Shown here: in pieces, positions 1-64,000 of the stretch
How positions within the stretch are numbered: position 1 is the stretch's first letter
Layout: every line of letters begins with the position of its first letter
Source: Escherichia phage vB_EcoM_NBG1
Sequence record: MH243438.1
Length of the DNA stretch: 64,000 bases
Reading direction: 5' to 3' (one strand)
Program-made: the position numbers and the translations under genes
The notes under the pieces: model-generated
What the model was told of the DNA's origin: nothing
Databases searched by the model: none
What the model saw: the letters and a program-made list of their open reading frames with translations, nothing else

Positions 1-57
1 AAGAAGAGTCGAAAGAGGCTCGTTTCCAAGACCCCGACCAAGAACAAGAGGATTTTT
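1..57 (+). CDS. Probable 3' end of portal gene 20 (partial, runs off window start)
   Basis: Open frame from position 3 ending in TAA at 55-57, acidic tail EESKEARFQDPDQEQEDF; sits where gene 20 precedes gene 67 in T4 order. Identity is by position only. Confidence 0.3.
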
Positions 58-58
58 A

Positions 59-295
59 ATGGACGATTTAATTCAAGCTATTAAATCAAACGACCTCGTT
101 GCTACTCGAAAGTTTTTTGAAAGTGCAATGGCAGAAAAAACGGTTCGTTTGATTGAAGCACGCAAAGCAGAAATCGCTTCTCAATTTTTGATTGAAGGCG
201 AAGAACCTGAAGAAGAAAAGAAAGCTAAAGCTTCGGAAGACGACGCTGATGAAGGCGATGACGACGAAGACGATGATGATGAGGACGATGAATAA
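59..295 (+). CDS. 67: Prohead core protein gp67
   Basis: 78 aa with poly-acidic C-terminus ([12 protein letters not shown]); size and position before gp68 match T4 gp67; stop overlaps gp68 ATG. Confidence 0.85.
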
Positions 296-720
296 TGTAT
301 CTTATCCCTGAATCTTATGAATTGGTACTCGAAAATGTCGAAGCACTTATTCCTGAAGCACAGGGCCGAATCGATGCATTGTCTTCTGCTCTCGATATTG
401 ACGATATAAATACTATTATCGAGAACATGCTTGAAACTGAAACGGATTTAGCTGTTGCAATGGCTTCCATTATTAATGAAGAACAGTTAAATGAGTTTAT
501 CGTTAAACATGTTTCTTCTCGTGGTGAAGTCACCCGCACTAAAGACCGTAAAACTCGTGAACGTAACGCGTTCCAAACAACTGGTCTTTCTAAAGCAAAA
601 CGTAGACAAATCGCTCGTAAGGTCGTTAAAGCTAAAAAAGCTAACCCTTCAGGCCAAGTTAAAGGCTTGCGTAAGCGTAAAAAGGCTCTTAAACGTCGTA
701 AAGCATTAGGATTAAGCTAA
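295..720 (+). CDS. 68: Prohead core protein gp68
   Basis: 141 aa, basic C-terminus, same length as T4 gp68, synteny 67-68-21. Confidence 0.85.
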
Positions 721-1361
721 TGAATAAACCCGAGTTACTTATTGAAACTTGGGGTCAACCCGGTGAGATTATTGATGGCGTTCCAATGTTGGAATCTCAT
801 GATGGAAAAGATTCTGGCTTAAAACCAGGGCTTTATATAGAAGGTATTTTTCTTCAGGCAGAGGTTGTTAACCGAAATAAACGTTTATATCCTAAACGCG
901 TTTTGGAAAAAGCAGTAAGTGACTATATTAAAGAACAAGTCGCAACCAAACAAGCCCTTGGAGAATTAAACCATCCACCTCGTGCAAATGTTGACCCTAT
1001 GCAAGCCGCTATCATTATTGAAGATATGTGGTGGAAAGGAAACGATGTATATGGACGTGCTAGAATTATTGAAGGCGACCATGGTCCCGGCGATAAATTA
1101 GCTGCTAATATACGAGCTGGTTGGATTCCAGGTGTTTCCTCTCGTGGTCTTGGTTCTTTAACCGACACCAATAAAGGGTACCGTATCGTGAACGAAGGAT
1201 TTAAATTAACCGTCGGCGTAGATGCCGTATGGGGACCTTCTGCTCCAGATGCTTGGGTTACTCCTAAACAAATATCAGAATCAGAAAATTCGGTGGAAAC
1301 CACCAAAAACAGTGCTGATGAAGCATTTAAAGCTCTCGCAGAGAGTTTAAAAGCATTATAA
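720..1361 (+). CDS. 21: Prohead core scaffold protein and protease gp21
   Basis: 213 aa; N-terminus [31 protein letters not shown] matches remembered T4 gp21. Confidence 0.95.
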   Translation: MNKPELLIETWGQPGEIIDGVPMLESHDGKDSGLKPGLYIEGIFLQAEVVNRNKRLYPKRVLEKAVSDYIKEQVATKQALGELNHPPRANVDPMQAAIIIEDMWWKGNDVYGRARIIEGDHGPGDKLAANIRAGWIPGVSSRGLGSLTDTNKGYRIVNEGFKLTVGVDAVWGPSAPDAWVTPKQISESENSVETTKNSADEAFKALAESLKAL

Positions 1362-1364
1362 ATA
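1357..1364 (+). promoter_or_regulatory. T4-type late promoter (TATAAATA) upstream of gene 22
   Basis: Exact TATAAATA about 30 nt upstream of the gene 22 ATG. Confidence 0.7.
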
Positions 1365-1394
1365 ATAATGTAATCTAAACCACAGGACACTAAA

Positions 1395-2207
1395 ATGATC
1401 AAAGAACAACTTTTGAAAGAAGCTCAGAACATCGAGACTTCAGTTGCTCTTAATAGTGTTTTCGAATCAGTAGAACTGTCTCCGGACGTTAAAGCTAATT
1501 TCAGCACTGTATTCGAAGCCACCGTTAAGCAGGAAGCAGTCAAGCTGGCTGAATCTCATATCAAAGCCATCGCCGAAAAAGCCGAAGAAGAAGTTGAAAA
1601 GGCTAAAGAAGATGCTGAAGAGAAAGCTGATAAAAAATTGGCTGAACAAGCTTCTAAATTCCTAGACCATCTTGCAAAAGAATGGCTCGCAGAAAACCAA
1701 ATCGCAGTTGATAAAGGCATTAAAGCTGATTTGTTCGAATCCATGCTTGGTGGTCTGAAAGAACTGTTTGTTGAACATAACGTTGTTGTTCCAGAAGAAT
1801 CTGTAGATGTTGTAGCAGAAATGGAAGAAGAGCTGGCCGAACATAAAGAAGAAACCGCTCGTTTGTTCGAAGAAGTTACCAAACGTGATGCATATATCAA
1901 TTACGTTCAGCGTGAAACCGCTATTAATGAAAGCGTAAAAGACCTGACTGAATCTCAGAAAGAAAAAGTTATTGGCCTAGTTGAAGGTATGGATTATTCT
2001 GACGCATTTGGTACTAAGTTAACTGCTATTGTAGAAATGGTTAAAGGTTCTACTAAAGAAGAAGCCGCTATTACCGAAAGTATAAATACAGTTGACAATG
2101 ACGCTGCCGGTCTTAATTTTGTTGCCGAAGCAGTTGACACTACCACAACTCAGGTAGAACAGAATTCTAATGTAAGTTTATATGCGAAAGTCGCATCTCG
2201 TTTCTAA
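1395..2207 (+). CDS. 22: Prohead core scaffold protein gp22
   Basis: 270 aa acidic coiled-coil-like protein; size and position match T4 gp22; TATAAATA late promoter upstream. Confidence 0.9.
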   Translation: MIKEQLLKEAQNIETSVALNSVFESVELSPDVKANFSTVFEATVKQEAVKLAESHIKAIAEKAEEEVEKAKEDAEEKADKKLAEQASKFLDHLAKEWLAENQIAVDKGIKADLFESMLGGLKELFVEHNVVVPEESVDVVAEMEEELAEHKEETARLFEEVTKRDAYINYVQRETAINESVKDLTESQKEKVIGLVEGMDYSDAFGTKLTAIVEMVKGSTKEEAAITESINTVDNDAAGLNFVAEAVDTTTTQVEQNSNVSLYAKVASRF

Positions 2208-2224
2208 TTTAAAGGTTAACACAA

Positions 2225-3793
2225 ATGACTACTATCAAAACTAAAGCTCAGCTCGTAGACAAATGGAAAGAACTGCTGGAAGGTGAAGGCCTGCCGGAAA
2301 TCGCTAATAGCAAGCAGGCTATTATCGCTAAAATCTTCGAAAACCAGGAAAAAGATTTCGAAGTATCCCCTGAATATAAAGACGAGAAAATCGCTCAGGC
2401 ATTTGGTTCTTTCTTGACCGAAGCTGAAATTGGTGGTGACCATGGTTATAATGCTCAGAACATCGCAGCGGGTCAAACCTCTGGTGCAGTAACCCAAATT
2501 GGGCCGGCAGTTATGGGTATGGTTCGTCGTGCTATTCCTAATCTGATCGCTTTTGATATTTGTGGTGTTCAGCCTATGAACAGCCCGACCGGTCAGGTAT
2601 TTGCTCTCCGTGCAGTATATGGTAAAGACCCTATCGCTGCTGGCGCTAAAGAAGCTTTCCATCCGATGTATGCTCCAGATGCGATGTTCTCTGGTCAGGG
2701 TGCTGCTAAGAAATTCCCAGCTCTGGCTGCTGACACTACTACTGTTGTAGGTGATATCTATACTCACTTCTTCCAAGAAACTGGTACTGTATATCTGCAA
2801 GCTTCTGCTGTCGTAACACTTGATTCTGGTGCAACTGATGCAGCTAAATTAGATGCAGAAGTTAAGAAACAAATGGAAGCTGGTGCACTGGTAGAAATCG
2901 CTGAAGGTATGGCTACTTCTATCGCTGAACTCCAGGAAGGTTTCAACGGTTCTACCGATAACCCATGGAATGAAATGGGCTTCCGTATCGATAAACAAGT
3001 TATTGAAGCTAAATCTCGCCAGCTGAAAGCTGCTTACTCTATCGAATTAGCACAAGACCTCCGTGCAGTACACGGTATGGATGCTGATGCTGAACTGAGC
3101 GGTATTCTTGCTACTGAAATTATGCTGGAAATCAACCGTGAAGTTGTTGATTGGATTAACTACTCGGCACAGGTTGGTAAATCTGGTATGACCCTGACTC
3201 CGGGTTCTAAAGCTGGTGTATTTGACTTCCAGGACCCGATTGATATCCGTGGTGCTCGTTGGGCCGGTGAAAGCTTTAAATCTCTGTTGTTCCAGATTGA
3301 TAAAGAAGCAGTTGAAATTGCTCGTCAAACCGGTCGTGGTGAAGGTAACTTCATTATCGCTTCCCGTAACGTAGTTAACGTACTGGCTTCAGTTGATACT
3401 GGTATTTCTTACGCTGCACAGGGTCTGGCTTCTGGTTTTAATACCGACACTACTAAGTCTGTATTTGCCGGTGTACTTGGTGGTAAATACCGCGTATACA
3501 TCGACCAGTATGCTAAACAGGATTACTTCACCGTTGGTTACAAAGGCGCTAACGAAATGGATGCAGGTATTTACTATGCTCCTTACGTTGCACTTACCCC
3601 ACTGCGTGGTTCTGATCCTAAGAACTTCCAGCCGGTAATGGGCTTTAAAACTCGTTACGGTATCGGTGTTAACCCGTTTGCTGAAAGTTCCCTGCAGGCT
3701 CCAGGTGCTCGCATCCAGTCCGGTATGCCGTCTATCCTGAACAGCCTTGGTAAGAACGCTTACTTCCGCCGTGTATATGTAAAAGGCATCTAA
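2225..3793 (+). CDS. 23: Major capsid protein gp23
   Basis: 522 aa; matches T4 gp23 in length and sequence character; strong codon bias; terminator hairpin downstream. Confidence 0.97.
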   Translation: MTTIKTKAQLVDKWKELLEGEGLPEIANSKQAIIAKIFENQEKDFEVSPEYKDEKIAQAFGSFLTEAEIGGDHGYNAQNIAAGQTSGAVTQIGPAVMGMVRRAIPNLIAFDICGVQPMNSPTGQVFALRAVYGKDPIAAGAKEAFHPMYAPDAMFSGQGAAKKFPALAADTTTVVGDIYTHFFQETGTVYLQASAVVTLDSGATDAAKLDAEVKKQMEAGALVEIAEGMATSIAELQEGFNGSTDNPWNEMGFRIDKQVIEAKSRQLKAAYSIELAQDLRAVHGMDADAELSGILATEIMLEINREVVDWINYSAQVGKSGMTLTPGSKAGVFDFQDPIDIRGARWAGESFKSLLFQIDKEAVEIARQTGRGEGNFIIASRNVVNVLASVDTGISYAAQGLASGFNTDTTKSVFAGVLGGKYRVYIDQYAKQDYFTVGYKGANEMDAGIYYAPYVALTPLRGSDPKNFQPVMGFKTRYGIGVNPFAESSLQAPGARIQSGMPSILNSLGKNAYFRRVYVKGI

Positions 3794-3817
3794 TCTTAAT
3801 TGATTAAATCTTATTTT

Positions 3818-3846
3818 GGGAGACTTCGGTCTCCCATTTTTGGTTT
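3818..3846 (+). terminator. Rho-independent terminator after gene 23
   Basis: Hairpin GGGAGAC-TTCG-GTCTCCC followed by a T-run. Confidence 0.8.
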
Positions 3847-4115
3847 TATTTCTGTGCAATTTCGATGTAAGTTTTCAAAATATTTTGCCAATTAGGCATA
3901 CCTTCTTGGACATATGCTGGAGAACCGTCTTTGTTTTTGAATGATGCAAGTTTATCAGTGGCCCAATAACCTTTAGCTCGAGCTTCAGAATCAACTTTCA
4001 TCCATACTTTGTTGAAGGCATTACCATTAACTTTTGCACCGTATTTTTCTACTAACTTAACTGCTTCAGCTTCCAGAACTTTTAAAGTATCTCGTAAGAA
4101 ACGTGCTTTAGTCAT
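3846..4115 (-). CDS. Hypothetical early protein in the slot occupied by segD in T4
   Basis: 89 aa ORF on - strand between genes 23 and 24, preceded by a T4-type early promoter at 4144-4176; no GIY-YIG or other motif recognised. Confidence 0.55.
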   Translation of the reverse strand: MTKARFLRDTLKVLEAEAVKLVEKYGAKVNGNAFNKVWMKVDSEARAKGYWATDKLASFKNKDGSPAYVQEGMPNWQNILKTYIEIAQK

Positions 4116-4143
4116 TTTGTTTACTCCTCTGTAGTTGATAAGT

Positions 4144-4176
4144 CTATAGTATCACATACCAAATACGTTGTAAACA
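4144..4176 (-). promoter_or_regulatory. T4-type early promoter
   Basis: On the - strand: GTTTAC -35, 17 nt spacer, extended -10 (tgtGATACTATAG); upstream of the 89 aa ORF. Confidence 0.6.
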
Positions 4177-4181
4177 ATCTT

Positions 4182-4189
4182 TATAAATA
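4182..4189 (+). promoter_or_regulatory. T4-type late promoter (TATAAATA) upstream of gene 24
   Basis: Exact TATAAATA 28 nt upstream of the gene 24 ATG. Confidence 0.7.
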
Positions 4190-4216
4190 ATCTATATCAC
4201 ATAAGGAAAAAATGCA

Positions 4217-5500
4217 ATGAGTAAAATCCAAAAATTATTGCGTGAATCTACAACGTCTACTAGCAACTCAATCGGTCGCCCAAATCTCGTTGCTTTGACT
4301 CGCGCTACGACTAAATTAATATATTCTGACATTGTAGCAACACAAAGAACTAATCAACCTGTTGCTGCTTTTTATGGTATCAAATATCTTAACCCAGACA
4401 ACGAATTAACATTTAAAACTGGTGCTACTTATGCAGGTGAAGCTGGATATGTAGACCGAGAAAAAATTACCGAACTCACAGAAGAATCAAAAGTCACATT
4501 AAATAAAGGCGATTTTTTCAAATATAATAATATCGTCTATAAAGTGTTAGAAGATACGCCATTTGCAGATATTCAAGAAAGTGATCTAGAATTAGCTCTT
4601 CAGATTGCAGTCGTTCATTTAAAGGTACGGTTATTTTCAGATGCAGCGGTAACAAGCAAATTTGAAAGCTCTGGTAGCGAAATTTCTGATGCAAGATTCC
4701 AGATTAATAAATGGCAAACTTCAGTCAAATCTCGTAAACTTAAAACCGGCCTCACGGTTGAATTAGCGCAAGATTTGGAAGCGAATGGATTTGATGCCCC
4801 TAACTTCTTAGAAGATTTGCTTGCTACTGAAATGGCTGATGAAATTAATAAAGATATTCTTCAGTCTTTAATTACTGTATCGAAACGTTATAAAGTTACT
4901 GGAATTACTGATACCGGATTTATTGACTTGAGCTATGCGTCTGCTCCAGAAGCAGGTCGTTCATTATACCGAATGGTATGCGAAATGGTTTCGCATATCC
5001 AAAAAGAGTCAACTTATACTGCAACGTTTTGCGTAGCCTCAGCTCGTGCAGCTGCTATTCTTGCTGCTTCTGGTTGGTTAAAACATAAGCCAGAAGATGA
5101 CAAGTATCTTTCACAAAATGCTTATGGATTCTTGGCAAATGGATTACCTCTTTACTGCGATACCAACAGTCCGTTAGATTATGTTATTGTGGGTGTTGTA
5201 GAAAATATCGGCGAAAAAGAAATTGTAGGGTCCATCTTTTATGCTCCATACACTGAAGGAGTAGATTTAGATGACCCGGAACATGTTGGTGCATTTAAAG
5301 TTGTAGTTGATCCAGAAAGCTTGCAACCGTCTATCGGATTATTGGTTAGATATGCTTTATCAGCAAATCCTTACACAGTAGCAAAAGACGAAAAAGAAGC
5401 GAGAGTAATTGATGGCGGGGACATGGATAAAATGGCAGGACGTTCAGACTTGTCTGTTTTACTCGGTGTTAAATTGCCTAAAATTATTATAGATGAATAA
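4217..5500 (+). CDS. 24: Capsid vertex protein gp24
   Basis: 427 aa, same length as T4 gp24; TATAAATA at 4182-4189 upstream. Confidence 0.95.
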   Translation: MSKIQKLLRESTTSTSNSIGRPNLVALTRATTKLIYSDIVATQRTNQPVAAFYGIKYLNPDNELTFKTGATYAGEAGYVDREKITELTEESKVTLNKGDFFKYNNIVYKVLEDTPFADIQESDLELALQIAVVHLKVRLFSDAAVTSKFESSGSEISDARFQINKWQTSVKSRKLKTGLTVELAQDLEANGFDAPNFLEDLLATEMADEINKDILQSLITVSKRYKVTGITDTGFIDLSYASAPEAGRSLYRMVCEMVSHIQKESTYTATFCVASARAAAILAASGWLKHKPEDDKYLSQNAYGFLANGLPLYCDTNSPLDYVIVGVVENIGEKEIVGSIFYAPYTEGVDLDDPEHVGAFKVVVDPESLQPSIGLLVRYALSANPYTVAKDEKEARVIDGGDMDKMAGRSDLSVLLGVKLPKIIIDE

Positions 5501-5502
5501 AC

Positions 5503-5530
5503 GAAAAAGGGACCGTAAGGTCCCTTTTTC
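5503..5530. terminator. Bidirectional terminator between gene 24 and rnlB
   Basis: Hairpin GGGACC-GTAA-GGTCCC flanked by an A-run and a T-run, between convergent genes. Confidence 0.75.
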
Positions 5531-5531
5531 G

Positions 5532-6530
5532 TTATGATACTAATTCAATCCATGCAGGACGCAGAACATCTTGCACCATTCGGACTAATTCTTTCTTAAC
5601 AAGATTCGGATTATCGGATGATGTTAATACAATACCTTCACGAGAAGTTTCTTCCAGAATATCTTGAACAGTCAATCCCATCACTTTGCCAAAATCTTTT
5701 GGCGTTACAGTCCCAATCTTAGAAATCACATTATTAACACGATTTAATGTAACATAACAAGCTAGAACATCAAGCAAGTTTTTGTCAATTTCGGTTAATG
5801 GAACCTGAGTTTTAATAGGCTTATCAGACTTTTTCTTTTCACTGAATTTAGAGTTCTTGCACTTAATAGCTACACGAGTACCGTTTGGCAGCCATTTAGG
5901 GAAACAAGGCTTCAGAACATAACCTTCTGCTGTATTATCGCCAATAACATTAGCATCAAATACACAATTATTTGCTTCTACAAGGTCTTCTGACGCAGTA
6001 GCATTATAAGCGGCTAAGACGGAATCAAGGTCATTTGGAATCGTGATAAGAGCATCGAATGTTCCACGACCGAGCATTGGTGCCATTTTAAAACCGAATT
6101 CATTACAGAAATCTTGCATTTCGTAATCGGTCAAATACGTATTATCACCACTTTCTGTATTGATAAGGATATCGAACACATAAAAATCTTTTTCACCGTA
6201 GTCAACACCTTTCTGGATTCCACCACCAGCGAATTCACCGAATACTTGATATGATACGGCTCGAGCTGTGTACATGAATTCCTGAACGGCTTTAATAGCT
6301 TTATCATACTTCTTAAGTACGATTTCATAACCATAAAAATCTTCTGCTGGAAGAATAGGGCCTGTGCGCTTGGCGCATGTGACGTTGTCACGTTCAATTA
6401 TTAACGAGAAGTTAGTCCCATGGATTTTCTCACGTGCTACCCAAACACCAGTAGTCAAACCATTAGTGTAGAGTTTTTCAATAACCTTAGAGTTGTAGTG
6501 GTTTTCAAGACTGCTGTATTTCTTAAACAT
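5532..6530 (-). CDS. rnlB: RNA ligase 2
   Basis: 332 aa; [14 protein letters not shown]...KIHGTNFS (nucleotidyltransferase KxHG motif I) and C-terminus [11 protein letters not shown] match remembered T4 Rnl2. Confidence 0.95.
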
Positions 6531-6649
6531 AAATCACCATTATAAATAATAATATCAAAATAATTAGCAGAGACTCTATCTCCGACCCGATGTTTAATTT
6601 GAATGGATAGAACCTAGATTCATTATACCATCAAAAAATGTAAAGCATA

Positions 6650-6901
6650 TTAGAACTTGATTTCTATCCAATGACCATCACGCTGGTCGTGATTAATTTT
6701 GTACTGAAAGCCGTTATCACGAAGCCATTGACCGACTTGTTCAGTTATAGTTAAATCGTTCTTTGACGGGTAGTACGTGAATTGTGTCTGGCCTTTGTCA
6801 GCGGCTTTCTCTGCCATCACAGAGAAGTTAGTAATAAAATCACTCAACAAATTAGCTTTAGTGGCCAGTGCCCTTTCTCTTAATTCCTGTGCAAAACTCA
6901 T
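6650..6901 (-). CDS. Hypothetical protein (T4 24.2 position)
   Basis: 83 aa ORF between rnlB and hoc; overlaps next ORF by 4 nt, suggesting coupling. Confidence 0.5.
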   Translation of the reverse strand: MSFAQELRERALATKANLLSDFITNFSVMAEKAADKGQTQFTYYPSKNDLTITEQVGQWLRDNGFQYKINHDQRDGHWIEIKF

Positions 6902-7098
6902 TTCTTCACCTTTTTGTTAATCAAACGTTTACGGTATACAACTTTTTCTTTTGCTTTAAACTTTGACCGAGCTGTCTCGGCTTTAGTCCATAGTAATCCA
7001 ACTTCTTTAGGTTGTAAACCAATTTTTTGAGCAATTTCTACGAATGAAAATCCCGCCTCATGTAATGTATAAACTTCAACTTCAGCTCTCATAATCAA
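6898..7098 (-). CDS. Hypothetical small basic protein with possible helix-turn-helix (T4 24.3 position)
   Basis: 66 aa; segment GFSFVEIAQKIGLQPKEV resembles an HTH; lysine-rich C-terminus. Confidence 0.45.
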   Translation of the reverse strand: MIMRAEVEVYTLHEAGFSFVEIAQKIGLQPKEVGLLWTKAETARSKFKAKEKVVYRKRLINKKVKK

Positions 7099-7161
7099 TC
7101 CCGTATTATTTGGTTTGTGCCATTATATACATCAATCTCAAGTTGTGTTTTGTATGCTTTA

Positions 7162-7190
7162 AAAACGAAGAAAGGGGCCGAAGCCCCTTA
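7162..7190 (-). terminator. Terminator after hoc
   Basis: Hairpin GGGGC-TTCG-GCCCC with T-rich tail on the - strand, immediately after the hoc stop. Confidence 0.65.
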
Positions 7191-7193
7191 CGA

Positions 7194-8324
7194 TTATGGA
7201 TATGTATAGATGATACCAGTTTCCAAAGCAGTTTTATGGATGATGTATCCATTACGTGATTCTTGAACATCAACTTCCGGATAGTCTTTCATCATCTTCT
7301 GAAGAGTGTAACGATGCAGGTAGTATTTACTATCTGGATCTTCAGTTTTCCAATCTTTACCTTCTTCAGTCATTTTTTGGATTTCATCCATAACCCACCA
7401 TCCGCACCAGATGTAAGCTGAAGTACGATGTGGAAGAGGATGAACATAAGGTAATTCACCTTCTGGTTCCGGAGCAACTTTATCAGTTACCTGAACTTGA
7501 CCTTCTGCTGTAATAGTTTTGCTATCGTAATCAGTTGCAGTAATAGTTGCAGTAACTTCAATAGTTTGACTTCCAATAGACGAGGTATCAACGGTATATA
7601 CATTAGTTGACCCTTCTACAGGAGAAGAATCTTTCTTCCATGAATACGCAATTTGCGCTTCTTCTGGAGCATCAGTGACATTAGCGGTAAATGTAGCCGA
7701 AGCATCTTGCTGAACGTTAATAGAAGGAGGAGTCAATGTAACCTGTGGATTCATTGTCTTCTTATTAACCGTTAATGATACTTCATTCGAAGTAACTTCC
7801 TTTGCATCATAATCTGTCGCGGTTACTTGGGCTACACATTTAATTCTTTTTACTCCACTTGCAGTTGGAGTATAGCTAAATGTAGAGTTAGTTTCTCCAC
7901 CAACCTGTGAATCATCTACATACCACTGATACGTAGCAGATGCGCCTGATGGCTGCGAAGCCAAAGCAGCGGTAAATTCAACAGCTGTTCCAATCACTCC
8001 AGCCGCAGGACTAGCAGGAGTTACGGCTAAGGTAGTCGTCTGTGTCTTATTTTGAACTGTGATAGTCGTAGTAATTTCTGCTGTTTCAGCGTCAGTATCA
8101 GGAATAGTATTTGTTGCAACAACTTTAATTGTTTTTGTTCCAGCAGGTCCTTTTAACACGTAATCAAAAGTTTCTGCCGATCCTACTTGAGGAGCATCGT
8201 CTACACTCCATGCATAGGTAATAGTTCCACCTTCAGTTTGACCACTGGGTGCAGCAGTAAACTGCTTAGTCTCATCTATAACTCCAGTAGGTGTTTTAGG
8301 AGTTATATCAACTGTAAAAGCCAT
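7194..8324 (-). CDS. hoc: Highly immunogenic outer capsid protein Hoc
   Basis: 376 aa (same as T4 Hoc); Thr/Ser-rich repeated beta-rich segments consistent with tandem Ig-like domains; terminator hairpin immediately downstream. Confidence 0.9.
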   Translation of the reverse strand: MAFTVDITPKTPTGVIDETKQFTAAPSGQTEGGTITYAWSVDDAPQVGSAETFDYVLKGPAGTKTIKVVATNTIPDTDAETAEITTTITVQNKTQTTTLAVTPASPAAGVIGTAVEFTAALASQPSGASATYQWYVDDSQVGGETNSTFSYTPTASGVKRIKCVAQVTATDYDAKEVTSNEVSLTVNKKTMNPQVTLTPPSINVQQDASATFTANVTDAPEEAQIAYSWKKDSSPVEGSTNVYTVDTSSIGSQTIEVTATITATDYDSKTITAEGQVQVTDKVAPEPEGELPYVHPLPHRTSAYIWCGWWVMDEIQKMTEEGKDWKTEDPDSKYYLHRYTLQKMMKDYPEVDVQESRNGYIIHKTALETGIIYTYP

Positions 8325-8333
8325 AAGTTATCC

Positions 8334-9002
8334 TTATTTTAATGTTACGAAAGAAGAATTACGAGTTTCACGAATTAGAACTGATCCATCGCGATTAATA
8401 TAATAAATTAAGCTAAATAATGTTTGGTGAGCAGAAGCGTGCACAAAACTGGTTGGGCGAGATTTCCAATCTGGGGTTTCGGCTATCCATTGATAAATCC
8501 ACCAAGGAACAGTAACATATCCTGGGCCTTTGCCTAATTTAATGAGTGTAGGACTAAAATTTTCAGGCAGAACAAATTTTACTTCTTTATTTACCTCTGG
8601 CTCAGGTTCTTTTTCAGATTCAACAACCTGAGTAATTGCTTCTTCGAATTTATCATGGTCGAATTCTTTTTCTTGTTCGACAACTTCTAATACTTCAGCT
8701 TGTTCTGTTGGAGAATCAAACAACAGAATAGCTTCTTCTTTAACTTCTTCGTTGGTGAAATTAACACCGTCCACATCATCTGCGGCAGTAATTAAATCGG
8801 TGATAGATAATCCATCAGTTTCAGGTAATGGTTCATCAGCCAGTGCGTTAAGAGCTTCTTCGATATCAATAACAATATTATCGAATGATTTTGTTTTCTT
8901 AACACTAATGCCAAATTGTTCCGCATATTCAAACAGTTTAGCTTTGGCTTCCTTTTTATCAGAAAGAGCACGTAACTCTTCAATATAGTCTTTATCGATC
9001 AT
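8334..9002 (-). CDS. inh: Inhibitor of prohead protease Inh
   Basis: 222 aa acidic protein next to hoc; size and position match T4 Inh. Confidence 0.8.
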   Translation of the reverse strand: MIDKDYIEELRALSDKKEAKAKLFEYAEQFGISVKKTKSFDNIVIDIEEALNALADEPLPETDGLSITDLITAADDVDGVNFTNEEVKEEAILLFDSPTEQAEVLEVVEQEKEFDHDKFEEAITQVVESEKEPEPEVNKEVKFVLPENFSPTLIKLGKGPGYVTVPWWIYQWIAETPDWKSRPTSFVHASAHQTLFSLIYYINRDGSVLIRETRNSSFVTLK

Positions 9003-9015
9003 GATATTTCCTCAT

Positions 9016-9023
9016 TATAAATA
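9016..9023 (+). promoter_or_regulatory. T4-type late promoter (TATAAATA) upstream of segE/uvsW
   Basis: Exact TATAAATA in the inh-segE intergenic region. Confidence 0.5.
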
Positions 9024-9051
9024 TAACTATATTTATTACATGGAAAAGAGT

Positions 9052-9783
9052 ATGTATCACTTTGTTTATGAGACCGTAAATTTAATCAATGGTAAAAAGT
9101 ACATTGGCAAACATTCTACAGAAAATTTAAATGATTCGTATCTAGGGTCAGGTGTTGCCTTAAATCGCGCTATCAAAAAATACGGAGAAGAATCATTTAA
9201 ACGTTCAATAATTAAACAATTTGAAACTTCCGCTGAAGCTTTAGAATACGAAGCTCAGTTAGTAACAGAGGATTTGGTCAAATCTAACGAGTATTATAAT
9301 ATGCGCCAAGGCGGTGAAGGTGGAAGGTATAAGTACACCGAAGCTGATAAGACTAAAATGTCTAATAGTGCTAAAGAACGAATAAAGAGGCTTGGTCATA
9401 ATCTTTTAGGAAAACACAGATCGGAAGAAACAAAAAGAAAACTATCTGAAACAAATAAACGTCGATACTCTGAAGACCCAACATGCCACGGGCGGTATGG
9501 TACAGGAAAGCCAAAGATTGATAAAATTAAAGGTCCTAAAAATCCTACAACTCTAAATAAAATTTGTGTTAACAACGGTAAAGAAAACAGATTTATATCA
9601 GCTGAGGACCCGATGCCTGAAGGATTTGTAAAAGGAATGGTCCAACTTAATAGAAAATCTAGAAAGGGCTGTGAAGTAAAACCTACGACCACCGGCAGAA
9701 TATGGGTAAATAACGGGGCTATAAATAAATTAGTAAATCCGTTATCCATCCCAGATGGATATGTTAAAGGCCGTTTAAGGTAA
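9052..9783 (+). CDS. segE: GIY-YIG homing endonuclease, SegE-like
   Basis: N-terminal MYHFVYETVNLINGKKYIGKH is a GIY-YIG motif; located between inh and uvsW as segE is in T4. Start set at ATG 9052 (purine-rich SD); the ORF is open from 9001, alternative ATG at 9040. Confidence 0.85.
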   Translation: MYHFVYETVNLINGKKYIGKHSTENLNDSYLGSGVALNRAIKKYGEESFKRSIIKQFETSAEALEYEAQLVTEDLVKSNEYYNMRQGGEGGRYKYTEADKTKMSNSAKERIKRLGHNLLGKHRSEETKRKLSETNKRRYSEDPTCHGRYGTGKPKIDKIKGPKNPTTLNKICVNNGKENRFISAEDPMPEGFVKGMVQLNRKSRKGCEVKPTTTGRIWVNNGAINKLVNPLSIPDGYVKGRLR

Positions 9784-9788
9784 TTATT

Positions 9789-11303
9789 ATGACAGATATT
9801 AAAGTACATTTTCATGATTTTAGCCATGTAAGAATTGAATGCGACGAAAGCGTGTTCTATGAATTACGCGACTTTTTTAGCTTTGAAGCCGATGGGTACA
9901 AATTCAACCCGCGTTACAAATATGGGAACTGGGATGGTAGAATTAGACTTTTAGATTACAACCGTTTGTTACCATATGGACTTGTAGGACAAATAAAAAA
10001 GTTCTGTAGCAATATGAGTTATTCTGTATGGATTGACCCTAAAATCTTTGAGACCGAAGACCTTACCAGGGAAGATTTTGACGCATGGCTTTCTAAACAA
10101 GAAATTTATTCAGGCAACGCCAAAATCGAACCACATTGGTATCAAAAAGATGCAGTATATGAAGGACTAGTTAATCGTCGTCGAATTTTAAACCTTCCGA
10201 CATCAGCAGGTAAATCACTAATCCAAGCACTTTTAGCTCGGTATTATCTAGAGAACTATGAAGGTAAAATTCTCATTATCGTCCCTACAACAGCATTGAC
10301 AACCCAGATGGCTAATGATTTTGTTGATTATCGCTTGTTTAGTCATTCGATGATTAAGAAAATTGGCGGTGGTGCTGATAAAGCAGACAAATCTAAAAAC
10401 GACGCTCCAATTATTGTTGGCACATGGCAAACGGTAGTTAAGCAGCCTAAAGAATGGTTCTCTCAGTTCGGTATGATGATGAACGATGAATGCCACTTAG
10501 CAACAGGCAAAAGTATTTCTTCAATCATCGCAGGATTAAATAATTGTATGTTTAAATTCGGTTTATCTGGCTCATTAAGAGACGGAAAGGCCAATGTAAT
10601 GCAGTACGTAGGTATGTTCGGCGAAATCTTCCGTCCTGTTAGCACGTCTAAATTAATGGAAGATGGACAGGTAACTGAGCTTAAGATTAATAGTATTTTC
10701 CTTCGTTATCCAGACGAATTCGCCACCAAATTAAAAGGTAAAACATACCAAGAAGAAGTTAAAATTATTACCGGACTAAAACGACGTACAAAGTGGATTG
10801 CTCAACTTTCAGTCAAATTGGCTAAGAAAGACGAGAACGCCTTTGTAATGTTTAAACACGTTACACACGGTAAAGAAATATTTGAAGCTATTAAAGAGCT
10901 TGGATACGAAAAAGTTTATTACGTATCAGGCGAAGTTGATACTGAAACACGTAACGCGCTTAAAGTCATGGCAGAAAATGGTAAAGGCATTATTATTGTC
11001 GCATCATATGGAGTATTCTCTACCGGTATTTCAGTCAAGAATCTTCATCATGTTATTTTTGCCCATGGTGTTAAATCAAAAATTATCGTACTTCAAACAG
11101 TAGGTCGTGTGCTTCGTAAGCATGGTTCTAAAGCTGTTGCTACAGTTTGGGATCTCATCGATGACGCAGGTGTAAAACCTAAATCATTAAATACTAAAAA
11201 GAAGTATACTCATCTTAATTACTTGTTAAAACACGGTATTGATCGTATCCAACGTTACGCTGATGAGAAATTTAACTATGTAATGAAAACAATTAATTTA
11301 TAA
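9789..11303 (+). CDS. uvsW: UvsW RNA-DNA and DNA-DNA helicase
   Basis: 504 aa; MTDIKVHFHDFSHVRIECDE... and SF2 helicase motifs (LPTSAGKS Walker A, DECH box) match remembered T4 UvsW. Confidence 0.95.
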   Translation: MTDIKVHFHDFSHVRIECDESVFYELRDFFSFEADGYKFNPRYKYGNWDGRIRLLDYNRLLPYGLVGQIKKFCSNMSYSVWIDPKIFETEDLTREDFDAWLSKQEIYSGNAKIEPHWYQKDAVYEGLVNRRRILNLPTSAGKSLIQALLARYYLENYEGKILIIVPTTALTTQMANDFVDYRLFSHSMIKKIGGGADKADKSKNDAPIIVGTWQTVVKQPKEWFSQFGMMMNDECHLATGKSISSIIAGLNNCMFKFGLSGSLRDGKANVMQYVGMFGEIFRPVSTSKLMEDGQVTELKINSIFLRYPDEFATKLKGKTYQEEVKIITGLKRRTKWIAQLSVKLAKKDENAFVMFKHVTHGKEIFEAIKELGYEKVYYVSGEVDTETRNALKVMAENGKGIIIVASYGVFSTGISVKNLHHVIFAHGVKSKIIVLQTVGRVLRKHGSKAVATVWDLIDDAGVKPKSLNTKKKYTHLNYLLKHGIDRIQRYADEKFNYVMKTINL

Positions 11304-11328
11304 GGGCTTCGGCCCTTAGGAGATAAAA

Positions 11329-11559
11329 ATGGTACTTGAATTTAAACAATTTTTATACGAAGCATCTATTGACGAATTCATGGGTAAAATTGCTAGTTGT
11401 CATACCCTAGAAGGGCTTGAAGAATTGGAAGCTTATTATAAGAAACGTATAAAAGAAACGGAATTAAAAGATACAGATGATATTTCTGTCAGGGATGCCT
11501 TAGCAGGTAAGCGTGCCGAACTTGAAGGCGATGATGAGGATGTGGAAGAAGACTTCTAA
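11329..11559 (+). CDS. uvsW.1: UvsW.1 small acidic protein
   Basis: 76 aa ORF 25 nt downstream of uvsW in another frame; same size as T4 UvsW.1. Confidence 0.8.
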   Translation: MVLEFKQFLYEASIDEFMGKIASCHTLEGLEELEAYYKKRIKETELKDTDDISVRDALAGKRAELEGDDEDVEEDF

Positions 11560-11560
11560 T

Positions 11561-11600
11561 TAAAAAAAAGGCCCGACCTTTTTGGAAGGGCCAAAAACCA
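11561..11600. terminator. Candidate bidirectional terminator between uvsW.1 and uvsY.-2
   Basis: A-run, GGCCC...GGGCC stem, T/A runs, between convergent genes. Confidence 0.45.
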
Positions 11601-11618
11601 TAGGCAAAAAAGGTAACA

Positions 11619-11786
11619 CTATAGTAAAAGTTGGGTTTCGTTCAATTGCTCTTCTGAACTTTCTGAAACCGGCAATTGTTGTACATAATTATAACAAGGA
11701 CCAGGATGTGCTGGGCCTTTGTCTGTTTCAACAACCAATGCAGAATCGATTGGAGTTTTACAGACAACACAAATCTTATCTGACAT
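11619..11786 (-). CDS. uvsY.-2: UvsY.-2-like small protein
   Basis: Hand-translated about 55 aa ORF (MSDKICVVCKTPIDSALVVETDKGPAHPGPCYNYVQQLPVSESSEEQLNETQLLL) with SD AGGAGG upstream; below the ORF-track size cutoff. The track's + ORF 11582-11788 is rejected. Confidence 0.6.
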   Translation of the reverse strand: MSDKICVVCKTPIDSALVVETDKGPAHPGPCYNYVQQLPVSESSEEQLNETQLLL

Positions 11787-11818
11787 GATTGCCTCCTAAG
11801 TTGAAATTACATATCTAT

Positions 11819-12043
11819 TTATACAACTCTCATATGCATATCAATGCCCATATCTTTAGAATAAAAATATTCATCAAGATATCCGGCAAATTTTCCTTTA
11901 ATATAAAGGACATCTTCACCACACGGATGGTCTGCCAGGATACGAATATCCTGACGACGTAGACGATACTTTTCCATTAGGAATTTAATTTCAGTTTCAA
12001 ATTCTTCGTCATTATTAAAGGCATCTTCAATTGAATAACGCAT
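11819..12043 (-). CDS. uvsY.-1: UvsY.-1-like protein
   Basis: 74 aa ORF directly downstream of uvsY, stop/start coupled. Confidence 0.65.
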   Translation of the reverse strand: MRYSIEDAFNNDEEFETEIKFLMEKYRLRRQDIRILADHPCGEDVLYIKGKFAGYLDEYFYSKDMGIDMHMRVV

Positions 12044-12456
12044 TATTGCCCCGCTTCAAATTCTCGCATATCCTGGATATGTTTAAGTGCAAAACTACGA
12101 GACTTAACTGCGTCAAGTGCACCACTACAGAACTCAAGTAAAATTCCCCAGTATTGTAAAGTAGTCTCTATTTTAAGCACATCTTTATCTGCAGCCAGGA
12201 CAGTTTTCATTTCAGATTTCTCGTATCGGTCCATACTGAATTCATCACCGTCACCTCGTCCCGAGTAGTAGTCTAATCTTGCTTTTAGAGCAGTTTTCTT
12301 CTGAGTCTCTATACGCAACATTTCTTTACGAATAAATGAGTGCTTACGTAGCCATTTGCTGTATAACTTAACATTATTCGCTGTCTCATATTGCAACTTT
12401 GTTGTATCAATAGCTAAGTCTGCGTCTAACTCTTCCTGTAAATCTTCCAGCTTCAT
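12043..12456 (-). CDS. uvsY: Recombination mediator UvsY
   Basis: 137 aa from internal ATG at 12456; MKLEDLQEEL...LRIETQKKTALKARLDYYSGRGDGDEFSMDRYEKSEMKTVL matches remembered T4 UvsY. The track ORF is extended upstream to 12519. Confidence 0.92.
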   Translation of the reverse strand: MKLEDLQEELDADLAIDTTKLQYETANNVKLYSKWLRKHSFIRKEMLRIETQKKTALKARLDYYSGRGDGDEFSMDRYEKSEMKTVLAADKDVLKIETTLQYWGILLEFCSGALDAVKSRSFALKHIQDMREFEAGQ

Positions 12457-12535
12457 AATATTCTCTCTTTTACTAATAATCTCCCGGCTGTATCGGAAGG
12501 ACCTAAAACCATTATACATAGGTTGCCTTGAAGCA

Positions 12536-12934
12536 TTACACTCTATTGCTTGACGCTAACTGAAGTTTAATTTGTTCAATATCGTCAGGGTTGTCTACGA
12601 CCGAAAATCTAATCTCTACTATAACCGTATAGTCATCATATACTGGCGTTACACTTACAGAAAGTTTGTCGATGCGTGGCTCATAGTTACGGACAGCTGC
12701 CTGGATATTACGCTCAATCGTATCGGCTGTAAGTGGTGTCATGTTCTCGAAAAGTTCGTCGACCAAATCACATCCAAATTCAGGGTCGAAGGGGCGTGAG
12801 CCTTTTCTAGTTGTCACTATGCCAAGAAGACTATTTTTAATAGAACGAAGTCCTACAGAACGAGCAACGTCCTTGTTCCAATCCATACGCATTTCTGGGT
12901 CGATATCTGAATAAAGTTTATTGATATTAGACAT
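12536..12934 (-). CDS. 25: Baseplate wedge subunit gp25
   Basis: 132 aa; MSNINKLYSDIDPEMRMDWNKDVARS... matches T4 gp25. Confidence 0.95.
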   Translation of the reverse strand: MSNINKLYSDIDPEMRMDWNKDVARSVGLRSIKNSLLGIVTTRKGSRPFDPEFGCDLVDELFENMTPLTADTIERNIQAAVRNYEPRIDKLSVSVTPVYDDYTVIVEIRFSVVDNPDDIEQIKLQLASSNRV

Positions 12935-13560
12935 TATAGTAACTCAAAGAATTCTTTGAGGCCTCGTATTGTGTGAACGTGTGACGCCCCACATTTGGGA
13001 CATTTAATAGGGGTTGCCAGATAAATCGATGGCGATACCAAAAGATTTTTAATATTGATCATGTCATCTTCTGTTATAAGGCCGTAAAGGTCGTTTATTT
13101 CTGCTTCAGTTAAATCTTCAACAGGGATGGACTCTCCATTGACAAAAACGGCCTCAATACATGAAGCAATCATTAATGCGATATTTTTATCGTCAAATAA
13201 TTTAGGTTGACGGAACTTAATTTTAATACCACTAAACGAATACCAGGGATCGGCCTGTTCATCTAATTGAGTGTGCAATAAATTCATATAGACTTGAAAT
13301 GAATGCCCACAGGAACAATTCCAGGTGTGTTCTTGATTCACTTCACCTAATGAATGGGCCCACAGATTTACCAACAATAACTCGGCTTCTTGTTTAGTCA
13401 AGTTTTTAGCATTAGAGCAATTAGTGATAATATTGTTCACTGCTGATTCAATAGTACCGGTAGCCCGCGCACCTATGAGTCCTAAATATTCTTTTAAAGT
13501 AAAGGCTCTACAATTCACTTCTTTATCGCCTAAACGTACTGTAAACGTATATTTGTACAT
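12934..13560 (-). CDS. 26: Baseplate hub subunit gp26
   Basis: 208 aa, same length and position as T4 gp26; - strand TATAAATA upstream. Confidence 0.88.
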   Translation of the reverse strand: MYKYTFTVRLGDKEVNCRAFTLKEYLGLIGARATGTIESAVNNIITNCSNAKNLTKQEAELLLVNLWAHSLGEVNQEHTWNCSCGHSFQVYMNLLHTQLDEQADPWYSFSGIKIKFRQPKLFDDKNIALMIASCIEAVFVNGESIPVEDLTEAEINDLYGLITEDDMINIKNLLVSPSIYLATPIKCPKCGASHVHTIRGLKEFFELL

Positions 13561-13578
13561 GTTAACTCCTTTATTGTG

Positions 13579-13586
13579 TATTTATA
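13579..13586 (-). promoter_or_regulatory. T4-type late promoter upstream of gene 26 (divergent, overlapping)
   Basis: The + strand reads TATTTATA, i.e. TATAAATA on the - strand, about 20 nt upstream of the gene 26 start. Confidence 0.6.
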
Positions 13587-13590
13587 AATA
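13583..13590 (+). promoter_or_regulatory. T4-type late promoter upstream of gene 51
   Basis: TATAAATA 18 nt upstream of the gene 51 ATG. Confidence 0.7.
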
Positions 13591-13607
13591 ATAGAAAAGG
13601 AGTAATT

Positions 13608-14360
13608 ATGGCTAATATAATTCGTTGTAAATTACCGGATGGTGTTCATCGTTTTAAGCCGTTCACCGTAGCGGATTATAGAGACTTTTTACTAGTTAGA
13701 AATGATATCGAACATCGTTCGCCACAAGAACAAAAAGAAATAATTGCCGATCTGATTGATGATTATTTTGGCGAGTACCCTAAAACATGGCAACCATTTA
13801 TATTCCTGCAAGTTTTTGCAGGCTCTATAGGTAAAACAAAAGTTCCCGTTATTTTCACTTGCCCTAAATGCTCTAAAGAAAAAACTGCACCATTTGAGAT
13901 ATATCAAAAAGAACTAGTCGAACCTGAACTTGATGTTGCTGGTATAAAAATACGTTTTTCTTTCCCTGAAAAGTTTTATGACAATAAAGCATTAATGATA
14001 AGTGAAAACATAAAAGAAATATATTATAATGATGAATGGTACCCATGGAATGATTTGACTGAAGAGAACCAAATCCAAGTAATAGAAGCAATAGACATTG
14101 ACTCGCTCGAGAAGGTTATTGCTTCTATGAATCCTATTAATTTGACCCTTAGATTAGGTTGTTGTGAACGACATGTTAAAACATATACTGATATCTTAGA
14201 GGTTTTTAAATTGTTAGTTAACCCTGATGAGATTTTTACATTCTATCAGATAAACCATTCACTGGTAAAGAGTCAATACACATTGGATTCTATTATGCAA
14301 ATGATTCCTGTTGAACGTGGTATTGCTTTAACATTAGTAGAAAAGGACCATAAAAAATGA
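13608..14360 (+). CDS. 51: Baseplate hub assembly catalyst gp51
   Basis: 250 aa; position and size match T4 gp51; late promoter 13583-13590. Confidence 0.88.
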
Positions 14361-15529
14361 AAGTATTCCAACGTCCAGGATATCCTAACTTAAGCGTTAA
14401 ATTATACCAAGATTATTCGGCTTGGCAAGAAAATAGATACGTTGAACTCGCGGCAACAATAACAACTTTAACCATGCGAGATTCGCTATATGGAAGAAAT
14501 GAAGGGATTCTTCAATTTTATGACACTAAAAACATCCACACTAAAATGGACGGTAGACAGATAGTTCAAATCTCTGTTTCAAATTCAAACACACCTCTCC
14601 AAGTTAGAACTCGAATTTATGGATGTAGACATTATTCTGTGTCTGTGGACTCAAAAGGTGACAATATTATTGCAATTGAGCTTGGAACAATACATTCTAT
14701 AGAGAACCTTAAATTTGGGCGACCATTCTTCCCGGACGCAGGCGAATCTATACGTGAAATGTTAGGTGTCATATACAAAGACCGTGCGTTAATTACTCCG
14801 CCAATAAACACTATTAATGCTTATGTTCCTGATATCCCTTGGACAAGCACATTTGATGATTATTTGGCATATGTCAGAGAATTAGGACTTGCTACAGCGA
14901 GTGATAAGTTCGTATTCGTATGGCAAGATATTTTAGGCGTAAACATGATTGACTACGATACTCTTATTGGTCAGGAAGGCATTAAGATGATTGTAGGTGA
15001 GCCAAATACTGTAGGTCAGTATATTCAAGAGCTTGAGTATCCATTAGTATGGGATTTCACCTGGATGACTAAAGCTAACCAATTTACACGAGACCCTATT
15101 AAAAACGCTACGATATTCGCTCATTCATTTTTAGATACATCTATTCCGGTTATTGTTACAGGCGATGGTGATAATGCTATTCTTGTGTCAAGATCCGGTG
15201 GATATTCCGAAATGACCTATCGTAATGGATTTGAAGAAGCAAGTCGTCTTCAGACAATGGCTCAATATGACGGATATGCTAAATGCACTACTACAGGTAA
15301 TTTTAACATAACGCCTGCTACTAAAATTATATTTGTTGACCAAAAGAACCAATTCAAATCCGAATTTTACGTGGATGAAGTTATTCACGAGTTATCAAAT
15401 AACAACTCACAAACTCATCTGTACATGTTTACCAACTCAATGGTGTTAGAACCTGTTAACCCAGTTAAGGTTAAAAATGAACTTAAATCTGATTCTACCT
15501 CTAAAGAAAATAATTCTACCACAGTCTAA
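14357..15529 (+). CDS. 27: Baseplate hub subunit gp27
   Basis: 390 aa (T4 gp27 is 391); synteny. Confidence 0.92.
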
Positions 15530-16010
15530 TAAAAAGGTAATGATTCCTAAATTAGGGCTTAAACATTATAATCTTTTAAAGGACGTTAAAGGTCCTGATG
15601 AAAACATGAAAATCTTAGCTGATTCTATTTGTAAAAATATGAGTCCCGCAGATTTTGATTTTGCATGTCTACATATATTGGAATTTAATAACAAACTTAA
15701 GTCTGAAGTTGAAAAAGACGGATTCACATATAAACTAGATGACGTCTATGTATGCCAACGAACAGAATTCCAATTCCAAGGCAATACTTTTTATTTTAGA
15801 CCTCCAGGCAAATTTGAACAATTCGCTACAATCAGTGAAATGCTATCAAATTGCTTAATAAAAGTTAATGACGAAGAGAAAGAAATTTCTTTCCTTGAGA
15901 TGCCTGCTTTTGTAATCAAATGGGCAGAAGACCTTTCGACAACTATTGCTATTCCAGGCCCTAATGGTCCTATTAAGGGTATAGCAGAAATTATTGGATT
16001 GCTTGAATGA
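15477..16010 (+). CDS. 28: Baseplate hub distal subunit gp28
   Basis: 177 aa, same as T4 gp28; overlaps gp27 3' end in another frame. Confidence 0.85.
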
Positions 16011-17779
16011 AACCTGAAGAAATGAAATCCATGCGTAGAAATAAGGTCATTGCCGATAATAAACCACAAAAAGTAGCTGCAACAGCAGCTACCGATTCAT
16101 TAGAAGCATTGAATGACATTTCATCAAAACTAGACGATGTCCAAGCCGCGTCTGAACTCACATCACAAAGTGTAGAAGATAAAGGCAATGGAATTATTGA
16201 ATCAATTGGAGACTTAAAGAATTCGACAGATAATACTGCTGAAGGCACAGAGCTTATCGCAGAAGTTATTGAAAAACAAACTGAAGTCACTAAAAGTATA
16301 AACGAAGTTTCTAGTGCAATAAGCTCTAAGTTAGACCGATTAGCTACATTATTAGAGCAAAAATTACAAACATCTACCGCTATTCAAAATACAGGAGGCA
16401 CCTCTCTTGAAGTAATTGAGAACGCAATACCTGTTAAAGTGGTTGAGAATGAAACTTCTGATGAGTTGTTTAAAGCATTCCCTACACCTGAAAAGATTGA
16501 TAATAAGCCAGACGAAGATTTCTTTCCAGTCCCGGTTCAAGAAAGTGCTAATTCTACTTCCGATTCTAAAGGCGGAATTAGCTTTAAATTGAGCGATAAA
16601 ATTGCAATGCTCACCAAAACAGTTCAAACCGGGTTTAATAAATCAATATCCATTTCAGACAGAATTGCTGGAATGCTTTTCAAATACACTATAACGGCTG
16701 CTATTGAAGCAGCAAAAATGGCCGCACTTATTCTTGGTATTGTTATCGGTATTGATTTATTGATAGTCCATTTCAAATATTGGACAGACAAGTTCACTTC
16801 TGCCTGGGATTTATTTGATGAAAACTTTACTAAATTCTCCGACGAAGCTAAAGAGTGGGGTAAATTCTTAAGTGATATATTCACTTCTATTGACTCGATA
16901 AAACAATTGTGGGAAGCTGGAGACTGGGGTGGTTTAACCGTTGCTATTGTCAAAGGTGTAGGAACAGCATTAATGAACTTAGGTGAACTAATTCAATTAG
17001 GAATGGCTAAACTCTCCGCGTCTATATTGCGTGCTATAGGTTTTGGTGATACCGCAGACGAAATAGAAGGACGTGCTTTAGAAGGATTCCAAGAAACTAC
17101 TGGGAACAAATTAAAGAAAGAAGACCAAGAGAAAGTCGCTAAATATCAAATGAAACGTGACGATGGGGAATTAGGAACCGTTTCTAAAGGTCTTGATATG
17201 TTACAACGCGGCAAAACATTCGTTACTAACTGGGTTCGTGGTAATGACAATAAAGAAGAGTTTAGTACAAGTGATGAGCGCGCTGCGGAATCAGCAAAAT
17301 TAAAAGAGTTACCTGAAGAGGAACGTAAAGAGGCGTACATAAAAGCGAATGAAACTCGTGCTGCACTGGTTAGATTTGAGGATTATATCGATAAAATCGA
17401 TATGACTAATCCAGAAAATGCTAAAAACGTCGAGAAGTCTTATGCTGATTTAAGTAAACTTATTAAAGACCCTGAACTTAATAAAACTCCTGTTGTTAAA
17501 AAGGAAATAGATGCTAGATTTGAAAAGCTAAATAATAAAATGGCTGAAGCCAAAAAGGCTCAGACTACAGTTAAGCCTGAATCTTCGTCTAAATCTCCGG
17601 AAGCAAAACAAGTTCAGTCAATAGAGAAAGGACGTGCTTCTGAATCTAAACAACAGCAACCGGTAGCGGCGATTAGTAACACAAATAATGTCGTCAAAAA
17701 GAATACCGTAGTCCAGAATATGACCCCTGTAACAAGTACAACGGCTCCTGGAATTTTCCATGCCACCGGTGTTAATTAA
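16007..17779 (+). CDS. 29: Baseplate hub subunit and tail length determinator gp29
   Basis: 590 aa, same as T4 gp29; tape-measure-like composition. Confidence 0.92.
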   Translation: MKPEEMKSMRRNKVIADNKPQKVAATAATDSLEALNDISSKLDDVQAASELTSQSVEDKGNGIIESIGDLKNSTDNTAEGTELIAEVIEKQTEVTKSINEVSSAISSKLDRLATLLEQKLQTSTAIQNTGGTSLEVIENAIPVKVVENETSDELFKAFPTPEKIDNKPDEDFFPVPVQESANSTSDSKGGISFKLSDKIAMLTKTVQTGFNKSISISDRIAGMLFKYTITAAIEAAKMAALILGIVIGIDLLIVHFKYWTDKFTSAWDLFDENFTKFSDEAKEWGKFLSDIFTSIDSIKQLWEAGDWGGLTVAIVKGVGTALMNLGELIQLGMAKLSASILRAIGFGDTADEIEGRALEGFQETTGNKLKKEDQEKVAKYQMKRDDGELGTVSKGLDMLQRGKTFVTNWVRGNDNKEEFSTSDERAAESAKLKELPEEERKEAYIKANETRAALVRFEDYIDKIDMTNPENAKNVEKSYADLSKLIKDPELNKTPVVKKEIDARFEKLNNKMAEAKKAQTTVKPESSSKSPEAKQVQSIEKGRASESKQQQPVAAISNTNNVVKKNTVVQNMTPVTSTTAPGIFHATGVN

Positions 17780-17787
17780 GGATTATT

Positions 17788-18897
17788 ATGATTAGTGTAA
17801 AAGAAATAGTAGTAGATGCAAAGGATTTAAATAAAGCAATCCCAGTCTCAGAAAGTGCTGGGCAAAGCACTAAAACCGAAACAACTACTAAAACTTATGT
17901 TGCTCAATTTCCTACAGGAAGAGCAGCCGGAAATGACTCCACAGGAGACTTCCAGGTAACAGACCTTTATAAGAATGGATTATTATTTACCGCGTACAAT
18001 ATGTCTGCACGCGATTCAGGATCCCTCAGGAATTTACGTCCGGCATATGCCGGTACTTCATCTAATGGTATCATATCAGATTTAACTGATAATGTGAAAG
18101 ATGCAGTGACTAAATTCTCTAATGGATTGCTTCCTGCCGGGGCTAATAAATCTACTATAAATAAAACTCCTGTTGCTAATATACTTTTGCCACGTTCCAA
18201 ATCTGACGTCGATACAACTTCACATCGTTTTAATGATATCGGTGATAGCCTTATTACTAAAGGTGGAGGTACTGCTACGGGTGTTTTAAGTAACATTGCT
18301 TCTACTGCAGTCTTTGGTGCATTAGATTCTATTACTCAAGGGCTTATGGCTGATAATAACGAACAGATTTATACGACTTCTCGTAGTATGTACGGTGGTG
18401 CTGAGAACCGTACCAAAGTCTTTACATGGGATTTAACTCCACGTTCAACTGAAGACCTTATGGCTATTATAAACATTTACCAGTATTTTAACTATTTCTC
18501 TTATGGTGAGACTGGTAAATCACAGTATGCCCAAGAGATTAAAAGTTATTTAGACGAATGGTACCGTTCAACGTTTATTGAGCCTATGACGCCGGATGAT
18601 GCAGTAAAAAATAAGACATTGTTTGAAAAGATTACTGCGTCATTAACAAATGTATTAGTTGTAAGCAACCCTACAATTTGGATGGTTAAAAACTTTGGTT
18701 ATACGTCTAAATTTGATGGATTAACTGACGTATTTGGTCCATGCCAAATACAAAGCGTACGTTTTGATAAAACTCCAAATGGACAATTTAATGGTCTTGC
18801 TGTTGCTCCTAACTTACCATCAACATTTACGTTAGAGATAACAATGCGAGAAATTATTACATTAAACCGTTCTTCACTTTATGCGGGGACTTTCTAA
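17788..18897 (+). CDS. 48: Baseplate tail tube cap gp48
   Basis: 369 aa; synteny 29-48-54. Confidence 0.9.
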   Translation: MISVKEIVVDAKDLNKAIPVSESAGQSTKTETTTKTYVAQFPTGRAAGNDSTGDFQVTDLYKNGLLFTAYNMSARDSGSLRNLRPAYAGTSSNGIISDLTDNVKDAVTKFSNGLLPAGANKSTINKTPVANILLPRSKSDVDTTSHRFNDIGDSLITKGGGTATGVLSNIASTAVFGALDSITQGLMADNNEQIYTTSRSMYGGAENRTKVFTWDLTPRSTEDLMAIINIYQYFNYFSYGETGKSQYAQEIKSYLDEWYRSTFIEPMTPDDAVKNKTLFEKITASLTNVLVVSNPTIWMVKNFGYTSKFDGLTDVFGPCQIQSVRFDKTPNGQFNGLAVAPNLPSTFTLEITMREIITLNRSSLYAGTF

Positions 18898-19859
18898 TGT
18901 ACTCTTTAGAAGAATTTAATAACCAAGCTATAAATGCAGATTTCCAACGAAACAATATGTTTAGTTGTGTATTTGCTACTACACCATCAACCAAATCGTC
19001 TTCACTAATTTCGTCAATTGGTAGTTTTGCTTATAATAACTTAGGGTTGGATTCAGATTGGCTAGGATTGTCTCAAGGTGATATCAATCAGGGCGTAACA
19101 ACCCTGATTACAGCAGGAACACAGAAATTAATTCGAAAATCAGGTATAAGTAAATATCTGATTGGAGCAATGAGTCAACGTACGGTACAAAGCTTGTTAG
19201 GTGAGTTCACAGTAGGAGCTTATCTGATAGACTTCTTCAATATGGCATATAATAATACAGGTTTAATGATTTATTCTGTAAAAATGCCTGAGAACCGATT
19301 ATCTTATGAAACGGATTTCAACTATAACTCCCCGAACATCCGAATTACCGGCCGAGAAATGGACCCATTAGTAATAAGCTTTAGAATGGATTCCGAAGCA
19401 TCTAACTTTAGAGCAATGCAAGACTGGGTAAACTCAGTCCAAGACCCTGTAACAGGTCTTCGTGCTTTACCACAAGACGTCGAAGCAGATATTCAGGTTA
19501 ATTTACACGCACGAAATGGTTTACCACATACCGCTGTCATGTTCACAGGATGTATTCCTGTTAGTGTCTCTTCTCCTGAGTTAACGTATGATGGTGATAA
19601 TCAGATAACAGTTTTTGATGTAACATTTGCTTATCGCGTTATGCAATCAGGTGCTGTAAATAGGCAGGCTGCTTTAGAATGGCTGGAATCAGGACTTATT
19701 AGTAGTGTTTCAGGAATGTTTGGAAATAATCAGAATGATTCTGGGCTAGGAAGTGCAGTATCAAGACTTTCTAGATTAGGTGGGACTGCTGGAGGTGTGT
19801 CTAATATAAACACATTGACAGGTGTGGTGAATTCTGCGTCAAGAGTTTTAGGACTATAA
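18897..19859 (+). CDS. 54: Baseplate tail tube initiator gp54
   Basis: 320 aa, same as T4 gp54; terminator hairpin downstream. Confidence 0.9.
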   Translation: MYSLEEFNNQAINADFQRNNMFSCVFATTPSTKSSSLISSIGSFAYNNLGLDSDWLGLSQGDINQGVTTLITAGTQKLIRKSGISKYLIGAMSQRTVQSLLGEFTVGAYLIDFFNMAYNNTGLMIYSVKMPENRLSYETDFNYNSPNIRITGREMDPLVISFRMDSEASNFRAMQDWVNSVQDPVTGLRALPQDVEADIQVNLHARNGLPHTAVMFTGCIPVSVSSPELTYDGDNQITVFDVTFAYRVMQSGAVNRQAALEWLESGLISSVSGMFGNNQNDSGLGSAVSRLSRLGGTAGGVSNINTLTGVVNSASRVLGL

Positions 19860-19860
19860 G

Positions 19861-19888
19861 AAAAAGGGAGACGTTGTCTCCCTTTAGG
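19861..19888. terminator. Bidirectional terminator between gene 54 and the alt.-1-like gene
   Basis: AAAAA-GGGAGAC-GTT-GTCTCCC-TTT between convergent genes. Confidence 0.75.
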
Positions 19889-19891
19889 GGT

Positions 19892-20185
19892 TTATTTACG
19901 GAATGAAAGGAATGCTGGTGCTCGGAATGGAGTATCATCTTTAGAGTATTTAACTAATACGACCATTGGTACCTCTGTTTCTAAATGACCTGTCACTACA
20001 CCGATAAAAATTTGATCAGTGTGCTCAGGGTCACGAAAGTTTTTAAGAGGTTCCATAGCAATATGGAATGCACCTGGGAATACTCGATTCAATTCGTCAA
20101 TCACAGCTTCGTTAAAAACATCATCCGCTGGGATAGCATCTTCAACTACTAGTTCTTGACCATTAAAGCGAAGCATAGATTTCAT
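19892..20185 (-). CDS. Hypothetical early protein downstream of alt (alt.-1-like)
   Basis: 97 aa from ATG 20185 with SD GAGGAAA; early promoter at 20215-20245. Confidence 0.6.
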   Translation of the reverse strand: MKSMLRFNGQELVVEDAIPADDVFNEAVIDELNRVFPGAFHIAMEPLKNFRDPEHTDQIFIGVVTGHLETEVPMVVLVKYSKDDTPFRAPAFLSFRK

Positions 20186-20214
20186 AACGTTTTCCTCATG
20201 TTGTTGATGGGATG

Positions 20215-20245
20215 ATAGTATCACACATCCATGTGTTTGTAAACT
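20215..20245 (-). promoter_or_regulatory. T4-type early promoter
   Basis: GTTTAC -35 and TATCAT-type -10 on the - strand, followed by the conserved caacaacATGAGGAAA leader; upstream of the alt.-1-like gene. Confidence 0.6.
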
Positions 20246-22331
20246 ATCCTTGGATAAATTTAAACGGAACTGATTCTAAATCCATTAAAGATGCTAACAA
20301 TTTCAAACCTTTAGGTGCACTAGTTTTTTCTACAAATGAGGCAAAAGATACCGGCTCATCTGATTCGATTTCACCCGTCATAGCAACTACCTCGCCTGTT
20401 TCCATGAGAACATCACCATCGTAAATGACAGCTTCGTCCAACTGGTCCGAGGACATGACTTCAGCTTGAATAAATTTAAGGTTGGATTCTAAACCTGCAC
20501 CAGTGTCAGATGACGCATCTGTAATTTTATTTATCTGCAAGAGAATGCCTCTAGGCAAAATAATTTCTTGCTCATTAGGGTGATTACTCAACTGTCCCGG
20601 ATAAATCACGTTAACTTTATGGGCGCCATCAATAGCCCATCCAACGTTAACACGGATTTGTTCTGGTGCATGCATAGCTGTTCTTACTTGACTAGGAGAA
20701 ATAGTAACACCTTCGTCGTTATTGTCAATGTTAAGCTCTTTGCGAACTTCTTCAGGAGCAAGTCCAAGGGCAACGTTCTCTTTAAACCCACCGAAAATAA
20801 TAGGAGCTAGTGAAGTGGAAACATAGTTTCTGAAATAGAATACCTTATTTTTAACCATTGCTTCGTAAATAGGCATTCTGATAGACTGAGCTCTATATAA
20901 CGTTAGTCCTTCAGGTAAACGGTCTCCATTTAAAAACGCCGAATCAAGACCATCAATAGCGCGTTTAACTTCATCTTCATCCGCAACATCGTAAAAATCT
21001 GGTTTATAACGACCTAACAACATATTATTGATATCTGTATATGCAGAAGAGGCATATTCACGAATAGCTCGTTTTTCAGAAACAGAGTATTGTTTAGGGT
21101 CCCGATTCATTGTTATATTAAAGGTGCCTCTAGCCGATTCTCGGGCATAAGTATACATCACATTAGACAAGAACGCTGATTTACGTTGTTTCCAAGTTCT
21201 TTCAGATACTTCAGCTAAAACGTCGTCAGGCAGTTGGAAATTATCACGTCTAAAATCTTCAAACCATTCGTCTTTAATAGAGTCTGCAATTTCATTTGCA
21301 GCTTCAACAAAAGCAGCTAATGCTTTAACAGATGTTGTTTTTTCGGTTTTAATTTTCTTAGCAAACTTTTCTAAAGTCGGCTTAATAACACCACCATAAG
21401 AAACTTCATCAGCAAATTTAAAGGATTCATCAATACGATTATAAATCTTATTTTCGATATCAGCAACTAAAGTGCCTTTTGCTGTGGATGATGCTTGGGC
21501 TAGTACGATTTCATATGCTTCAGGAAGTAATTCGGCTGTAGCCGGGCCACTAACTTCTTTAGCAGAATTTTCGTATTTCTGGAATAACTCACCTTCTTGG
21601 CGGTCAGCTTCTAAAGATTGACTTGCTGCAATAGCACGACGAGAAATTTTAGTACGAGCAATAACAGGCTTATCTTTACGTTTTTCTTCTACAGCAGCAA
21701 TAGAACCAGCGATAGCCGTTTCTTTGGTGACCTTTTCGCCAGTCTTTTTACTCACATAAACTTCGCCAACATCAGAATCTACTTTCGTGTACAACTCTGT
21801 GTTAATGTTAGGGATGCCTTTAATATCTTCAATGTTGGCATTTTTACGAACCATCATCACATAGGTGTGTTTACCTGTGAATTGATACATTGCCGACAAT
21901 ACTTTAAAACGACCACCGGTTTTAGTAGAAACTAAACGAGCAAGAAGAGTTTGAAGCTGTTGTCCACGTCCTTTCAATTTCTTGGTAGGGAATCGGAACA
22001 GAACTGCATCCATACGAAGAGCTTTAACTTGTTCATATACTGTATTGAAAATGGTGTTGATTGCATCAATAGGAGCAGGACCAAGGCCATTTTTCAATTC
22101 AGCGAGATTACCCTTTTCAGACAGACTCATAATAACAACATGAGCGTATTTGTCGCCGAGTTTAACTTGTTTTACAGCATCGCCTTCGGAAAGGTAAGAG
22201 AATAAACGAACTACAATATTTGTATCGATATCACCAATTTTCCAGACTTGTGGAACTTTAGCTTTAGGGTTCAAATTGACGACAGGAAGACTGCCTTCAG
22301 ATTCAAACACTTCATTTAATTGTTCAGACAT
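20244..22331 (-). CDS. alt: ADP-ribosyltransferase Alt (packaged)
   Basis: 695 aa; C-terminus ...LESVPFKFIQG and internal segments (SRRAIAASQSLE, MVKNKVFYFRNYVSTSL, VNVIYPG) match remembered T4 Alt. Confidence 0.9.
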   Translation of the reverse strand: MSEQLNEVFESEGSLPVVNLNPKAKVPQVWKIGDIDTNIVVRLFSYLSEGDAVKQVKLGDKYAHVVIMSLSEKGNLAELKNGLGPAPIDAINTIFNTVYEQVKALRMDAVLFRFPTKKLKGRGQQLQTLLARLVSTKTGGRFKVLSAMYQFTGKHTYVMMVRKNANIEDIKGIPNINTELYTKVDSDVGEVYVSKKTGEKVTKETAIAGSIAAVEEKRKDKPVIARTKISRRAIAASQSLEADRQEGELFQKYENSAKEVSGPATAELLPEAYEIVLAQASSTAKGTLVADIENKIYNRIDESFKFADEVSYGGVIKPTLEKFAKKIKTEKTTSVKALAAFVEAANEIADSIKDEWFEDFRRDNFQLPDDVLAEVSERTWKQRKSAFLSNVMYTYARESARGTFNITMNRDPKQYSVSEKRAIREYASSAYTDINNMLLGRYKPDFYDVADEDEVKRAIDGLDSAFLNGDRLPEGLTLYRAQSIRMPIYEAMVKNKVFYFRNYVSTSLAPIIFGGFKENVALGLAPEEVRKELNIDNNDEGVTISPSQVRTAMHAPEQIRVNVGWAIDGAHKVNVIYPGQLSNHPNEQEIILPRGILLQINKITDASSDTGAGLESNLKFIQAEVMSSDQLDEAVIYDGDVLMETGEVVAMTGEIESDEPVSFASFVEKTSAPKGLKLLASLMDLESVPFKFIQG

Positions 22332-22365
22332 AGTGTTTTCCTTTTAGTAATAATTTATATTTATG

Positions 22366-22390
22366 CCAAAAAGAGCCCGAAGGCTCTTAA
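22366..22390 (-). terminator. Terminator-like hairpin upstream of alt
   Basis: - strand AGAGCC-TTCG-GGCTCT followed by TTTTT. Confidence 0.55.
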
Positions 22391-22575
22391 TCCACAATCG
22401 GAAGCAAAGTACGATAAACTTCAAAATTAGAGCCTTTTTCGTACTTATCGAAATTGTCCATAAAAATATGATAGGAATCGTTATTAGGAAAATCTAATAT
22501 AATCTGAGAGCAAGAGGTGGAAACATCTCCACCATCCTTCTTAGCTACAATAACTGTTTCTAAATAAGCTTTCAT
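22387..22575 (-). CDS. Hypothetical protein
   Basis: 62 aa from ATG overlapping the ligase stop (TAATG); terminator hairpin at its 3' end. Confidence 0.5.
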   Translation of the reverse strand: MKAYLETVIVAKKDGGDVSTSCSQIILDFPNNDSYHIFMDNFDKYEKGSNFEVYRTLLPIVD

Positions 22576-24068
22576 TATAAACCTGTCTGGGACCACGGTC
22601 CAAATACGTCTTCAAACGAATCCGCTTCTGTTTTATCAAAACGGAACCCTTTAATAATTGGAAGGAAAATACCTACAGTACCTTCACGGCCTTTAGAATG
22701 AACCCAACCATTACATTCACAATCAGCGATACGTCCAATTAATTTACCTTCACGAGCTTCGGTCATTAATCGTTCACGGTCTAAATCATGACGCTCGTCT
22801 AAAGGAATAAGAACCTTTACACCGTCAACTGTTTTATGAGTTGTATCTTTAAAACCTGACCCACAATCGGTTGTAATACGACGACAACGTGATACGAGTT
22901 CGACACCACCTAATTTGTTAGGGTCTTTAGAGTGTTCATAGTATCCTACAACTTCTAAAGCGATATCAATAACTTCTTTAAATTTAATTAGGTTCTTAGA
23001 GCGTTTGTTTTCCCAATATGAATCACGGTTTTTAAGAATAATACCTTCAAGACCTTGGTCAACATATTTTTTATAAACCACTTTAGCTTCGTCAAGATTA
23101 CGAACTAACTGATTTTCAATTGGCTCAATTCGCTTAAAGCCTTCAGCCATATTTTCAAGAGCAGCAAAACGAACATCGTATTTCTGACCTTTAATTTTGC
23201 CATCAGAATAGACTTCATCTAAAGGAACATAGTCCCAGGCTTGAAGAACCATACCTTCAGCTTCTTTAGGAGAAATAGTCCCTTGAAGAGATTTATTTGC
23301 TAAACCGTTTGAAGTGCTACGGTCCGCAACTTGTACTTCTTCGGATTCTTCATTATCACCAAATAAGAACGACAGGTCATTTCCTGAGCTCACAGCCTTT
23401 TTAATATCAAATGAATGGTAAACTAATTCACCGTCGATTAAAACCCCATTAGGGTGTCTTTCACGAGCTTCTTTAGTCATTTCCATTAGTTCATCCGCTA
23501 ATAGAGTAAGACCATGATATTCGTTGCCGGCACGAGAAAAGAATTGAACACCATCATCGCGAACTTCAGCGAAACAACGAGCACCATCGGCTTTTAATTG
23601 AGCAAATGCAGGCCATTTAATATTTTTAGTAATCAATTTCTCATCATATGCAGATGCTAACATCTGTGGTTGCAATTGAATAAGTCCAGGCCACACCTTA
23701 TTCGCGATAGACACTGAAGCACCTACTTCAAGGTCGCGCATCATTACACGACGAAGGACTTCTACATCATCAGGTTTACCGTCAGCGATATAACCCATGA
23801 GCTCTTTAATTGCAGCATTACCAGTGAGTTTACGAGTGGCTAATGTGAACTCAATAAAATCCAACATGTCATCTAATTCAAGAAGACCATACGCTTGAGA
23901 CCTTTCACCTGGTCCTGGCCATTTCTTAATATAATACTGGATACCACGTGCATATGTTAAACGATACACACGTTCAAGTAATTTGTTGTCCTTATTTTTC
24001 TTAAGGATTTCCTGTTTTGTTTTAGTAGAACCGATCGCAGCTATTTGGTTTAAAATATCTAAAATCAT
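22575..24068 (-). CDS. 30: ATP-dependent DNA ligase gp30
   Basis: 497 aa; MILDILNQIAAIGSTKTKQEILKKNKDNKLLERVYRLTYARGIQYYIKKW... and adenylation motif KADGAR match remembered T4 DNA ligase. Confidence 0.97.
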   Translation of the reverse strand: MILDILNQIAAIGSTKTKQEILKKNKDNKLLERVYRLTYARGIQYYIKKWPGPGERSQAYGLLELDDMLDFIEFTLATRKLTGNAAIKELMGYIADGKPDDVEVLRRVMMRDLEVGASVSIANKVWPGLIQLQPQMLASAYDEKLITKNIKWPAFAQLKADGARCFAEVRDDGVQFFSRAGNEYHGLTLLADELMEMTKEARERHPNGVLIDGELVYHSFDIKKAVSSGNDLSFLFGDNEESEEVQVADRSTSNGLANKSLQGTISPKEAEGMVLQAWDYVPLDEVYSDGKIKGQKYDVRFAALENMAEGFKRIEPIENQLVRNLDEAKVVYKKYVDQGLEGIILKNRDSYWENKRSKNLIKFKEVIDIALEVVGYYEHSKDPNKLGGVELVSRCRRITTDCGSGFKDTTHKTVDGVKVLIPLDERHDLDRERLMTEAREGKLIGRIADCECNGWVHSKGREGTVGIFLPIIKGFRFDKTEADSFEDVFGPWSQTGL

Positions 24069-24334
24069 TTGATGTCCTCGATTTTGGTTACGGTTCTATT
24101 ATAAGCCACTTCATCTAGAAGCGATTTCAGCGTTTTCTGATAAGTTGTAATCCATTTACCGAGTCCTTCAACATAGTATTCTGAAATGTAGATGAACCCT
24201 TGTTCAACACACTCTTTAAATATTTCTGTGTCTTTTACTGAACGAAACAATGGCCAGTCTCGAAAGAACATGTTAACGTGACCGTAGTCACGTGTGGTAT
24301 TTTTGCCATCTGTAATATCATGAACTACAAACAT
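24065..24334 (-). CDS. Hypothetical protein (30.1 position)
   Basis: 89 aa ORF coupled to the ligase start. Confidence 0.55.
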   Translation of the reverse strand: MFVVHDITDGKNTTRDYGHVNMFFRDWPLFRSVKDTEIFKECVEQGFIYISEYYVEGLGKWITTYQKTLKSLLDEVAYNRTVTKIEDIK

Positions 24335-24343
24335 AATTAACCC

Positions 24344-25168
24344 TTAACAATTTATAGACCAAGTCCATTTAGACGAATCTAAAGGAAAGTTTTGAATCGT
24401 CCACCACGGCTGCATATCAGTTGGTCCTGGGGTTCGCCAGGTATATGGAGTACGTGTTGTCGAGGGGCCACCAATTTGATTAGGCCATGCACCTGGACTT
24501 GTTGCACCAGATTCTTTAAGCAAATCCGCCAATCGTTTTAAAAGGTCTTCACGATCTGAATCTGAATTATTCTTAGGCAGAACCAAACGAGATTCAATAT
24601 CATCCCACGTGTGTACACGTTGTGCAGTACGAGGAATGGCATCACGTTCACCACGAGCCAACCAATAAATCGGTACATTAAGAATTTCTGCCGCATGGTC
24701 ACAATGATGAGCTAAATCGTCAACGTAACAAATTACGTTATATTTTGTTTTAGCTAGTTCGAATAATTGTTCCTTTGAAGAATCATGACCACACATCATT
24801 ACTTCAGAGAAAGCGCCTGGGAACAAAGCATTCAAATTAAATTGTCTATTCAATCGAGCATCAATTGAATCACCTAGCGCCGTCACGGCTACAAAATTAT
24901 AGTCTTCTTTTAGTTTATTGATAACTCGAAGAGCATCAGAATAAGGCGCTAAGTAACGAATAAAATCAGAGCTATTATATTTTTCTATTAATTGTTTACC
25001 AAGGTTATCGTCGGTATTGAACAGTTTACCAGGAGAAATAAATTTTTCGTCCTGAATCATTTTTAAAATATGTTCTAATGGAAGGTTATATTTTTGGGCA
25101 AAATAAGGAAGTCCAGATTGCCAGCTTAAACATACACCATCAATATCAGTCAAAATAGTAGGCTTCAT
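24344..25168 (-). CDS. HAD-superfamily-like hydrolase (30.2 position)
   Basis: 274 aa; N-terminal ILTDIDGV resembles HAD motif I (DxDGT/V); unusual Trp/Pro-rich C-terminal tail. Confidence 0.55.
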   Translation of the reverse strand: MKPTILTDIDGVCLSWQSGLPYFAQKYNLPLEHILKMIQDEKFISPGKLFNTDDNLGKQLIEKYNSSDFIRYLAPYSDALRVINKLKEDYNFVAVTALGDSIDARLNRQFNLNALFPGAFSEVMMCGHDSSKEQLFELAKTKYNVICYVDDLAHHCDHAAEILNVPIYWLARGERDAIPRTAQRVHTWDDIESRLVLPKNNSDSDREDLLKRLADLLKESGATSPGAWPNQIGGPSTTRTPYTWRTPGPTDMQPWWTIQNFPLDSSKWTWSINC

Positions 25169-25632
25169 AAAGAGTCTCTTAGTAGGTTTAACACGTCAAT
25201 AAATTCATCTTCAGTTAGTATTGTATCATCTTTTGTTAGATGGCTGGCCATGCTGTGCTTCAAAATTTTTCCTTTAGAGGCTTGTAAGGCATCACGAAAC
25301 CCCTTGTTTTGGATCGCGGCTTCAAAATATGCATTTGTGTATAATTCTTTCCACGCTTCGGAGTATCTTGAAAATGGAACTCCTAACCAGAAGAGAGTCC
25401 CACGGTCCTGAGCTCTTGCGTAAGACCTTCCAGCTTGCTGTGCAGCCAATCCAGACAACCCAAATATACGTCTTTGCTGTTCAACATTTTTCACCTTACA
25501 TCCTTGGAGAAATCCTTCAAGACCTCCGAATTGAATACCATCCATAACAAAAGGCCATTGAGCAAAGTTACTTAATGCACATGACGGCCACTTGAAATTA
25601 CTTCTTATTTCTAATTCAGACATCTTTAACAC
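25165..25632 (-). CDS. Possible NADAR/YbiA-like domain protein (30.3 position)
   Basis: 155 aa; pattern LSNF...DG..F...E.F.Q..K recalls the NADAR/YbiA family; assignment is from motif memory only. Confidence 0.45.
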   Translation of the reverse strand: MLKMSELEIRSNFKWPSCALSNFAQWPFVMDGIQFGGLEGFLQGCKVKNVEQQRRIFGLSGLAAQQAGRSYARAQDRGTLFWLGVPFSRYSEAWKELYTNAYFEAAIQNKGFRDALQASKGKILKHSMASHLTKDDTILTEDEFIDVLNLLRDSL

Positions 25633-25834
25633 TTATAATTTCAACATCCGCCCAATGTCCGTATCCAGGTATACGGTCTTCGATAGATAAATTTCTGTCA
25701 TTTTTAGGCATTTTAATTGACGTAACGTATGGTTCTAAACGGTTTTCCGCGTAATATGGAAAAACGTCGGTTACACGATAAGTAACTTCAATCATTTCCG
25801 TACCAAACAATTTCTGGATTAATTTATTCAACAT
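25616..25834 (-). CDS. Hypothetical protein
   Basis: 72 aa ORF in - strand early operon. Confidence 0.45.
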   Translation of the reverse strand: MLNKLIQKLFGTEMIEVTYRVTDVFPYYAENRLEPYVTSIKMPKNDRNLSIEDRIPGYGHWADVEIISVKDV

Positions 25835-26021
25835 GTTTCAACCCTTTAATAGGAGATAACTCTTTACCCATACGTATGTCAGAAGTCCAATCAACCCATT
25901 GAACAGCATACGCTTCATTGATAATTCCAGCAGCGGTTTTAAATTCAGGGAGAACTTTAAAAATCACCCCAGGAATTCCAACACCTTTTAATTGGACTGT
26001 TTGTGCTATTAAAAATTTCAT
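25824..26021 (-). CDS. Hypothetical protein
   Basis: 65 aa ORF; early promoter at 26045-26077. Confidence 0.45.
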   Translation of the reverse strand: MKFLIAQTVQLKGVGIPGVIFKVLPEFKTAAGIINEAYAVQWVDWTSDIRMGKELSPIKGLKHVE

Positions 26022-26044
26022 ATTTTTCCACTTACTAAAGAAAT

Positions 26045-26077
26045 CATTATACTCTAATCCGTCCTTGGATGTAAACT
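26045..26077 (-). promoter_or_regulatory. T4-type early promoter
   Basis: GTTTAC -35 with GAGTATAATG -10 on the - strand. Confidence 0.55.
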
Positions 26078-26690
26078 ACTTAATGAAATTAATTTCTACC
26101 GGATGAACAACAGGTTGAGCAGTGATATATTGAGTAATTGCTTTCATGACTAGAGCTTCAGAACCAGGATTTTTCTCAACGAATTCACGTGCTTGGTTAT
26201 GAGCTTCAAGTTCACTTAGTAAACCACTTCGTTGACATCCACGGTCTTGAGTACCCTGTTCAGATAAAAAGGCGACGATGTATTTTTCATCGTCATACGG
26301 TTTAGACGGTTGAGCAAATGTTCCTTTACTTCCAAAAGGAGAGTTATGACGCCACATCACGCCGTGAGGAGTTTCAACCTTCGTGTATTCATGCGGTCCA
26401 TTTTTCTTAGTTTCTTTCCATGGAACTTCATGGACCTTAGGGTTAGGACATTCAATAAAATGCTCATCTAAATCGGTCGAGAATATTAAAGTAAAACAAT
26501 TACTGAATTTACCAACACCTGCCTGATAAATTTTACCTTCAGAAGTTCTAATTTCACAAACTGAGCCAGCATCAGTAACTTCTAAAACTTCAAAAGGCTC
26601 GATAAGGTCATATGAGAACATGTTTTTAAGGCGTGGAGTAATATCCCCATTTTTAAAATTCATTTTATAAAAAGTATTAACTTTAAACAT
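26076..26690 (-). CDS. Hypothetical protein
   Basis: 204 aa ORF, no recognised motif; shares short GSVCEI motif with the next ORF. Confidence 0.55.
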   Translation of the reverse strand: MFKVNTFYKMNFKNGDITPRLKNMFSYDLIEPFEVLEVTDAGSVCEIRTSEGKIYQAGVGKFSNCFTLIFSTDLDEHFIECPNPKVHEVPWKETKKNGPHEYTKVETPHGVMWRHNSPFGSKGTFAQPSKPYDDEKYIVAFLSEQGTQDRGCQRSGLLSELEAHNQAREFVEKNPGSEALVMKAITQYITAQPVVHPVEINFIK

Positions 26691-26725
26691 AATTTCCTCA
26701 ATGGGAGCCGAAGCTCCCAGTTAAA

Positions 26726-27091
26726 TTAGATATCAAATTCGTTAAGAACTACATCAAAGATTGCTTCGAGATGTTCATGTTTAGCTCGGTTACTCAGGAT
26801 ATGACGAATCCAAGTTTTAACCAGAAGTTTACGATTAACACCGTTCCAGCAAGGATGAGTACCTAAATCACGCTGACGGAAATCATCATCTAATGCAATT
26901 TTGAAGTTGGAACCTTCCATTGTGATTGAAACCGTGATGCCATTTTCAAATCGCATATAAACATAATTAGGAGTCATGCACTGCTCAATTTCACATACTG
27001 AACCATTTTTATGCTTCCACAAACAAACCATATCGATAGAACCAGCGATACCGTTAGAAACATATTTGCGTTCGAAGTTGGTGTAGTTCAT
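26726..27091 (-). CDS. Hypothetical protein
   Basis: 121 aa; early promoter at 27131-27162; shares CMTP motif with next ORF. Confidence 0.55.
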   Translation of the reverse strand: MNYTNFERKYVSNGIAGSIDMVCLWKHKNGSVCEIEQCMTPNYVYMRFENGITVSITMEGSNFKIALDDDFRQRDLGTHPCWNGVNRKLLVKTWIRHILSNRAKHEHLEAIFDVVLNEFDI

Positions 27092-27130
27092 TTTATTCTC
27101 CAGATGTTTAAGTTGTTTGTTGGTACAGGT

Positions 27131-27162
27131 CTATAATAACATAACCTGTACCAAAGTAAACT
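27131..27162 (-). promoter_or_regulatory. T4-type early promoter
   Basis: GTTTAC -35 and GTTATTATAG -10 on the - strand; upstream of the 121 aa ORF. Confidence 0.6.
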
Positions 27163-27165
27163 GTT

Positions 27166-27534
27166 TTATGCAACTTTAATCCAATTGTCTAAATTTAAAA
27201 CACCTTTGGCTTTCATTTTTTCGATCAGGTTATCTGCTGTAATGCGTCCATTTTGATACCATGTAACATCTTCAGAGTAACCAGTTTCTTCGTCAACATA
27301 TGTTTCTGAACGAATTTTACCGGTAATAATAGTTTTTAATTCGTATGTGTCACCTGTGAAAAAGTTTGCTAACACAATTTTCCAAGAGAAATCATCTGAA
27401 GGACCTTCAGGGGTCATACAACCTACGAACTCAAATTGCTCTTTGTATAACATCCACTGGAATTCTTTAATTTCGATAGCTTTATAACCGTCGTGGTCTT
27501 TACATTTGATGTATGAGTTCAGATTGATTTTCAT
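27166..27534 (-). CDS. Hypothetical protein
   Basis: 122 aa; early promoter at 27574-27605. Confidence 0.55.
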   Translation of the reverse strand: MKINLNSYIKCKDHDGYKAIEIKEFQWMLYKEQFEFVGCMTPEGPSDDFSWKIVLANFFTGDTYELKTIITGKIRSETYVDEETGYSEDVTWYQNGRITADNLIEKMKAKGVLNLDNWIKVA

Positions 27535-27573
27535 TTTATTCTCCGATTGTTTTATTGATTAGGTGGTACAAGT

Positions 27574-27605
27574 CTATAGTAACACATCCTACAGGAGAGT
27601 AAACA
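27574..27605 (-). promoter_or_regulatory. T4-type early promoter
   Basis: GTTTAC -35 and GTTACTATAG -10 on the - strand; upstream of the 122 aa ORF. Confidence 0.6.
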
Positions 27606-27634
27606 TCTTTTTTTAAACTTTTTCTGCCCTAAAC

Positions 27635-27662
27635 GCACAAAAGGGAGACCGAAGTCTCCCTA
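27635..27662 (-). terminator. Terminator after the 59 aa basic ORF
   Basis: - strand GGGAGAC-TTCG-GTCTCCC followed by TTTT. Confidence 0.7.
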
Positions 27663-27665
27663 AAA

Positions 27666-27845
27666 TTATGCAACAACCTTTCCAAAACGAGAAGCATCAT
27701 CTCGAAGAACTGCACGTGCTCTGCGCATGATCTTCTCAACGGTTTGATTAATACGAGAGTTCGACCCACGCTTGTATCCAGCGCGTTTAGAGGTACCATC
27801 AACTTTCTTTTCAACTGCTTTCTTTGCTTTAGCTTGTTTTGCCAT
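27666..27845 (-). CDS. Hypothetical small lysine/arginine-rich protein (not in ORF track)
   Basis: Hand-translated 59 aa (MAKQAKAKKAVEKKVDGTSKRAGYKRGSNSRINQTVEKIMRRARAVLRDDASRFGKVVA); SD AAGAG upstream; terminator hairpin right after stop; replaces the track's 27629-27814 ORF. Confidence 0.5.
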   Translation of the reverse strand: MAKQAKAKKAVEKKVDGTSKRAGYKRGSNSRINQTVEKIMRRARAVLRDDASRFGKVVA

Positions 27846-28008
27846 TATAAATTCTCTTTAAATGAAAATGCAGGACTTATTGACATTGCCTGCGCAAGCC
27901 CTCAACGGGAACATAGGTTTTGGATATTTAACGACAGGATAACCATAAACCCGTCATCATACCTACCATGACTTACACAGCTAACCTTTTGCTGACGCAT
28001 GATAGCAA

Positions 28009-28257
28009 TTATTTCAAAGTAATAACAAAATGACGAACTGCTTTGCGTGCTGCAGAAGCCAGAGGCTTAGCATATTTCAATTCATCTTTAGCTTCCAGTT
28101 CAGAAGCCAGAGTAGCCTGAGCAGGATTCAGGTGTTTGAAATAACGCAGGATTTCCAGTGCTTCGGCTTCAACATCAATTGACGCACCGTAGTTTTCGTG
28201 ACCGTTATTCCATGCGTTGCGTTGCAGTTCAAGAGCGTGTTGTAATTGTTTAATCAT
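28009..28257 (-). CDS. rIII: Lysis inhibition accessory protein rIII
   Basis: 82 aa; MIKQLQHALELQRNAWNNGHENYGASIDVEAEALEILRYF... matches remembered T4 rIII. Confidence 0.9.
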   Translation of the reverse strand: MIKQLQHALELQRNAWNNGHENYGASIDVEAEALEILRYFKHLNPAQATLASELEAKDELKYAKPLASAARKAVRHFVITLK

Positions 28258-28381
28258 TTTAAATTCTCAATTCGAGATAATATTTAGTAGCCACGTTCGT
28301 CTGAATTTCACCTTCTTTCGACAAGTCTCTCAGTTGTAGGCTACCGCTTAGAAGAGTGTTCTCTTCATATAGTTATTTATA

Positions 28382-28714
28382 TCACTTATAAAGACACGGA
28401 ATAGCTTTATAGTGGCATGTTACGAATTTCTGTTTAATTTCTTTAGGTTGTTTAAGTCCCAAAGCCACAAATGGATGTGGAACATTTCGAATTTGTCCAA
28501 CTGGCAGTGGAGTCAAATCACCGACTTCAACAAAACCTTTAGGAACATCAGGACCTACAGAATGAACTACACATAGTTCAGGAACTTCACCTTGAACACG
28601 TTTACCAATCACAAGTCCTGATTCGGTAACTTCTTCATCACCTGCTTGAGCGGGTTCAGAAACCAGAATGACATATTCACCAACAGCACGAATTGGGAGT
28701 TGTACTTCAGACAT
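28382..28714 (-). CDS. 31: Head assembly co-chaperonin gp31 (GroES analogue)
   Basis: 110 aa; [29 protein letters not shown]...[15 protein letters not shown] matches remembered T4 gp31. Confidence 0.95.
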
Positions 28715-28742
28715 CTTATTTCCTTGTTGTTTGACGATAGAT

Positions 28743-28770
28743 TAATAATACCATACTATTCGTAAAGCAT
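28743..28770 (-). promoter_or_regulatory. Candidate MotA-dependent middle promoter upstream of gene 31
   Basis: The - strand reads aTGCTTTAc (MotA-box-like) about 13 nt upstream of TATTAT; T4 gene 31 is known to have a middle promoter. Confidence 0.3.
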
Positions 28771-28771
28771 A

Positions 28772-29080
28772 TTACATAAGAAGCAAACGTTCTACCGGAG
28801 TACCATCAACCGAAATTACTTTATCAAGGCGGAAAGAACGCCACTGACCTAACTTGGTATCGAATGCTCGAACTGATTCACGAGGTTCAGAACGAACTTC
28901 TGTCGATGGGTTACTATTTTCATATTTTACTTCAAGTTCATCACGGGAGGCAAGCATCGTACGAACATCACCATTAGCCTTTTCAAATACAACACAATGA
29001 ACGCCTACAGACAGAATAGTTTTAATACGTTCACGAAGAACCATAGTTTCTTGTTCAGTTAAAATCATATTATTCACCAC
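28772..29080 (-). CDS. Hypothetical protein (31.1 position)
   Basis: 102 aa ORF between cd and gene 31. Confidence 0.6.
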   Translation of the reverse strand: MVNNMILTEQETMVLRERIKTILSVGVHCVVFEKANGDVRTMLASRDELEVKYENSNPSTEVRSEPRESVRAFDTKLGQWRSFRLDKVISVDGTPVERLLLM

Positions 29081-29651
29081 AAAAGTTTCGAATTTGTTCC
29101 CAATTCAGAGAACGAAGATTATTACGAGAGTACTGAATTACTTCAATACCAGCTTGTTTAAGAATGTCTGCCCAATTTTCAGGAGATCTGTCATATAATT
29201 CCGCGTATACAACCTTTTTAATACCTGACTGCGTAATAGCTTTAGTGCAATCAGGACACGGAGAAAGCGTAGTATATAACGTAGCACCTTCAATAGAATT
29301 ACCTTTACGAGCTGCAAACAAAATTGCATTCAGTTCCGCATGGATTTCGTTATTGGCAGACCAGGCACTATGAGCGGCCCGATGTTCTTTAGCCAAAACA
29401 AAATTATCTGCCCGTCCAAATGCTGTAGTGCCTTCTTTATGTCCAGCAATGATGACCGGTCTTGGATTATTCTTCAACCAGCCATTTTCGGATGCATGTT
29501 CGCAACAGTTAACACCACCTGAAGGAGAGCCATTATAACCTGTAGAAATAATGCGTCCATCTTTTTCAATGACGGCACCAACTTTCCATGAACAACATTT
29601 TGATTCTTGAGAAATCAGATATGCAATCTGAAGGTATGTGCTAGCTTTCAT
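29070..29651 (-). CDS. cd: dCMP deaminase
   Basis: 193 aa; zinc motifs HAELNA and SPCPDC; matches remembered T4 Cd in length and sequence. Confidence 0.95.
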   Translation of the reverse strand: MKASTYLQIAYLISQESKCCSWKVGAVIEKDGRIISTGYNGSPSGGVNCCEHASENGWLKNNPRPVIIAGHKEGTTAFGRADNFVLAKEHRAAHSAWSANNEIHAELNAILFAARKGNSIEGATLYTTLSPCPDCTKAITQSGIKKVVYAELYDRSPENWADILKQAGIEVIQYSRNNLRSLNWEQIRNFCGE

Positions 29652-30643
29652 TATTGAACCTTATTAATATAAGTTAACAGCTCTTTAGTTTGTTCCCAAC
29701 TGATGCACGCATCGGTAACGGAAACGCCATAGGACATATTATCAGAAATTTTTTGATTTCCTTCATGTAGGAACGATTCTATCATAATTCCTTTGACCAA
29801 ATCATTAGCTGCTAAATTTTTACCAATACCAATTTGATTGCTATAATGCCCATCAGCGTTTGCATGGCTACAGTCAACCATTACATAATGATTCAGACCT
29901 ACTGCCCTTGCTTTGTTAGAAGCTTCTTGAATATCAGAAGAATGATAGTTCGGGCCGTTGGTCCCGCCACGCAATACGATATGCGTATTCTGATTACCTT
30001 CAGCTTCAACAATGCCTACAGTACCATCGACGTCCATACCCATATACCGATGAGGCCAGGCGGCACTATACATCGCGTCTGTAGCTACTTTAATAGAACC
30101 ATTGGTTGCGTTCTTGAAGCCTACGCACATCGGTAGACCTGAAGCAATTTCACGATGTGTCTGACTTTCAGTCGTACGGGCGCCAATAGCAACCCATGAG
30201 AAAATACCAGAAAGATACTTAATCGTGAACGGGTCTAATACTTCAGTTGCTAATGGAAGTCCCATACGTAGAAGTTTACGACACAATGTTCGTGCAACTA
30301 TAAGACCGTGGTTCATATCAAAACTTCCGTCAAGATATGGATCATTTACAAGACCTTTCCAACCTACGGTAGTTCGAGGCTTTTCAAAATAAACGCGCAT
30401 CACTAACAGAACATTAGGAAGACGAGTTTGAAGTTCAGCCAAACGTTTGCCGTATTCAACAGCAGCAATAGGGTCATGAATTGAACAAGGACCTACAACA
30501 ATAAGTTTGCGTGGGTCTTCACCGTTCATAATCGAATTAACTTGTTCGCGATGAGAAGCCACTTGTGATGCGTAAGCTTCCGACAAAGGAATAATCTCAG
30601 CCAGTTCTTTTGGAGAAATAAGTTTTCTGATGACAGGTAACAT
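29651..30643 (-). CDS. 3-deoxy-D-arabino-heptulosonate-7-phosphate (DAHP) synthase, class I (AroG/F/H-like)
   Basis: 330 aa; VGPCSIHD, VYFEKPRTTVGWKGL, AIGARTTESQTHRE, DCSHAN and SVTDACI line up with catalytic and metal-binding motifs of E. coli AroG/AroH as remembered; stop overlaps cd start. Confidence 0.85.
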   Translation of the reverse strand: MLPVIRKLISPKELAEIIPLSEAYASQVASHREQVNSIMNGEDPRKLIVVGPCSIHDPIAAVEYGKRLAELQTRLPNVLLVMRVYFEKPRTTVGWKGLVNDPYLDGSFDMNHGLIVARTLCRKLLRMGLPLATEVLDPFTIKYLSGIFSWVAIGARTTESQTHREIASGLPMCVGFKNATNGSIKVATDAMYSAAWPHRYMGMDVDGTVGIVEAEGNQNTHIVLRGGTNGPNYHSSDIQEASNKARAVGLNHYVMVDCSHANADGHYSNQIGIGKNLAANDLVKGIMIESFLHEGNQKISDNMSYGVSVTDACISWEQTKELLTYINKVQ

Positions 30644-30763
30644 AACAATCCTTAGGAGATATAAACAGATTCTGATTCAACAATACCTTTAACCGGATTA
30701 GACAGGCTAAGTTGGTAGTGCTCAGATTTATGACCATTCTCGATAGTAATGAGATAGCTCTCA

Positions 30764-31000
30764 TTATAGTGTTCCATATACTCGAGTTGCTTCAACAAGA
30801 CCATCACTGCCTAATTTAAGATTAGTAATTTGGTCACCATCTTTAGGATTAACGATTATGAGAAAAGAACGTGGAGATTCTTGAATAACTCGTAATGTTG
30901 CATCTTGGAAACGTTCAGACACTTTATTGATGAGTGCTTGAGCAAATTCTTTTACTTTAATCTGAAATTCGTGTACTGTAATTGGGTTTTCACTTAGCAT
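30764..31000 (-). CDS. Hypothetical protein
   Basis: 78 aa; early promoter cassette at 31027-31059. Confidence 0.5.
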   Translation of the reverse strand: MLSENPITVHEFQIKVKEFAQALINKVSERFQDATLRVIQESPRSFLIIVNPKDGDQITNLKLGSDGLVEATRVYGTL

Positions 31001-31026
31001 TTCTATTTCCTCATTTGTTGGTAGAG

Positions 31027-31059
31027 TTATAGTATCACAACTCCACCATGTTGTAAACC
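31027..31059 (-). promoter_or_regulatory. T4-type early promoter
   Basis: GTTTAC -35, GTGATACTATAA -10, then conserved ccaacaaATGAGGAAA leader. Confidence 0.6.
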
Positions 31060-31060
31060 A

Positions 31061-31336
31061 TTAAATTGCTTTGCATTCAATTTTTTGTGTACCGAAATTG
31101 ATATCACACTGGATAACTAAATCACCATCAAGATCAAATACCACTATGACGTGCGCAGACCCAGGGAGAAGAGTAATAGCAATAGAATCTACTTGGTCTG
31201 GGAGCAAAGTATTGAGTACATGAGTTAGTTGAGCATGAACTCTGAGTTCGGCTGCATTATCAAGCACTTCAAACATATTATTAGCAATAATCTGACTGAA
31301 GACTACCTTTACAATTTCAGAATAAGTTGGGAACAT
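31061..31336 (-). CDS. Hypothetical protein
   Basis: 91 aa ORF in - strand early block. Confidence 0.45.
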   Translation of the reverse strand: MFPTYSEIVKVVFSQIIANNMFEVLDNAAELRVHAQLTHVLNTLLPDQVDSIAITLLPGSAHVIVVFDLDGDLVIQCDINFGTQKIECKAI

Positions 31337-31343
31337 AATTACC

Positions 31344-31568
31344 TCAGTGTACAGTATTTACTTTAACTCGAACAACAAATCGCTCGGTCGGTTCACCTAC
31401 AGGAACAAACTCTACATGATATTCGCCTTTGTAACGAGTATTCAGATCATTACGAATTCCTGCGAGTTTGTTTATTAATGTAGGACTCATATTAAGTCCC
31501 ACTAGTTCACGAAGCATTTTGTATGCTTCATCTTCGATTTCATGATGTTTATCGTACATAGTTTTCAT
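31344..31568 (-). CDS. Hypothetical protein
   Basis: 74 aa ORF. Confidence 0.45.
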   Translation of the reverse strand: MKTMYDKHHEIEDEAYKMLRELVGLNMSPTLINKLAGIRNDLNTRYKGEYHVEFVPVGEPTERFVVRVKVNTVH

Positions 31569-31739
31569 TTAACCATTCAATTGCCTGGTCGACGTTATCA
31601 AATATACCGCCGTCCAAACGTTCTTCATGCTCATAGTCCAGCACATCAATACCGAACTGCCCATTTACTAAAGGCCAGGCTACAAACAAATATTCTTTAT
31701 GCTGTTCGATGGCCTCAATCACTTCATATAATCGTTTCA

Positions 31740-31740
<1 letters not shown>
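31549..31740 (-). CDS. Hypothetical protein
   Basis: 63 aa ORF coupled to pseT stop. Confidence 0.45.
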
Positions 31741-32826
<1,086 letters not shown>

Positions 32827-32827
<1 letters not shown>

Positions 32828-33126
32828 TATTTTATTCCTAAGAAAATTTCAAGAATACGAATGTTATGCTCGCGCCGGTCTTTATTAATTTCAGCAACGT
32901 TTTTATTAATTGACTTACTTCTAACGTTTGAAGAAATAAATTTAATCATATGACTTTTGAGTTGTTGCAAATCCATTCCTTTTTCTTTAGCAGCTTTACG
33001 AAGAGCTTTACCTGCTTCATCTAGGGCCTTTGCTGCATCTTTGTCATAATTGTCAAGTGACATTCCACGGCAGATATCAATATACTCATCAGACCGTTTG
33101 ATGTAATTCTCTAGTAATGTTTTCAT
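32827..33126 (-). CDS. Hypothetical protein
   Basis: 99 aa; early promoter at 33154-33185. Confidence 0.5.
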
Positions 33127-33153
33127 TTAGATTTCCTCAATTATCCATAGGAG

Positions 33154-33185
33154 CATTATACTCTGCTCCTGAGAGTTTGTAAACT
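33154..33185 (-). promoter_or_regulatory. T4-type early promoter
   Basis: GTTTAC -35 and GAGTATAATG -10 on the - strand. Confidence 0.55.
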
Positions 33186-33408
33186 ATTTTACTAAAGATT
33201 CAATATACTCGTGAAGAGCTTTAGTCGCTACTGCCCACTTATTCTGATATTCATTTTTAAGATTAGCACGAGACTGAACTAACAATCGGTCATTAGTCGG
33301 AGGCAAAGATTCTAATCGTTGAATCTGGCGCCCATAAATCATAGCCGCCATTTCAGATTCATAGATAAGCCCTTTAATGTATTCATACTGTTCTTTAGTC
33401 ATTGGCAT
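33184..33408 (-). CDS. Hypothetical protein
   Basis: 74 aa ORF. Confidence 0.45.
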   Translation of the reverse strand: MPMTKEQYEYIKGLIYESEMAAMIYGRQIQRLESLPPTNDRLLVQSRANLKNEYQNKWAVATKALHEYIESLVK

Positions 33409-33689
33409 TTTTCCTCTTTTAAACTACTACGATAATAACATAACATAGTCTTCTGGTCATGTACATATCTTTTTACGTCGTTTAACCAGATACGAAATTC
33501 TTGAGAGTCTTCAAATGGCATTCCAACCCACGGATTACCATCAATAACCTTTACTTGCCATTTCTGGTTATATTCAACAATAGATTCAGGCCATGGCGGA
33601 TGTAAAGTTTCTTTAGGGCTTAAGAGCACATCCTGGGCACATCCAGCCAAAATGCCAATAGATAATACAACTGCGGTTAATTTAATCAT
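33399..33689 (-). CDS. pseT.2: Outer-membrane spanin lipoprotein (Rz1 analogue, T4 pseT.2-like)
   Basis: 96 aa; signal peptide with lipobox LAGC; overlaps upstream i-spanin by 4 nt. Confidence 0.75.
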   Translation of the reverse strand: MIKLTAVVLSIGILAGCAQDVLLSPKETLHPPWPESIVEYNQKWQVKVIDGNPWVGMPFEDSQEFRIWLNDVKRYVHDQKTMLCYYRSSLKEEKCQ

Positions 33690-34042
33690 TCTGAGAGCTT
33701 CCTGAGGTCTTCTGCAAAGGAATCGAAGGACCTGTTGATTTGTTTTTCGACCAATCCTGGCTTACTTGCCACCACGTTCTTCTTCTTCGAATCCTTACGG
33801 AGCTTTTCATTTTCGGCCTTAAGTTGGTCAACTAAAACACGGTTCTTATAAGTCATTTCTTCGATTGACTGATATTGAACCTTGAAGTCGTCTAATACTT
33901 TAGCATTGTTTTTAGCAGCCTCTTTGACAGAAGCTAATTCAGTATTCAACGAATCAACTTTGTTGTTTAAGACAACTATTGTTACCGTAGAAACTAGAGC
34001 AAAAGCTGCTACTATAGCATAAATCGGATTTACTTTAAGCAT
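33686..34042 (-). CDS. pseT.3: Inner-membrane spanin (Rz analogue, T4 pseT.3-like)
   Basis: 118 aa; N-terminal transmembrane segment then coiled-coil-like region; paired with the lipoprotein. Confidence 0.75.
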   Translation of the reverse strand: MLKVNPIYAIVAAFALVSTVTIVVLNNKVDSLNTELASVKEAAKNNAKVLDDFKVQYQSIEEMTYKNRVLVDQLKAENEKLRKDSKKKNVVASKPGLVEKQINRSFDSFAEDLRKLSE

Positions 34043-34530
34043 GTTTTAATAATCTCAATGATTTCATCTCGGGATAATCCATTGATAAGAACTGTTTTAG
34101 GCCCGTCAGTTTGGATTTTGTATGATTCAAACAATACACACAACTCTTCTGCTGTATGATATGGGCTTGAGATTCCGAGACGGTTGAATTTGTCGGTAAG
34201 AGGGTCGCAAATAATATAGAATTTGATACCTGCGATATGTACGTTTGGTTGACTAATATTAATGAACACATTAGCGTCATATTTAGTCAAATTGTTTTGA
34301 AGAAATTCTACCATAGCATTAACTGCTTCTGGCATCGCTTCGCGTTTCTCTTCAGCGTATCGGGTTGAATACTCTTTTTGTTTTACTTTCTTTTTAAGAT
34401 TTTTGGCCAGTGTAACACGTAGGTCAGTAAGATAACCAACTGGACGTCCTTTCTTAAAGACTCGGATTCCGTCAGTTGTGTCTCCAAAAGCGGTTACGAC
34501 CATATCGTTAGTAATCAATTGCATATTCAT
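34030..34530 (-). CDS. alc: Alc, inhibitor of host transcription
   Basis: 167 aa from ATG 34530 (SD GGAGAA), same length as T4 Alc; N-terminus MNMQLITNDMVVTAFGDTTDGIRVFKK resembles it. Confidence 0.8.
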   Translation of the reverse strand: MNMQLITNDMVVTAFGDTTDGIRVFKKGRPVGYLTDLRVTLAKNLKKKVKQKEYSTRYAEEKREAMPEAVNAMVEFLQNNLTKYDANVFINISQPNVHIAGIKFYIICDPLTDKFNRLGISSPYHTAEELCVLFESYKIQTDGPKTVLINGLSRDEIIEIIKTCLK

Positions 34531-34558
34531 AATTTTCTCCTCGTGTTGTTGATAAAAG

Positions 34559-34591
34559 CCATAGTAACACCTTCCTTGGTGTTTGTAAACC
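34559..34591 (-). promoter_or_regulatory. T4-type early promoter upstream of alc
   Basis: GTTTAC -35, GTGTTACTATGG -10, conserved caacaacacGAGGAGAAA leader; overlaps the rnlA 3' end. Confidence 0.6.
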
Positions 34592-34592
34592 A

Positions 34593-35726
<1,134 letters not shown>

Positions 35727-35741
35727 TCAGTTAGTTTTTTT

Positions 35742-35775
35742 AAATTGTACCACAATCCTTGTGGTATGTAAACTA
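35742..35775 (-). promoter_or_regulatory. T4-type early promoter upstream of rnlA
   Basis: GTTTAC -35 on the - strand; -10 less canonical. Confidence 0.45.
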
Positions 35776-36183
35776 CTTTTTCTTATGTTGGATATTCCAA
35801 GGCGGGTTGAACTTTTTGATAAAAAGTGGTTCTTCAAGGTCCATTGTTGCGATGGTCATTGAACCAAGTTCGTTGGTGACTGAAAGGTCAAAACATTGGC
35901 GGGCCCAGAATTCAACCTTTTTACCTTGCATTAAGGCATCCAAAATCATAAGTGATTTTCTTGAATCTGAAGTCTGGTCTTTTCGATTTATGGCTGTTCG
36001 ATAATAGTTAATGCGTTTCTTTAAATTCTTGGTTTTACCAATATACACAAGTTCGTCATCTATAGCAATAGCATATATGACATTTTTCTTATTAGGGACA
36101 TCAACTGTTTTAATTGTTGCATCTTCTAATAGCTCCAATTCTGTATATTTAATAAAGGAATATTCGGCGGCGATATCTTTCAT
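35773..36183 (-). CDS. denA: Endonuclease II
   Basis: 136 aa; VIYAIAIDDELVYIGKTKNLKKRINYYRTAINRKD (GIY-YIG-like) and C-terminus FNPPWNIQHKKK match remembered T4 DenA. Confidence 0.95.
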   Translation of the reverse strand: MKDIAAEYSFIKYTELELLEDATIKTVDVPNKKNVIYAIAIDDELVYIGKTKNLKKRINYYRTAINRKDQTSDSRKSLMILDALMQGKKVEFWARQCFDLSVTNELGSMTIATMDLEEPLFIKKFNPPWNIQHKKK

Positions 36184-36209
36184 AATAAAGTGGGACCGAA
36201 GTCCCGTCC

Positions 36210-37388
36210 TTAGAAATATTTTTTGTATGAATTGATTACATTTTGGTCTACATCATTATCAATTTGTGCGACAAGATAAGAACTGATTTCAACTTCTTGT
36301 GGGGCTGCTTGAACCAAATCAGAGTTCAAATACTCACGAATCCATGGAATAGGATGACGAGTTGATACGTCTTTAAGAGGACATGGCAGACCACAACTAC
36401 GCATACGAGACACGGTAAGATAATCCACAAATTCACTTAGGATTTTAACATTTAGACCTGGAAGAGCACCATCTTTAAACAAGTGTTCAGCCCATTCTTT
36501 TTCTTGAGCGTTAACTTCCATGAAAATATCAACTGCTTCTTGTTCACACTCTTGAGCAATTTTGACCCATTCATCACCGTCTTCGCCATCTTGTAAAGCA
36601 TGAATAATATATTGAGTGCCCTTGAGGTGGAGCTGTTCATCACGAGCAATGAACTTCATAATCTTGGCATTACCTTCCATGATTTCCATATTCTTGTGGA
36701 AGTTAAAGGTGCATGCGAAAGATACATAAAAACGAATAGCTTCTAAGGCATTAATAACGTGCAAACAGAGGTAAAGAGATTTCATTAGCTCACGCTTCCA
36801 ATATGTCTCATGCTCAATAGCATCTTCAATAACGTCTTCGTCTGCATTAATTTCTTTTTGGTATTCGATATCAGCTTTAGCGTTTTCCCAATAACGAGTT
36901 TTAATCAGAACATCATCATAATAACGTCCAATGGATTCAGCACGTTTCATAATAGCTTCATCTAATACAATCTCATCAAACACCTTCGATGGATCTGTAT
37001 AAAGATTTCGCATAATATGAGTATATGAACGAGAGTGAATAGTTTCACTGAAAGTCCATGTAGCAACCCATGTATCTAATGAAGGGTCTGAAAGCAATGA
37101 CATAAGTACCGCAGATGGTGCTCTACCTTGGATAGAATCTAATAATGATTGATACTTAAGGTTGTTGGTAAAGATGTCCTGTTGGAACTGTGGAAGCTTA
37201 TTAAACTGGGCCGAATCCAACATCAAGTTTACTTCCTCGGGACGCCAAAAGAACGAGAGCTGCTTTTCGATAAGCTCTTCAAAAACTTTATGACGCTGAA
37301 TATCATACCGTGCGAGGCCAAGACCAGAACCAAAGAACATCGGTTCATTCAAAACATCGACTTGTTGTGTGTTAAAAACTGTACTCAT
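36210..37388 (-). CDS. nrdB: Ribonucleotide reductase small subunit, uninterrupted
   Basis: 392 aa from ATG 37388 (the track ORF starts at a GTG at 37400); MSTVFNTQQVDVLNEPMFFGSGLGLARYDIQRHKVFEEL... matches remembered T4 NrdB; no intron. Confidence 0.95.
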   Translation of the reverse strand: MSTVFNTQQVDVLNEPMFFGSGLGLARYDIQRHKVFEELIEKQLSFFWRPEEVNLMLDSAQFNKLPQFQQDIFTNNLKYQSLLDSIQGRAPSAVLMSLLSDPSLDTWVATWTFSETIHSRSYTHIMRNLYTDPSKVFDEIVLDEAIMKRAESIGRYYDDVLIKTRYWENAKADIEYQKEINADEDVIEDAIEHETYWKRELMKSLYLCLHVINALEAIRFYVSFACTFNFHKNMEIMEGNAKIMKFIARDEQLHLKGTQYIIHALQDGEDGDEWVKIAQECEQEAVDIFMEVNAQEKEWAEHLFKDGALPGLNVKILSEFVDYLTVSRMRSCGLPCPLKDVSTRHPIPWIREYLNSDLVQAAPQEVEISSYLVAQIDNDVDQNVINSYKKYF

Positions 37389-37442
37389 TATATTTCTCAC
37401 TTAGTTATTAACTCATCCATGAGTAAATTATAATAAAAAGTC

Positions 37443-39698
37443 TTAAAGCTTACAAGCAGAACAATCTTCTGCTTTAGGTGTTTCTAATTCATAGTCGTCT
37501 GTACCAGACCCATCACGAGTGTTATGATAGTAGAGGTTTTTTCCGCCAAAGTACCAGAAGTAAAGCAGATCATCAAGCATCACTGACATTGGCACTTTAC
37601 CTTTCTCAAATACTGCAGGGTCATAGTAAGTATTGGCAGAAGCAGATTGGCACACCCATTTCAACATGATAGCAACTTGGGTCAAATAAGGTTTATTACC
37701 TTTCTTAGCAAGTTTCCACGCATAGTCGTAAAGACTCATGTTATGTTCGATATTAGGAACAACCTGTCGGAAGTTGCCTTCTTTAGATTCTTTAATACTT
37801 ACTGGACCGCGCGGAGGCTCAATCCCGTTTGTAGAGTTCGATACTTGACTGCTTGACTCACAAGGCATGAGTGCAGACAACGTTGAGTTACGAATTCCAT
37901 GTTCTTTGAGTTCAGCTCGAAGTTCTTCCCAGTCACAGACGTAGTTCGGGGCTGCGATTTGGTCAATCTTTTTATTGTACCAGTCGATAGGTAATTCGCC
38001 TCTAGACCATTTAGTGTCTGAATAATACTCACAAGGTCCTTTTTCTTTGGCGAGTTTGATTGAAGCTTTGATAAGGCCATATTGCAATCTCTCAAACAAT
38101 TCATGAGTCAAATCGTTAGCGTCTTCATATGAAGCAAAGTTAGAAGCTAACCATGCAGCATAGTTCGTAACACCAACACCAAGATTACGACGCTTTTTAG
38201 CTTTTAAAGCTTCTGGGACCGGATAATCCTGATAGTCTAACAGGTTATCAAGTGCACGTACTTGTACTTCAGCAAGTTCATTAATTTTATCTTGGTCTTG
38301 CCAATCAAATTTATCTAATACAAAAGCAGATAATGTGCATAAACCAATTTCAGCATCAGGACCGTTCACATCATTAGTTGGAATAGCTATTTCACAACAT
38401 AAGTTACTCTGACGAATTGGAGCTTTTTCACGAATAAATGGAGTGTAGTTATTCGTGTTATCAACAAACTGTGGATAAATTCGAGCAGTGCCAGAACGTT
38501 CAGTCATGAACAATTCAAAGAGTTCTAGTGCTTTGATTCTTTTCTTTCTGATTGTTGGGTCTTTTTCAGCTTTCTCATAAAGCTCACGGAATTTATCTTG
38601 ATCTTCAAAGAACGAGTAATACAGTTCGCCTGACATTTCGTGAGGGCTAAATAAAGTAATATAATCATTTTTACCAAGGCGTTCCATCATAAGGTCATTA
38701 ATCTGAATTCCGTAGTCCATATGTCGAATACGGTTTTCATCCACGCCTTTGTTATTTTTCAGAACTAATAGGTTCTCTACTTCTAAGTGCCACATCGGAT
38801 AATACGCTGTAGCAGCACCACCACGAATACCACCTTGAGAACAAGATTTTACTGCAGTTTGGAAATGTTTCCAGAATGGAATAACGCCCGTATGTCGAAC
38901 TTCACCCATACCGATCTTAGAACCTTCTGCACGAAGCATACCAACGTTGATACCAATACCAGCTCGTTTAGAAATATATTCAATAATTGATGCTGAAGTT
39001 TTGTTAATAGATTTTAACGAATCACCGGCTTCAATAACTACACAACTAGAGAACTGGCGAGTTGGAGTACGAGCACCTGCCATAATTGGAGTAGGCAATG
39101 AAACTTGATGAGTAGAAACGGCATCGTAAAAACGAATAATATGTTTCAAACGGTCATGAGTTTCGTCTTGGTGTAAGGCCATGCCAATAGCCATGATAGC
39201 AAACTGTGGAGTTTCATAAATCTTCCCAGTTGTTTTATCTTTAACTAGATATTTTTCTTTAAGCTGCATAGCACCAGCATAAGTCAGGTCAAAGTCTCGT
39301 TCATGTTTAATCTGTGAATCGAGATAAATGATTTCTTCTGCTGAATATTGAGACAACAGCTCAGGGTCATATTTGCCTTCATTAACACAGTAAGAAATAT
39401 GGTCGATAAAAGCAGGCGGTTCAAACTGCCCATATACATCTTTACGAAGTGCAAACATTAGCCCTTTGGCGGCGACATATTGATAATCAGGTTCTTCGAC
39501 AGAAATCGAGTTAGCTGCAACTTTAATACAAATCTTCTGGATATCTTTGGTGCTCATCCCGTCGACAAGATGGGTCTTAATTTCTTCGTACAATTCATAT
39601 GGGTCAATTTGTGTTCCTTCACATTGCCAAGTTAAGACTTGAATAATTTTCTGTGCATCAAAATTTTGGGATACACCACTGCTCTTAGTTACTTGCAT
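37443..39698 (-). CDS. nrdA: Ribonucleotide reductase large subunit
   Basis: 751 aa; class Ia RNR alpha features (ATP-cone N-terminus, active-site Cys region NLCCEI, C-terminal CSACKL). Confidence 0.96.
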   Translation of the reverse strand: MQVTKSSGVSQNFDAQKIIQVLTWQCEGTQIDPYELYEEIKTHLVDGMSTKDIQKICIKVAANSISVEEPDYQYVAAKGLMFALRKDVYGQFEPPAFIDHISYCVNEGKYDPELLSQYSAEEIIYLDSQIKHERDFDLTYAGAMQLKEKYLVKDKTTGKIYETPQFAIMAIGMALHQDETHDRLKHIIRFYDAVSTHQVSLPTPIMAGARTPTRQFSSCVVIEAGDSLKSINKTSASIIEYISKRAGIGINVGMLRAEGSKIGMGEVRHTGVIPFWKHFQTAVKSCSQGGIRGGAATAYYPMWHLEVENLLVLKNNKGVDENRIRHMDYGIQINDLMMERLGKNDYITLFSPHEMSGELYYSFFEDQDKFRELYEKAEKDPTIRKKRIKALELFELFMTERSGTARIYPQFVDNTNNYTPFIREKAPIRQSNLCCEIAIPTNDVNGPDAEIGLCTLSAFVLDKFDWQDQDKINELAEVQVRALDNLLDYQDYPVPEALKAKKRRNLGVGVTNYAAWLASNFASYEDANDLTHELFERLQYGLIKASIKLAKEKGPCEYYSDTKWSRGELPIDWYNKKIDQIAAPNYVCDWEELRAELKEHGIRNSTLSALMPCESSSQVSNSTNGIEPPRGPVSIKESKEGNFRQVVPNIEHNMSLYDYAWKLAKKGNKPYLTQVAIMLKWVCQSASANTYYDPAVFEKGKVPMSVMLDDLLYFWYFGGKNLYYHNTRDGSGTDDYELETPKAEDCSACKL

Positions 39699-39785
39699 AT
39701 ATTCCTCAGTATAGGTTGATAGACATTACTCCAAACGGGATAGTATTTATCCCGTTAATTTATTATACACTTTTAAACTGAAGCG

Positions 39786-40040
39786 TTAATTATCCTCAGC
39801 AATAATTTCTTCATATTCTTTAGGTGTCAAGACTGTGATATTGAAATAAACCAACGGTTCTTTTTCTATACCGAATCCACCACAGAATTCACGATATTCA
39901 TAAATTCGTTCGTGTGAATAGCAAATGAATCGTTCACCTTTAACTGTGATTTCACTATTCGGTGAAGGGATATCCAGTTCGGTAGGATTTTTCATTTCAA
40001 AAATTGTGGTGCCATATGAATTAATAAAACGTAAAATCAT
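39786..40040 (-). CDS. Hypothetical protein
   Basis: 84 aa ORF between td and nrdA. Confidence 0.5.
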   Translation of the reverse strand: MILRFINSYGTTIFEMKNPTELDIPSPNSEITVKGERFICYSHERIYEYREFCGGFGIEKEPLVYFNITVLTPKEYEEIIAEDN

Positions 40041-40041
40041 T

Positions 40042-40902
40042 TTATACCGCCATTTTAGCTTTGATAGCTGGATGTGATTCGTAATTTTTAAGAACGAAAT
40101 CAGAATGTGTCATTGTTCCAGTAACCCAGTCCATTTGGATTTTTGTAGGCCAATTCTCAAAATTACTAGGCCAATTAATTTCAAGAGAACATAACTCTTT
40201 AGGTTCACGTCGAAGAACTTCTTTGCATTGTTCTACATGATTGCTGTAGATATGCGTATTGCCGCCTGAGAACACTAAATCACCTGGGATAAGGTTACAC
40301 ATCTTAGCCACAATATATGTCAAGGCAGCGTACGAGGCAATGTTGAACGGCAGGCCCAAGAAAACATCTACACTGCGTTGATACCATTGTAAATCAAGAT
40401 GACCATTACGCACATTGAACTGATAGAACATATGACAAGGAGGAAGAGCCATTTGGTCAATTTCAGCTGGATTCCAGGCAGAAACAATTTGACGACGATC
40501 GGTTGGTATTTTTTTAATACGGTCGATTGTTTCAACTAATTGGTCTACACCACCAAAATCACGCCATTGCTTACCATAAATAGGACCAAGTTCACCACTA
40601 TGATATCCAAGGTCTTTTGCCTGATTTTCATAGTTGTCGTCCCAAATAGTTTTACCTTGAATAAGACTACCATGAGTACGAATACGCAAATCATTAACAT
40701 TGGTAGAACCAGACATGAACCACAGTAGTTCGGCAATACAAGCTTTCCATGCTAATTTCTTAGTTGTTACTGCAGGGAATCCTTTAGACAGATCCCAACG
40801 TAATTTAGTTCCGAACACGGCAATTGTTCCTGTGCCTGTACGGTCGTCTGTTTCATAACCATTTTCTAGGATATCATTAATCAGGTATTGGTATTGTTTC
40901 AT
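40042..40902 (-). CDS. td: Thymidylate synthase, uninterrupted
   Basis: 286 aa continuous ORF; active-site region ALPPCHMFYQFNV; same length as spliced T4 Td; no intron. Confidence 0.97.
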   Translation of the reverse strand: MKQYQYLINDILENGYETDDRTGTGTIAVFGTKLRWDLSKGFPAVTTKKLAWKACIAELLWFMSGSTNVNDLRIRTHGSLIQGKTIWDDNYENQAKDLGYHSGELGPIYGKQWRDFGGVDQLVETIDRIKKIPTDRRQIVSAWNPAEIDQMALPPCHMFYQFNVRNGHLDLQWYQRSVDVFLGLPFNIASYAALTYIVAKMCNLIPGDLVFSGGNTHIYSNHVEQCKEVLRREPKELCSLEINWPSNFENWPTKIQMDWVTGTMTHSDFVLKNYESHPAIKAKMAV

Positions 40903-41486
40903 TTATATACGCTCTCAGTAATTTCGGTGAGTTCATCGATTCTGTAGTAATGAGATTCTACCATAGAACGTTGAAGCATAATATCCTGGACGAAATCTTT
41001 ATCAAGTTGAACATCTGAATTAACACGACATTTCTTAATGATTTTAGTCATCACGATTTCATCGGCATAAGGCAGTGCTTGTTTTAATAAAGCGGGGCCA
41101 CCAATAACAGATACATCAACATGTTCAGTAGAAAGTTTAAACGGTACATCAGTTGCAGGGCTAAACAGGTTAATTTCACCGCCCATTAGCAAGGTAATAA
41201 ATTCAGATTGGGTGATATAGAACCGTGCAAGTTCATCAGTTTTAGTCCTAGGCAGTTTTCTGGCCATATCAGTGACAACCACATGAGTACGATCTGGGAG
41301 TAGACGAGGTAATGATGCAAAAGTCTTAGCACCCATAACCATTACAGTGTTTTTAGTGCGAGCAACAAAGTTACTCATATCTTGTTTGATATGCTTCCAT
41401 GGAAGTCCATCACCTAATCCAAAAGCATATTCCAGTTTATCATCAACTGTTTTAGACGGTGCGCATGCGAATACTAATTTAAGCAT
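40899..41486 (-). CDS. frd: Dihydrofolate reductase
   Basis: 195 aa from ATG 41486; MLKLVFACAPSKTVDD...AFGLGDGLPW matches remembered T4 Frd; the track ORF is extended upstream. Confidence 0.92.
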   Translation of the reverse strand: MLKLVFACAPSKTVDDKLEYAFGLGDGLPWKHIKQDMSNFVARTKNTVMVMGAKTFASLPRLLPDRTHVVVTDMARKLPRTKTDELARFYITQSEFITLLMGGEINLFSPATDVPFKLSTEHVDVSVIGGPALLKQALPYADEIVMTKIIKKCRVNSDVQLDKDFVQDIMLQRSMVESHYYRIDELTEITESVYK

Positions 41487-41727
41487 TTTTAAGTCCTTTA
41501 ATAACTTTTTGGATTTGTGATTTAGAAGAAACCAAATCAGTCTGGATTTGACAACCATCGGTAGAGTCAAATACTATAACACAAACGCGAGGTTTTGTTG
41601 TGTATCGCCCAGACAAATCAAATGCGTCACCAATGAATTCGGCCAAATCCGGATGGTCTAAATTAACTGAAGTATAAACTTCATATCCGACATCAGCGCC
41701 TTGAGAGTATTCAACAACAACATTCAT
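41479..41727 (-). CDS. Hypothetical protein (frd.1 position)
   Basis: 82 aa ORF coupled to frd. Confidence 0.5.
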   Translation of the reverse strand: MNVVVEYSQGADVGYEVYTSVNLDHPDLAEFIGDAFDLSGRYTTKPRVCVIVFDSTDGCQIQTDLVSSKSQIQKVIKGLKNA

Positions 41728-41729
41728 AA

Positions 41730-41978
41730 TTATTTCCTCAGATTTTTCTTAACAACTTTCCAATCGGCTTTGAACGATTCAACATCAGAGTGGTGAATCC
41801 AGAATCCTGCACTTTCACCATCTTCGTAGAGTGGACATCCATCACATTCTTCGTTCCAACCCATTTCACGTAAAGCTTCTTCAGCTTGTTCAAGGAGTTC
41901 AGCGTCTTTACCAACGATGTTGAAGTACCATTTACCTCTAACTTCAGAATCTTTGATGCTCTGGCGTTGTAATCTCAT
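41730..41978 (-). CDS. Hypothetical protein
   Basis: 82 aa ORF. Confidence 0.5.
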   Translation of the reverse strand: MRLQRQSIKDSEVRGKWYFNIVGKDAELLEQAEEALREMGWNEECDGCPLYEDGESAGFWIHHSDVESFKADWKVVKKNLRK

Positions 41979-42042
41979 TTTATTCTCCGCTTCACCTTTA
42001 ATTTGATAGGGCTACTATAACATAACCCTATCTGATTGTACA

Positions 42043-42435
42043 CTACTTTTTAAAAGTGTTTTGCAAAAGTTTGATGATTTCGTCGACGTTGGTTTCATCT
42101 ACGATACAATGGATTTTTGTTACACCTAAAGTTACACCTTCGTTAGTAGGTTGAGGCTTTACTAAATCTACCTCGGTAAAGTATTTGAACTCGTCAGGAT
42201 AAATCTCAAAATAAGTTTCAATTTCACCACCGGCAGAACATACAGTACCATCTTCCATAGTTACACTTACTACGTTTGACATATCGCTATCATAATCAGG
42301 TTCCATTCCGTTTACAACAAAACTAGGCCCGTGGAGTTCAATCAATTTTAACATCTTAGCGTTATTGTGTGGTGCTTCTTGAACAAAGTCATCTTTAAAT
42401 AAAGGGTTAATGATATAAGATTTTCCGATTTCCAT
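42043..42435 (-). CDS. Hypothetical protein
   Basis: 130 aa; early promoter cassette at 42461-42494. Confidence 0.55.
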   Translation of the reverse strand: MEIGKSYIINPLFKDDFVQEAPHNNAKMLKLIELHGPSFVVNGMEPDYDSDMSNVVSVTMEDGTVCSAGGEIETYFEIYPDEFKYFTEVDLVKPQPTNEGVTLGVTKIHCIVDETNVDEIIKLLQNTFKK

Positions 42436-42460
42436 TTTGATTTCCTCATGTTGTTGATAG

Positions 42461-42494
42461 GTCTATACTAACACATCCAGGGAAGAAGTAAACA
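42461..42494 (-). promoter_or_regulatory. T4-type early promoter
   Basis: GTTTAC -35, GTTAGTATAGAC -10, conserved caacaacATGAGGAAA leader; upstream of the 130 aa ORF. Confidence 0.6.
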
Positions 42495-42518
42495 ACTTTT
42501 TCGGCAATTTACAGATAC

Positions 42519-42543
42519 TCAAAAGGGAGACCGAAGTCTCCCA
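42519..42543 (-). terminator. Terminator after gene 32
   Basis: - strand GGGAGAC-TTCG-GTCTCCC plus T-run, 6 nt after the gp32 stop. Confidence 0.75.
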
Positions 42544-42548
42544 ATTTA

Positions 42549-43448
42549 TTATAGACCAGCTAACAGGTCATCGAGGTCGCTATCGTCAGAAGACGAGGAA
42601 CTCATGAAGTCATCTTCAGTTTTTGCAGAACTAAAGGCTTCCATGTCTTTATCAAAATCGTCAAGGTCAGAAGCAACTTTATCTGCAACAGAAGCTGCGG
42701 CAGCTGCTGCACCACCAAGAGCGGCAGTACCAAGAACTTGATTAAATTTAGTATTCAATTCTTCAAACGATTTGAACTTATCTTTAGAAGTCATTTCAGA
42801 AAGGTCAACCATTTGTTCGAACAATTCTTTCTGGAAAGATTCATCATCAATGTTTGGAATCGCAGATTGATTCAGGAATTTAGATTCGTCGTAGTTACTG
42901 AAACCAGAAACCTGTTTAACTTTCAGCACAAAGTTAGCACCTTCCCACGGGCAAGTTACATCAACCGGAGTTTCACCCATTTCGGTATCAACTGCAATCA
43001 TTGCATTGATTTTGTCCCAAATCTTTTTACCAAAACGGTATTTGAATACTTTACCTTCATTATCTGGAGCTTGTGGGTCTTTAACAACCAGGATATTAGC
43101 CCAATAAGAAGTTTTACGTTTCAGTTGAGAATATTCTGTTTTGTTTGTATTGTACAGGTCATTTTTACTAATGTACTGGCATACCGGACAAGAGTCATAA
43201 TCGCCGTGTGTAGATGAACAGGTTTCAATATACCATTTGCCATTTTTCTTGAAACCGTGGTTAACAAGAATTGTAAACGGAAGTGCGTCATCTGTTTTTG
43301 CCGGCAGGAAACGAATTACCGCTTGACCATTACCGGATGCATCGAGTTTCAGCTTCCATTCACCTTTATCTTCTGAAGAGAAACCTTTGTTACCATTCAG
43401 TTTAGCCATCTGAGCTGCGAGGTCTGCGGTACTTTTACGTTTAAACAT
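42549..43448 (-). CDS. 32: Single-stranded DNA-binding protein gp32
   Basis: 299 aa; [36 protein letters not shown]... and acidic C-terminal tail match T4 gp32; terminator hairpin downstream. Confidence 0.97.
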
Positions 43449-43565
43449 TTTATTTGCCTTTATTTAGATTATTAATTAAATTTTACAGTTGGTTGCTACG
43501 ACACTTATACCTCGTAGCTGGTATGATTTATTTATAAAGTAATTTTAACACACAAGAAATAAAGC

Positions 43566-44219
43566 TTAATACTTACATGATTTGATTGTTTCTATGAACA
43601 ATTTCTTAGCAGCATTTCCATCGATTTGAAGTATTTTTCGATATGCCTTTAATTTGGTAGAATAATTTTGCCAGACTAAGTTATCGGTGAGTTCGTCGTG
43701 CTTATCTATAATATTCAAAAATGAGTCCAACAATAAGAAAGTCTCAAATGAAATTATATTGCTTTGTAGCAATTTGAATATGTAGCTCGACTGAACGTTG
43801 TTATTATAATCAAATATCTCTTGAAGCGCACTAACTTCAACTTTCTTACTGAAATAGTAGATGTTACGTACGTCTTCAGCAAACGTCTCCTTGGCTTGTT
43901 TGAGACGTCCAATATATTCCCTATAGAAAACTAATGCATCAGCGTCTGATATCTCACCAATCCATGCGTCTTGGTTAGCAACTAAGTTGCTTATGAATAT
44001 CAAGGTGAGTTCCTTCAATTTATATTTCTCTGCTAGTTTTTCAAAGAAATATTTATCTCGGCGTTTTTGATACGCATTATCCGAAACACGCATGCACCAG
44101 TTATATTTGATTACGTCATACCGACCATTAAAATGTTGTTTGCACATCAAGTATAGTTTGTATACCGATTTTCCGTTAATATAACGTTCTCCATCAGGAG
44201 GCATGCGTATTTTAATCAT
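43566..44219 (-). CDS. 59: Helicase loader gp59
   Basis: 217 aa, same length and position as T4 gp59. Confidence 0.9.
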   Translation of the reverse strand: MIKIRMPPDGERYINGKSVYKLYLMCKQHFNGRYDVIKYNWCMRVSDNAYQKRRDKYFFEKLAEKYKLKELTLIFISNLVANQDAWIGEISDADALVFYREYIGRLKQAKETFAEDVRNIYYFSKKVEVSALQEIFDYNNNVQSSYIFKLLQSNIISFETFLLLDSFLNIIDKHDELTDNLVWQNYSTKLKAYRKILQIDGNAAKKLFIETIKSCKY

Positions 44220-44554
44220 AATAAGAAATCTAGCGTATTAGTTTTTTCACCACGAGCAACTGATGGGCGAAGCATGTTTTCGTCAATTGCTTCGCTTGTA
44301 ATTTTTTCAACAATTCCTGTAGGAATAAATTTAGCAAATTGTGTTTCTGGAATAGAATTTTCTTCCAAGAAAGCAGTTGTTGCTTCTAAATAAGACATAC
44401 CAAATTGTTCAACCATGGATTCGATAATGAATCCGTTTTCTTGTCGGTCAAGCAATTTAGCGATATCATCTTTATCGTGTTTTACTGCTAATTCTTGTTC
44501 AGATAAACCGGCCTCATCAACCGGTTTAATATCACTTAGTGAAAACTGTGTCAT
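44216..44554 (-). CDS. 33: Late promoter transcription accessory protein gp33
   Basis: 112 aa; MTQFSLSDIKPVDEAGLSEQELAVKHDKDDIAKLLDRQENGFIIESMVEQFGMSYLEATTAFLEENSIPE matches T4 gp33. Confidence 0.95.
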   Translation of the reverse strand: MTQFSLSDIKPVDEAGLSEQELAVKHDKDDIAKLLDRQENGFIIESMVEQFGMSYLEATTAFLEENSIPETQFAKFIPTGIVEKITSEAIDENMLRPSVARGEKTNTLDFLL

Positions 44555-44801
44555 AAAGCTCGACTACCTCTTCGTTTTCAGCTTCAAATTGGTCACGAGC
44601 GTCTTTATGATAAAGAGCTAACAAACGATTAAACATTTTTCCATCGACGCCAAGCTCTTCTTTAGCACGAGTACGAATGTCTTTAATCAGTTCATTATAA
44701 CCAGAAATTTTAAGTTTGTTATCGGAAGCTTCCTTAACTAGTTTAGCCAGTTCTTCACCATGCACATCTTGATTAAATTCAACTGCTTCTTTCTTAGCCA
44801 T
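44532..44801 (-). CDS. dsbA: Double-stranded DNA binding protein DsbA
   Basis: 89 aa from ATG 44801 (SD GAGGT); size and position match T4 DsbA. Confidence 0.85.
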   Translation of the reverse strand: MAKKEAVEFNQDVHGEELAKLVKEASDNKLKISGYNELIKDIRTRAKEELGVDGKMFNRLLALYHKDARDQFEAENEEVVELYDTVFTK

Positions 44802-44808
44802 GTTTACC

Positions 44809-45726
44809 TCAGAATTCATTAATTACACTTGTTAATTTAGAAAGACCAGATTTTACAAAGTATGAATAAATCTTGCCTTTAGGTTGTTGTTTATATGAGT
44901 TATAATACTCTATAATGGTTGAAGCAATATTATCAGGGATATAATCAAAATCAATGAGAACCAAATTTTCTTGATACCGTTTATATTCTTCTGCACTTAA
45001 TAATACTTCAGCTTGAGAACGGTCGTTAGCAATTGCTTCAATAATTGATGTTTTCATGCTTGGAGTTCGTTCACCATCAACTCTGGTAAACCAGAAGTCG
45101 CCACGAACTCGAACAGATGCAACGCCGTCTTTACGGTCACCTTTAAGAATTTTAGTCATACAATCAATTTCAGCAGAACCGTTCTTAATTTTAACCCATT
45201 TTTTCTGTGGTGGCGACCACTGTTTAACGTTAGGATATTTGTGTAATTGTGTAAAGTCACCATCAGATGCAACAATACATACTTTATGTCCGGCTAATGA
45301 CAAATATTTAGTTAATACACCGATATGGTCATCCGCTTCATACTTGTCAATATCCATTACAACGTATGGCATGTATTTCTTAATCTCATCAACAACTTGA
45401 TGGAGTGCAGTAAAATATCCTTCCCAATCCCATTTTGAAGCTTCACGATCGGTTTTACGATTTTTCTTGTAATAGTAAGCAAAGTCACGACGCCAATAAC
45501 CTGAAGTAGCATTATCCATACACAACACAAATTTTGTATAGCCTTGCTTACGGAACATCACTACGTTTTTACGAATTGAATTCAAGATTACATGGCGAAC
45601 CATTGGAATCGTAATTTTATCGCCATCTTCAAAGTTGTTTAATGCTGCTGCCAATGCAATGTTACTAAAGTCGGCAAGTGCAATACCTTCTTTGTAATCT
45701 TCATCTAACATCATTTCTAAATCCAT
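44809..45726 (-). CDS. rnh: RNase H (5'-3' exonuclease)
   Basis: 305 aa; FEN-family features and C-terminus SYFVKSGLSKLTSVINEF match remembered T4 Rnh. Confidence 0.95.
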   Translation of the reverse strand: MDLEMMLDEDYKEGIALADFSNIALAAALNNFEDGDKITIPMVRHVILNSIRKNVVMFRKQGYTKFVLCMDNATSGYWRRDFAYYYKKNRKTDREASKWDWEGYFTALHQVVDEIKKYMPYVVMDIDKYEADDHIGVLTKYLSLAGHKVCIVASDGDFTQLHKYPNVKQWSPPQKKWVKIKNGSAEIDCMTKILKGDRKDGVASVRVRGDFWFTRVDGERTPSMKTSIIEAIANDRSQAEVLLSAEEYKRYQENLVLIDFDYIPDNIASTIIEYYNSYKQQPKGKIYSYFVKSGLSKLTSVINEF

Positions 45727-45754
45727 ATGAACCTCTTGTTCAGTTAGTCAACTT

Positions 45755-45789
45755 GTCTATAGTAACACACTCATTTGAAAGCGTAAACT
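45755..45789 (-). promoter_or_regulatory. T4-type early promoter upstream of rnh
   Basis: GTTTAC -35 and GTTACTATAGAC -10 on the - strand; back-to-back with the gene 34 late promoter. Confidence 0.6.
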
Positions 45790-45791
45790 GG

Positions 45792-45799
45792 TATAAATA
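45792..45799 (+). promoter_or_regulatory. T4-type late promoter upstream of gene 34
   Basis: TATAAATA about 30 nt upstream of the gene 34 ATG. Confidence 0.7.
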
Positions 45800-45829
45800 A
45801 GTATTATTGAAACAATAAAGGAAAAACGA

Positions 45830-48800
45830 ATGGCCGACATCAAACGTAAGTTCAGAGCCGAAGACGGTCTGGACGCCGGTGGCGACAAGATTGTTAACGT
45901 AGCATTAGCCGACCGTACAGTAGGTACTGATGGCGTAAACGTTGACTTCCTGGTACAAGAAAACACCGTTCAAGTATATGATTCTACGCGTGGATATAAC
46001 AAAGGATTTGTTGTTCTTTATGACAATCGTTTATATCAAGCAATAAATGATATCGTGTCTCCTTCCGGGGCATTTAACCTTTTACAATGGCGTGCAGTTC
46101 GTACTGATGCACAATGGATAACTGTAGCTTCTGGGACTTATCAACTTTCTTCAGGTGAATCGATTTCTGTTAACACTGGTGCCGGCAATGATATGGTTTT
46201 CACGTTGCCGAATACGCCGGTTGATGGCGATACTGTTGTTTTGGCTGATATTGGTGGAAGAACCGGGACAGTTAAAGTACAGATTAACGCGTCTGTGCAG
46301 AGTATTTTAAACTTTAGAGGTGAACAAGTTCGTACAGTTTTAATGACGCGCCCACGTTCACAACTATTGTTTGTGTTTAGTAATCGTTTGTGGCAGATGT
46401 ATATTACCGATTATGGTAAAGAATCAATCACTGTTACACCTGCGACACCATATCAAGCACAAGCAAATGATTTTATCGTTCGTCGTTTTACTAGTGCAGC
46501 ACCAATCAACATTACACTTCCACGTAATGCTAACAATGGTGATATAATCAGCCTAGTCGATTTAGATAAATTAAACCCACTGTATCATACAATTGTTAAA
46601 ACATTTGATGATACAACGTCTATTGGTGAAGTCGGGACTCATATTGCCGAAGGCAGAAATGACTCTGACGCGTTTTTTGTTTTTGATGCTGCAAGTAGTT
46701 TATGGCGTATATGGGAAGGCGACCAGAAATCGCGTCTTCGTATTATCCGTGCGGATTCAAATATTCGACCAAATGAAGAAGTTCTTATTTTTGGCACAAA
46801 TAACGCTACAACCGGAACTATTAATCTTACGCTGCCTACAGGAATTTTGAGTGGTGACACTGTTAAAATTTCAATGAACTACATGCGTAAAGGCCAAACA
46901 GTAAAAATTAAAGCTGCCGAAGGTGATACAATTGCTTCTTCTGTCGCATTACTTCAGTTCCCTAAACGTTCTGAATATCCACCTGATGCTCAATGGGTCT
47001 CTGTTACTGAACTAGAATTCAATGGCACTACTTCATATGTTCCTGTATTAGAATTAGCGTATATCGAAGACACCGATTCTGACACTCATTATTGGGTTGT
47101 GCAACAGAATGTCCCTACGGTAGAACGTGTCGATGCTGGAACTGATGCTACACGAGCTCGTTTAGGTGTTATTGCTCTTGCTACTCAAGCGCAAGCAAAT
47201 GTTGATTTAGAGAATACTCCAGCTAAAGAAGTGGCTATTACTCCTGAAACATTGGCAAATCGTACAGCAACTGAAGCTCGACGTGGTATCGCTAAAATTG
47301 CTACAACAGCACAAGTTAACCAGAATTCCACAGCATCATTTGTGGACGATACTATTGTTACGCCTAAAAAACTAAATGAGCGTACAGCAACTGAAACTCG
47401 TCGCGGTCTTGCTGAAATTGCTACTCAGGCTGAAACAGATGCTGGTCTTGATGACACAACGATTATTACACCTAAGAAATTGCAGGCACGTCAGGGCTCT
47501 GAAACACTGTCCGGTATAGTTAAATATGTATCAACTACTTCTGCTACTCCGGCTGCATCTCGTGGAACTGCAGGTACTAATGTTTATAATAAAGACACAA
47601 CCACGTTAACTATTTCTCCTAAAGCCCTTGACCAATATAAAGCAACTTATGCTCAACAAGGTGCAGTAATTTTAGCTGTTGATAGTGAAGTAATTGCTGG
47701 TCAATCTCAAGCAGGTTATTCTCACGCTGTAGTAACTCCTGAAACACTACATAAGAAAACTTCTACTGATGGACGTATTGGTTTAATTGAAATTGCTACG
47801 CAAGCAGAAACTAATGCTGGGACTGATTATACACGTGCAGTAACGCCTAAGACGTTAAATGATAGGAGAGCGACGGAAGGATTATCCGGCATAGCCGAAC
47901 TTGCTACGCAAGTCGAATTTGATACTGGAACTGATGATACTCGTATCTCGACTCCACTGAAAATTAAAACTCATTTTGATTCTTCTGACCGTACCAGTGT
48001 TAATTCTGATTCCGGACTTATTGAAGAAGGAACCTTGTGGAACCATTATACTCTTGATATTTCTAAAGCAAATGAAACACAACGTGGTACACTTCGCGTA
48101 GCGACCCAGGCAGAATCTAATGCAGGAACTTTAGATGATGTTCTTATTACTCCTAAAAAGCTTTTAGGGACTAAGTCCACTGAAACGTCTGAAGGTGTAA
48201 TCAAGGTTGCTACTCGGGCTGAAACTGTAACAGGAACTTCTGCTAATACAGCTGTATCGCCTAAGAATTTAAAATGGATTGTCCAGTCTGAACCAACATG
48301 GGCTGCTACTACGGCGATAAGAGGTTTTGTTAAAACTTCATCCGGTTCAATTACGTTCGTTGGTAATGATACAGTCGGTTCAACACAACCTTTAGAATCA
48401 TATGAAAAAAATAGCTATGCTATATCTCCATATGAATTAAACCGTGTACTTGCTAACTATTTGCCATTGAAAGCTAAAGCCGTAGATAGTAATTTATTAG
48501 ATGGCCTAGATTCATCTCAGTTCATTCGTAGGGACATTGCACAGACGGTTAATGGTTCACTAACCTTAACCCAACAAACGAATCTGAGTGCCCCTCTTGT
48601 ATCATCTAGTACTGCTACGTTTGGTGGGTCAGTTTCGGCAAATAGTACATTAACTATTTCTAACTCCGGAACAGCTACTCGTCTGATTTTTGAAAAAGGA
48701 CCTCAAACTGGAACTAATCCAGCACAGACGATGACTATCAGAGTTTGGGGAAATCAGTTTGGTGGCGGATCAGATACAACACGTTCTACTGTATTTGAAG

Positions 48801-49705
48801 TTGGTGATGAAACGTCTAATCATTTTTATTCTCAACGTAATAAAGATGGGAATATAGCGTTTAGCATTAGTGGTACTGTGATGCCAATAAACATTAATGC
48901 TTCCGGTTTGATGAATGTTAATGGCGTTGCAACATTCGGTCGTTCAGTTACTGCTAATGGCGAATTCATTAGTAAGTCTGCAAATGCTTTCAGAGCAATT
49001 AGTGGTGATTACGGATTCTTTATTCGTAATGACGCTGCTAATACCTATTTTATGCTCACTGCATCAGGCGATCAGACCGGCGGATTTAACGGATTACGTC
49101 CTTTAGCTATTAATAATGCATCCGGCCAAGTAACGATTGGTGAAGGCTTAATCATTGCCAAAGGTGCTACTATAAATTCAGGTGGTTTGACTGTTAACTC
49201 TAGAATTCGTTCTCAGGGTAATAAAACATCTGATTTATATACCCGTGCGCCAACATCTGATAATGTAGGATTCTGGTCAATTGATATTAACGATTCAGCC
49301 ACTTATAACCAGTTCCCAGGTTATTTTAAAATGGTTGAAAAAACTAATGAAGTGACTGGGCTTCCATACTTAGAACGTGGCGAAGAAGTTAAATCTCCTG
49401 GTACATTGACTCAGTTTGGTAACACACTTGATTCACTTTACCAAGATTGGATTACTTATCCAACAACCCCAGAAGCACGTACAACCCGTTGGACACGTAC
49501 ATGGCAGAAAACTAAAAATTCTTGGTCAAGTTTTGTTCAGGTGTTTGATGGCGGAAACCCTCCTCAACCTTCTGATATTGGCGCTTTACCTTCTGATAAT
49601 GCAACAATCGGAAACTTGACAATAAGGGATTTCTTAAGGATTGGTAATGTCCGCATTATTCCAGACCCTGTGAATAAATCTGTTAAATTCGAGTGGATTG
49701 AATAA
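45830..49705 (+). CDS. 34: Long tail fibre proximal subunit gp34
   Basis: 1291 aa; MADIKRKFRAEDGLDAGGDKIVNVALADRTVGTDGVNVDFL... and C-terminus match T4 gp34; late promoter 45792-45799. Confidence 0.97.
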   Translation: MADIKRKFRAEDGLDAGGDKIVNVALADRTVGTDGVNVDFLVQENTVQVYDSTRGYNKGFVVLYDNRLYQAINDIVSPSGAFNLLQWRAVRTDAQWITVASGTYQLSSGESISVNTGAGNDMVFTLPNTPVDGDTVVLADIGGRTGTVKVQINASVQSILNFRGEQVRTVLMTRPRSQLLFVFSNRLWQMYITDYGKESITVTPATPYQAQANDFIVRRFTSAAPINITLPRNANNGDIISLVDLDKLNPLYHTIVKTFDDTTSIGEVGTHIAEGRNDSDAFFVFDAASSLWRIWEGDQKSRLRIIRADSNIRPNEEVLIFGTNNATTGTINLTLPTGILSGDTVKISMNYMRKGQTVKIKAAEGDTIASSVALLQFPKRSEYPPDAQWVSVTELEFNGTTSYVPVLELAYIEDTDSDTHYWVVQQNVPTVERVDAGTDATRARLGVIALATQAQANVDLENTPAKEVAITPETLANRTATEARRGIAKIATTAQVNQNSTASFVDDTIVTPKKLNERTATETRRGLAEIATQAETDAGLDDTTIITPKKLQARQGSETLSGIVKYVSTTSATPAASRGTAGTNVYNKDTTTLTISPKALDQYKATYAQQGAVILAVDSEVIAGQSQAGYSHAVVTPETLHKKTSTDGRIGLIEIATQAETNAGTDYTRAVTPKTLNDRRATEGLSGIAELATQVEFDTGTDDTRISTPLKIKTHFDSSDRTSVNSDSGLIEEGTLWNHYTLDISKANETQRGTLRVATQAESNAGTLDDVLITPKKLLGTKSTETSEGVIKVATRAETVTGTSANTAVSPKNLKWIVQSEPTWAATTAIRGFVKTSSGSITFVGNDTVGSTQPLESYEKNSYAISPYELNRVLANYLPLKAKAVDSNLLDGLDSSQFIRRDIAQTVNGSLTLTQQTNLSAPLVSSSTATFGGSVSANSTLTISNSGTATRLIFEKGPQTGTNPAQTMTIRVWGNQFGGGSDTTRSTVFEVGDETSNHFYSQRNKDGNIAFSISGTVMPININASGLMNVNGVATFGRSVTANGEFISKSANAFRAISGDYGFFIRNDAANTYFMLTASGDQTGGFNGLRPLAINNASGQVTIGEGLIIAKGATINSGGLTVNSRIRSQGNKTSDLYTRAPTSDNVGFWSIDINDSATYNQFPGYFKMVEKTNEVTGLPYLERGEEVKSPGTLTQFGNTLDSLYQDWITYPTTPEARTTRWTRTWQKTKNSWSSFVQVFDGGNPPQPSDIGALPSDNATIGNLTIRDFLRIGNVRIIPDPVNKSVKFEWIE

Positions 49706-49713
49706 GAGGTATT

Positions 49714-50841
49714 ATGGAAAAATTTATGGCTAAGTTTGGACAAGGATACGTCCAAACGCCATTTTTATCGGAAAGCAATTCAGTACGATTTAAATTAAGC
49801 ATAGCGGGCTCTTGTCCGCTATCAACATCTCCTGCTTATATTAAGTTTCAAGATAATCCACTTGGGTCTCAGGTTTTTTCCGTTGGATTAAACGTTCGTG
49901 TAATAAATCCTACAACAGGTGCAGTAGTTGAATCTAAGACATATAATTTCTCTACTGAAAACGACGCCACGTCAAGTGCATTTGTTACTTTCATGGACAC
50001 ATATGCTTCAAATTTTATATTTGCTCTTGTTACTAACGCTAAAACAAACTTTCCACCTGAAGTTCTTGCATGGTTTACTAAAGCTGGGAGTTCTGCTATT
50101 CCATTAGCTCAACAAGTTTTAAATATAGTGGACATTTCTTATTCTGCATTTTATATTTCTGGTAAGAATGCTATAGCACTAGAACATATTAAGTATAGTA
50201 ATAAGAAAACTTCAACCGACTATAGTACACCACTTGATGTTGTGTATGACACTATCGATGATATTGGTGCTACCGGCTTCCCTAGACGTACGTATGAATC
50301 GTCAGACACATTTTTATCTGCCATTGGAGGTACTAATAATGAAATTAAAAGGATGCCTACAACATCCATTATTACACCTCTCGCTGGGTATAAATTGAAG
50401 CCTGGAGATTTCCTTTATATGAAATTCCAACTAATGGCCGATGCTGATTTGTTAGCACAAGGGACGACACGACTTTCTATTCGTTTCTTTAAATCTCCTT
50501 CTACTTCACCTATTTCATTTAAGGATATAAACTTTGACGGGGGTGCAGGTGAATGGAAGATATATGAAGACTACATAGAAATTCCTTCTGGTGCTGACGG
50601 GTTCACGATTTATTGTTATCGTACAGCTCCAGTCGGGCAAGGTGGATTAAGAAACGTTATATTCACTGAAGTATCATGTAATGGAAGCGTTTCAAAACCT
50701 GCTGAGTTTGGTATAAATGGTATTCGTGTAAATTATGTTTCAGAATCTTTAAGTGCTCCAGACATAATGACATTACCTACTCAATCTTCAACTGATACTG
50801 GTAAGGTATTTGGACAAGAATTTAAAGAAGCATCAGAATAA
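49714..50841 (+). CDS. 35: Long tail fibre hinge connector gp35
   Basis: 375 aa; synteny and size match T4 gp35. Confidence 0.9.
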   Translation: MEKFMAKFGQGYVQTPFLSESNSVRFKLSIAGSCPLSTSPAYIKFQDNPLGSQVFSVGLNVRVINPTTGAVVESKTYNFSTENDATSSAFVTFMDTYASNFIFALVTNAKTNFPPEVLAWFTKAGSSAIPLAQQVLNIVDISYSAFYISGKNAIALEHIKYSNKKTSTDYSTPLDVVYDTIDDIGATGFPRRTYESSDTFLSAIGGTNNEIKRMPTTSIITPLAGYKLKPGDFLYMKFQLMADADLLAQGTTRLSIRFFKSPSTSPISFKDINFDGGAGEWKIYEDYIEIPSGADGFTIYCYRTAPVGQGGLRNVIFTEVSCNGSVSKPAEFGINGIRVNYVSESLSAPDIMTLPTQSSTDTGKVFGQEFKEASE

Positions 50842-50843
50842 AT

Positions 50844-50870
50844 TTAGGGAGACTTCGGTCTCCCATTTTT
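50844..50870 (+). terminator. Terminator after gene 35
   Basis: GGGAGAC-TTCG-GTCTCCC followed by ATTTTT. Confidence 0.8.
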
Positions 50871-50871
50871 G

Positions 50872-50879
50872 TATAAATA
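50872..50879 (+). promoter_or_regulatory. T4-type late promoter upstream of gene 36
   Basis: TATAAATA 25 nt upstream of the gene 36 ATG, just after the gp35 terminator. Confidence 0.7.
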
Positions 50880-50903
50880 TGGTATACATATAAGGAGACA
50901 ACT

Positions 50904-51569
50904 ATGGCCGATTTAAAAGCTGGTAGTACAACTGGCGGTGCTGTCATATGGCATCAAGGTAATTTCCCTTTAATGCCAGCAGGTGATGACGTCCTGTATA
51001 AAACGTTTAAACTCTATTCAGAATATAATAAACCACAAGCTGCTGATAACGATTTCGTTTCTAAAGCTAATGGTGGTACTTACGCTTCAAAGGTAACATT
51101 TAACAGTGGCGTGCAAATACCATATGCTATAAACAATACAAACCAAAGCGGTATTTTTCCTGGTAACGGTGATGCAGCTACTTTTGTTACAGCAAATATT
51201 GATATTGTTTCATGGTACGGTATTGGTTTTAAATCATCACAAGGAACAGCTGGTAGAACTGTAGTAATCAATACACGTAATGGTGATATTAATACAAAAG
51301 GCGTTGTGTCGGCAGCTGGTCAAGTAAGAAGCGATATGACTGCTCCGGTTGCAGCAAATGATCTCACAAGAAAAGATTATGTTGATGGAAGAATAAATAT
51401 TGTTACGGATAACGCAAATTCCCGTGTATTGCGTTCTGGCGATACCATGACTGGTACTTTAACAGCACCAAACTTTTTCTCACAGAATCCGGCGTCTGAG
51501 GCTAATCATGTTCCTCGTTTCGACCAGATTGTAATTAAAGATTCTGTTCAAGATTTCGGCTATTATTAA
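50904..51569 (+). CDS. 36: Long tail fibre hinge connector gp36
   Basis: 221 aa, same as T4 gp36; late promoter 50872-50879. Confidence 0.9.
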
Positions 51570-51577
51570 GAGGACTT

Positions 51578-54500
51578 ATGGCTACATTAAAACAGATACA
51601 ATTTAAAAGAAGCAAAGTAGCAGGAGTTAATCCTACTGCAGCACAATTAGCCGAAGGCGAATTAGCGATAAACTTAAAAGATCGAACTCTTTTTACCAAA
51701 GATGACCTCGGTAATATTATTAGCCTAGGCTTTGCTAAGGGCGGGGATATTAACGGTAATGTAACTCATGTAGGTAACTATACTCAGACAGGTACATTTA
51801 ATTTAATAGGCTCACAAAATGTTGCATCTGGTGGATATATCGAATTTGCTTATAAGGCCACCGGAGTTGGTTCTTGGGCTGGTCAACACACGGCAAAAGC
51901 CCCTATTTTCATGGATATTTCCGCATCAACCGCTACTTCAGAATATAACCCGTTAATTAAGCAACGTTATAAAGATGGTACTTTCTCATTAGGGACCTTA
52001 GTTAATGAAGGCTCAATGAAGATGCATTATATTGATGAAACAGGCACTTCGAAATATTGGACCTTTAACCGTAATGGTAATTTTCAAGTTGATTCCGGAA
52101 ATTTATTAGTAGCTAATGGATATTTAGTTACTCAAAGTAATATTGAAACTAAAGCTGGTTCTTTAATTGGTCCTAAAGTTATTACCAAAAATATCAATGT
52201 GAGCACTAAATCTTGGGACACTAATATTGATACTGCATATGATTTAGTTTCATTACCGACTTGGCAGTATACTCCAACCGAAACGGATTTGGATACTAAT
52301 GGTATAAACTACCTTCGTAAATTCCGCGGACATGTTTCTTCTGCTATTTTCCATGAAATTGCTGATGCTCGTTCAGGTAAACCACAGAATATTTCATATT
52401 GGACTGGACGCAATGCTGAAGTTTATCAATGGTCTTATACCACCGACGGGCGTATGTCTGTTGCTAATTCGATAGGTGTAGGTCTTGCCGATGTCGGCTC
52501 CCAAGGGCGTTATCCTTTGGCAACATTTGGTAAAGGTATTGCAATTGGTGATAATGACACTGGTGTTAAATGGGTTCGTGACGGTGTTATTGATTTGGTT
52601 GCTAATGGCATTTCGGCGGGTACAATAAACAGCAATGGTATTAACAGTACTAAAAAATTGATGGTTGGTTATAGCCGTGATTCCGGAACTACATGGGATT
52701 ACCCAAATAACAACCAAGCAATGTTTACTGCGCGTACCGATGTTGATGGTAATAATAATGGTGATGGTCAAACTCATATCGGTTATAGCAGTAATTCTAA
52801 AATGTATCACTATTTCCGTGGCACGGGTCGTATGTCCATTAGTATGGGTGATGGGCTTCTTGTTGAGCCTGGCATTTTAGATATTAAAACCGGTTCAAAT
52901 TCGTTAAATTTGCGTGCTGATGGTACCATCGCTTCTGTTCAAACATTAAAACTTAATAATGGATTATATTTTAATGGTGATGGAACTAATGCTTCTCTAG
53001 TTTTTAAAGCAGCTTCAGGTATTGATGGCACTAAGCAAATTTTGTGGGAAGGCGGTACTCGTGCTGGTCAGAATAAAAGCTATGTAACTGTTAAAGCATG
53101 GGGTAATTCATTTAACGCATCTGGCGATCGTAATCGTGAAACGGTTTTTGAAGTATCAGATGGGCAAGGATATTATTTTTATTCACAGCGTGTGGCTCCA
53201 AGTGGCTCTGAAACTACTGGGCCTGTTGTAACGCAGTTCAATGGACAAGTTAATGCTAGAGGAAGTATTATTACTGACGGAAGTTTTAAAGTTAATGGAT
53301 TAAGCACTTTAAATGGTGCAGTTACCATGAGCAATGGACTTAATTTAACAGGCGGTTCTTCTATCACAGGTCAAGTTAAAATTGGTGGAACAGCCGATGC
53401 ATTAAGAATTTGGGATGCTGAATATGGTGCTATTTTCCGTCGTTCTGAAGATAAATTTTATATAATTCCGACCCCAAAGGACGCTGGCGGAACTGGTGGT
53501 ATTTCCAACCTTCGTCCATTTACCATGACTCTTAGTACTGGTAAAATGGAATTTAAACATGATGTTGGACTTGGTGATAACGGCTCCGGCGGAAGCATAT
53601 TATTTGTAGATAACACTAACAAAGCCACTACTAATAATGGTCGTTTATACGTTAATATGTCAAGTGATGCTATAGTGCTTAATGCTCCTACACAAGAAAC
53701 ATCTAACTTTATCCAAGGACGCAAAGCTAACGTCACTAAATGGTATGTTGGTATTGGCGACAGCGGTGATTCTGTTCGTATGCATAGTTATGCATATTCC
53801 CACGGCTTGGTATTAAGTGCTAACTCCGTTGATATTACTAAACCTCTTAAAGTCGGAAATGCTCAATTCGGTACTGATGGTAATATCACCGGTGGTTCTG
53901 GTAATTTTGCTAACTTGAATACCACAATAAATAACCTTAAGACAGATATTGTCTCAAGTTATCCTATTGGTGCTCCGATTCCTTGGCCTACTGATACACC
54001 TCCTGAAGGTTATGCCATAATGGAAGGTCAAACTTTTGATGTTGGCTTGTATCCTAAGTTAGCGGCGGTGTATCCTTCCGGCGCTCTGCCTGATATGCGT
54101 GGTCAAACTATCAAGGGTAAACCGAGTGGTCGTGCAGTGTTGAGTGCAGAAGCTGATGGTGTTAAGTCACATAGCCATAGTGCAAGTGCATCAAGCACAG
54201 ATTTGGGTACTAAGACCACTTCTAGTTTTGATTACGGTACTAAAACATCTTCAAGCTTTGATTATGGTACTAAGACCAGTAATACCACTGGCAACCATAA
54301 CCATACAGTGAGTGGTAATACTGGTTCCGCTGGTGCGCACCAACACGCACGTTCAGGCCCTCAGATACAAGGCGGCGTACCCACTAGCATATTCTATGAT
54401 GGATACAATAGTGCGGGACCAAACTTCAACGCTAAAATCACTGGATCCGTGAGCGGTGCTACTGCATCGTCGAATATGGCCAAAACTTCTTCAGATGGTG

Positions 54501-54715
54501 CCCACACTCATAGTTGGTCAGGAACTACAAGTACCACAGGTAACCATGCCCACACCGTTGGTATTGGTGCCCATACACATACTGTAGGTATTGGTGCCCA
54601 CTCTCATTCGGTAGCGATTGGTTCTCATGGCCATACTATCACTGTAAATAGTACAGGTAATACAGAAAACACGGTTAAAAACATTGCTTTTAACTATATC
54701 GTTCGTTTAGCATAA
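51578..54715 (+). CDS. 37: Long tail fibre distal subunit gp37 (receptor-binding)
   Basis: 1045 aa; conserved N-terminus; C-terminal region has His-x-His repeats (HSHS, HNHT, HTHS, HAHT, HTHT, HSHS, HGHT) as in the T4 gp37 tip. Confidence 0.95.
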
Positions 54716-54717
54716 GG

Positions 54718-54742
54718 AGAAGGGACTTCGGTCCCTTTTTAT
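54718..54742 (+). terminator. Terminator after gene 37
   Basis: GAAGGGAC-TTCG-GTCCCTT followed by a T-run. Confidence 0.75.
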
Positions 54743-54745
54743 AAT

Positions 54746-55297
54746 ATGAAACTCTATCATTATTATTTTGACACTAAAGAATTTTACAAAGAAGAAAATT
54801 ATAAACCATTAAAAGGCGTAGGATTTCCGGCTCATTCGACACCAAAAAAACCTTTAGACCCTAAAGAAGGCTATGCTGTTGTATTTGATGAACGCGAACA
54901 AGAATGGGTATATGTTGAAGACCATCGTGGAAAAACAGTATGGACTTATGATAAGCAAAAAATTGTTATTGACACTCCAGGTGCTCTTCAAAATGTTACT
55001 ACAGAAGAACCTGGTGAATTTGACATTTGGACCGACGACGGGTGGAAGGAAGATGAAGCATATAAACGTGTAGTTCAACGTGATAAGAAAATTCATGAAC
55101 TCTATAAATTATTCAGTGTTTTAAGTTCTCTTATTGACGCAGATGTTGCTAATAGAGAAGAAAAACGAAAATTTAAAGAGCTCAAAAAATTCTTTGCCCT
55201 TTTAGAAAAACATGAACATCTTGGCGGCGAATTCCCTAAATTCCCTGACCTTGAAAACAAATCTATTATCAAAGCGATTATAAATATCTTTAAGTAA
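54746..55297 (+). CDS. 38: Tail fibre assembly chaperone gp38 (T4 type)
   Basis: 183 aa; MKLYHYYFDTKEFYKEENYKPLKG... and FALLEKHEHLGGEFP match T4 gp38. Confidence 0.92.
   Translation: MKLYHYYFDTKEFYKEENYKPLKGVGFPAHSTPKKPLDPKEGYAVVFDEREQEWVYVEDHRGKTVWTYDKQKIVIDTPGALQNVTTEEPGEFDIWTDDGWKEDEAYKRVVQRDKKIHELYKLFSVLSSLIDADVANREEKRKFKELKKFFALLEKHEHLGGEFPKFPDLENKSIIKAIINIFK
55279..55286 (+). promoter_or_regulatory. T4-type late promoter upstream of holin t
   Basis: TATAAATA 21 nt upstream of the t ATG, inside the 3' end of gene 38. Confidence 0.65.
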
Positions 55298-55306
55298 GGA
55301 GGTATT

Positions 55307-55966
55307 ATGGCAACACCAAAAGTATCATTTTCGCCTAGTGATATTCTATTTGGGTTGCTAGATCGTATTTTCAAAGATAACGCTACTGGAAAGGTTTTAA
55401 TGTCCCGAGTAGCGGTAATTATTCTTTTGTTCCTAATGGCACTAATATGGTACAAAGGAAGTATTTTGCTGGATTATTATGTAAGAGCTAAGTATGATAC
55501 TTATACTGAAATAATCCAAAAAGAACGAGCTTTACGTTTTGAATCTGCGGCTCTAGAACAACTGCAAATAGTTCATATCTCATCTGGTGCAGATTTTAGT
55601 GCTGTGTATTCTTTCAGACCTAAAAACTTAAATTATTTCGTCGACCTTATAGCTTATGAAGGCAAACTACCTAGCACAATTTCTGAAAAGTCCCTTGGCG
55701 GATTCCCAGTGGATAAAACGGCTAATGAATATATAATTCATTTAAGTGGCCGTCATTTCTCGTCTAAATCAGAATTTGCATTTTTGCCTACAAAATCTAA
55801 GACTGCCGAACTTTCTTATATGTATAGTTGTCCATACTTTAATTTGGATAACATCTATGCTGGAACTGTGACGATGTATTGGTATAAGGGGAATAATATA
55901 CTTGAGGAAGATCGCTTAGCGGCTATATGCAACCAAGCGGTCCGAATACTAGGAAGGGCTAAATAA
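55307..55966 (+). CDS. t: Holin T
   Basis: 219 aa; SFSPSDILFGLLDRIFKDNATGKVL... and C-terminus ILGRAK match T4 T holin; late promoter 55279-55286. Confidence 0.96.
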   Translation: MATPKVSFSPSDILFGLLDRIFKDNATGKVLMSRVAVIILLFLMALIWYKGSILLDYYVRAKYDTYTEIIQKERALRFESAALEQLQIVHISSGADFSAVYSFRPKNLNYFVDLIAYEGKLPSTISEKSLGGFPVDKTANEYIIHLSGRHFSSKSEFAFLPTKSKTAELSYMYSCPYFNLDNIYAGTVTMYWYKGNNILEEDRLAAICNQAVRILGRAK

Positions 55967-56239
55967 TTAGTTGTTAGAATACATCGCTAAATGACGATAA
56001 ATATTTTCAAAACCTTCATTGAATTCACTAATCAGTGTTTTCTTTTCTTCGGCAGTTAAATTTGTAATTAGTTTTCTAAAAGAATTCTGATTTAGCTGCC
56101 GACCATCTTTTTTAATTCCAATCTCATTCAAGAATCCGATGAAACTTGCTCGGTCTTCAACAATATCTTCCCTAGAGAATTTAATCAAAATAGAAGCAAT
56201 AGTAATAATTTCACGTACGATTTCAATGTCTTTATTCAT
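55967..56239 (-). CDS. asiA: Anti-sigma-70 protein AsiA
   Basis: 90 aa; VREIITIASILIKFSREDIVEDRASFIGFLNEIG...NQNSFRK matches remembered T4 AsiA; early promoter at 56271-56304. Confidence 0.95.
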   Translation of the reverse strand: MNKDIEIVREIITIASILIKFSREDIVEDRASFIGFLNEIGIKKDGRQLNQNSFRKLITNLTAEEKKTLISEFNEGFENIYRHLAMYSNN

Positions 56240-56270
56240 AACGTTTTATTCATTCCACTTAATTGATAGG

Positions 56271-56304
56271 AGTATAGTACCATTATCAGTGTTGATTGTA
56301 AACG
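56271..56304 (-). promoter_or_regulatory. T4-type early promoter upstream of asiA
   Basis: GTTTAC -35 and GGTACTATACTC -10 on the - strand. Confidence 0.6.
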
Positions 56305-56447
56305 GCTTTTTCTACGCTTTTAACGTAATTAGTGTAGTCTTCCTGTTCATACGAGTGTAAGACCAAGAATTGAACTAATAGTTCATTATAGACTAAAGCC
56401 TCACGCTCACGTTCGGCCTCTACTACGTTCTGAAGATTATGACTCAT
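56286..56447 (-). CDS. Hypothetical small protein
   Basis: 53 aa from ATG 56447, downstream of the arn-like gene. Confidence 0.4.
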   Translation of the reverse strand: MSHNLQNVVEAEREREALVYNELLVQFLVLHSYEQEDYTNYVKSVEKAVYNQH

Positions 56448-56736
56448 ATCGTTCCTTATAACTATCAATATAGTCCTGTATGTCGAAAAACGACATTTCA
56501 TATTCTATGACGTTAAGAGCCCGTTCTTCAGTATAGTCAGAACCAAAGACGATAGTGATTTCGCCAGGCTTCATGTGATTGAAATCGACACTAAAAGGAA
56601 TACGAGAACATACTTCGTCTGCCATATCTACGATAACACTACGACACACTTCTCGGTTAACCTGATAAAGCTCTGCAAGTTCTTCACATCGAATAACAAG
56701 TTCAGTGGCAGGATTTTCTTTGATTTTAGTAAGCAT
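56437..56736 (-). CDS. Acidic protein, possibly Arn-like anti-restriction (McrBC inhibitor)
   Basis: 99 aa from ATG 56736; acidic composition and position between asiA and motA as for T4 arn. Identity not verified. Confidence 0.45.
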   Translation of the reverse strand: MLTKIKENPATELVIRCEELAELYQVNREVCRSVIVDMADEVCSRIPFSVDFNHMKPGEITIVFGSDYTEERALNVIEYEMSFFDIQDYIDSYKERYES

Positions 56737-56819
56737 AGTCTTTACCCTTATGTTTTTGTTTGCGTTTAGATTGAAGTTCTGATTTCTTTTTGTCTTTATG
56801 GACGGAAGCCTTATTGAAA

Positions 56820-57038
56820 TCATGTTTTGCTACAAGATTGTTCATAATGATTTATAACCTCGTTTAAACATTTGTCTGTGAAAGAAAACTTTTTAGCCAC
56901 AGAACATTCGATAATGTGCTCTTTCAAATCTTTAGAGTCAGTATAACCCATCTCAGTAATAAAGTGGCGAATTAAAGCTTTATTCTTATCATTAACAGAA
57001 TTAAAATAATCTGCTTTAGAATCAATTATTCTCATCAT
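56820..57038 (-). CDS. Hypothetical protein
   Basis: 72 aa ORF. Confidence 0.45.
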   Translation of the reverse strand: MMRIIDSKADYFNSVNDKNKALIRHFITEMGYTDSKDLKEHIIECSVAKKFSFTDKCLNEVINHYEQSCSKT

Positions 57039-57303
57039 CTAATTTCCTTAATTGATATTGCAACGAGCCAATAATTTCTTCGTTCATTTTAATATACATG
57101 TCACGCAAGAAAGGTTTTAACCCATCACGAATAATTGCTAACGTATCACCTTTACATAAATTAACCAAATAAGGATGGTCTAAAGCATCCCAACCAGGCT
57201 GATTAGCATACATACCATAATTTTCTTCCATCATAGCATTCAGGCGTTTGATATGATTAATGTGGGCTTCAATAGCATCAATCTGGAGTTGTTTAAGATT
57301 CAT
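57022..57303 (-). CDS. Hypothetical protein
   Basis: 93 aa ORF. Confidence 0.45.
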   Translation of the reverse strand: MNLKQLQIDAIEAHINHIKRLNAMMEENYGMYANQPGWDALDHPYLVNLCKGDTLAIIRDGLKPFLRDMYIKMNEEIIGSLQYQLRKLDDENN

Positions 57304-57764
57304 TAGTAAAGGTCCTCAGAGTAAAGTTCTTTTTCATTACCACCACGTTCAATACGTACTTGTCCAGCGTAAGTTGCAATAATCATTGCTTCTTCACGTG
57401 TCCAATAATTACTATATTGGTCAATAAACCCTTGGTCATCATCACAAACTTGTTGAGTAACTAATTGAGGTTTAACTACATCTAAAACTTCTGCCATATC
57501 TTTAGAATAATGACGAGCACCTGGAATAATAAGAGTTCGTCCATCTTTTAATTTAAAACGGTTGGCTGCGCAGACAATTCGTCGTTGATACTTTTGGTTT
57601 TCATCCCAATACAGAGTCTGCCAACAGATTTCAGGAACTTCATCTAAAACATTTTGTTCTGTATATTCACCACCGTAAGAAGCTAATTTAGCAGCCAGAC
57701 TTTCCGGAGTCTCACGCGACAAAGCTTTATCTAACAGAGCTAAACGTTCTTTAAAAGTTTTCAT
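57303..57764 (-). CDS. Hypothetical protein
   Basis: 153 aa ORF, coupled to neighbours. Confidence 0.5.
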
Positions 57765-58105
57765 TTAAACCATCCTTTAATACGTTGCCAAATAGATTTT
57801 TGTGCTTGTTTATTAACACCAATTGAACGAATAACCGGTTGTGACTGCTGATATTCTTTATAATCTTCTTTATAGATTTCGTAAGCTGCATCAACAAATG
57901 AACTGATCGCTGCCATAAAGTTTTTACGTATACCACCAGGAGCTACTCCATTAGGGAATTCGGAATTTTCTCGAATAATTAAATATAACCCAGCTCTAAC
58001 TTTAACGATAGTTCCAAGATAAGCCCCGTGGTACCAAATATCCCATCCTTCCTGAGTAGGTTCTGCACATTTACGAAGTTCGTTAATAATATTCAGCTTA
58101 TTCAT
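57761..58105 (-). CDS. Hypothetical protein
   Basis: 114 aa ORF immediately downstream of motA. Confidence 0.5.
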
Positions 58106-58115
58106 TATGTATTCC

Positions 58116-58748
58116 TCACAGTACGTTAGTTACAAGGGTAATGATTTCTTTGGACACATTAGGGAAGTCAATGTAGGTATATTTACCACCGATCTTAATC
58201 TTAACATCATTTTCAAGAGAAGTAAACAGCTTTGATTCAGTTTCTGACATATTGTATGCAAAGATTCTAAGAGCGCCATCTCGACGAATTTCGATCTGAC
58301 GAATACCTAGAACTCGTTTTGCAAATCGAACTTCTAAGTTACTACGGTTTTCACCAATTTCTTTAACTTCAACTTTATCTTTAATATTTTCAAAAACAAA
58401 GTTTGCTAATTCATGCATTTCAGGAGTAACTCCACGTGCTTTTCTGGTGTTACGTTTCTGAAGAAGTTCTGGAGCATTTTCTTGGGCAAAGAGGTCTGCA
58501 GCTTTTTGGATAATATCCATTGCTTCGCCTGTTGCTATAAGTCCATCACCGGATTTTTCGACTAAACCTTTCTTAATCAATACACCAATGTTAGAGTTAA
58601 CAACTGATGCGTTGTATTCTGCTTCCAGAGCTTCACGGACATTGGCAGCAGTGGTGAAGTTGTTCTTAATGATATAAACCATTATTGCAGCAGTTTTTTC
58701 ATTCAGAACGTTTTCAGAAGCTTTGATGATGTAAGTAACTTTAGACAT
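58116..58748 (-). CDS. motA: Middle-promoter transcription activator MotA
   Basis: 210 aa; MSKVTYIIKAS..NVLNEKTA...VVNSNIGVLIKKGLVEKSGDGLI matches remembered T4 MotA; early promoter 58782-58815. Confidence 0.95.
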   Translation of the reverse strand: MSKVTYIIKASENVLNEKTAAIMVYIIKNNFTTAANVREALEAEYNASVVNSNIGVLIKKGLVEKSGDGLIATGEAMDIIQKAADLFAQENAPELLQKRNTRKARGVTPEMHELANFVFENIKDKVEVKEIGENRSNLEVRFAKRVLGIRQIEIRRDGALRIFAYNMSETESKLFTSLENDVKIKIGGKYTYIDFPNVSKEIITLVTNVL

Positions 58749-58781
58749 TTTATTTCTCCAAATTAGTACTTGTTTTGATAG

Positions 58782-58815
58782 GTCTATAATATCATGTTTG
58801 AAGCAAAAGTAAACT
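58782..58815 (-). promoter_or_regulatory. T4-type early promoter upstream of motA
   Basis: GTTTAC -35, 17 nt spacer, GATATTATAGAC -10. Confidence 0.65.
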
Positions 58816-58852
58816 TTATTTTGGGCTCTTTTTCCAAAAGCCCTGGTAAAAT

Positions 58853-59068
58853 TTACAAACTCATTTCTTTAATAAGGCCAATAAGTTTTGCCTTTTTAGA
58901 ACGAAGCTTTTCTAAACGATGACCATTTGAACCGCGAACCACCAAAGAATTGATTTCAACTTCTAAGAAATTTAATTCTTCAACAAGTGCTTTACGGGGA
59001 GCATTCATACCAGGTTTAACTTTACCGAAACGAGTAGTTGTGTTTTGGGTTAATTTCATTTTAGACAT
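58853..59068 (-). CDS. Hypothetical small basic protein
   Basis: 71 aa; has its own early promoter; 5' leader and first codons nearly identical to motA (see findings). Confidence 0.55.
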   Translation of the reverse strand: MSKMKLTQNTTTRFGKVKPGMNAPRKALVEELNFLEVEINSLVVRGSNGHRLEKLRSKKAKLIGLIKEMSL

Positions 59069-59103
59069 TTTATTTCTCCAATTTGGTTGTTTTGTTTTGA
59101 TAG

Positions 59104-59137
59104 GTCTATAATATCATGTTTGAAGCACGTGTAAACT
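59104..59137 (-). promoter_or_regulatory. T4-type early promoter (duplicate of the motA promoter module)
   Basis: Near-identical copy of the 58782-58815 module, upstream of the 71 aa ORF. Confidence 0.65.
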
Positions 59138-59255
59138 GTTTTGTGAGGAAAAAATGCACAAAAGGGAGCTTCGGCTCCCTAATCATGTTTGTCCAACCAA
59201 TACAGCCAAATCACTAGTGCAGCTATTGCACCGAGAAATCCTAAGGCTAGGGCAC

Positions 59256-60581
59256 TCAAAGTGCCTCCAAGTCTTTAGTGTACTCTGTCACAACATCAGT
59301 AGACTTCCAATACTCATTTTCTTCTTTCTTAGCTTTAGCTTCTTCTGCTAGTTTACGTGCTTCATCGGAAGTGATATGGAAGATGTTAAGACCTACCAGT
59401 TTATCGACATGTTCTTTATACATTTCGATTTGTGCTAGCTCTTCAGTCAAAGCTTTACGAGTCTTGCCCTGAATCACAATTTCACCGTTGATAACTTTTT
59501 TGATGAAGTGCGCCTTAGCAAAAGCAAGTTTAAATGCTTTTTCAGATTCAAGGATTTTGTTGTCAATACGTTTCTGAACGTAAGTCTTACGGACTTCAAC
59601 AAAATCTTTGATTAAGTCCACTACGTTATCGTAGACAGCTAATTTACCCTTTTCATTAATCACTGTGATGTTTTGTGAACGACGTTCGATGAGACTAAAA
59701 TCTTTCATGATTTTTTCATGACGTAGCTCTTCATCACCAGGAAGCGAGTACTCTTTACGGAACTTCACCTTAAACCCAAAGCCGTGTTCACCACAATCAT
59801 CTTCCCATGAGATTAGACCTTTGTCTTCCAATGGGTCAAGAACCTTACTCACGTACGTTTCACGGTCGAATTTATATGGGATTTCAGTTATCTGCATTTG
59901 AGTGCGAGATGTGAACTTATATGTTCCGTGAATCTCATAACGCCCATCAACTTCATGTACTTCACCACGGAATTCCGGGAATTCAACTTTTGGCTTAGTG
60001 ACATTTTTACCTTGAAGAGCTTGTAATACAGCCTTTTTTACCGATTTAAAACTATGAGGCAGAATATTTGTTGCGTAACCGGTTGCAATACCAGAGACAC
60101 CATTCAAAAGAACTGTCGGAATAATAGGAAGATAGAATTTTGGTGGAACGTGTTCTTTATCTTCATGAGCTGGAGCATATTCAGTATCTTTATATACGTT
60201 ATAGAAATTTTTACTTACACGAGCAAAAATATAACGAGATGCTGCAGCTTTTTGGACTGTTCTAGAACCAAAGTTGCCTTGGCCATCTAACAGTGGATAG
60301 TTGTTGTTCCATGTGTTAGCCATTAATGCACCTGCATCTTGTGCAGAAGATTCACCATGGTGATAACCTAAATCTGCAACACCGCCTGCAATTGACGCAA
60401 GTTTATGAAATTTTTCTTTATTACCACGAGCCAAATCTAACGCACGATGAACCACAAAACGTTGAACCGGCTTAAATCCATCAATCATGTTTGGGATTGC
60501 ACGGTTTTCAACGGTGTACATCGCATATGCTAAGGCTTCGTTATCAATAATACTTTTTAGATTACGAGAATTCAATTGCAT
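59256..60581 (-). CDS. 52: DNA topoisomerase II medium subunit gp52
   Basis: 441 aa; MQLNSRNLKSIIDNEALAYAMYTVENRAIPNMIDGFKPVQRF... matches remembered T4 gp52. Confidence 0.96.
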   Translation of the reverse strand: MQLNSRNLKSIIDNEALAYAMYTVENRAIPNMIDGFKPVQRFVVHRALDLARGNKEKFHKLASIAGGVADLGYHHGESSAQDAGALMANTWNNNYPLLDGQGNFGSRTVQKAAASRYIFARVSKNFYNVYKDTEYAPAHEDKEHVPPKFYLPIIPTVLLNGVSGIATGYATNILPHSFKSVKKAVLQALQGKNVTKPKVEFPEFRGEVHEVDGRYEIHGTYKFTSRTQMQITEIPYKFDRETYVSKVLDPLEDKGLISWEDDCGEHGFGFKVKFRKEYSLPGDEELRHEKIMKDFSLIERRSQNITVINEKGKLAVYDNVVDLIKDFVEVRKTYVQKRIDNKILESEKAFKLAFAKAHFIKKVINGEIVIQGKTRKALTEELAQIEMYKEHVDKLVGLNIFHITSDEARKLAEEAKAKKEENEYWKSTDVVTEYTKDLEAL

Positions 60582-60585
60582 ATTT

Positions 60586-60726
60586 TCACCATATTAATGA
60601 ACGAATAACCATTATAACATCTGAAATGAAAAGCACTACTTGGATTAGTCCAAACATCACACCATAGTACAGAACCGTAAGCAACAACAAGAGCCCGAAG
60701 GCTCCTGCTAAGATTTTCTTAATCAT
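60586..60726 (-). CDS. Small hydrophobic membrane protein (not in ORF track)
   Basis: Hand-translated 46 aa (MIKKILAGAFGLLLLLTVLYYGVMFGLIQVVLFISDVIMVIRSLIW); start overlaps the stop of the upstream small ORF (TAATG). Confidence 0.4.
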   Translation of the reverse strand: MIKKILAGAFGLLLLLTVLYYGVMFGLIQVVLFISDVIMVIRSLIW

Positions 60727-60872
60727 TACTCGCCTTTTAACACGTTAAGAAGAGCTAAGACCGCTAAGGTACCTTGTGATACGGCCTGTTGAAATACTGT
60801 TGTTTCGCCTGTAACTAAAGTGTTAACGAATAAAAACGACCAACACAGCAATGCAATAATCCATGCTACCAT
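60726..60872 (-). CDS. Small hydrophobic membrane protein (not in ORF track)
   Basis: Hand-translated 48 aa (MVAWIIALLCWSFLFVNTLVTGETTVFQQAVSQGTLAVLALLNVLKGE); lies between ndd and gene 52. Confidence 0.4.
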   Translation of the reverse strand: MVAWIIALLCWSFLFVNTLVTGETTVFQQAVSQGTLAVLALLNVLKGE

Positions 60873-60924
60873 TTTAATTACCTCAAAAATAAATTAAAGG
60901 CCTAACTTAATAGGCCTGTATAAA

Positions 60925-61371
60925 TTAGTAACTCTGCAGAATGAATTTGAAATTATCAGCCAGAAGACGGTTCATTTCAGTGAGTGTTTGATATTCTGAT
61001 GTATGGTTGCGAGTGAATGCCAGAGCCAATTGACCTTTACCATAACCAGTGGTCAATGGTTTCATGTTCTTAGCTGCAACAAAGATTACATCATATTCAA
61101 TATTGTTAGTGCCCATGGTACGAGCCAGTTGCGAACGGCCTTGACGAATGTGAGAAAGAATTGCATCCAACCCTTGTTTAGAACGTTGACGTCCTACAAA
61201 GAATCGTGCTGCTACTTGTCGCCAATCGGATGAACCTTTAACAAAGAAGTAAAAACCTTCACGAGAACGAAACTCTTTAGAAACTTCAGAACCGTATTCG
61301 CCATTACGAACTACTGCAACAACTTCACCGCCAACTGCCAGAAGGTCTTTACGAGTTAAATATTTGGACAT
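60925..61371 (-). CDS. ndd: Nucleoid disruption protein Ndd
   Basis: 148 aa; [29 protein letters not shown] and C-terminus [45 protein letters not shown] match remembered T4 Ndd. Confidence 0.93.
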
Positions 61372-61413
61372 GCTAATTTCCTCAATTGATTAATGTTTTT
61401 GTAATCCATGAGA

Positions 61414-61446
61414 GCATTATACTCTGCTCTCAAGAGTTTGTACAAT
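61414..61446 (-). promoter_or_regulatory. Early-promoter-like element upstream of ndd (diverged -35)
   Basis: -10 region GAGTATAATG as in the 33154 and 26045 elements, but -35 reads TTGTAC instead of GTTTAC. Confidence 0.4.
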
Positions 61447-61447
61447 T

Positions 61448-61648
61448 TTATTCGGCCATATCAGAACGTTCAAAAAGCTCTTCAACAGTTAAACATTCAG
61501 TGCCATCTTCAATAAAGAATCGAGTCCAACACGTTGGGGCGATACAGTTATGAGTTTGTCCGGCGATAGAAGCTACACGAATAAGCTGCTGACCATTATT
61601 CAGGACAAATTTTTCACCAATTTCAACATCTTTAAAAAGCTTAGCCAT
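61448..61648 (-). CDS. Hypothetical protein
   Basis: 66 aa; early promoter 61674-61706. Confidence 0.5.
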   Translation of the reverse strand: MAKLFKDVEIGEKFVLNNGQQLIRVASIAGQTHNCIAPTCWTRFFIEDGTECLTVEELFERSDMAE

Positions 61649-61673
61649 TTTGTGTTCCTCATGTTTCAGTAGG

Positions 61674-61706
61674 ACTACTATACCATAATCCTACCTTGTT
61701 GTAAAC
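61674..61706 (-). promoter_or_regulatory. T4-type early promoter
   Basis: GTTTAC -35 and ATGGTATAGTAG -10 on the - strand. Confidence 0.55.
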
Positions 61707-61898
61707 AATTAAATTACATTAAAATATGTTAAAGCCAACCATGTTCCAATGAACGAACATGCGATGTAAAACCACGCATCACAAATTGTTCTTAGTACAA
61801 TAAGAAGTGCATTTTTCATAAGTACCTCAACACAATTGAAAATATTATACAAATCATTGGGATACTAAGCAACCATATTCCTATCCACATTTTAGAGC

Positions 61899-62162
61899 TC
61901 ATATCTCAACTTCCGCGAGTTCCATATATCCTTTGTTGATAACCTCTTTAAGGTCTTTAGAAAGAATAACACTAAAATGGTCGTTCATATGTCCGTTAAC
62001 TAAACGAGTTATTTCGGCTTCAGATGACATATAAGGCACGTCTGAGTCCCAATGAGATAGTCCCAAATGGGTATAAATCATCCCTTCGTCATCTGCGGTG
62101 TTGTACATTGAAACAAATTCGCCTGTTACTTTATGTTTTGCGTAGAAAAATTTAAATTTCAT
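61899..62162 (-). CDS. Hypothetical protein
   Basis: 87 aa; early promoter 62187-62219. Confidence 0.5.
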   Translation of the reverse strand: MKFKFFYAKHKVTGEFVSMYNTADDEGMIYTHLGLSHWDSDVPYMSSEAEITRLVNGHMNDHFSVILSKDLKEVINKGYMELAEVEI

Positions 62163-62186
62163 GATGTTATCCTCTTTTAGATAGGA

Positions 62187-62219
62187 CTACTATATCATAG
62201 TCCTACTTAGTTGTAAACA
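62187..62219 (-). promoter_or_regulatory. T4-type early promoter
   Basis: GTTTAC -35 and ATGATATAGTAG -10 on the - strand; similar to the 61674 element. Confidence 0.55.
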
Positions 62220-62230
62220 CTTTTATGAAA

Positions 62231-62788
62231 TTAAAGATGAAGATACCACCCGTTGTAGTTGCTCTTGCGGACGATTTTCTTTAGGTCTTCATGGTCTCCC
62301 ACGAACTTTATAGAATAAGAGAAGACGTCAGGTGAGGTTTCTTTGACATTCAATATAATAATACAGTCAGCGACTCGATGATTAAGGAAGGGCCCTATGT
62401 TGATTCCGTTGCCACCCGGATAATCACCACTGTATCCTGTGGTAACAGAAATCCATTTAGAATCTATCTGGTGCGTCTTGACTTCGACACGCAACCCGCA
62501 GTATTTAGGATGAGCTAACACATCCCATGCATACGTGTACGGGTCTTCTACGTCTTCATTACCTTTATTAACATATCCGTCTAGCCAATTTGCTACTACA
62601 TACTCTGCAAAGACTGCAACCTTACAACGTCGAACAACGTCTTCTTTGTTTTGGTCAGGATTTTGGCTCAACGAATATCGAGCAGTGTCAGCGATCTTAA
62701 CTTTCATTTCGCTAGTCAAAAACTCATTCGACAGGATAAATGTCGGAAGACTCTTCAGCCTCAACAGCCCCAAGTTCGTCTTTACCAT
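62231..62788 (-). CDS. Hypothetical protein, possibly DenB-like endonuclease IV
   Basis: 185 aa from ATG 62788 (SD GAGGT), matching remembered length and map position of T4 DenB; sequence identity not verified. Alternative starts at 62851 and 62710. Confidence 0.45.
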   Translation of the reverse strand: MVKTNLGLLRLKSLPTFILSNEFLTSEMKVKIADTARYSLSQNPDQNKEDVVRRCKVAVFAEYVVANWLDGYVNKGNEDVEDPYTYAWDVLAHPKYCGLRVEVKTHQIDSKWISVTTGYSGDYPGGNGINIGPFLNHRVADCIIILNVKETSPDVFSYSIKFVGDHEDLKKIVRKSNYNGWYLHL

Positions 62789-63011
62789 AGATACCTCTGA
62801 TGTGTAGTTCGCCAAAATAAATGCGGTCACCTTCTTCAAGATATTCGGCATCTACAGATGGAATTTCATTAACAACTTCGTCGCATTCTAACCAGCCATA
62901 GTGTGCATCGCCAGGATGTTTTACCAATTTAGCACAATAAACTGATTTACACTTATGATGACCACGAAGATTAGCAATTTTGGATTCTGATACGTCAAAT
63001 GGATGAATCAT
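62724..63011 (-). CDS. Hypothetical protein
   Basis: 95 aa ORF between rIIB and the DenB-like gene; its 3' end overlaps the proposed DenB-like start in another frame. Confidence 0.45.
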   Translation of the reverse strand: MIHPFDVSESKIANLRGHHKCKSVYCAKLVKHPGDAHYGWLECDEVVNEIPSVDAEYLEEGDRIYFGELHIRGIYGKDELGAVEAEESSDIYPVE

Positions 63012-63024
63012 AATTACCCCTAAA

Positions 63025-63048
63025 GAAAAAAGGGGACCGAAGTCCCCA
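63025..63048 (-). terminator. Terminator after rIIB
   Basis: - strand GGGGAC-TTCG-GTCCCC followed by a T-run, directly after the rIIB stop. Confidence 0.75.
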
Positions 63049-63052
63049 ATTA

Positions 63053-64000
63053 TTATTCTGCAAATAATTCAGTAACGTCTGAAATTACTTCATAACGACA
63101 TGTACGCATCTTAGCATCACCATAGTCAACCGGGATGGATACAACATCGCGTGGATGAACTTTAACTTTCACAACTTTATCTGAGCTTGAACCAAAGTGG
63201 CGAATATAAGATTTAGCACAAACATGTAGACCACGGGAACAAGTTTGTGTATCATCATCGTTAACACGAGTGCGAGGCATTGAAACAACTTTACCAGGCG
63301 AGTTATCAAATGTGCCGCTATAGCAATCTAAATAGTCTTTACGAACTACTTTCCACGCATAGAAATGACCGTCTTCAGTGATTTCAATATCATTTGCAAC
63401 CAAGAAGTCGAATAAACGTTGTACAGCTTTTTCGCTTGGGTTTTCTAACAGGTTTTCAAGGAATGGCAGATAAAATTTAAAGTCTTCACCTTTTTCCATA
63501 GAATCAATAATACGATTAACCAGGCCAGAACGAATCTCTATACCTTGATAAAATAAACTACCACCTTCAATAACAACATTACCGTCAACAAACTTACTAA
63601 TAGCTTTCTTGATGTTAATAAGTTCGACAGCTTTACTAAGGTTTCCTGCGACCAGATTAGCTTTAATTTCTTCAAAATTTGCATGACTTGATGGAGTCGC
63701 ATTGTATGCTACGCGTCCTTCAATAATTGAAATAAATTTAGATGACGCATTCCATACGATTTCAGGACGATGGCCGCCGATAATAGGTTCATCATTTTCT
63801 GGAACTTCTTCGATTACATAAGAGGCATCGTTTGCTTCAGGGACAACGCCTTCTGCTTTAAAATTCTTAACAATCTTACGAAGAGTATCTGTTGAAATGT
63901 CGAAGTAATCAGCAATTTCCCGACGGGTCCATTGACCTGATTCAACCAGTCTGTAAGCTTCTAACTGTTCTTCTTTGGACAAGCATTTGATATTGTACAT
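63053..64000 (-). CDS. rIIB: rIIB protein (start codon at last base of window)
   Basis: 315 aa; MYNIKCLSKEEQ... and C-terminal half (FLENLLENPS.KAV.RLFDFLVANDIEITEDG.FYAWKVVR, MPRT.VNDDDTQTCSRGLHVC.KSYIRHFGSSSDKVVKVKVHPRDVVSIP) match remembered T4 rIIB; terminator hairpin downstream. Confidence 0.95.
   Translation of the reverse strand: MYNIKCLSKEEQLEAYRLVESGQWTRREIADYFDISTDTLRKIVKNFKAEGVVPEANDASYVIEEVPENDEPIIGGHRPEIVWNASSKFISIIEGRVAYNATPSSHANFEEIKANLVAGNLSKAVELINIKKAISKFVDGNVVIEGGSLFYQGIEIRSGLVNRIIDSMEKGEDFKFYLPFLENLLENPSEKAVQRLFDFLVANDIEITEDGHFYAWKVVRKDYLDCYSGTFDNSPGKVVSMPRTRVNDDDTQTCSRGLHVCAKSYIRHFGSSSDKVVKVKVHPRDVVSIPVDYGDAKMRTCRYEVISDVTELFAE

Follow-up and report, generated by a model that had tools for sequence, protein, structure and literature searches.

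The window analyzed here is a stretch of 64,000 nucleotides from Escherichia phage vB_EcoM_NBG1 (MH243438.1), which, judged by its sequence, is an RB69-like T4-type phage of the genus Mosigvirus. The genes for the major capsid protein and the capsid vertex protein, genes 23 and 24, are separated in the window by a spacer of 423 bp. The 601 bases around the locus of interest share 99.7% DNA identity with Escherichia phage PhAPEC2 and with more than 100 other records. A preliminary description placed in this spacer a minus-strand ORF of 89 amino acids, between the terminator of gene 23 and the late promoter of gene 24. Every element that it described is present, and the ORF is antisense to the late head operon as claimed, since it lies on the minus strand (3846-4115) and genes 23 and 24 on the plus strand. 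The features are as follows.

2225-3793, plus strand: gene 23 (major capsid protein), an ORF of 522 amino acids, annotated as the major head protein in PhAPEC2
3817-3847, plus strand: intrinsic terminator of gene 23, from the terminator scan, with an 8-bp GC-rich stem, a UUCG loop and then a T-run
3817-3836, then TTTTTGGTTTT, plus strand: the terminator hairpin proper, from the scan and the RNA fold
3846-4115, minus strand: the 89-amino-acid ORF, with an ATG start and a TAA stop, the stop codon 9 nt from the base of the hairpin
4124-4129, minus strand: Shine-Dalgarno sequence GAGGAG, 8 nt 5' of the ATG of the ORF, from reading of the sequence
4146-4175, minus strand: sigma-70 promoter of the T4 early type, from the promoter scan and reading of the sequence
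4182-4189, plus strand: late promoter of gene 24, TATAAATA, back-to-back with the early promoter, at 6 bp from the -35 element
4217-5500, plus strand: gene 24 (capsid vertex protein), an ORF of 427 amino acids, from the PhAPEC2 annotation

The terminator of gene 23 is an annotated feature in the records of PhAPEC2 and SA79RD. In RNA folding, its hairpin has an energy of -14.4 kcal/mol (z -4.3) in the plus-strand RNA and of -13.5 kcal/mol (z -4.8) in the minus-strand RNA, where it is positioned straight after the stop codon of the ORF. A U-tract following the hairpin was looked for in the minus-strand RNA and was absent.

The ORF encodes a member of a protein family that databases already hold. 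Over its full length (residues 1-89 on positions 1-90 of the 90-position profile) the protein matches phrog_6003, also written PHROG 6003, with an E-value of 2e-45 (2.1e-45), and the PhAPEC2 record labels the ORF "similar to RB69ORF188c." The family comprises hypothetical proteins from T4-type phages of the RB69-like, JS98-like and VR-like groups. The gene in the window has the slot, strand and length of RB69ORF188c, with no substantive difference. Proteins that are 99-100% identical are annotated in more than 100 Mosigvirus records. A tblastn search recovered the ORF in 239 phage records, about 120 of them at 95% identity or more and 119 at 30-38%. Full-length syntenic homologues are found in several genera. 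In Gaprivervirus VR20, Dhakavirus WG01 and phage 04086, divergent copies are placed and oriented in the same way, and proteins of 61-71% identity are encoded with the same gp23-gp24 synteny on metagenomic T4-like contigs. Taken across Mosigvirus, Dhakavirus, Gaprivervirus and the metagenomic T4-like phages, identity among the homologues in this slot is about 30-70%.

The preliminary description had named an ORF with no conservation and poor coding potential, that is, a non-coding spacer, as the finding that would speak against a gene. This is contradicted by the syntenic homologues and by dN/dS ratios of 0.06-0.14 in all pairs with unsaturated dS (Nei-Gojobori). The predicted pI is also held at 9.3-9.7 in all nine homologues examined, despite identities of about 30%. 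By the measure of these comparisons, the ORF is a genuine protein-coding gene under purifying selection. It is not a new gene, because databases already list it as a hypothetical protein (RB69ORF188c/phrog_6003), and its promoter and terminators are annotated in at least one record; the impact on annotation is therefore small. No paper mentioning RB69ORF188c was found in the literature. In phage mogra (MN850579; positions 601-869 of the excerpt L018) a one-base frameshift splits the ORF into two annotated ORFs of 38 and 51 amino acids, which suggests that the ORF is dispensable in the laboratory, unless the frameshift is a sequencing error.

The family is restricted in number and in host genome. 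Out of 5.8 billion proteins, a profile search recovered 25 family clusters; a second search, over 1.8 billion, recovered 7 representatives. On these counts RB69ORF188c/phrog_6003 is a very small family found only in phages. Within T4-like phages the family always sits in the slot between genes 23 and 24, whereas in unrelated virulent phages its neighbors are other small genes. Three carriers are not of the T4 type, namely Acinetobacter phage ABPH49, a contig of 75 kb in which small unknown ORFs, in long runs on one strand, surround the family member, and a siphovirus-like contig in which it comes just past the tail genes. The family members outside T4-like phages are located as follows.

L012 (ABPH49), 3995-4261: family member
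L014, 5001-5264: family member
L015, 5001-5255: family member

The occurrence of the ORF in unrelated phages indicates that it acts as a mobile accessory gene.

The preliminary description also assigned an early promoter to the ORF. Read on the minus strand, the parts of this promoter are a -35 element GTTTACA (4175 to 4169), a 17-nt spacer ending in TGA, and an extended -10 element TACTAT (4151 to 4146). The arrangement GTTTACA-N17(..TGA)-TACTAT matches the pattern of a T4-type early unit, which has a GTTTAC-type -35 element, a 17-nt spacer, a TAnnnT -10 element and an upstream TG. The consensus promoter scan found 2 sites, where 2.3 were expected in shuffled AT-rich DNA, which is chance level. 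Since the scan finds no more sites than shuffled DNA, it is conservation that supports the promoter call. Seven sequences, among them those of Gaprivervirus, Dhakavirus, metagenomic relatives, T4 and T2, were aligned over the upstream block. The -35 element, the extended -10 element, the Shine-Dalgarno sequence and the late promoter keep their register in four divergent lineages, and all seven sequences, that of the empty T2 slot among them, have an identical late promoter TATAAATA. The depositors of SA79RD independently annotated a promoter "similar to phage T4 early promoter," the late promoter and the terminators at these positions. An early-type promoter is thus present with its register kept across lineages, and in view of this conservation it is a credible early promoter for the ORF.

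The ORF is probably expressed early, because segD of phage T4 sits behind a homologous promoter and is classed as early RNA. A transcriptome of an RB69-type phage was sought in the literature and none was found. By the example of T4 segD, the 89-amino-acid gene would be transcribed right after infection by the unmodified host RNA polymerase. The early promoter would presumably be silenced later, once the back-to-back late promoter 6 bp away serves gene 24.

Transcription from this promoter opposes the late operon, and the main role of the locus could be at the level of RNA, with an early antisense transcript running through the hairpin into gene 23 and damping premature or leaky expression of the head gene, the peptide being secondary. 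Read-through into gene 23 is plausible because the minus-strand hairpin has no U-tract, and the promoter is kept even in T4, where the ORF is absent. However, constraint on the amino acid sequence is clear from the dN/dS values (0.06-0.14), the invariant residues and the conserved pI, whereas T2, Jiaodavirus and Kanagawavirus do without any promoter here. No Rfam family came near any threshold in the spacer. A main function at the RNA level is very unlikely, because the protein sequence is constrained and many relatives have no promoter at this place. An antisense RNA effect may exist as an additional function.

The slot is the one that holds the free-standing homing endonuclease gene segD in T4, as the preliminary description had stated, and segD lies there on the same strand as the ORF. 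The likeness extends to the antisense orientation, to the 3' end that abuts the terminator of gene 23, and to a homologous block of promoter, Shine-Dalgarno sequence and late promoter. The products, in contrast, are unrelated. SegD is a protein of 223 amino acids with GIY-YIG and HTH domains, whereas the ORF in the window encodes 89 amino acids without a nuclease motif. A BLASTP comparison of the ORF with T4 SegD gave only a chance match over 17 residues (6 of 17 identical, E 0.022 in a single comparison). In Pfam scans no family reached the threshold for the ORF, and neither the ORF nor its homologues matched GIY-YIG, SegE_GIY-YIG, or any nuclease, HNH, helix-turn-helix or DNA-binding domain, whereas the GIY-YIG domain was detected in T4 SegD and in its orthologue from phage KAW3E185. 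The ORF is thus unrelated to segD, in agreement with the preliminary description.

Comparison of the region between genes 23 and 24 across T4-like genomes reveals four states of the slot. The first is empty, with a spacer of about 83 bp that holds only the terminator and the late promoter; it is found in T2 and most Tequatrovirus records, and the slot is also empty in Jiaodavirus KpV477 and Kanagawavirus ZX14. The second state, with the ORF alone, is that of the window and of about 170 records in total (about 120 Mosigvirus and about 50 Dhakavirus or Gaprivervirus). In the third, which comprises 38 records including IME08, 04086, KAW3E185, JK45, F2 and the LF82 phages, the ORF is accompanied by an endonuclease gene. 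Its product, a SegD orthologue, shows 58% full-length identity to T4 SegD. The segD gene in this state is inserted exactly between the stop codon of the ORF and the terminator hairpin, 3 nt past the stop and on the same strand. The fourth state, segD alone, is found in T4 and 52 other records (53 of the matches to the T4 region).

These states bear directly on the origin of the ORF, which the preliminary description had proposed as a possible remnant or replacement left by turnover of homing endonucleases. Turnover at the slot is evident from the four states and from the cassettes swapped into Mosigvirus phages that are described below; it is the role given to the ORF that is not supported. 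The ORF could be read as the decayed remnant of segD, or of another homing endonuclease once in the slot, given that the slot is the segD site in T4, that segD comes and goes among relatives, and that the ORF shares with segD its strand and its end-point at the terminator. However, purifying selection is strong across the full length of the ORF, the predicted fold is compact and unlike nuclease domains, and there is no similarity to SegD past the 17-residue chance match and no match to GIY-YIG, HNH or helix-turn-helix families. An intact segD orthologue lies directly downstream of the ORF in 38 records, while some 170 phages have the ORF without segD. The ORF is not a segD remnant, because the two coexist. 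Decay from an endonuclease is so improbable, given the BLASTP comparison, the Pfam scans, the selection on the ORF and its coexistence with segD, that it is effectively excluded.

To judge by the distribution of the two genes, the slot has the ORF cassette as its resident, with segD as an optional passenger. The direction of turnover, read from the same arrangements, is the reverse of that first proposed, in that segD is an addition to the ORF cassette. The window therefore shows the "ORF alone" state, which is free of segD.

Exchange of the cassette is documented within Mosigvirus. Two phages assigned to this genus, KAW3E185 and LF82-7, match the window at 99-100% identity throughout genes 23 and 24. 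Their slot, however, holds a Dhakavirus-type allele of the ORF (81-97% identical to that of WG01 and about 60% to that of the window) together with segD. The swapped tracts are as follows.

L010 (KAW3E185), 3414-4516: swapped tract, corresponding to window 4200 to about 3766
L011 (LF82-7), 3495-4515: swapped tract, corresponding to window 4121 to about 3766

Both phages share a right junction, which lies within gene 23 about 28 nt short of its 3' end, but the left junction differs, at window 4210-4200 in KAW3E185 and at 4130-4121 in LF82-7. The left junction of LF82-7 therefore leaves a window-type promoter in front of a Dhaka-type ORF and segD. The tract of ORF and segD was thus exchanged as a unit, and the exchange happened, or was reworked, more than once. 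The window-type allele was, among the rows sampled, always recovered as one uninterrupted match, that is, without segD.

Joint transfer of this kind is expected if the ORF is the cargo or helper of a mobile element centered on segD, in which case the cassette in the window would have lost its segD. In KAW3E185 and LF82-7 the backbone is window-like and the Dhaka-type ORF and segD entered it together, as a single tract of about 1.1 kb, the two genes lie 3 nt apart on one strand behind one promoter, and segD accompanies only the Dhaka-type allele and never the window-type allele in the sampled records. However, about 120 records with the window-type ORF and about 50 with the Dhaka-type ORF are without segD, segD stands alone in T4 and 52 other records, and the family occurs in unrelated phages with no endonuclease adjoining it. 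An obligatory role as cargo or helper is unlikely, since both genes are often present singly. Moreover, co-conversion of a flanking marker would yield joint transfer anyway. The joint transfer of ORF and segD would fit such co-conversion during homing, and would equally fit ordinary recombination in the flanks. SegD is reportedly the subject of a paper by Sokolov et al. from 2018.

The 3' end of gene 23 in KAW3E185 and LF82-7 carries a cluster of synonymous changes. Immunity of a segD target site in gene 23 was considered and rejected. There is no segD-linked polymorphism at this place, because the pairs T4/T2 and 04086/WG01 are each identical over the last 75 nt. The synonymous cluster, to judge by these pairs, just reflects a different donor lineage.

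The region next to the slot also varies in the copy number of gene 24. Gene 24 is present in one copy in the window, as in T4, and as two tandem paralogues in Gaprivervirus (L002, 330-2894), in Dhakavirus (L003, 336-2899) and in a metagenomic contig (L006, 2337-4901). The metagenomic contig combines the two-copy arrangement of gene 24 with a window-type allele of the ORF (62% identical), which suggests exchange of the cassette there as well.

The upstream block of the ORF is also found in T4, where the ORF is not. The 90-bp region between segD and gene 24 of T4 aligns end to end with the block upstream of the ORF, and the two are of equal length. The T4 block is 61-66% identical to the blocks of the ORF carriers, which is the range among the carriers themselves. 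The promoter in it, TTTACA-N17-TGaTATTAT, agrees with the consensus at 10 of 12 positions and is located as follows.

L005 (T4, NC_000866 excerpt), 4254-4282, minus strand: early-type promoter, the counterpart of window 4146-4175

T4 segD thus follows a block homologous to the one that carries the ORF's promoter, with the body of the ORF missing; T2 is without the block. The simplest reading of this alignment is that the cassette's promoter drives segD in T4, where the ORF itself is absent. A review from 2010 (PMC2988022) stated that a segD-specific promoter could not be found and that segD transcripts probably occur at a vanishingly low level. In the supplements of a T4 omics study from 2022 (PMC9697503), segD is classed as "early RNA, middle protein" and peptide intensities are listed for its product. 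A plausible early promoter for T4 segD agrees with these omics data, that is, with early segD RNA and detectable SegD protein.

The best explanation overall, with a probability of about 80%, is that the spacer holds a resident early accessory-gene cassette on which segD is an optional passenger. The cassette in the window would be a self-contained unit, antisense and nested in the late gene 23-24 spacer of an RB69-like phage, consisting of its own sigma-70 early-type promoter, a strong ribosome-binding site, a gene of 89 codons and a shared end hairpin. On this explanation the spacer between genes 23 and 24 is a four-state site for exchangeable cassettes, and segD would be a rider on the transcription unit of a small early gene that predates it. 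The additions to what the databases hold are the description of the four-state slot, the homologous early-type promoter at T4 segD, and a confident model of an orphan fold.

Such a cassette resembles the morons and the accessory ORFs of hyperplastic regions in T4-related genomes. Like them, it consists of a small gene under its own promoter that interrupts a conserved late operon between two genes, is present or absent among close relatives, is shared with unrelated phages, and is apparently dispensable. The features of a moron that were observed here are the promoter of its own, the insertion between genes 23 and 24, and the presence/absence polymorphism, with an empty slot in T2, Jiaodavirus and Kanagawavirus; the terminator is less clear, because the minus-strand hairpin has no U-tract. 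Classical morons, however, are by definition genes of temperate phages, expressed in the prophage state, whereas this cassette is in a virulent phage and has an early lytic promoter. The terminator also differs from that of a moron, in that the cassette shares the hairpin of its neighbor, which has no U-tract on the minus strand.

The product is a basic protein, with 13 lysines and 3 arginines versus 10 aspartates and glutamates, a pI of 9.6 and a net charge of +6. An AlphaFold model built with 19 sequences has a pLDDT of 94.2 and a pTM of 0.80. In the model, residues 3-25 and 31-48 form helices, residues 52-60 and 66-70 form a beta hairpin, and residues 76-88 form a third helix. A search of PDB folds with the model returned no significant match and no informative structural neighbor. 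Residues M1, K3, F6, G31, N32, N35 and Q70 are invariant in the family and N30 and L14 nearly so, giving an invariant N-G-N..N loop and an invariant Gln70. The family alignment contains no invariant Asp, Glu, His, Cys or Ser, and a catalytic role is therefore unlikely.

Profile searches gave no assignment for the product. The only Pfam hit was DUF4859, below threshold at 17.9 bits versus a cut-off of 22.6 bits and matched by 2 of 19 family members, and searches of NCBIfam, PADLOC and PDB sequence profiles returned nothing significant for the ORF. A relation to cytochrome b5-like proteins was also considered. Residues 40-70 are matched by P0013, a metagenomic protein of 655 amino acids with six repeats, and residues 51-69 of the ORF (window 3906-3965, WATDKLASFKNKDGSPAYV) resemble the first 20 or so residues of its Cyt-b5-like repeats. 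However, PF00173 (cytochrome b5-like heme/steroid-binding, about 74 residues) matches no member of the family, and the 19-residue motif does not cover the domain and is not kept in the Dhaka-type allele. The match was rejected as chance.

The annotation of PhAPEC2 marks virion proteins as structural, and the ORF is not among them. It is possible, as a tentative suggestion, that the product is an early, soluble basic protein of two helices, a beta hairpin and a third helix that binds nucleic acid or protein of the host or phage, and that it serves a non-essential function in host takeover or counter-defence and not as an enzyme. A bolder and more doubtful proposal is that the protein is an early effector of new fold acting on a host target (nucleic acid, a nucleoid or RNA-processing factor, or a defence protein), on a cassette of promoter and gene that moves between unrelated virulent phages. 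The same cassette would then be the landing pad that gives segD its sole promoter, making SegD the only homing endonuclease of T4 with an early promoter. As it stands, the protein is one of many conserved, phage-only early proteins with orphan folds, and its importance would depend on the discovery of a host target or a counter-defence role.

Two minor observations concern Seg proteins. The alignment of the KAW3E185 SegD orthologue with the annotated T4 SegD begins at Met4 of the latter, after which both proteins read M-(K/N)-Y-L-I-Y. The start in the T4 record is located as follows.

L005 (T4), 4222-4233: annotated start of segD, MFKM...

The alignment suggests that the annotated start of T4 SegD is three codons too far upstream. 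Elsewhere in the window, an ORF of 260 amino acids on the plus strand (9001-9783), flanked by inh (8334-9002, minus strand) and uvsW (9789-11303), encodes a Seg-like GIY-YIG endonuclease whose N-terminal part is 39-46% identical to SegD proteins. Its location between inh and uvsW is the position of segE in T4.

Follow-up and report, generated by a model that had tools for sequence, protein, structure and literature searches.

The window analysed here, a 64-kb stretch (64,000 nt) of the genome of Escherichia phage vB_EcoM_NBG1, comes from a Mosigvirus, an RB69/JS09-like T-even phage. Between inh and uvsW, and oriented like uvsW, it carries the gene for a member of the SegE family of GIY-YIG homing endonucleases, placed at the canonical segE locus (Table 1). 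The frame on the plus strand is open from 9001 to 9783, as the original prediction had it, with in-frame ATG codons at 9001, 9040 and 9052; the peptide quoted from it, YHFVYETVNLINGKKYIGKH, is found as given. The ORF at 9052-9783 is a genuine gene and not a chance frame, and its kind, that of a selfish homing endonuclease gene, is already known and annotated. Public databases already list an identical 243-aa protein as "GIY-YIG nuclease family protein", while GenBank labels for the gene vary among "homing endonuclease", "hypothetical protein" and "group I intron endonuclease" (the last of these is wrong).

A 2-kb query around the ORF matches eight Mosigvirus records (JM17, NicPhage, p000y, KAW3E185 and LF82-41 among them) over its full length at 98.3-99.3% identity, and two more carriers match 99% of the same query at 98.9% identity. 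The gene shows no compositional anomaly, its GC content being 0.358 vs 0.356 for inh and 0.364 for uvsW. A tblastn search of the 64-kb window with the protein yields no paralogue, the gene itself being the sole match.

Table 1. Features at the inh-uvsW locus of the vB_EcoM_NBG1 window (positions are those of the window).
Feature	Position	Strand	Description and basis
inh (inhibitor of prohead protease), left neighbour, divergent	8334..9002	-	annotations of matching records; homologous gene matches Phage_Inh Pfam families
T4-type late promoter consensus TATAAATA in flank	9016..9023	+	pattern search; putative function, from consensus only
Segment variable among Mosigvirus	9044..9780	+	alignment of occupied and empty sites; present in 10 records, absent from 140
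SegE-like GIY-YIG homing endonuclease CDS	9052..9783	+	243 aa and TAA stop; ATG 9052 is the most likely start
GIY-YIG catalytic domain, aa 1-91 (Tyr6, Tyr17, Glu67, Asn83)	9052..9324	+	AlphaFold2 model, Foldseek, profile alignment to 1LN0
NUMOD3-type helical linker, aa 96-150	9337..9501	+	NUMOD3 profile, domain-wise identities, model helices
Paired small beta-hairpin modules (…VNNG.xN…P.G[FY]VKG…), aa 168-243, presumed DNA-binding	9553..9780	+	alignments, model strands
Second TATAAATA, in endonuclease codons A-I-N-K	9720..9727	+	61 nt upstream of the uvsW ATG; might take over as late promoter of uvsW
Endonuclease-linked patch, predicted target and immunity region	9784..9869	+	uvsW ribosome-binding region and codons 1-27; 15-genome 10-kb alignment
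uvsW helicase, right neighbour, with predicted target in its 5' end	9789..11303	+	Pfam UvsW_N (154.6 bits), ResIII, DEAD, Helicase_C; record annotations

Family assignment and catalytic domain

A Pfam profile scan of the ORF product identifies SegE_GIY-YIG (PF19835) at 30.1 bits (cut-off 25) and GIY-YIG (PF01541) at 25.8 bits (cut-off 22.6; residues 7-75 of the 247-aa query). The protein also matches PHROG 314, "homing endonuclease", at 5.9e-43, and T4 SegE is assigned to the same PHROG. By tblastn, ten phage records encode a protein that is 100% or 99.6% identical; the next matches are from WSPA (52.9%) and Gravdalen (50.6%), and the Tequatrovirus segE genes, including those of AR1, PST and Kha5h, show about 49% identity over about 99% of the query. 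Alignment with T4 SegE itself, which had been proposed as a check on the assignment, likewise gives about 49% identity across nearly the whole length (about 99%), with an insertion of about 50 aa in the window protein. The SegE-type homologues of Tequatrovirus, WSPA and Gravdalen all lie between inh and uvsW. The insertion nucleotide (left junction GG/AAAA) is identical in the window, in T4/AR1 and in the metagenomic contig L023, a Mosigvirus-like variant whose protein has 187 aa as called and 183 aa from MYHFVY.

Searching PDB sequences with the single sequence produces chance matches to Hsp70 fragments only; a 50-sequence profile is needed to reach I-TevI, and these matches are weak (E 0.035 and 0.19). 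An AlphaFold2 model of the 243-aa protein, built on 50 homologues, has a block-mean pLDDT of 97-98 at residues 1-80 and 90 at 81-90, with low-confidence linkers (pLDDT <50) at 145-167 and 198-213. The top three Foldseek matches of this model in the PDB are all the I-TevI catalytic domain (1MK0, 1LN0; prob 1.00, target TM 0.62-0.63), and besides that domain the PDB yields no match below E=1. Profile alignment to 1LN0 pairs Tyr6, Tyr17, Glu67 and Asn83 with Tyr6, Tyr17, Glu75 and Asn90 of I-TevI. The motif tyrosines are modelled on a beta-hairpin, FVY (Tyr6) on strand 2-10 and KYIG (Tyr17) on strand 16-23. All four residues are unchanged across the alignment of 50 homologues; the loss of catalytic GIY-YIG residues, named beforehand as the observation to weigh against the assignment, is not seen.

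The original prediction described a textbook module with the tyrosines followed by an arginine and a glutamate. The tyrosines and Glu67 do align with I-TevI, but the arginine indicated (presumably Arg39) is probably not the canonical catalytic one. In the profile alignment I-TevI R27 falls in a 9-residue gap and has no aligned counterpart, and Arg39 is Gln in T4 SegE. Lys20 and His21, both nearly invariant in the 50-sequence alignment, and Lys43, which is invariant, are candidate substitutes for the canonical Arg. The lack of an aligned Arg is probably a trait of the SegE family and not decay of the NBG1 copy, since it is shared by the experimentally active T4 SegE.

A mosaic C-terminal region

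A long basic DNA-binding region was expected behind the catalytic domain, and residues 92-243 indeed contain 36 Lys and Arg vs 15 Asp and Glu, with a pI of 10.2. The NUMOD3-type linker scores 21.5 bits (cut-off 20.4) when the segment of aa 96-150 is scanned alone, its profile matches the I-TevI DNA-binding domain (1I3J) weakly, and the model places helices at 97-114 and 125-139. The strands of the two hairpin modules are modelled at 170-174/179-183 and 217-220/225-228. Residues 212-242 show a match to the C-terminal part of the HNH endonuclease family PHROG 10820. The last 95 residues match no Pfam family even at E<=10, and neither a zinc finger nor a helix-turn-helix is recognised in the window protein.

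Identities differ by domain. The catalytic domain (1-95) is 64% identical to that of T4 SegE, 65% to those of WSPA and Gravdalen, and 85% to that of L023. The NUMOD3 region (96-150) is 75% identical in WSPA, 67% in Gravdalen and 65% in L023, and T4 SegE is essentially without it. The double C-terminal module (168-243) is 67% identical to that of T4 SegE; the corresponding values are 36% for WSPA, 36% for Gravdalen and 30% for L023. The window protein is thus a domain mosaic, a linker of the WSPA/Gravdalen/L023 type joined to a double C-terminus of the T4 type, and as such an illustration of module shuffling among homing endonucleases.

Start codon and expression signals

The start had been called ambiguous between 9040 and 9052 in a frame open from 9001. 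Three in-frame ATG codons do exist, but the evidence favours 9052 and assigns 9040 to the flank. When occupied and empty sites are aligned, the flank reads …TATAAATATAACTATATTTATTACATGG and the insertion opens with AAAAGAGTATGTATCAC…. Phages that have no copy of the gene still have the ATG at 9040, and in them it begins a mini-ORF of just three codons (ATGGTAATTTGA); the matching position in T4 reads TCG. The MYHFVY start (that is, 9052) is common to the T4 SegE, AR1, WSPA, Gravdalen and L023 copies. Because 9040 is flank sequence, T4 has no ATG there, and all relatives examined start with MYHFVY, the most likely start is 9052. The ATG at 9001 was also rejected: it overlaps the inh start codon, which is on the opposite strand; the TATAAATA at 9016-9023 comes only after it; no Shine-Dalgarno-like sequence precedes it; and starting there would add residues found in no homologue. 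GenBank records are split between 9040 and 9052; some metagenome gene calls use 9040 (MEKSMYHF…), and the NCBI protein cluster uses 9052.

The late promoter consensus in the flank stands 28 nt before the endonuclease ATG and, in empty sites, 29 nt before the uvsW ATG. As for the second, embedded copy, the A-I-N-K codons are conserved, and WSPA, Gravdalen and L023 also have an embedded TATAAATA, which there precedes uvsW by 55-58 nt. T4 segE is described as embedding a promoter for its downstream gene (PMC2988022). The insertion starts just behind the GG in a Shine-Dalgarno-like sequence, and its last four bases are AAGG; both genes therefore keep a purine-rich element 7-8 nt before the ATG. 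No intrinsic terminator is found in the interval 8900-9900, hence none separates the endonuclease gene from uvsW, and no sigma-70 promoter in the same interval exceeds the shuffled expectation.

Presence, absence and spread among related phages

Comparison of the inh-uvsW junction in phages lacking the gene, another check suggested by the original prediction, reveals a clean empty site. A 301-nt empty-junction query is uninterrupted in 140 of 151 Mosigvirus records and split by the insertion in 10 (the one remaining record is truncated). The junctions are precise, the borders of the inserted segment being ambiguous by a 2-nt GG that is found at both. A query from AR1 finds segE of the T4 type in 159 records. 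Scans of IMG/VR bring in a single further identical copy, two copies of the T4 type and four empty sites of the Tequatrovirus type, and each of these fits the pattern. At about 7% of Mosigvirus records the gene is rare, which is also compatible with a poor spreader or an element being lost.

A 10-kb alignment around the site covers 15 genomes, of which eight are carriers (seven records besides the window) and the other seven lack the gene. Within the endonuclease gene pi is 0.0027, vs 0.01-0.03 in the flanks (higher in hoc). The gene contains eight SNPs (six synonymous, two conservative replacements), and every copy examined is intact. Outside the locus, divergence between carriers and non-carriers roughly equals the diversity within each group, and carriers do not form a clade. 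In the four flank segments compared, carriers are often closest to a non-carrier, as in the pairs JM17-FL18, NicPhage-mar009P5 and LF82-41-Mizar. This pattern is what an element should show after a recent move into unrelated genomic backgrounds.

A silent patch in uvsW linked to the endonuclease

Nine columns of the alignment are fixed between carriers and non-carriers, of which one (9217) is an artefact of gap placement. The eight real differences are confined to 46 nt (9788-9833), running from one base before the uvsW ATG through codon 15, a clustering seen in 0 of 200,000 random permutations. All of the fixed coding changes in this interval are synonymous. Near-fixed differences reach 9869. 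Carriers share a haplotype that begins at the insertion and, on the uvsW side alone, continues to about 9944, as a short co-conversion tract might leave. The left flank shows zero carrier-specific changes in the 15-genome alignment. The non-carrier OLB35 has carrier-type alleles at 9851-9869 and therefore points to recombination between 9833 and 9851.

The empty sites of Mosigvirus and Tequatrovirus (T2, RB32, four IMG/VR contigs) are almost base-for-base alike across TTATTACATGG/TAWTTWGACATGACTGACATTAAAGTACATTTTYATGATTTTAGTCACGTG. The GAC before the uvsW ATG has been lost from three occupied alleles matched by insertion point (those of the window type, T4/AR1 and L023), all of which carry GAC>GAT at codon 3 and CAC>CAT at codon 13 of uvsW. 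The more distant WSPA and Gravdalen alleles have GAT too, with AAT or CAT at the second position.

The site of T4 SegE is reportedly located at the 5' end of uvsW of phage RB30, and T4's own DNA is said to be cut less efficiently. The position of the linked patch matches the published T4 SegE target, uvsW. The patch could represent selected immunity, or else hitch-hiking donor sequence that was co-converted; with eight carriers and seven non-carriers aligned, its linkage and its function are inseparable at such a sample size. I-TevI-like CNNNG sequences occur as CATGG at the insertion point and as CATTG in uvsW codons 15-17, and were considered as possible cut motifs. Two later papers that cite Kadyrov et al. 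1997 do not give the sequence of the T4 SegE site, and the literature searched yielded no mapping of SegE recognition or immunity determinants in T4 or Mosigvirus.

Proposed mode of action and competing readings

The initial proposal, which placed a free-standing, segE-like homing endonuclease of the GIY-YIG kind between inh and uvsW, is upheld by the Pfam SegE_GIY-YIG match, the structural match to I-TevI, the roughly 49% identity to T4 SegE, the insertion point shared with T4 segE, the sporadic presence and the linked uvsW patch. The gene very probably encodes a diverged relative of T4 SegE that is active as a homing endonuclease now or was so very recently. From the sequence we infer cleavage, its exact site, late expression and current mobility, in the following scheme. 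The gene, placed directly behind the late promoter of uvsW and the Shine-Dalgarno GG of the empty site, would by virtue of that position be expressed late in infection. Homing would take place in co-infection with a related phage having an empty inh/uvsW junction. The basic C-terminal region (NUMOD3 helices and two beta-hairpin modules) would bind a long asymmetric site reaching from the spacer's end into uvsW as far as about codon 15, and the N-terminal GIY-YIG domain would make the double-strand break. Recombinational repair off the carrier genome would then bring the gene into the recipient along with a little of the adjoining sequence. The insertion, together with the silent substitutions at 9788-9833, would shield the carrier's uvsW allele from cutting, and expression of uvsW would be kept by read-through and probably also by the embedded late promoter consensus in the last endonuclease codons.

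It is unlikely that the endonuclease has instead been domesticated or stranded, no longer homing and retained for the promoter and ribosome-binding context of uvsW, or for marker exclusion or local recombination. Retention of this kind would suit the embedded TATAAATA 61 nt before uvsW, which is conserved in several lineages, and the AAGG at the 3' end of the insertion, which gives uvsW its Shine-Dalgarno-like sequence; it has been argued before that a gene is more readily retained when it embeds a promoter (PMC2988022), and the low frequency (10 of ~150 records) would agree as well. However, the ORF is intact in all copies examined, with synonymous and non-synonymous changes at 6:2, and the catalytic residues are kept. 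The near-zero diversity of the gene in backgrounds 1-3% apart, whose nearest relatives are without it, points to recent horizontal spread and not to long vertical retention.

Repeated precise loss of an ancestral gene, with the uvsW patch as an old divergence of two allele classes, is most improbable: SegE-type genes occupy the locus in four genera (so the association with it is old), and OLB35 has the carrier-type alleles at 9851-9869 expected after loss or adjacent recombination, but an old allele class should match the diversity of its flanks (gene pi is 0.0027 vs 0.01-0.03), the left flank has no carrier-specific difference, and empty junctions alike across Mosigvirus and Tequatrovirus are easier to explain by an empty ancestral site than by numerous exact deletions that arose independently.

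A separate and speculative suggestion, to which we give little credence, concerns specificity in the SegE-type homing endonuclease favoured here. The NUMOD3 linker and the T4-type double module might together confer a target specificity that departs from that of T4 SegE or is broader. The enzyme might then cut the empty junctions of both Mosigvirus and Tequatrovirus, whose target sequences are nearly identical, and in addition the "immunised" alleles that a rival SegE lineage occupies. One insertion point is common to three different SegE variants, and the silent changes in uvsW form a separate set for each; this is compatible with an arms race but is not a demonstration of one. A wider specificity, if true, would mean rival endonucleases competing for one site, and the enzyme could act as an intergeneric exclusion factor.

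The main value of these results is for annotation: the CDS should be taken from 9052, and the gene named as a segE relative at the T4 segE insertion point. The 46-nt silent patch, with the GAC>GAT change at codon 3 and the CAC>CAT change at codon 13, amounts to a concrete prediction of the determinants of SegE recognition and immunity. Close pairs of carrier and non-carrier phages (e.g. JM17 and FL18, from one collection) offer a convenient natural system. The finding leaves current understanding unchanged. A literature search found no paper describing the endonuclease of this Mosigvirus type.

Comparison with known homing endonucleases

T4 SegE is a free-standing GIY-YIG homing endonuclease (Kadyrov et al. 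1997, as cited in PMC2988022 and PMC2330249), and is listed as a proven homing enzyme with uvsW as its target (PMC2988022, table; PMC2330249, text). The window gene shares with it the inh/hoc.1-uvsW locus, the insertion nucleotide, the MYHFVYET… start, PF19835 and PHROG 314. In both, TATAAATA lies 28 nt before the start codon, and the carrier alleles have the silent uvsW changes GAC>GAT and CAC>CAT in common. The window protein has 243 aa, vs 205 aa for T4 SegE, because of the NUMOD3/linker insertion of about 50 residues that T4 SegE does not have; it is also missing the T4 tail KRDSKGKFSKA. The embedded TATAAATA is exact in the window, whereas T4 has AATAAATA there.

The genes of the Serratia phage WSPA (Muldoonvirus), the Erwinia phage Gravdalen (Winklervirus) and contig L023 are like the window gene in their position between inh and uvsW, in a related catalytic domain and in the NUMOD3 region. 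They differ in having a single C-terminal hairpin module, where the window protein has two, and in overlapping the start of uvsW.

I-TevI, from the T4 td intron (1MK0, 1LN0, 1I3J), resembles the window protein in its catalytic fold with the aligned Tyr/Tyr/Glu/Asn and in its modular plan, which consists of an N-terminal nuclease, a flexible NUMOD3-like linker and a C-terminal DNA-binding region. Identity is only about 21%, however, and I-TevI is intron-encoded while the window gene is free-standing. The helix that bears Arg27 and His31 in I-TevI is replaced in the window protein by a loop with an invariant Y-x-G-S-G.

The uvsW start region and the insertion site

In endonuclease-free phages, the spacer of the empty site, which is the uninterrupted junction of inh and uvsW, holds a mini-ORF of three codons (ATG GTA ATT TGA). 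This mini-ORF overlaps the ribosome-binding region of uvsW and ends 2 nt short of the uvsW ATG; insertion of the endonuclease gene turns its ATG into an upstream ATG in frame with the endonuclease.

Within the otherwise invariant carrier haplotype, uvsW codon 9 is the only variable site. It is CAT, CAC or CGC in carriers of the endonuclease gene and TAT or CAT in non-carriers (His, Arg or Tyr), which makes it unusually variable, and it lies centrally in the predicted target. Escherichia phage OLB35 (MH992122.1), a non-carrier, aligns to the window with carrier-type alleles at 9851-9869 and non-carrier alleles at 9788-9833. By the appearance of these uvsW 5' alleles, OLB35 looks like a recombinant; the mixture may be what an earlier conversion tract left behind, or a trace of the endonuclease gene having been lost.

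An identical endonuclease in the same hoc-inh-uvsW context occurs in contig ABOHRG010000079.1 of an assembly labelled Escherichia coli (GCA_033005095.1), presumably phage DNA inside a bacterial assembly. The NCBI protein name carries the tag "[Escherichia coli]" because the sequence was deposited under that label.

Neighboring genes and late-promoter motifs

Pairwise diversity among these Mosigvirus genomes reaches 0.11-0.22 in central hoc, against about 0.02 nearby. Hoc has 376 aa in the window phage and 471-472 aa in Mizar and the E. coli-labelled contig; in NRG-P0074 and OLB35 the gene is represented by split ORFs. The start of uvsY is inconsistently called, as annotated lengths of 414, 471 or 495 nt differ among public records.

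In the window as a whole there are 16 copies of the T4 late-promoter consensus TATAAATA; shuffles give an expectation of 6.3, and none of 100 shuffles reached 16. Such an excess fits a region of late genes.

Positions of features in and around the window
Feature	Position	Strand	Remark
Mini-ORF of empty sites	e.g. 4740-4751 of L011, an empty-site record; equals window 9040-9043 plus flank beyond 9781
hoc	window 7530-8206	minus	central part hypervariable among compared Mosigvirus genomes
uvsY	window 12043-12519	minus	frame open 21 codons upstream of conserved start MKLEDLQEEL
uvsW codon 9	window 9813-9815
SegE-type variant	L023:1980-2543

A second SegE-type variant

At exactly the insertion point of the window gene, the Mosigvirus-like metagenomic contig L023 (Logan contig SRR19777222_29265) carries another SegE-type variant. 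It is shorter, with 187 aa as called or 183 aa counted from MYHFVY. Its stop codon overlaps the uvsW start (TAATG), and the uvsW 5' end of this contig has a set of silent changes of its own. In the 5' part, up to about window position 9450, the DNA of the variant and that of the window gene share about 86% identity; past that point the variant changes to a single-module C-terminus like that of WSPA, the Serratia phage homologue.

Follow-up and report, generated by a model that had tools for sequence, protein, structure and literature searches.

The question raised by this locus is whether the helicase gene uvsW and the short reading frame downstream of it, uvsW.1, are two genes or the two halves of one interrupted gene. 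In the window, meaning the whole 64,000-nt stretch of DNA analyzed (Escherichia phage vB_EcoM_NBG1, sequence record MH243438.1), uvsW stops at a TAA (11301 to 11303) that is followed by a GC-rich palindrome, and uvsW.1 starts 25 nt past this stop in the +1 frame, in which a TAG is present at 11317 to 11319. These coordinates, taken from the original prediction, all held. That prediction left three explanations side by side, namely two genuine genes, a fault of assembly at the hairpin and a site of recoding. The analyses described here identify the locus, almost certainly, as the ordinary, genuine uvsW-uvsW.1 two-gene unit of T-even phages.

The uvsW gene occupies positions 9789 to 11303 of the + strand and encodes a 504-aa SF2 DNA helicase. 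Three Pfam domains were detected in the product, all scoring above the curated cut-offs: UvsW_N (PF21241, 154.6 bits), ResIII (PF04851, 64.3 bits) and Helicase_C (PF00271, 32.1 bits). Alignment with the T4 UvsW crystal chain 2OCA (E = 0) extended over residues 3 to 504 against 2 to 502, with a one-residue insertion in the protein of the present phage relative to the T4 chain. The chain and the 504-aa ORF share their final residue, both finishing with ...MKT(I/V)NL, which in this phage reads ...MKTINL and is followed directly by the TAA. The uvsW gene is, therefore, predicted to encode a complete SF2 helicase of the T4 UvsW family that terminates at 11301 to 11303. The uvsW.1 gene (11329 to 11559, + strand) starts with an ATG and encodes a helical 76-aa protein with an acidic C-terminus and F as its last residue. 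This protein matched the UvsW.1 domain of Pfam (PF11637) with 94.2 bits against a gathering cut-off of 25, the PHROG family phrog_1143 and, over its whole length (residues 1 to 76, E = 9e-40), the NMR structure 2JPN, which is of UvsW.1 alone. A Shine-Dalgarno (SD) sequence, AGGAG, is located at 11318 to 11322 of the + strand, directly 3′ of the hairpin and with the ATG 6 nt downstream, and its GGAG was found by base-level alignment to be kept in T4-type phages. On its sequence, uvsW.1 is an independent gene with its own AGGAG SD and ATG. In the phage and IMG/VR collections, the one fusion of the UvsW.1 domain to another domain occurred in a Vibrio phage and involved a C-terminal region that is unrelated.

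An error at the hairpin, with the true sequence differing by plus or minus one base and encoding UvsW as one fused protein of ∼588 aa, would be in keeping with the tendency of GC-rich hairpins to produce sequencing artefacts. The phage is a Mosigvirus (RB69-like), and its closest records are ∼99.5% identical over 601 nt. Of 150 Mosigvirus records deposited by many laboratories, 148 matched the 81-nt junction (11270 to 11350) with at least 99% identity, and the junction of RB69 (AY303349) was base-for-base identical to that of the window. An identical error would have had to recur across laboratories and platforms, and the junction is, therefore, as far as sequence comparison goes, not an assembly error, contrary to one of the options in the original prediction. 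Two ORFs were, moreover, upheld by resequencing of T4 (PMC1524935), and the solved UvsW structure finishes at the same stop. Together with the comparison of loci described below, in which the split recurred in many genera with very different junction sequences, these data leave the error explanation with next to no probability.

Further support for an error had come from T4 itself, for which one sequence shows an error at exactly this hairpin that toggles between the fused and split states. The legacy T4 record (NC_000866.4 = AF158101.6) presents uvsW as a single 1764-nt CDS of 587 aa, in which the linker ISFGPLEKK corresponds to a translation of the hairpin and SD region, and the record's own annotation mentions "sequence discrepancies" at the uvsW stretch. 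Matches to the T4 junction were found in 499 Tequatrovirus records, of which 497 differ from the legacy version; only AF158101.6 and NC_000866.4 were at least 99% identical to it. Among the matches listed, 57 other single-piece rows, including T4T and a number of recent resequencings of T4, each measured 202 nt, compared with 201 nt for the legacy query. The legacy sequence reads AATTTA-ATAAGCTTCGGCCC where T4T, OZ209023, T6, RB69 and the window read AATTTATAAGGGCTTCGGCCC, the split version having been read base by base in two T4 resequencings, T4T and OZ209023. The discrepancy is confined to the 5′ arm of the stem, in which TAAGGG is replaced by ATAAG with a net change of −1 nt, and this loss of one base fuses the two frames into the 1764-nt CDS. 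The legacy error is most simply explained, given its position, by gel compression at the GC-rich hairpin. Nolan et al. (2006) reported that resequencing of T4 gave uvsW and uvsW.1 as two ORFs, that five T4-like genomes including RB69 all had two ORFs and that the UvsW of crystallography lacked the extra region (PMC1524935). The sequence of the window is, on these comparisons, correct, and the fused 587-aa UvsW is an artefact limited to the legacy T4 sequence. The original prediction had presented the T4 history as one in which a compression split a longer UvsW; the hairpin-linked sequencing problem was real, but the long UvsW was not the true state, the fusion being the artefact (PMC1524935).

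Junctions were compared at 75 loci containing both genes, one being that of the window, 15 coming from GenBank records and 59 from IMG/VR contigs, with 42 distinct junction sequences among them and some genomes being present in both the GenBank and the IMG/VR sets. In 74 of the 75 loci the uvsW stop was located 0 to 4 codons past the conserved C-terminus, the sole exception being the legacy T4 record. The alignment with other T4-like phages that had been proposed as a check thus also showed two ORFs with distinct products, and the two-gene option of the original prediction was borne out by this near-universal split, by the separate structures (2OCA and 2JPN) and by the separate Pfam families. 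All three stop codons, TGA, TAA and TAG, occur at the end of uvsW. Stop/start overlaps (ATGA, TAATG or GTGTTAA) were present at 26 loci, and gaps of 5 to 10 nt with an SD that spans the stop or follows it closely (e.g., TTTGAGGAAGTTATG) at 28; three loci had a 17-nt gap. The 25-nt spacer with a CUUCGG hairpin was observed at seven loci, in Tequatrovirus and Mosigvirus only. Four loci had a spacer of 44 to 55 nt in which a hairpin, unrelated in sequence, closely follows the end of uvsW, including a GAAA-loop stem in TG1, the stem sequences of the four lineages being unrelated. In the remaining six loci a whole gene was located between uvsW and uvsW.1. T6-type phages have an HNH/NUMOD3 endonuclease gene at this position and Bp7 has an HNH endonuclease gene; the insert is a phrog_681 endonuclease gene in an Aeromonas-65-like contig and encodes a membrane protein in a TG1-like contig. 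The junctions with an overlap or with the SD over the stop look like those of a translationally coupled pair. The series from overlap through SD-over-stop and hairpin spacer to inserted homing endonuclease genes illustrates a unit that is probably co-expressed yet separable.

The same comparison bears on recoding, by which a frameshift, readthrough or hop like that of gene 60 would yield some UvsW-UvsW.1 fusion. In the take-off of T4 gene 60, a sense codon is followed by a stop in a UUCG-type stem-loop and a matching codon is located downstream, at the far side of a 50-nt hop. The junction in the window has a superficial resemblance to this arrangement, as a UUA (11298 to 11300) is followed by the stop in the UUCG stem and then by a matching UUA (11316 to 11318). 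The frame of uvsW.1, however, contains stops at positions 11281, 11284 and 11317, which block any single +1 or −1 shift. Readthrough of the TAA would add GLRPLGDKNGT before a further stop, and a hop from UUA to UUA would put the ribosome back in frame 0, where only six codons (GDKNGT) precede a stop. The would-be landing codon is UUU, not UUA, in T4-type phages. Across loci the frame offset from uvsW to uvsW.1 is not conserved (2, 0 and 1 in 36, 20 and 18 loci, respectively, with the legacy T4 record left out), and a single recoded gene could accommodate neither a variable offset nor the insertion of whole genes. Recoding, the third option of the original prediction, is accordingly considered extremely improbable. 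Every route to a fusion by frameshift, readthrough or hop was followed on the sequence, and none worked. An occasional hop on the UUA-UAA-hairpin-UUA of Mosigvirus, adding GDKNGT to a fraction of UvsW, has a similarly minute chance of being real, and the six added residues could not, on this sequence, give a UvsW-UvsW.1 fusion.

The 25-nt spacer is, as far as its sequence can be read, non-coding, and its main feature is a C(UUCG)G stem-loop. Within 11290 to 11330 the assembly reads TAAGGGCTTCGGCCC. The palindrome GGGCTTCGGCCC at 11304 to 11315 forms the core, a 4-bp GGGC/GCCC stem with a UUCG tetraloop, and A-U pairs lengthen this GC stem to 7 bp, giving the intercistronic stem-loop UAAGGGC-UUCG-GCCCUUA at 11301 to 11318 of the + strand with the uvsW stop codon as the base of the 5′ arm. 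The centroid fold had an energy of −10.9 kcal/mol. In a 61-nt context the z score was −1.59 and 12 of 200 shuffles folded at least as well; the folding energy of the hairpin on its own is modest, not exceptional. The hairpin was identical in RB69, T4T, the recent T4 assembly OZ209023 and T6, and the five contigs detected by a pattern search of IMG/VR for a UUCG hairpin with NNNN arms had GGGC/GCCC throughout. In all of these sequences the stem is the same and so provides no covariation that would support selection on the structure itself. No Rfam family was detected in 8800 to 12200 at an E value of ≤1.

CUUCGG stem-loops are, as a class, clearly non-random in the 64-kb window. The motif CTTCGG was present in 31 copies against 16.7 ± 3.9 expected, a number reached by none of 100 shuffles, and 13 copies were located in stems of at least 5 bp compared with 1.7 expected from random flanks. 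Eleven of these 13 stem-loops start −3 to +23 nt from the stop of an ORF on the same strand. In four of them the next ATG follows 5 to 11 nt on (11301 and 54717 on the + strand, 26702 and 36192 on the − strand); a T run past the stem was absent at 11301 and 26702, while 5 T in 8 were counted at 36192. It was in T4 mRNA that UUCG tetraloops, which have extraordinary stability, were originally described (PMC4371310).

A match to the T4-type late promoter consensus, TATAAATA, is located at 9720 to 9727 of the + strand, 62 nt upstream of the uvsW ATG; it is a consensus match only, and the motif occurs in 16 copies in the whole window against 6.3 expected. No second + strand copy was detected between this site and the end of uvsW.1, and the two genes are, therefore, probably co-transcribed. 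Matches to sigma-70-like promoters in a scan of 8800 to 12200 were at or below shuffle expectation. Downstream of uvsW.1, a hairpin of the form GGCCC..CC-UUUUU-GG..GGGCC (11570 to 11592, assigned to neither strand; −15.5 kcal/mol) with flanking A and T runs lies between the convergent uvsW.1 (+) and uvsY.-2-like (−) genes. This hairpin was not called by the simple terminator scan. In a related record, both strands are annotated with terminators at this site, and a conserved bidirectional terminator downstream of uvsW.1 was described by Nolan et al. in 2006 (PMC1524935). The uvsW-uvsW.1 transcription unit is likely to end at the hairpin at 11570 to 11592.

We infer co-transcription, coupling and a role for the hairpin in this phage along the following lines. 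Both genes would be transcribed from the late-type promoter upstream of uvsW, with transcription ending at the 11570 to 11592 hairpin. A ribosome terminating at the UAA in the base of the stem would have to melt the junction hairpin, and melting would free the SD immediately 3′ of it, such that translation of uvsW.1 might be at least partly coupled to that of uvsW. Through coupling of this kind, production of the helicase would go hand in hand with that of its small partner. A further possibility is that the hairpin shields the uvsW message from 3′ exonucleases or weakly attenuates transcription. That the stop-in-stem hairpin makes translation of uvsW.1 depend on termination of uvsW is put forward tentatively, as a possibility with the balance against it. 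The 25-nt gap exceeds that of classic coupled pairs, and the SD is strong enough for independent initiation. Such a device is nevertheless more likely than a hop like that of gene 60.

The hairpin may instead have a mainly transcriptional role, as a leaky terminator or attenuator or as a 3′-end stabilizer, with uvsW mRNA exceeding uvsW.1 mRNA. This role would be compatible with two genes, and the coupling is the one element of the proposal to which it is a rival. Terminator-like features are present in the wider set of hairpins, as in 7 of the 13 CUUCGG stem-loops the 8 nt past the stem include 5 or more T, and TTTATTT follows the unrelated uvsW hairpin in two of the lineages with longer spacers (TG1-like and L040). 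One Mosigvirus GenBank record labels the junction hairpin a rho-independent terminator, on the basis of WebGeSTer alone, and a terminator at this point would, if efficient, also argue against simple co-expression. TransTermHP made no call at the junction hairpin in the annotated record. The tail 3′ of the stem, GGAGATAA, has only 1 T in 8, and no terminator-like site was found by the scan of 8800 to 12200, a U-rich tract being absent from this hairpin. Most lineages, having an overlap or a gap of 5 to 10 nt, have no space for a hairpin, and attenuation is, therefore, not a general requirement. A mainly transcriptional role is considered unlikely.

The split of uvsW and uvsW.1 has been known for ∼20 years, and the annotations of RB69, T4T and hundreds of further genomes show it. 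Nothing here is biologically new, and the value of the result lies in curation. In the copy that was searched, the T4 reference (NC_000866.4/AF158101.6) still had uvsW as the 587-aa fusion, which can mislead annotators and readers and did mislead the original prediction; the label "DNA helicase" carried by UvsW.1 in many records stems only from the legacy T4 fusion.

Compared with known systems, the two-gene unit in the window is closest to those of T4 (in the corrected version, T4T, HM137666) and RB69, which share with it the genes, their order, the spacer length of 25 nt and the TAA-GGGCTTCGGCCC hairpin. T4 differs from the window at three spacer positions, all 3′ of the stem, and a SegE-like GIY-YIG gene upstream of uvsW is present in the window and T4 but not in RB69. 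With regard to coupled pairs of the ATGA type, an overlap is present in 26 related loci and a 5- to 10-nt gap with the SD at the stop in 28, so that 54 of 74 related loci have a stop and start that overlap or lie within a few nucleotides together with an SD, whereas the window has a 25-nt gap with a hairpin. The pair in the window is orthologous to the overlapping pairs, but coupling here would need melting of the hairpin and re-initiation instead of an overlap. The likeness to T4 gene 60 is one of appearance and not of membership, as the hop would span 15 nt, compared with 50 nt in gene 60. The C(UUCG)G tetraloop hairpins of T4 mRNAs, reportedly the subject of work by Tuerk et al. in 1988 (recounted in PMC4371310), share a C:G-closed UUCG loop, a short GC stem and a location between cistrons or at the end of a gene. 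The junction hairpin is a typical member of this group, and its peculiarities are that the upstream stop codon is inside the stem and that the SD of the next gene adjoins the 3′ arm.

Among the loci compared, uvsW and uvsW.1 were parted by whole inserted genes in four lineages, the inserts being three different endonuclease genes and one membrane-protein gene. The endonuclease genes were an HNH/NUMOD3 gene in phage T6 (positions 1483 to 2175 of locus L002), an HNH gene in phage Bp7 (1413 to 2195 of L006) and a phrog_681 gene in locus L075 (1495 to 2418), and the membrane-protein gene was found in locus L054 (2145 to 2504). In T6, a remnant of a T4-type uvsW 3′ end, consisting of AAAACAGTTAATTTATAA and the hairpin, was kept downstream of the endonuclease gene, and the 3′ end of uvsW itself differed from the T4 type. 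This combination looks like the outcome of co-conversion during homing.

In the copy of the T4 reference record searched here, uvsW is still annotated as a fused 587-amino-acid CDS without uvsW.1 (L009, 2678 to 4441, equivalent to NC_000866.4, 112677 to 114440; also AF158101.6), the sole record of this kind among 499 Tequatrovirus records. UvsW.1 is named 'DNA helicase' in many other records, a label apparently handed down from this fusion. A UvsW.1 domain was also detected at the N terminus of a 295-amino-acid protein of Vibrio phage EniLVp02 (PP209424; L011, 2150 to 3037; PF11637, E = 8e-19), where it is fused to a C-terminal region with matches to PHROGs annotated as cytidyltransferase or DNA helicase. 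The neighbourhood of this gene contained a DnaB-like helicase/primase, and uvsW was not adjacent.

UvsW.1 of the window ends in an acidic tail, ...EGDDEDVEEDF (about 11521 to 11556), with F as the last residue. The terminal F was present in 10 of the 11 genera compared, and E74 was invariant. SSB proteins have acidic C-terminal tails with an aromatic tip, and the UvsW.1 tail may resemble these.

Besides the hairpin between uvsW and uvsW.1, the 64-kb window contained twelve C(UUCG)G-tetraloop stem-loops with stems of 5 to 11 bp, and CTTCGG was overrepresented approximately twofold. Three of these (26702 to 26719, −; 36192 to 36205, −; 54717 to 54740, +) resemble the uvsW/uvsW.1 hairpin in that each adjoins the start of the following gene. 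The others were located on the plus strand at 3817 to 3836, 50847 to 50864 and 59163 to 59180 and on the minus strand at 7172 to 7189, 22371 to 22388, 27642 to 27661, 42525 to 42542, 60685 to 60710 and 63032 to 63047. A same-strand stop codon lay just 5′ of the majority of the twelve, and some, with T runs, look like terminators.

A further hairpin (11570 to 11592) lies where uvsW.1 and a uvsY.-2-like gene converge, bordered on one side by an A run, with a T run on the opposite strand. It agrees with the bidirectional terminator that Nolan 2006 (PMC1524935) reports as conserved. A simple terminator scan made no call at this hairpin because of its internal 2x2 loop.

Upstream of uvsW, a 260-amino-acid ORF (9001 to 9783, +) encoding a SegE-like GIY-YIG/NUMOD3 homing endonuclease is flanked by inh (8334 to 9002, −) and uvsW, and the late-promoter-like sequence for uvsW, TATAAATA (9720 to 9727), falls within its 3′ end. 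T4 has a SegE-like endonuclease at the same position, whereas RB69 has none there.

Follow-up and report, generated by a model that had tools for sequence, protein, structure and literature searches.

Promoter-early stem-loop (PeSL) cassettes have been defined in T4-type phages, in which crossovers were mapped between the -10 element and the ATG (Arbiol 2010, PMC2839356), and were later extended to T4/PST and KVP40/nt-1 (Comeau 2014, PMC4122927). Their stem-loops fall into five positional subclasses, within or beside the promoter. Mini-circles, the circular products of excision, were tested by inverse PCR on infected cells (PMC2839356). PeSLs are described for RB49/phi1, T4/PST and KVP40/nt-1; neither paper (PMC2839356, PMC4122927) reports them from RB69-like phages. 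For RB69, an early promoter logo was derived from 57 predicted promoters, many of them 5′ of novel ORFs, with a preference for C at -3 to -1 (Nolan 2006, PMC1524935), and "additional regions of consensus" were noted for T4 early promoters (Hinton 2010, PMC2988021). RegB endoribonuclease targets lie in the ribosome binding sites (RBSs) of T4 early genes (Uzan and Miller 2010, PMC3014915).

Early promoter cassettes of an RB69-like phage

The 64,000-nucleotide stretch analysed here (the window) belongs to an RB69-like T-even phage (Mosigvirus) with ~97% identity to G2469 and APCEc01. T4-type early promoters are used right after infection by the unmodified or Alt-modified host RNA polymerase, and transcription starts ~7 nt past the -10 element. 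Their extended consensus is said to have been set out by Wilkens and Rüger and by Miller et al. in 2003. Assigning promoters by sequence consensus, we found 18–19 cassettes in the window, all on the - strand, intergenic, 5′ of early genes and pointing at the downstream gene (Table 1). The tally comprises 16 regular-expression matches, two variants (42043, GTGTAC; 61445, TTGTAC) and one doubtful intragenic match at 7019, so the 17 early promoters of the original prediction were about right. A position weight matrix trained on RB69 found the same sites. The alignment displays a GTTTAC -35, a TAnnnT -10, a GT-rich, TGn-like extended -10 and an A-rich upstream element; like the T4 and RB69 promoters, the cassettes also have consensus positions beyond the hexamers, including the C-rich stretch at -3 to -1 known from RB69. 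We predict that they are strong sigma-70 early promoters of the T4 type, with transcription likely starting at the A of cctATCAAC.

Table 1 Cassettes and associated features of the window
Feature	Position	Strand	Remarks
Cassette with leader ATCAACTACAGAGGAG	4113..4175	-	Early promoter
alt.-3 cassette	20183..20244	-	alt TAG overlaps -35 (taGTTTAC); spacer 18; TACTAT; leader catcccATCAACAACATGAGGAAAacgttATG; motif 20191-20208
30.5-like gene cassette	26019..26076	-	Early promoter
30.7 cassette	27089..27161	-	Long leader ending cTGGAGAATAAAATG; hairpin GGTACAGGT..ACCTGTACC embracing -10, z -4.4
30.8 cassette	27532..27604	-	Long leader ending cGGAGAATAAAATG
cd.2 cassette	30998..31058	-	cd.3 stop TAAtg abuts GTTTAC; leader ACCAACAAATGAGGAAAtagaaATG
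ORF231 cassette	33124..33184	-	Hairpin AGGAGC..GCTCCT around TATAAT, z -3.0; paralogue of ndd cassette
alc cassette	34528..34590	-	rnlA stop TAAtg abuts GTTTAC; leader ATCAACAACACGAGGAGAAAattATG
rnlA cassette	35715..35773	-	denA TAG overlaps -35; spacer hairpin CCACAA..TTGTGG, z -2.8
frd.1 cassette	41976..42043	-	Variant -35 GTGTAC; 11-bp hairpin embracing TATAGT, z -6.6
frd.2 cassette	42433..42493	-	Leader ATCAACAACATGAGGAAAtcaaaATG; motif 42441-42458
Terminator-like hairpin gggagacttcggtctccc + TTTT	42521..42542	-	Downstream of gene 32, 27 nt upstream of frd.2-cassette -35
rnh cassette	45724..45788	-	Early promoter
Cassette 5′ of asiA-like gene	56237..56303	-	Gene name from RB69 and p000v annotation
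motA cassette copy B (direct repeat)	58733..58823	-	Early promoter
ORF71 (phrog_6200, function unknown)	58853..59068	-	Polymorphic; between two motA-type cassettes; followed by stem-loop gggcttttggaaaaagagccc
motA-type cassette copy A	59060..59150	-	Predicted to drive ORF71
ndd cassette	61369..61445	-	Variant -35 TTGTAC; hairpin GAGAGC..GCTCTC around TATAAT
ndd.1-like gene cassette	61646..61706	-	Hairpin around TATAGT, z -3.2; leader catgaggaacacaaaATG
Paralogue of the 61706 cassette (83% over 54 nt)	62160..62218	-	Hairpin GTAGGACTAT..GTAGTCCTAT around TATAGT, z -3.5

Each cassette occupies the ~60–75 nt that separate an early gene's stop codon from the start codon of its downstream neighbour. 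The -35 lies 58–73 nt from the ATG, and the 3′ end carries an RBS, in every case with GAGG or GGAG 5–10 nt ahead of the ATG. At six sites (20244, 26076, 31058, 33184, 34590 and 35773) the preceding stop codon overlaps the -35 or sits at most 3 nt away; most of the remaining cassettes have A-rich tracts (aaaaagtt, aaaaca, aaaata) upstream of the -35. This succession of upstream stop codon, AT-rich region, -35, -10, RBS and start codon is that of a PeSL. The window also shares with PeSLs the many same-orientation copies in early or variable regions, stem-loops that in part of the copies sit upstream of the -35, in the spacer or across the -10, and ORF indels bounded by two copies, with exchange points in the stretch from the -10 to the ATG. 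It differs from them as follows: the promoter is of the GTTTAC type, whereas that of PeSLs is of the TTGACA type; only ~40% of the copies have a clear hairpin; and several indels with this geometry coincide with gene starts that lack a promoter. We consider it probable (about 0.75) that the cassettes are compact early-gene expression units, corresponding in the RB69 lineage (Mosigvirus) to the published PeSL elements. The repeated promoter-leader blocks of the original prediction are real, but as a version of something known, and its proposal, that mobile regulatory cassettes serve as recombination joints, has already been published as the PeSL hypothesis (PMC2839356, PMC4122927).

A leader made of two generic parts

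The original prediction rested on four early genes, starting at 20185, 31000, 34530 and 42435 (- strand). All four have a GTTTAC -35 located 58–63 nt upstream and a TAnnnT -10 after a spacer of 17–18 nt. The extended caacaa leader ascribed to them was also borne out: CAACAA(N0-1)AYGAGGA matches four times against 0.01 expected, a count reached in 0 of 100 shuffles, each time 22–24 nt 3′ of the -10 of a GTTTAC promoter, before alt.-3, cd.2, alc and frd.2. In 4/4, the A that opens A(T/C)GAGG stands 14 nt ahead of the start codon. Exact copies of ATGAGGAAA lie at 20191-20199, 31006-31014 and 42441-42449, with ACGAGGAGA in its place in the alc leader, and ATCAACAACATGAGGAAA is identical over 18/18 positions between alt.-3 (20191-20208) and frd.2 (42441-42458). 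By itself, ATGAGGAAA is weakly enriched (4 matches versus 1.14 expected), and its fourth copy (9007-9015) has no early promoter ahead of it.

The leader decomposes into two parts. Its first part is the start-site consensus cctATCAAC(a/t)AC, common to many early promoters of RB69, T4 and JS98; in the window and RB69 the ATCAAC-type context occurs with short leaders as well as long ones, and it is also seen in the T4 family ttttttcacaaaacNGTTTAC..TACTATacaactATCAACTAC and in JS98. Its second part is an ordinary RBS context, tGAGGAAA-N5-ATG, found with the same 8-nt spacing at promoterless genes (41727, 61371, 58105, 60872). The 14-nt distance is the genome's commonest RBS spacing (GAGG-8 nt-ATG), present at 12 of 36 GAGG..ATG sites, five of them at promoterless genes. 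Because the start-site consensus is butted directly against tGAGGAAA-N5-ATG, the leader looks like a single long conserved block with fixed spacing. Neither the ATCAAC(a/t)AC block nor its fusion to the RBS is spelled out in PMC2988021 or PMC1524935. Once the 12 nt preceding the start codon are set aside, the four cassettes resemble one another no more closely than quadruples drawn at random from the window cassettes, and hence do not represent recent copies of a single element.

The upstream ATG of ATGAGG could in principle open a regulatory leader peptide or an overlapping uORF, as the frames ATG AGG AAA ACG TTA TGA at 20199, whose TGA overlaps the real ATG, and ATG AGG AAA TAG at 31014 would permit. 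Such a role is very improbable: in the alc cassette the ATG is replaced by ACG, the frame at 42449 runs out of frame for more than 30 codons into frd.2, and the TGA within ATGAGG terminates ORF245c in RB69. The upstream ATG, moreover, has no RBS ahead of it; the predicted 5′ end is ~10 nt away, and the ATG itself belongs to the RBS. The RegB consensus GG*AGRAYARAA is fully matched in the long-leader ends GGAGAATAAAATG (27161, 27604) and matched except at the Y position in GGAGAAATAAAATG (58814, 59136). The tGAGGAAA leaders contain no GGAG and are therefore predicted to escape RegB; the alc variant GAGGAG contains one GGAG.

Similarity and hairpins across the cassettes

The claim that conservation exceeds what promoter function needs holds for the cassette population, not for the leader of the four, which is made of generic consensus parts. 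Pairwise cassette identity is over-dispersed relative to column shuffles, with 0 of 500 shuffles reaching the observed value in the window, Mosigvirus and T4 sets alike. With spacer columns alone, the window set gave 2/500, and the Mosigvirus and T4 sets 0/500 each. Over-dispersion of the leader columns could come partly from mixed classes of leader length and RBS and not from common descent. Highly similar non-orthologous pairs are 2.4–4 times commoner inside one genome than in RB69–T4 comparisons. One near-identical pair is formed by T4 P(alt.-3) and P(alc), which match over ~55 nt bar one mismatch and both differ from their Mosigvirus orthologues; the T4 alt.-3 leader is identical to that of the ndd.1-like gene in the window.

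Strong hairpins (z ≤ -2.8) occur in 7 of 17 window cassettes (~40%); about half have none. Across 62 unique cassettes, 14 share a register (i pairing with 1-i) with at least 6 bp, compared with 1.8 in shuffles and 0–1 in shifted registers, and the presence of several pair types per position amounts to compensatory changes. Such changes also separate the ndd-cassette hairpin from that of the ORF231 cassette. The four named cassettes differ in this respect: a 13-bp hairpin embracing the -10 in cd.2 (GGTGGAGTTgtgaTACTATAACTCTACC, z -5.6), a weak spacer hairpin in alc (z -1.6), no hairpin in alt.-3 (z 0.16) and, for frd.2, the upstream terminator, which is also present in RB69 and JS98 and corresponds to the PeSL arrangement with the stem-loop upstream of the -35.

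Gene exchange at cassettes and its interpretation

Three ORF-level indels have junctions inside cassettes: ORF71, ORF245c and orf212. Copies A and B flanking ORF71 share a 36-nt identical core and a further 22 identical nt through ATGTCTAAA. In RB69, p000v, HY126 and WFK, one hybrid cassette replaces copy A, ORF71 and copy B, while JS98 has the window's arrangement with two flanking copies. RB69 ORF245c, found in only ~9 genomes, is inserted at the frd.2 cassette and bordered by repeats of the ATCAACAAATGAG(A)GGAAA leader, the alignments overlapping by 26 bp (42433-42458); its stop codon is the TGA of the aTGAgg in the frd.2 leader. In JS98 an inserted gene, orf212, separates the leader of cd.2 from the cd.2 ATG, and is predicted to be driven by that same leader. 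In addition, the cassette of the 30.5-like gene and a 204-aa ORF (26076-26690) replace gene 30.6 of RB69, NHEP10, AV115 and T4. Homology breaks exactly at the ATG, 26021, and the AV115 replacement runs up to 27530, 4 nt into the 30.8 ORF; both edges coincide with the 3′ edge of cassettes.

The proposed role as joints is partly supported: gene content differs from relatives at frd.2 (RB69) and cd.2 (JS98), but not at alc, whose neighbouring gene content is unchanged in RB69, T4 and JS98, with the same flanking genes in four genera-level comparisons. By hand count, ~5 of 14 distinct breakpoints fall in cassettes, with no significant enrichment over a gene-start null, because cassettes are present at around a quarter of all gene junctions anyway and the events are few. 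Promoterless gene starts are also indel junctions, at the DAHP synthase (29654/30764) and at ORF82 (41490/41730), and in the comparisons made, 13 of ~15 ORF-level indel boundaries have a start codon no more than 10 nt away. In the 20–43 kb part of the window, the large indels that distinguish close relatives are mostly group I introns or homing-endonuclease genes.

The generic make-up of the leader, the ordinary similarity of the four cassettes outside it, the promoterless junctions and the missing enrichment would all follow if the cassettes were independent instances of one strong-promoter, start-site and RBS optimum, without any special role in recombination, and if indels simply survived where genes stay intact. 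We regard such pure convergence as unlikely, since the over-dispersion extends to spacer columns without known consensus requirement, and near-identical cassettes precede non-orthologous genes (T4 alt.-3/alc; the window pair 59136/58814). Convergence also leaves aside the single hybrid cassette exactly where ORF71 is absent and the 26-bp repeated leader flanking the ORF245c insertion. A dedicated site-specific recombinase or homing-type nuclease that targets the leader and moves cassettes, a possibility left open by Arbiol et al. (PMC2839356), would account for the narrow position of junctions between leader and ATG. It is very improbable: the cassettes have no associated recombinase, the homing-endonuclease insertions of the window are located elsewhere, and promoterless starts without the motif show the same junction geometry. 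The junction repeats, moreover, vary from ~10 to ~90 nt, as expected for homology-driven exchange.

Each cassette consists of a predicted promoter, a very short G-poor leader and an RBS, and the hairpin around the -10 (~40% of cassettes) may attenuate read-through. If the cassettes are the RB69-lineage counterpart of PeSLs, the many same-orientation copies would be substrates for homologous or short-homology recombination, which could delete, insert or swap an ORF between two translation-start regions, and neighbouring copies may be homogenised by gene conversion. Their primary role would then be regulatory, with recombination a by-product that selection may tolerate because genes stay intact.

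More tentatively, and with some doubt, the joint might be the translation-start region (start-site block, RBS, ATG and first codons) and not the promoter or stem-loop. T-even accessory genes would then move from start codon to start codon with or without a promoter, and the cassettes would also undergo concerted evolution within each genome through gene conversion. The TGA in aTGAgg would, if this is true, be a ready-made stop for any ORF landing upstream, as for RB69 ORF245c. Candidates for such concerted evolution are the two cassettes on either side of ORF71, both in the window and in JS98, and T4 alt.-3/alc. For the ORF71 flanks the basis is two diagnostic positions: the JS98 copies share TACTAT and gctttaaac, and the window copies share TATTAT and gcttcaaac.

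Early-promoter cassettes and their leaders

Megablast with positions 20000-43000 of the window returned 146 phage records covering at least 80% of the query, with top matches in Mosigvirus, the RB69-like T-even phages (G2469, APCEc01, JS09 and ST0; 96-97.5% identity). Names of minus-strand genes were taken from the APCEc01, RB69 and T4 annotation. A regular-expression scan and a position-weight-matrix (PWM) scan trained on RB69 located 18-19 cassettes, each comprising a predicted early promoter (GTTTAC-type -35, TAnnnT -10), a leader and a ribosome-binding site, all on the minus strand. The four start codons singled out in the original prediction, those of alt.-3, cd.2, alc and frd.2, each lie downstream of GTTTAC-N17/18-TAnnnT. 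Because the upstream gene's stop codon runs into or directly adjoins the -35 in six cassettes (for example, taGTTTAC and TAAtgGTTTAC) and the -35 to ATG span is 58-73 nt across the window, the cassette fills the whole intergenic space. A promoter-like sequence at 7019 (-) (GTTTAC-18-TACTAT; PWM 24.6, a good early-promoter score) apparently lies inside a coding region, with neither a ribosome-binding site nor an ATG near downstream.

Features of the window and the coordinates they occupy
Feature	Coordinates	Strand	Remark
GIY-YIG/SegE-like homing-endonuclease gene	9001-9783	+	260 aa; between inh and uvsW
alt.-3	19892-20185	-	APCEc01/RB69/T4 annotation; then alt, 30, 30.1-30.5
ORF204	26076-26690	-	variable 204-aa ORF
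30.7, 30.8, 30.9, rIII, 31, 31.1, cd		-	between ORF204 and DAHP synthase in gene list
Long-leader ends	27091-27110, 27534-27553, 58746-58770, 59066-59090		GGAGAATAAAATG or GGAGAAATAAAATG
DAHP synthase	29651-30643	-
cd.2	30764-31000	-	next listed cd.3, pseT, ORF230/231, pseT.1-3
alc	34030-34530	-	next listed rnlA, denA, nrdB, nrdA, td, frd, frd.1
frd.2	42043-42435	-	next listed 32, 59, 33, dsbA, rnh
motA-type cassette copy B	58733-58823
ORF71	58853-59068
motA-type cassette copy A	59060-59150

The leader likeness reported for the four cassettes was reproduced. Three of them carry an exact ATGAGGAAA, alc has ACGAGGAGA in its place, and A(T/C)GAGG lies 14 nt from the ATG in 4/4. CAACAA(N0-1)AYGAGGA has 4 matches against 0.01 expected, and ATCAACAACATGAGGAAA is identical at 18/18 positions between 20191-20208 and 42441-42458. 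Alignment anchored on the -10 revealed TAnnnT-agacct-ATCAAc... in most cassettes, and the cctATCA(A) context also occurs at other RB69 promoters genome-wide, in short- and long-leader cassettes alike. T4, whose logo 3' of the -10 was rebuilt from the T4 sequence itself, has a strongly conserved family, ttttttcacaaaacNGTTTAC-N18-TACTATacaactATCAACTAC..., and JS98 shares this context. The ATCAAC-type block starts 6-7 nt past the -10, the distance at which a sigma-70 promoter starts transcription, and is the predicted transcription start region. The 3' half, tGAGGAAA-N5-ATG, is what ribosome-binding sites commonly look like in this genome: GAGG-8 nt-ATG is the commonest spacing (12/36 sites), and tGAGGAAA is also found at promoterless genes, such as those at 41727, 61371, 58105 and 60872. 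Because both halves occur generically, the "extended leader" with a fixed 14-nt spacing is a start-site consensus joined to a ribosome-site consensus within a minimal leader of ~22 nt.

Shorter elements carried little signal of their own. ATGAGGAAA alone gave 4 matches against 1.14 expected, one of them (9007-9015) in the inh start region, adjoining the homing-endonuclease gene. CTATCAA showed no genome-wide enrichment (15 matches against 12 expected); it carries information only at its set distance from the -10. A start-codon role for the upstream ATG is implausible, given its inconsistent frames, the ACG in alc and the lack of a ribosome-binding site; in RB69, the TGA within this motif is the stop codon of ORF245c.

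A second leader class, at 27161, 27604, 58814, 59136 and 42043, ends in GGAGAATAAAATG or GGAGAAATAAAATG, matching or nearly matching the published RegB/S1 cleavage consensus GG*AGRAYARAA (PMC3014915). Since these long leaders fit or nearly fit the RegB consensus, while the short-leader tGAGGAAA class of the original prediction lacks GGAG, the sequences suggest two early-mRNA classes that would differ in RegB sensitivity.

Similarity beyond the consensus

We shuffled each alignment column among cassettes, which keeps the consensus and destroys families. Pairwise identities were over-dispersed: 0/500 shuffles reached the observed spread or the top pairs in any of three sets, namely window (n=15), unique Mosigvirus (n=47) and T4 (n=37) cassettes. 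Restricting the test to the 17 spacer columns gave 0/500 for Mosigvirus, 0/500 for T4 and 2/500 for the window. Similarity above the consensus, as originally proposed, is thus a property of the cassette population, but not of the four named cassettes, which were no more alike than random window quadruples outside the block before the ATG. The fraction of quadruples at least as similar was 0.96 for the upstream 15 nt, 0.21 for the spacer and 0.51 for the 12 nt after the -10; it fell to 0.02 for the 12 nt preceding the ATG, the very block that had led to the choice of these four. They are neither one recent family nor a special mobile one. Truly close pairs lie elsewhere: 59136/58814, 27604/27161, 62218/61706, and 33184 with the ndd cassette.

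Likeness within a genome can exceed that between orthologues. The T4 alt.-3 and alc cassettes differ by a single mismatch over ~55 nt, yet neither resembles its Mosigvirus orthologue. They lie 13 kb apart (4033-4110 and 17276-17340 of T4 sequence L011) and have GTTTACAAGTCCCTCGTGTTGTGTTATAGTAGTCTTACTrACATAACATGAGGA in common, while the Mosigvirus orthologues have only the leader in common. The motA cassette of the window is nearer to Mosigvirus cassettes (59136; RB69 55004 and 145999) than to the T4 motA cassette, with local alignment scores of 55 and 53 versus 17. Over non-hexamer columns, non-orthologous pairs at least 65% identical make up 2.0% within RB69 and 3.5% within T4, but 0.84% between them. 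Because similar non-orthologous pairs are commoner within than between the two genomes, this favours some within-genome homogenisation of cassettes; lineage-specific functional optima are a possible alternative. The within/between fraction replaced a comparison of the best paralogue with the single T4 orthologue, in which the paralogue won at 21/27 loci, a biased test setting the maximum over ~38 against one comparison.

A hairpin around the -10 or in the spacer was found in 7/17 window cassettes (z -2.8 to -6.6), fitting the description of RB49/phi1 PeSL stem-loops, most often located in the spacer or across the -10 (PMC2839356). Uninterrupted runs of 6 or more pairs in one common register (i with 1-i, numbered from the first -10 base) occur in 14/62 unique cassettes of the window, RB69 and T4 together, against 1.8 in shuffled controls and 0-1 in shifted registers, and several pair types occur per position. 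The arms AGGAGC/GCTCCT (cassette at 33184), GAGAGC/GCTCTC (ndd cassette and RB69 72055) and GGGACC/GGTCCC (T4 7215) are compensatory variants of one design.

Gene gain and loss at cassettes and gene starts

Colinear blastn chains covered 15-48 kb in comparisons with eight relatives and 55-64 kb in comparisons with four. One exchange concerns ORF71, which sits between two motA-type cassette copies with an identical 36-nt core and 22 identical nt through ATGTCTAAA. RB69, p000v, HY126 and WFK lack ORF71 and have one cassette, whose upstream part is that of copy A and whose leader is that of copy B. ORF71 is present in ~75 Mosigvirus and ~17 Dhakavirus records, and JS98 shows the same layout, with two copies identical over 41 nt. 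The JS98 copies have the JS98-specific TACTAT and gctttaaac in common and the window copies TATTAT and gcttcaaac, as would be expected of gene conversion, although the pattern rests on two positions.

In RB69, ORF245c separates the promoter of the frd.2 cassette from frd.2 and has ATCAACAAATGAGAGGAAA and ATCAACAAATGAGGAAA on its flanks; the two alignments share a 26-bp overlap at 42433-42458. ORF245c occurs in only ~9 Mosigvirus genomes, and T4 carries the unrelated frd.3 at this position (L011 27576-27803, between 32 and frd.2). The RB69 frd.3 homologue lies at 72 kb, behind another cassette (22055-22282 of RB69 sequence L013, between e.6 and ORF145c). At the cd.2 cassette, JS98 has orf212 inserted between leader and cd.2, driven by the same leader (aacaaATGAGGAAAtcgaaATG). 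ORF204 together with the cassette at 26076 stands in place of 30.6 of RB69, NHEP10, AV115 and T4, with homology breaking at 26021 (ATG) and 26684 (6 nt inside ORF204); the AV115 replacement stops 4 nt inside 30.8, at 27530. The alt/alt.-3 junction varies too, with alt.-1 and alt.-2 in T4, short ORFs annotated as an old partial alt duplication, and a second alt gene in JS98. The two JS98 alt genes are full-length and tandem (1-3213 of JS98 sequence L019); Mosigvirus has neither a second alt nor alt.-1/alt.-2. The alc cassette showed no change of neighbours across RB69, T4 and JS98.

The same geometry recurs at promoterless gene starts. One case is the DAHP synthase block, whose insertion points are TAATGAGAGCT and TAATGAAAGCT (30764 and 29651). 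Relative to RB69, this insert between cd.2 and cd (29651-30764, -) holds DAHP synthase (PF00793, E 5e-75) and a 55-aa ORF, and is bounded at two start codons by the near-repeat TAATGA(G/A)AGCT. ORF82 is inserted, promoterless, between the frd ribosome-binding site and ATG (41730 and 41490). In protein family searches, ORF204, ORF71 and ORF82 matched only PHROGs of unknown function.

By hand count, ~5/14 distinct breakpoints lie inside cassettes, and about a quarter of gene junctions have a cassette; cassette breakpoints are far above the random-position expectation, but not significantly above that for gene starts. The proposal that the cassettes are mobile regulatory units acting as recombination joints holds in part only: the ORF71, ORF245c and orf212 junctions speak for it, and the unchanged alc neighbourhood and the lack of significant enrichment over other gene starts against it. 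Primarily, the cassettes are compact signals for early expression; their repeated same-orientation copies would occasionally double as crossover sites, chiefly at the leader/start-codon end.

This idea is already published for the promoter-early stem-loop (PeSL) cassettes of T4-type phages (Arbiol et al., PMC2839356; Comeau et al., PMC4122927). PeSLs consist of a stop codon, AT-rich region, -35, -10, ribosome-binding site and ATG, with the crossover zone between -10 and ATG (PMC2839356). Because idea, architecture, hairpin positions and crossover zone coincide, the RB69-lineage cassettes are a further PeSL case; no new kind of element is revealed. RB69 early promoters were predicted and mapped by Nolan et al. 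(PMC1524935), and an additional consensus in T4 early promoters was noted by Hinton (PMC2988021). Arbiol et al. make no mention of RB69 (PMC2839356), and the literature searched held no PeSL description for Mosigvirus. The PeSL picture is widened to the RB69 and JS98 branch of T-even phages with examples resolved to the nucleotide, namely a polymorphic ORF enclosed by two motA cassette copies, plus ORFs inserted at the frd.2 and cd.2 leader/ATG junctions, and the model is sharpened by placing the exchanges found here at the leader/start-codon end, with the same geometry at promoterless gene starts. For annotation, it accounts for long, seemingly over-conserved intergenic blocks in these phages and for the gain and loss of small accessory genes without upsetting early transcription units.

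Introns, homing endonucleases and other indels

Mobile introns and homing-endonuclease genes, rather than cassettes, make up most large indels. They include the nrdB and td introns, endonuclease genes beside nrdA and in the 59/33 interval, and the GIY-YIG gene. Both introns belong to group I and carry an endonuclease ORF; they measure ~1.08 kb (nrdB) and ~1.02 kb (td), are missing here at 36703-36710 and 40353-40355, and are present at these positions in G2469, NRG-P0074, KAW3E185 and AV115. RB69 lacks the GIY-YIG gene (6 bp versus 742 bp in the window). The start of this gene coincides in part with the inh ribosome-binding site on the other strand, which holds the fourth ATGAGGAAA copy. The spacer upstream of nrdA (39699-39793, -) contains a MotA-box-like middle promoter (cGCTTca-N11-TATAAT), a hairpin (acgggata..tatcccgt) and then ctatcaacc; it is the exact insertion site in relatives for a homing-endonuclease gene or a 300-bp ORF. 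Just 3' of the rIII stop, at 28005-28019, 6/8 relatives have 100-135 bp extra, and AV115 and NHEP10 are without a chain break. At the end of its extra DNA, APCEc01 reads ...gTACTATcacgcgtcag, in contrast to tgCTATCAtgcgtcag in the window, where a -10-like element may thus have been lost.
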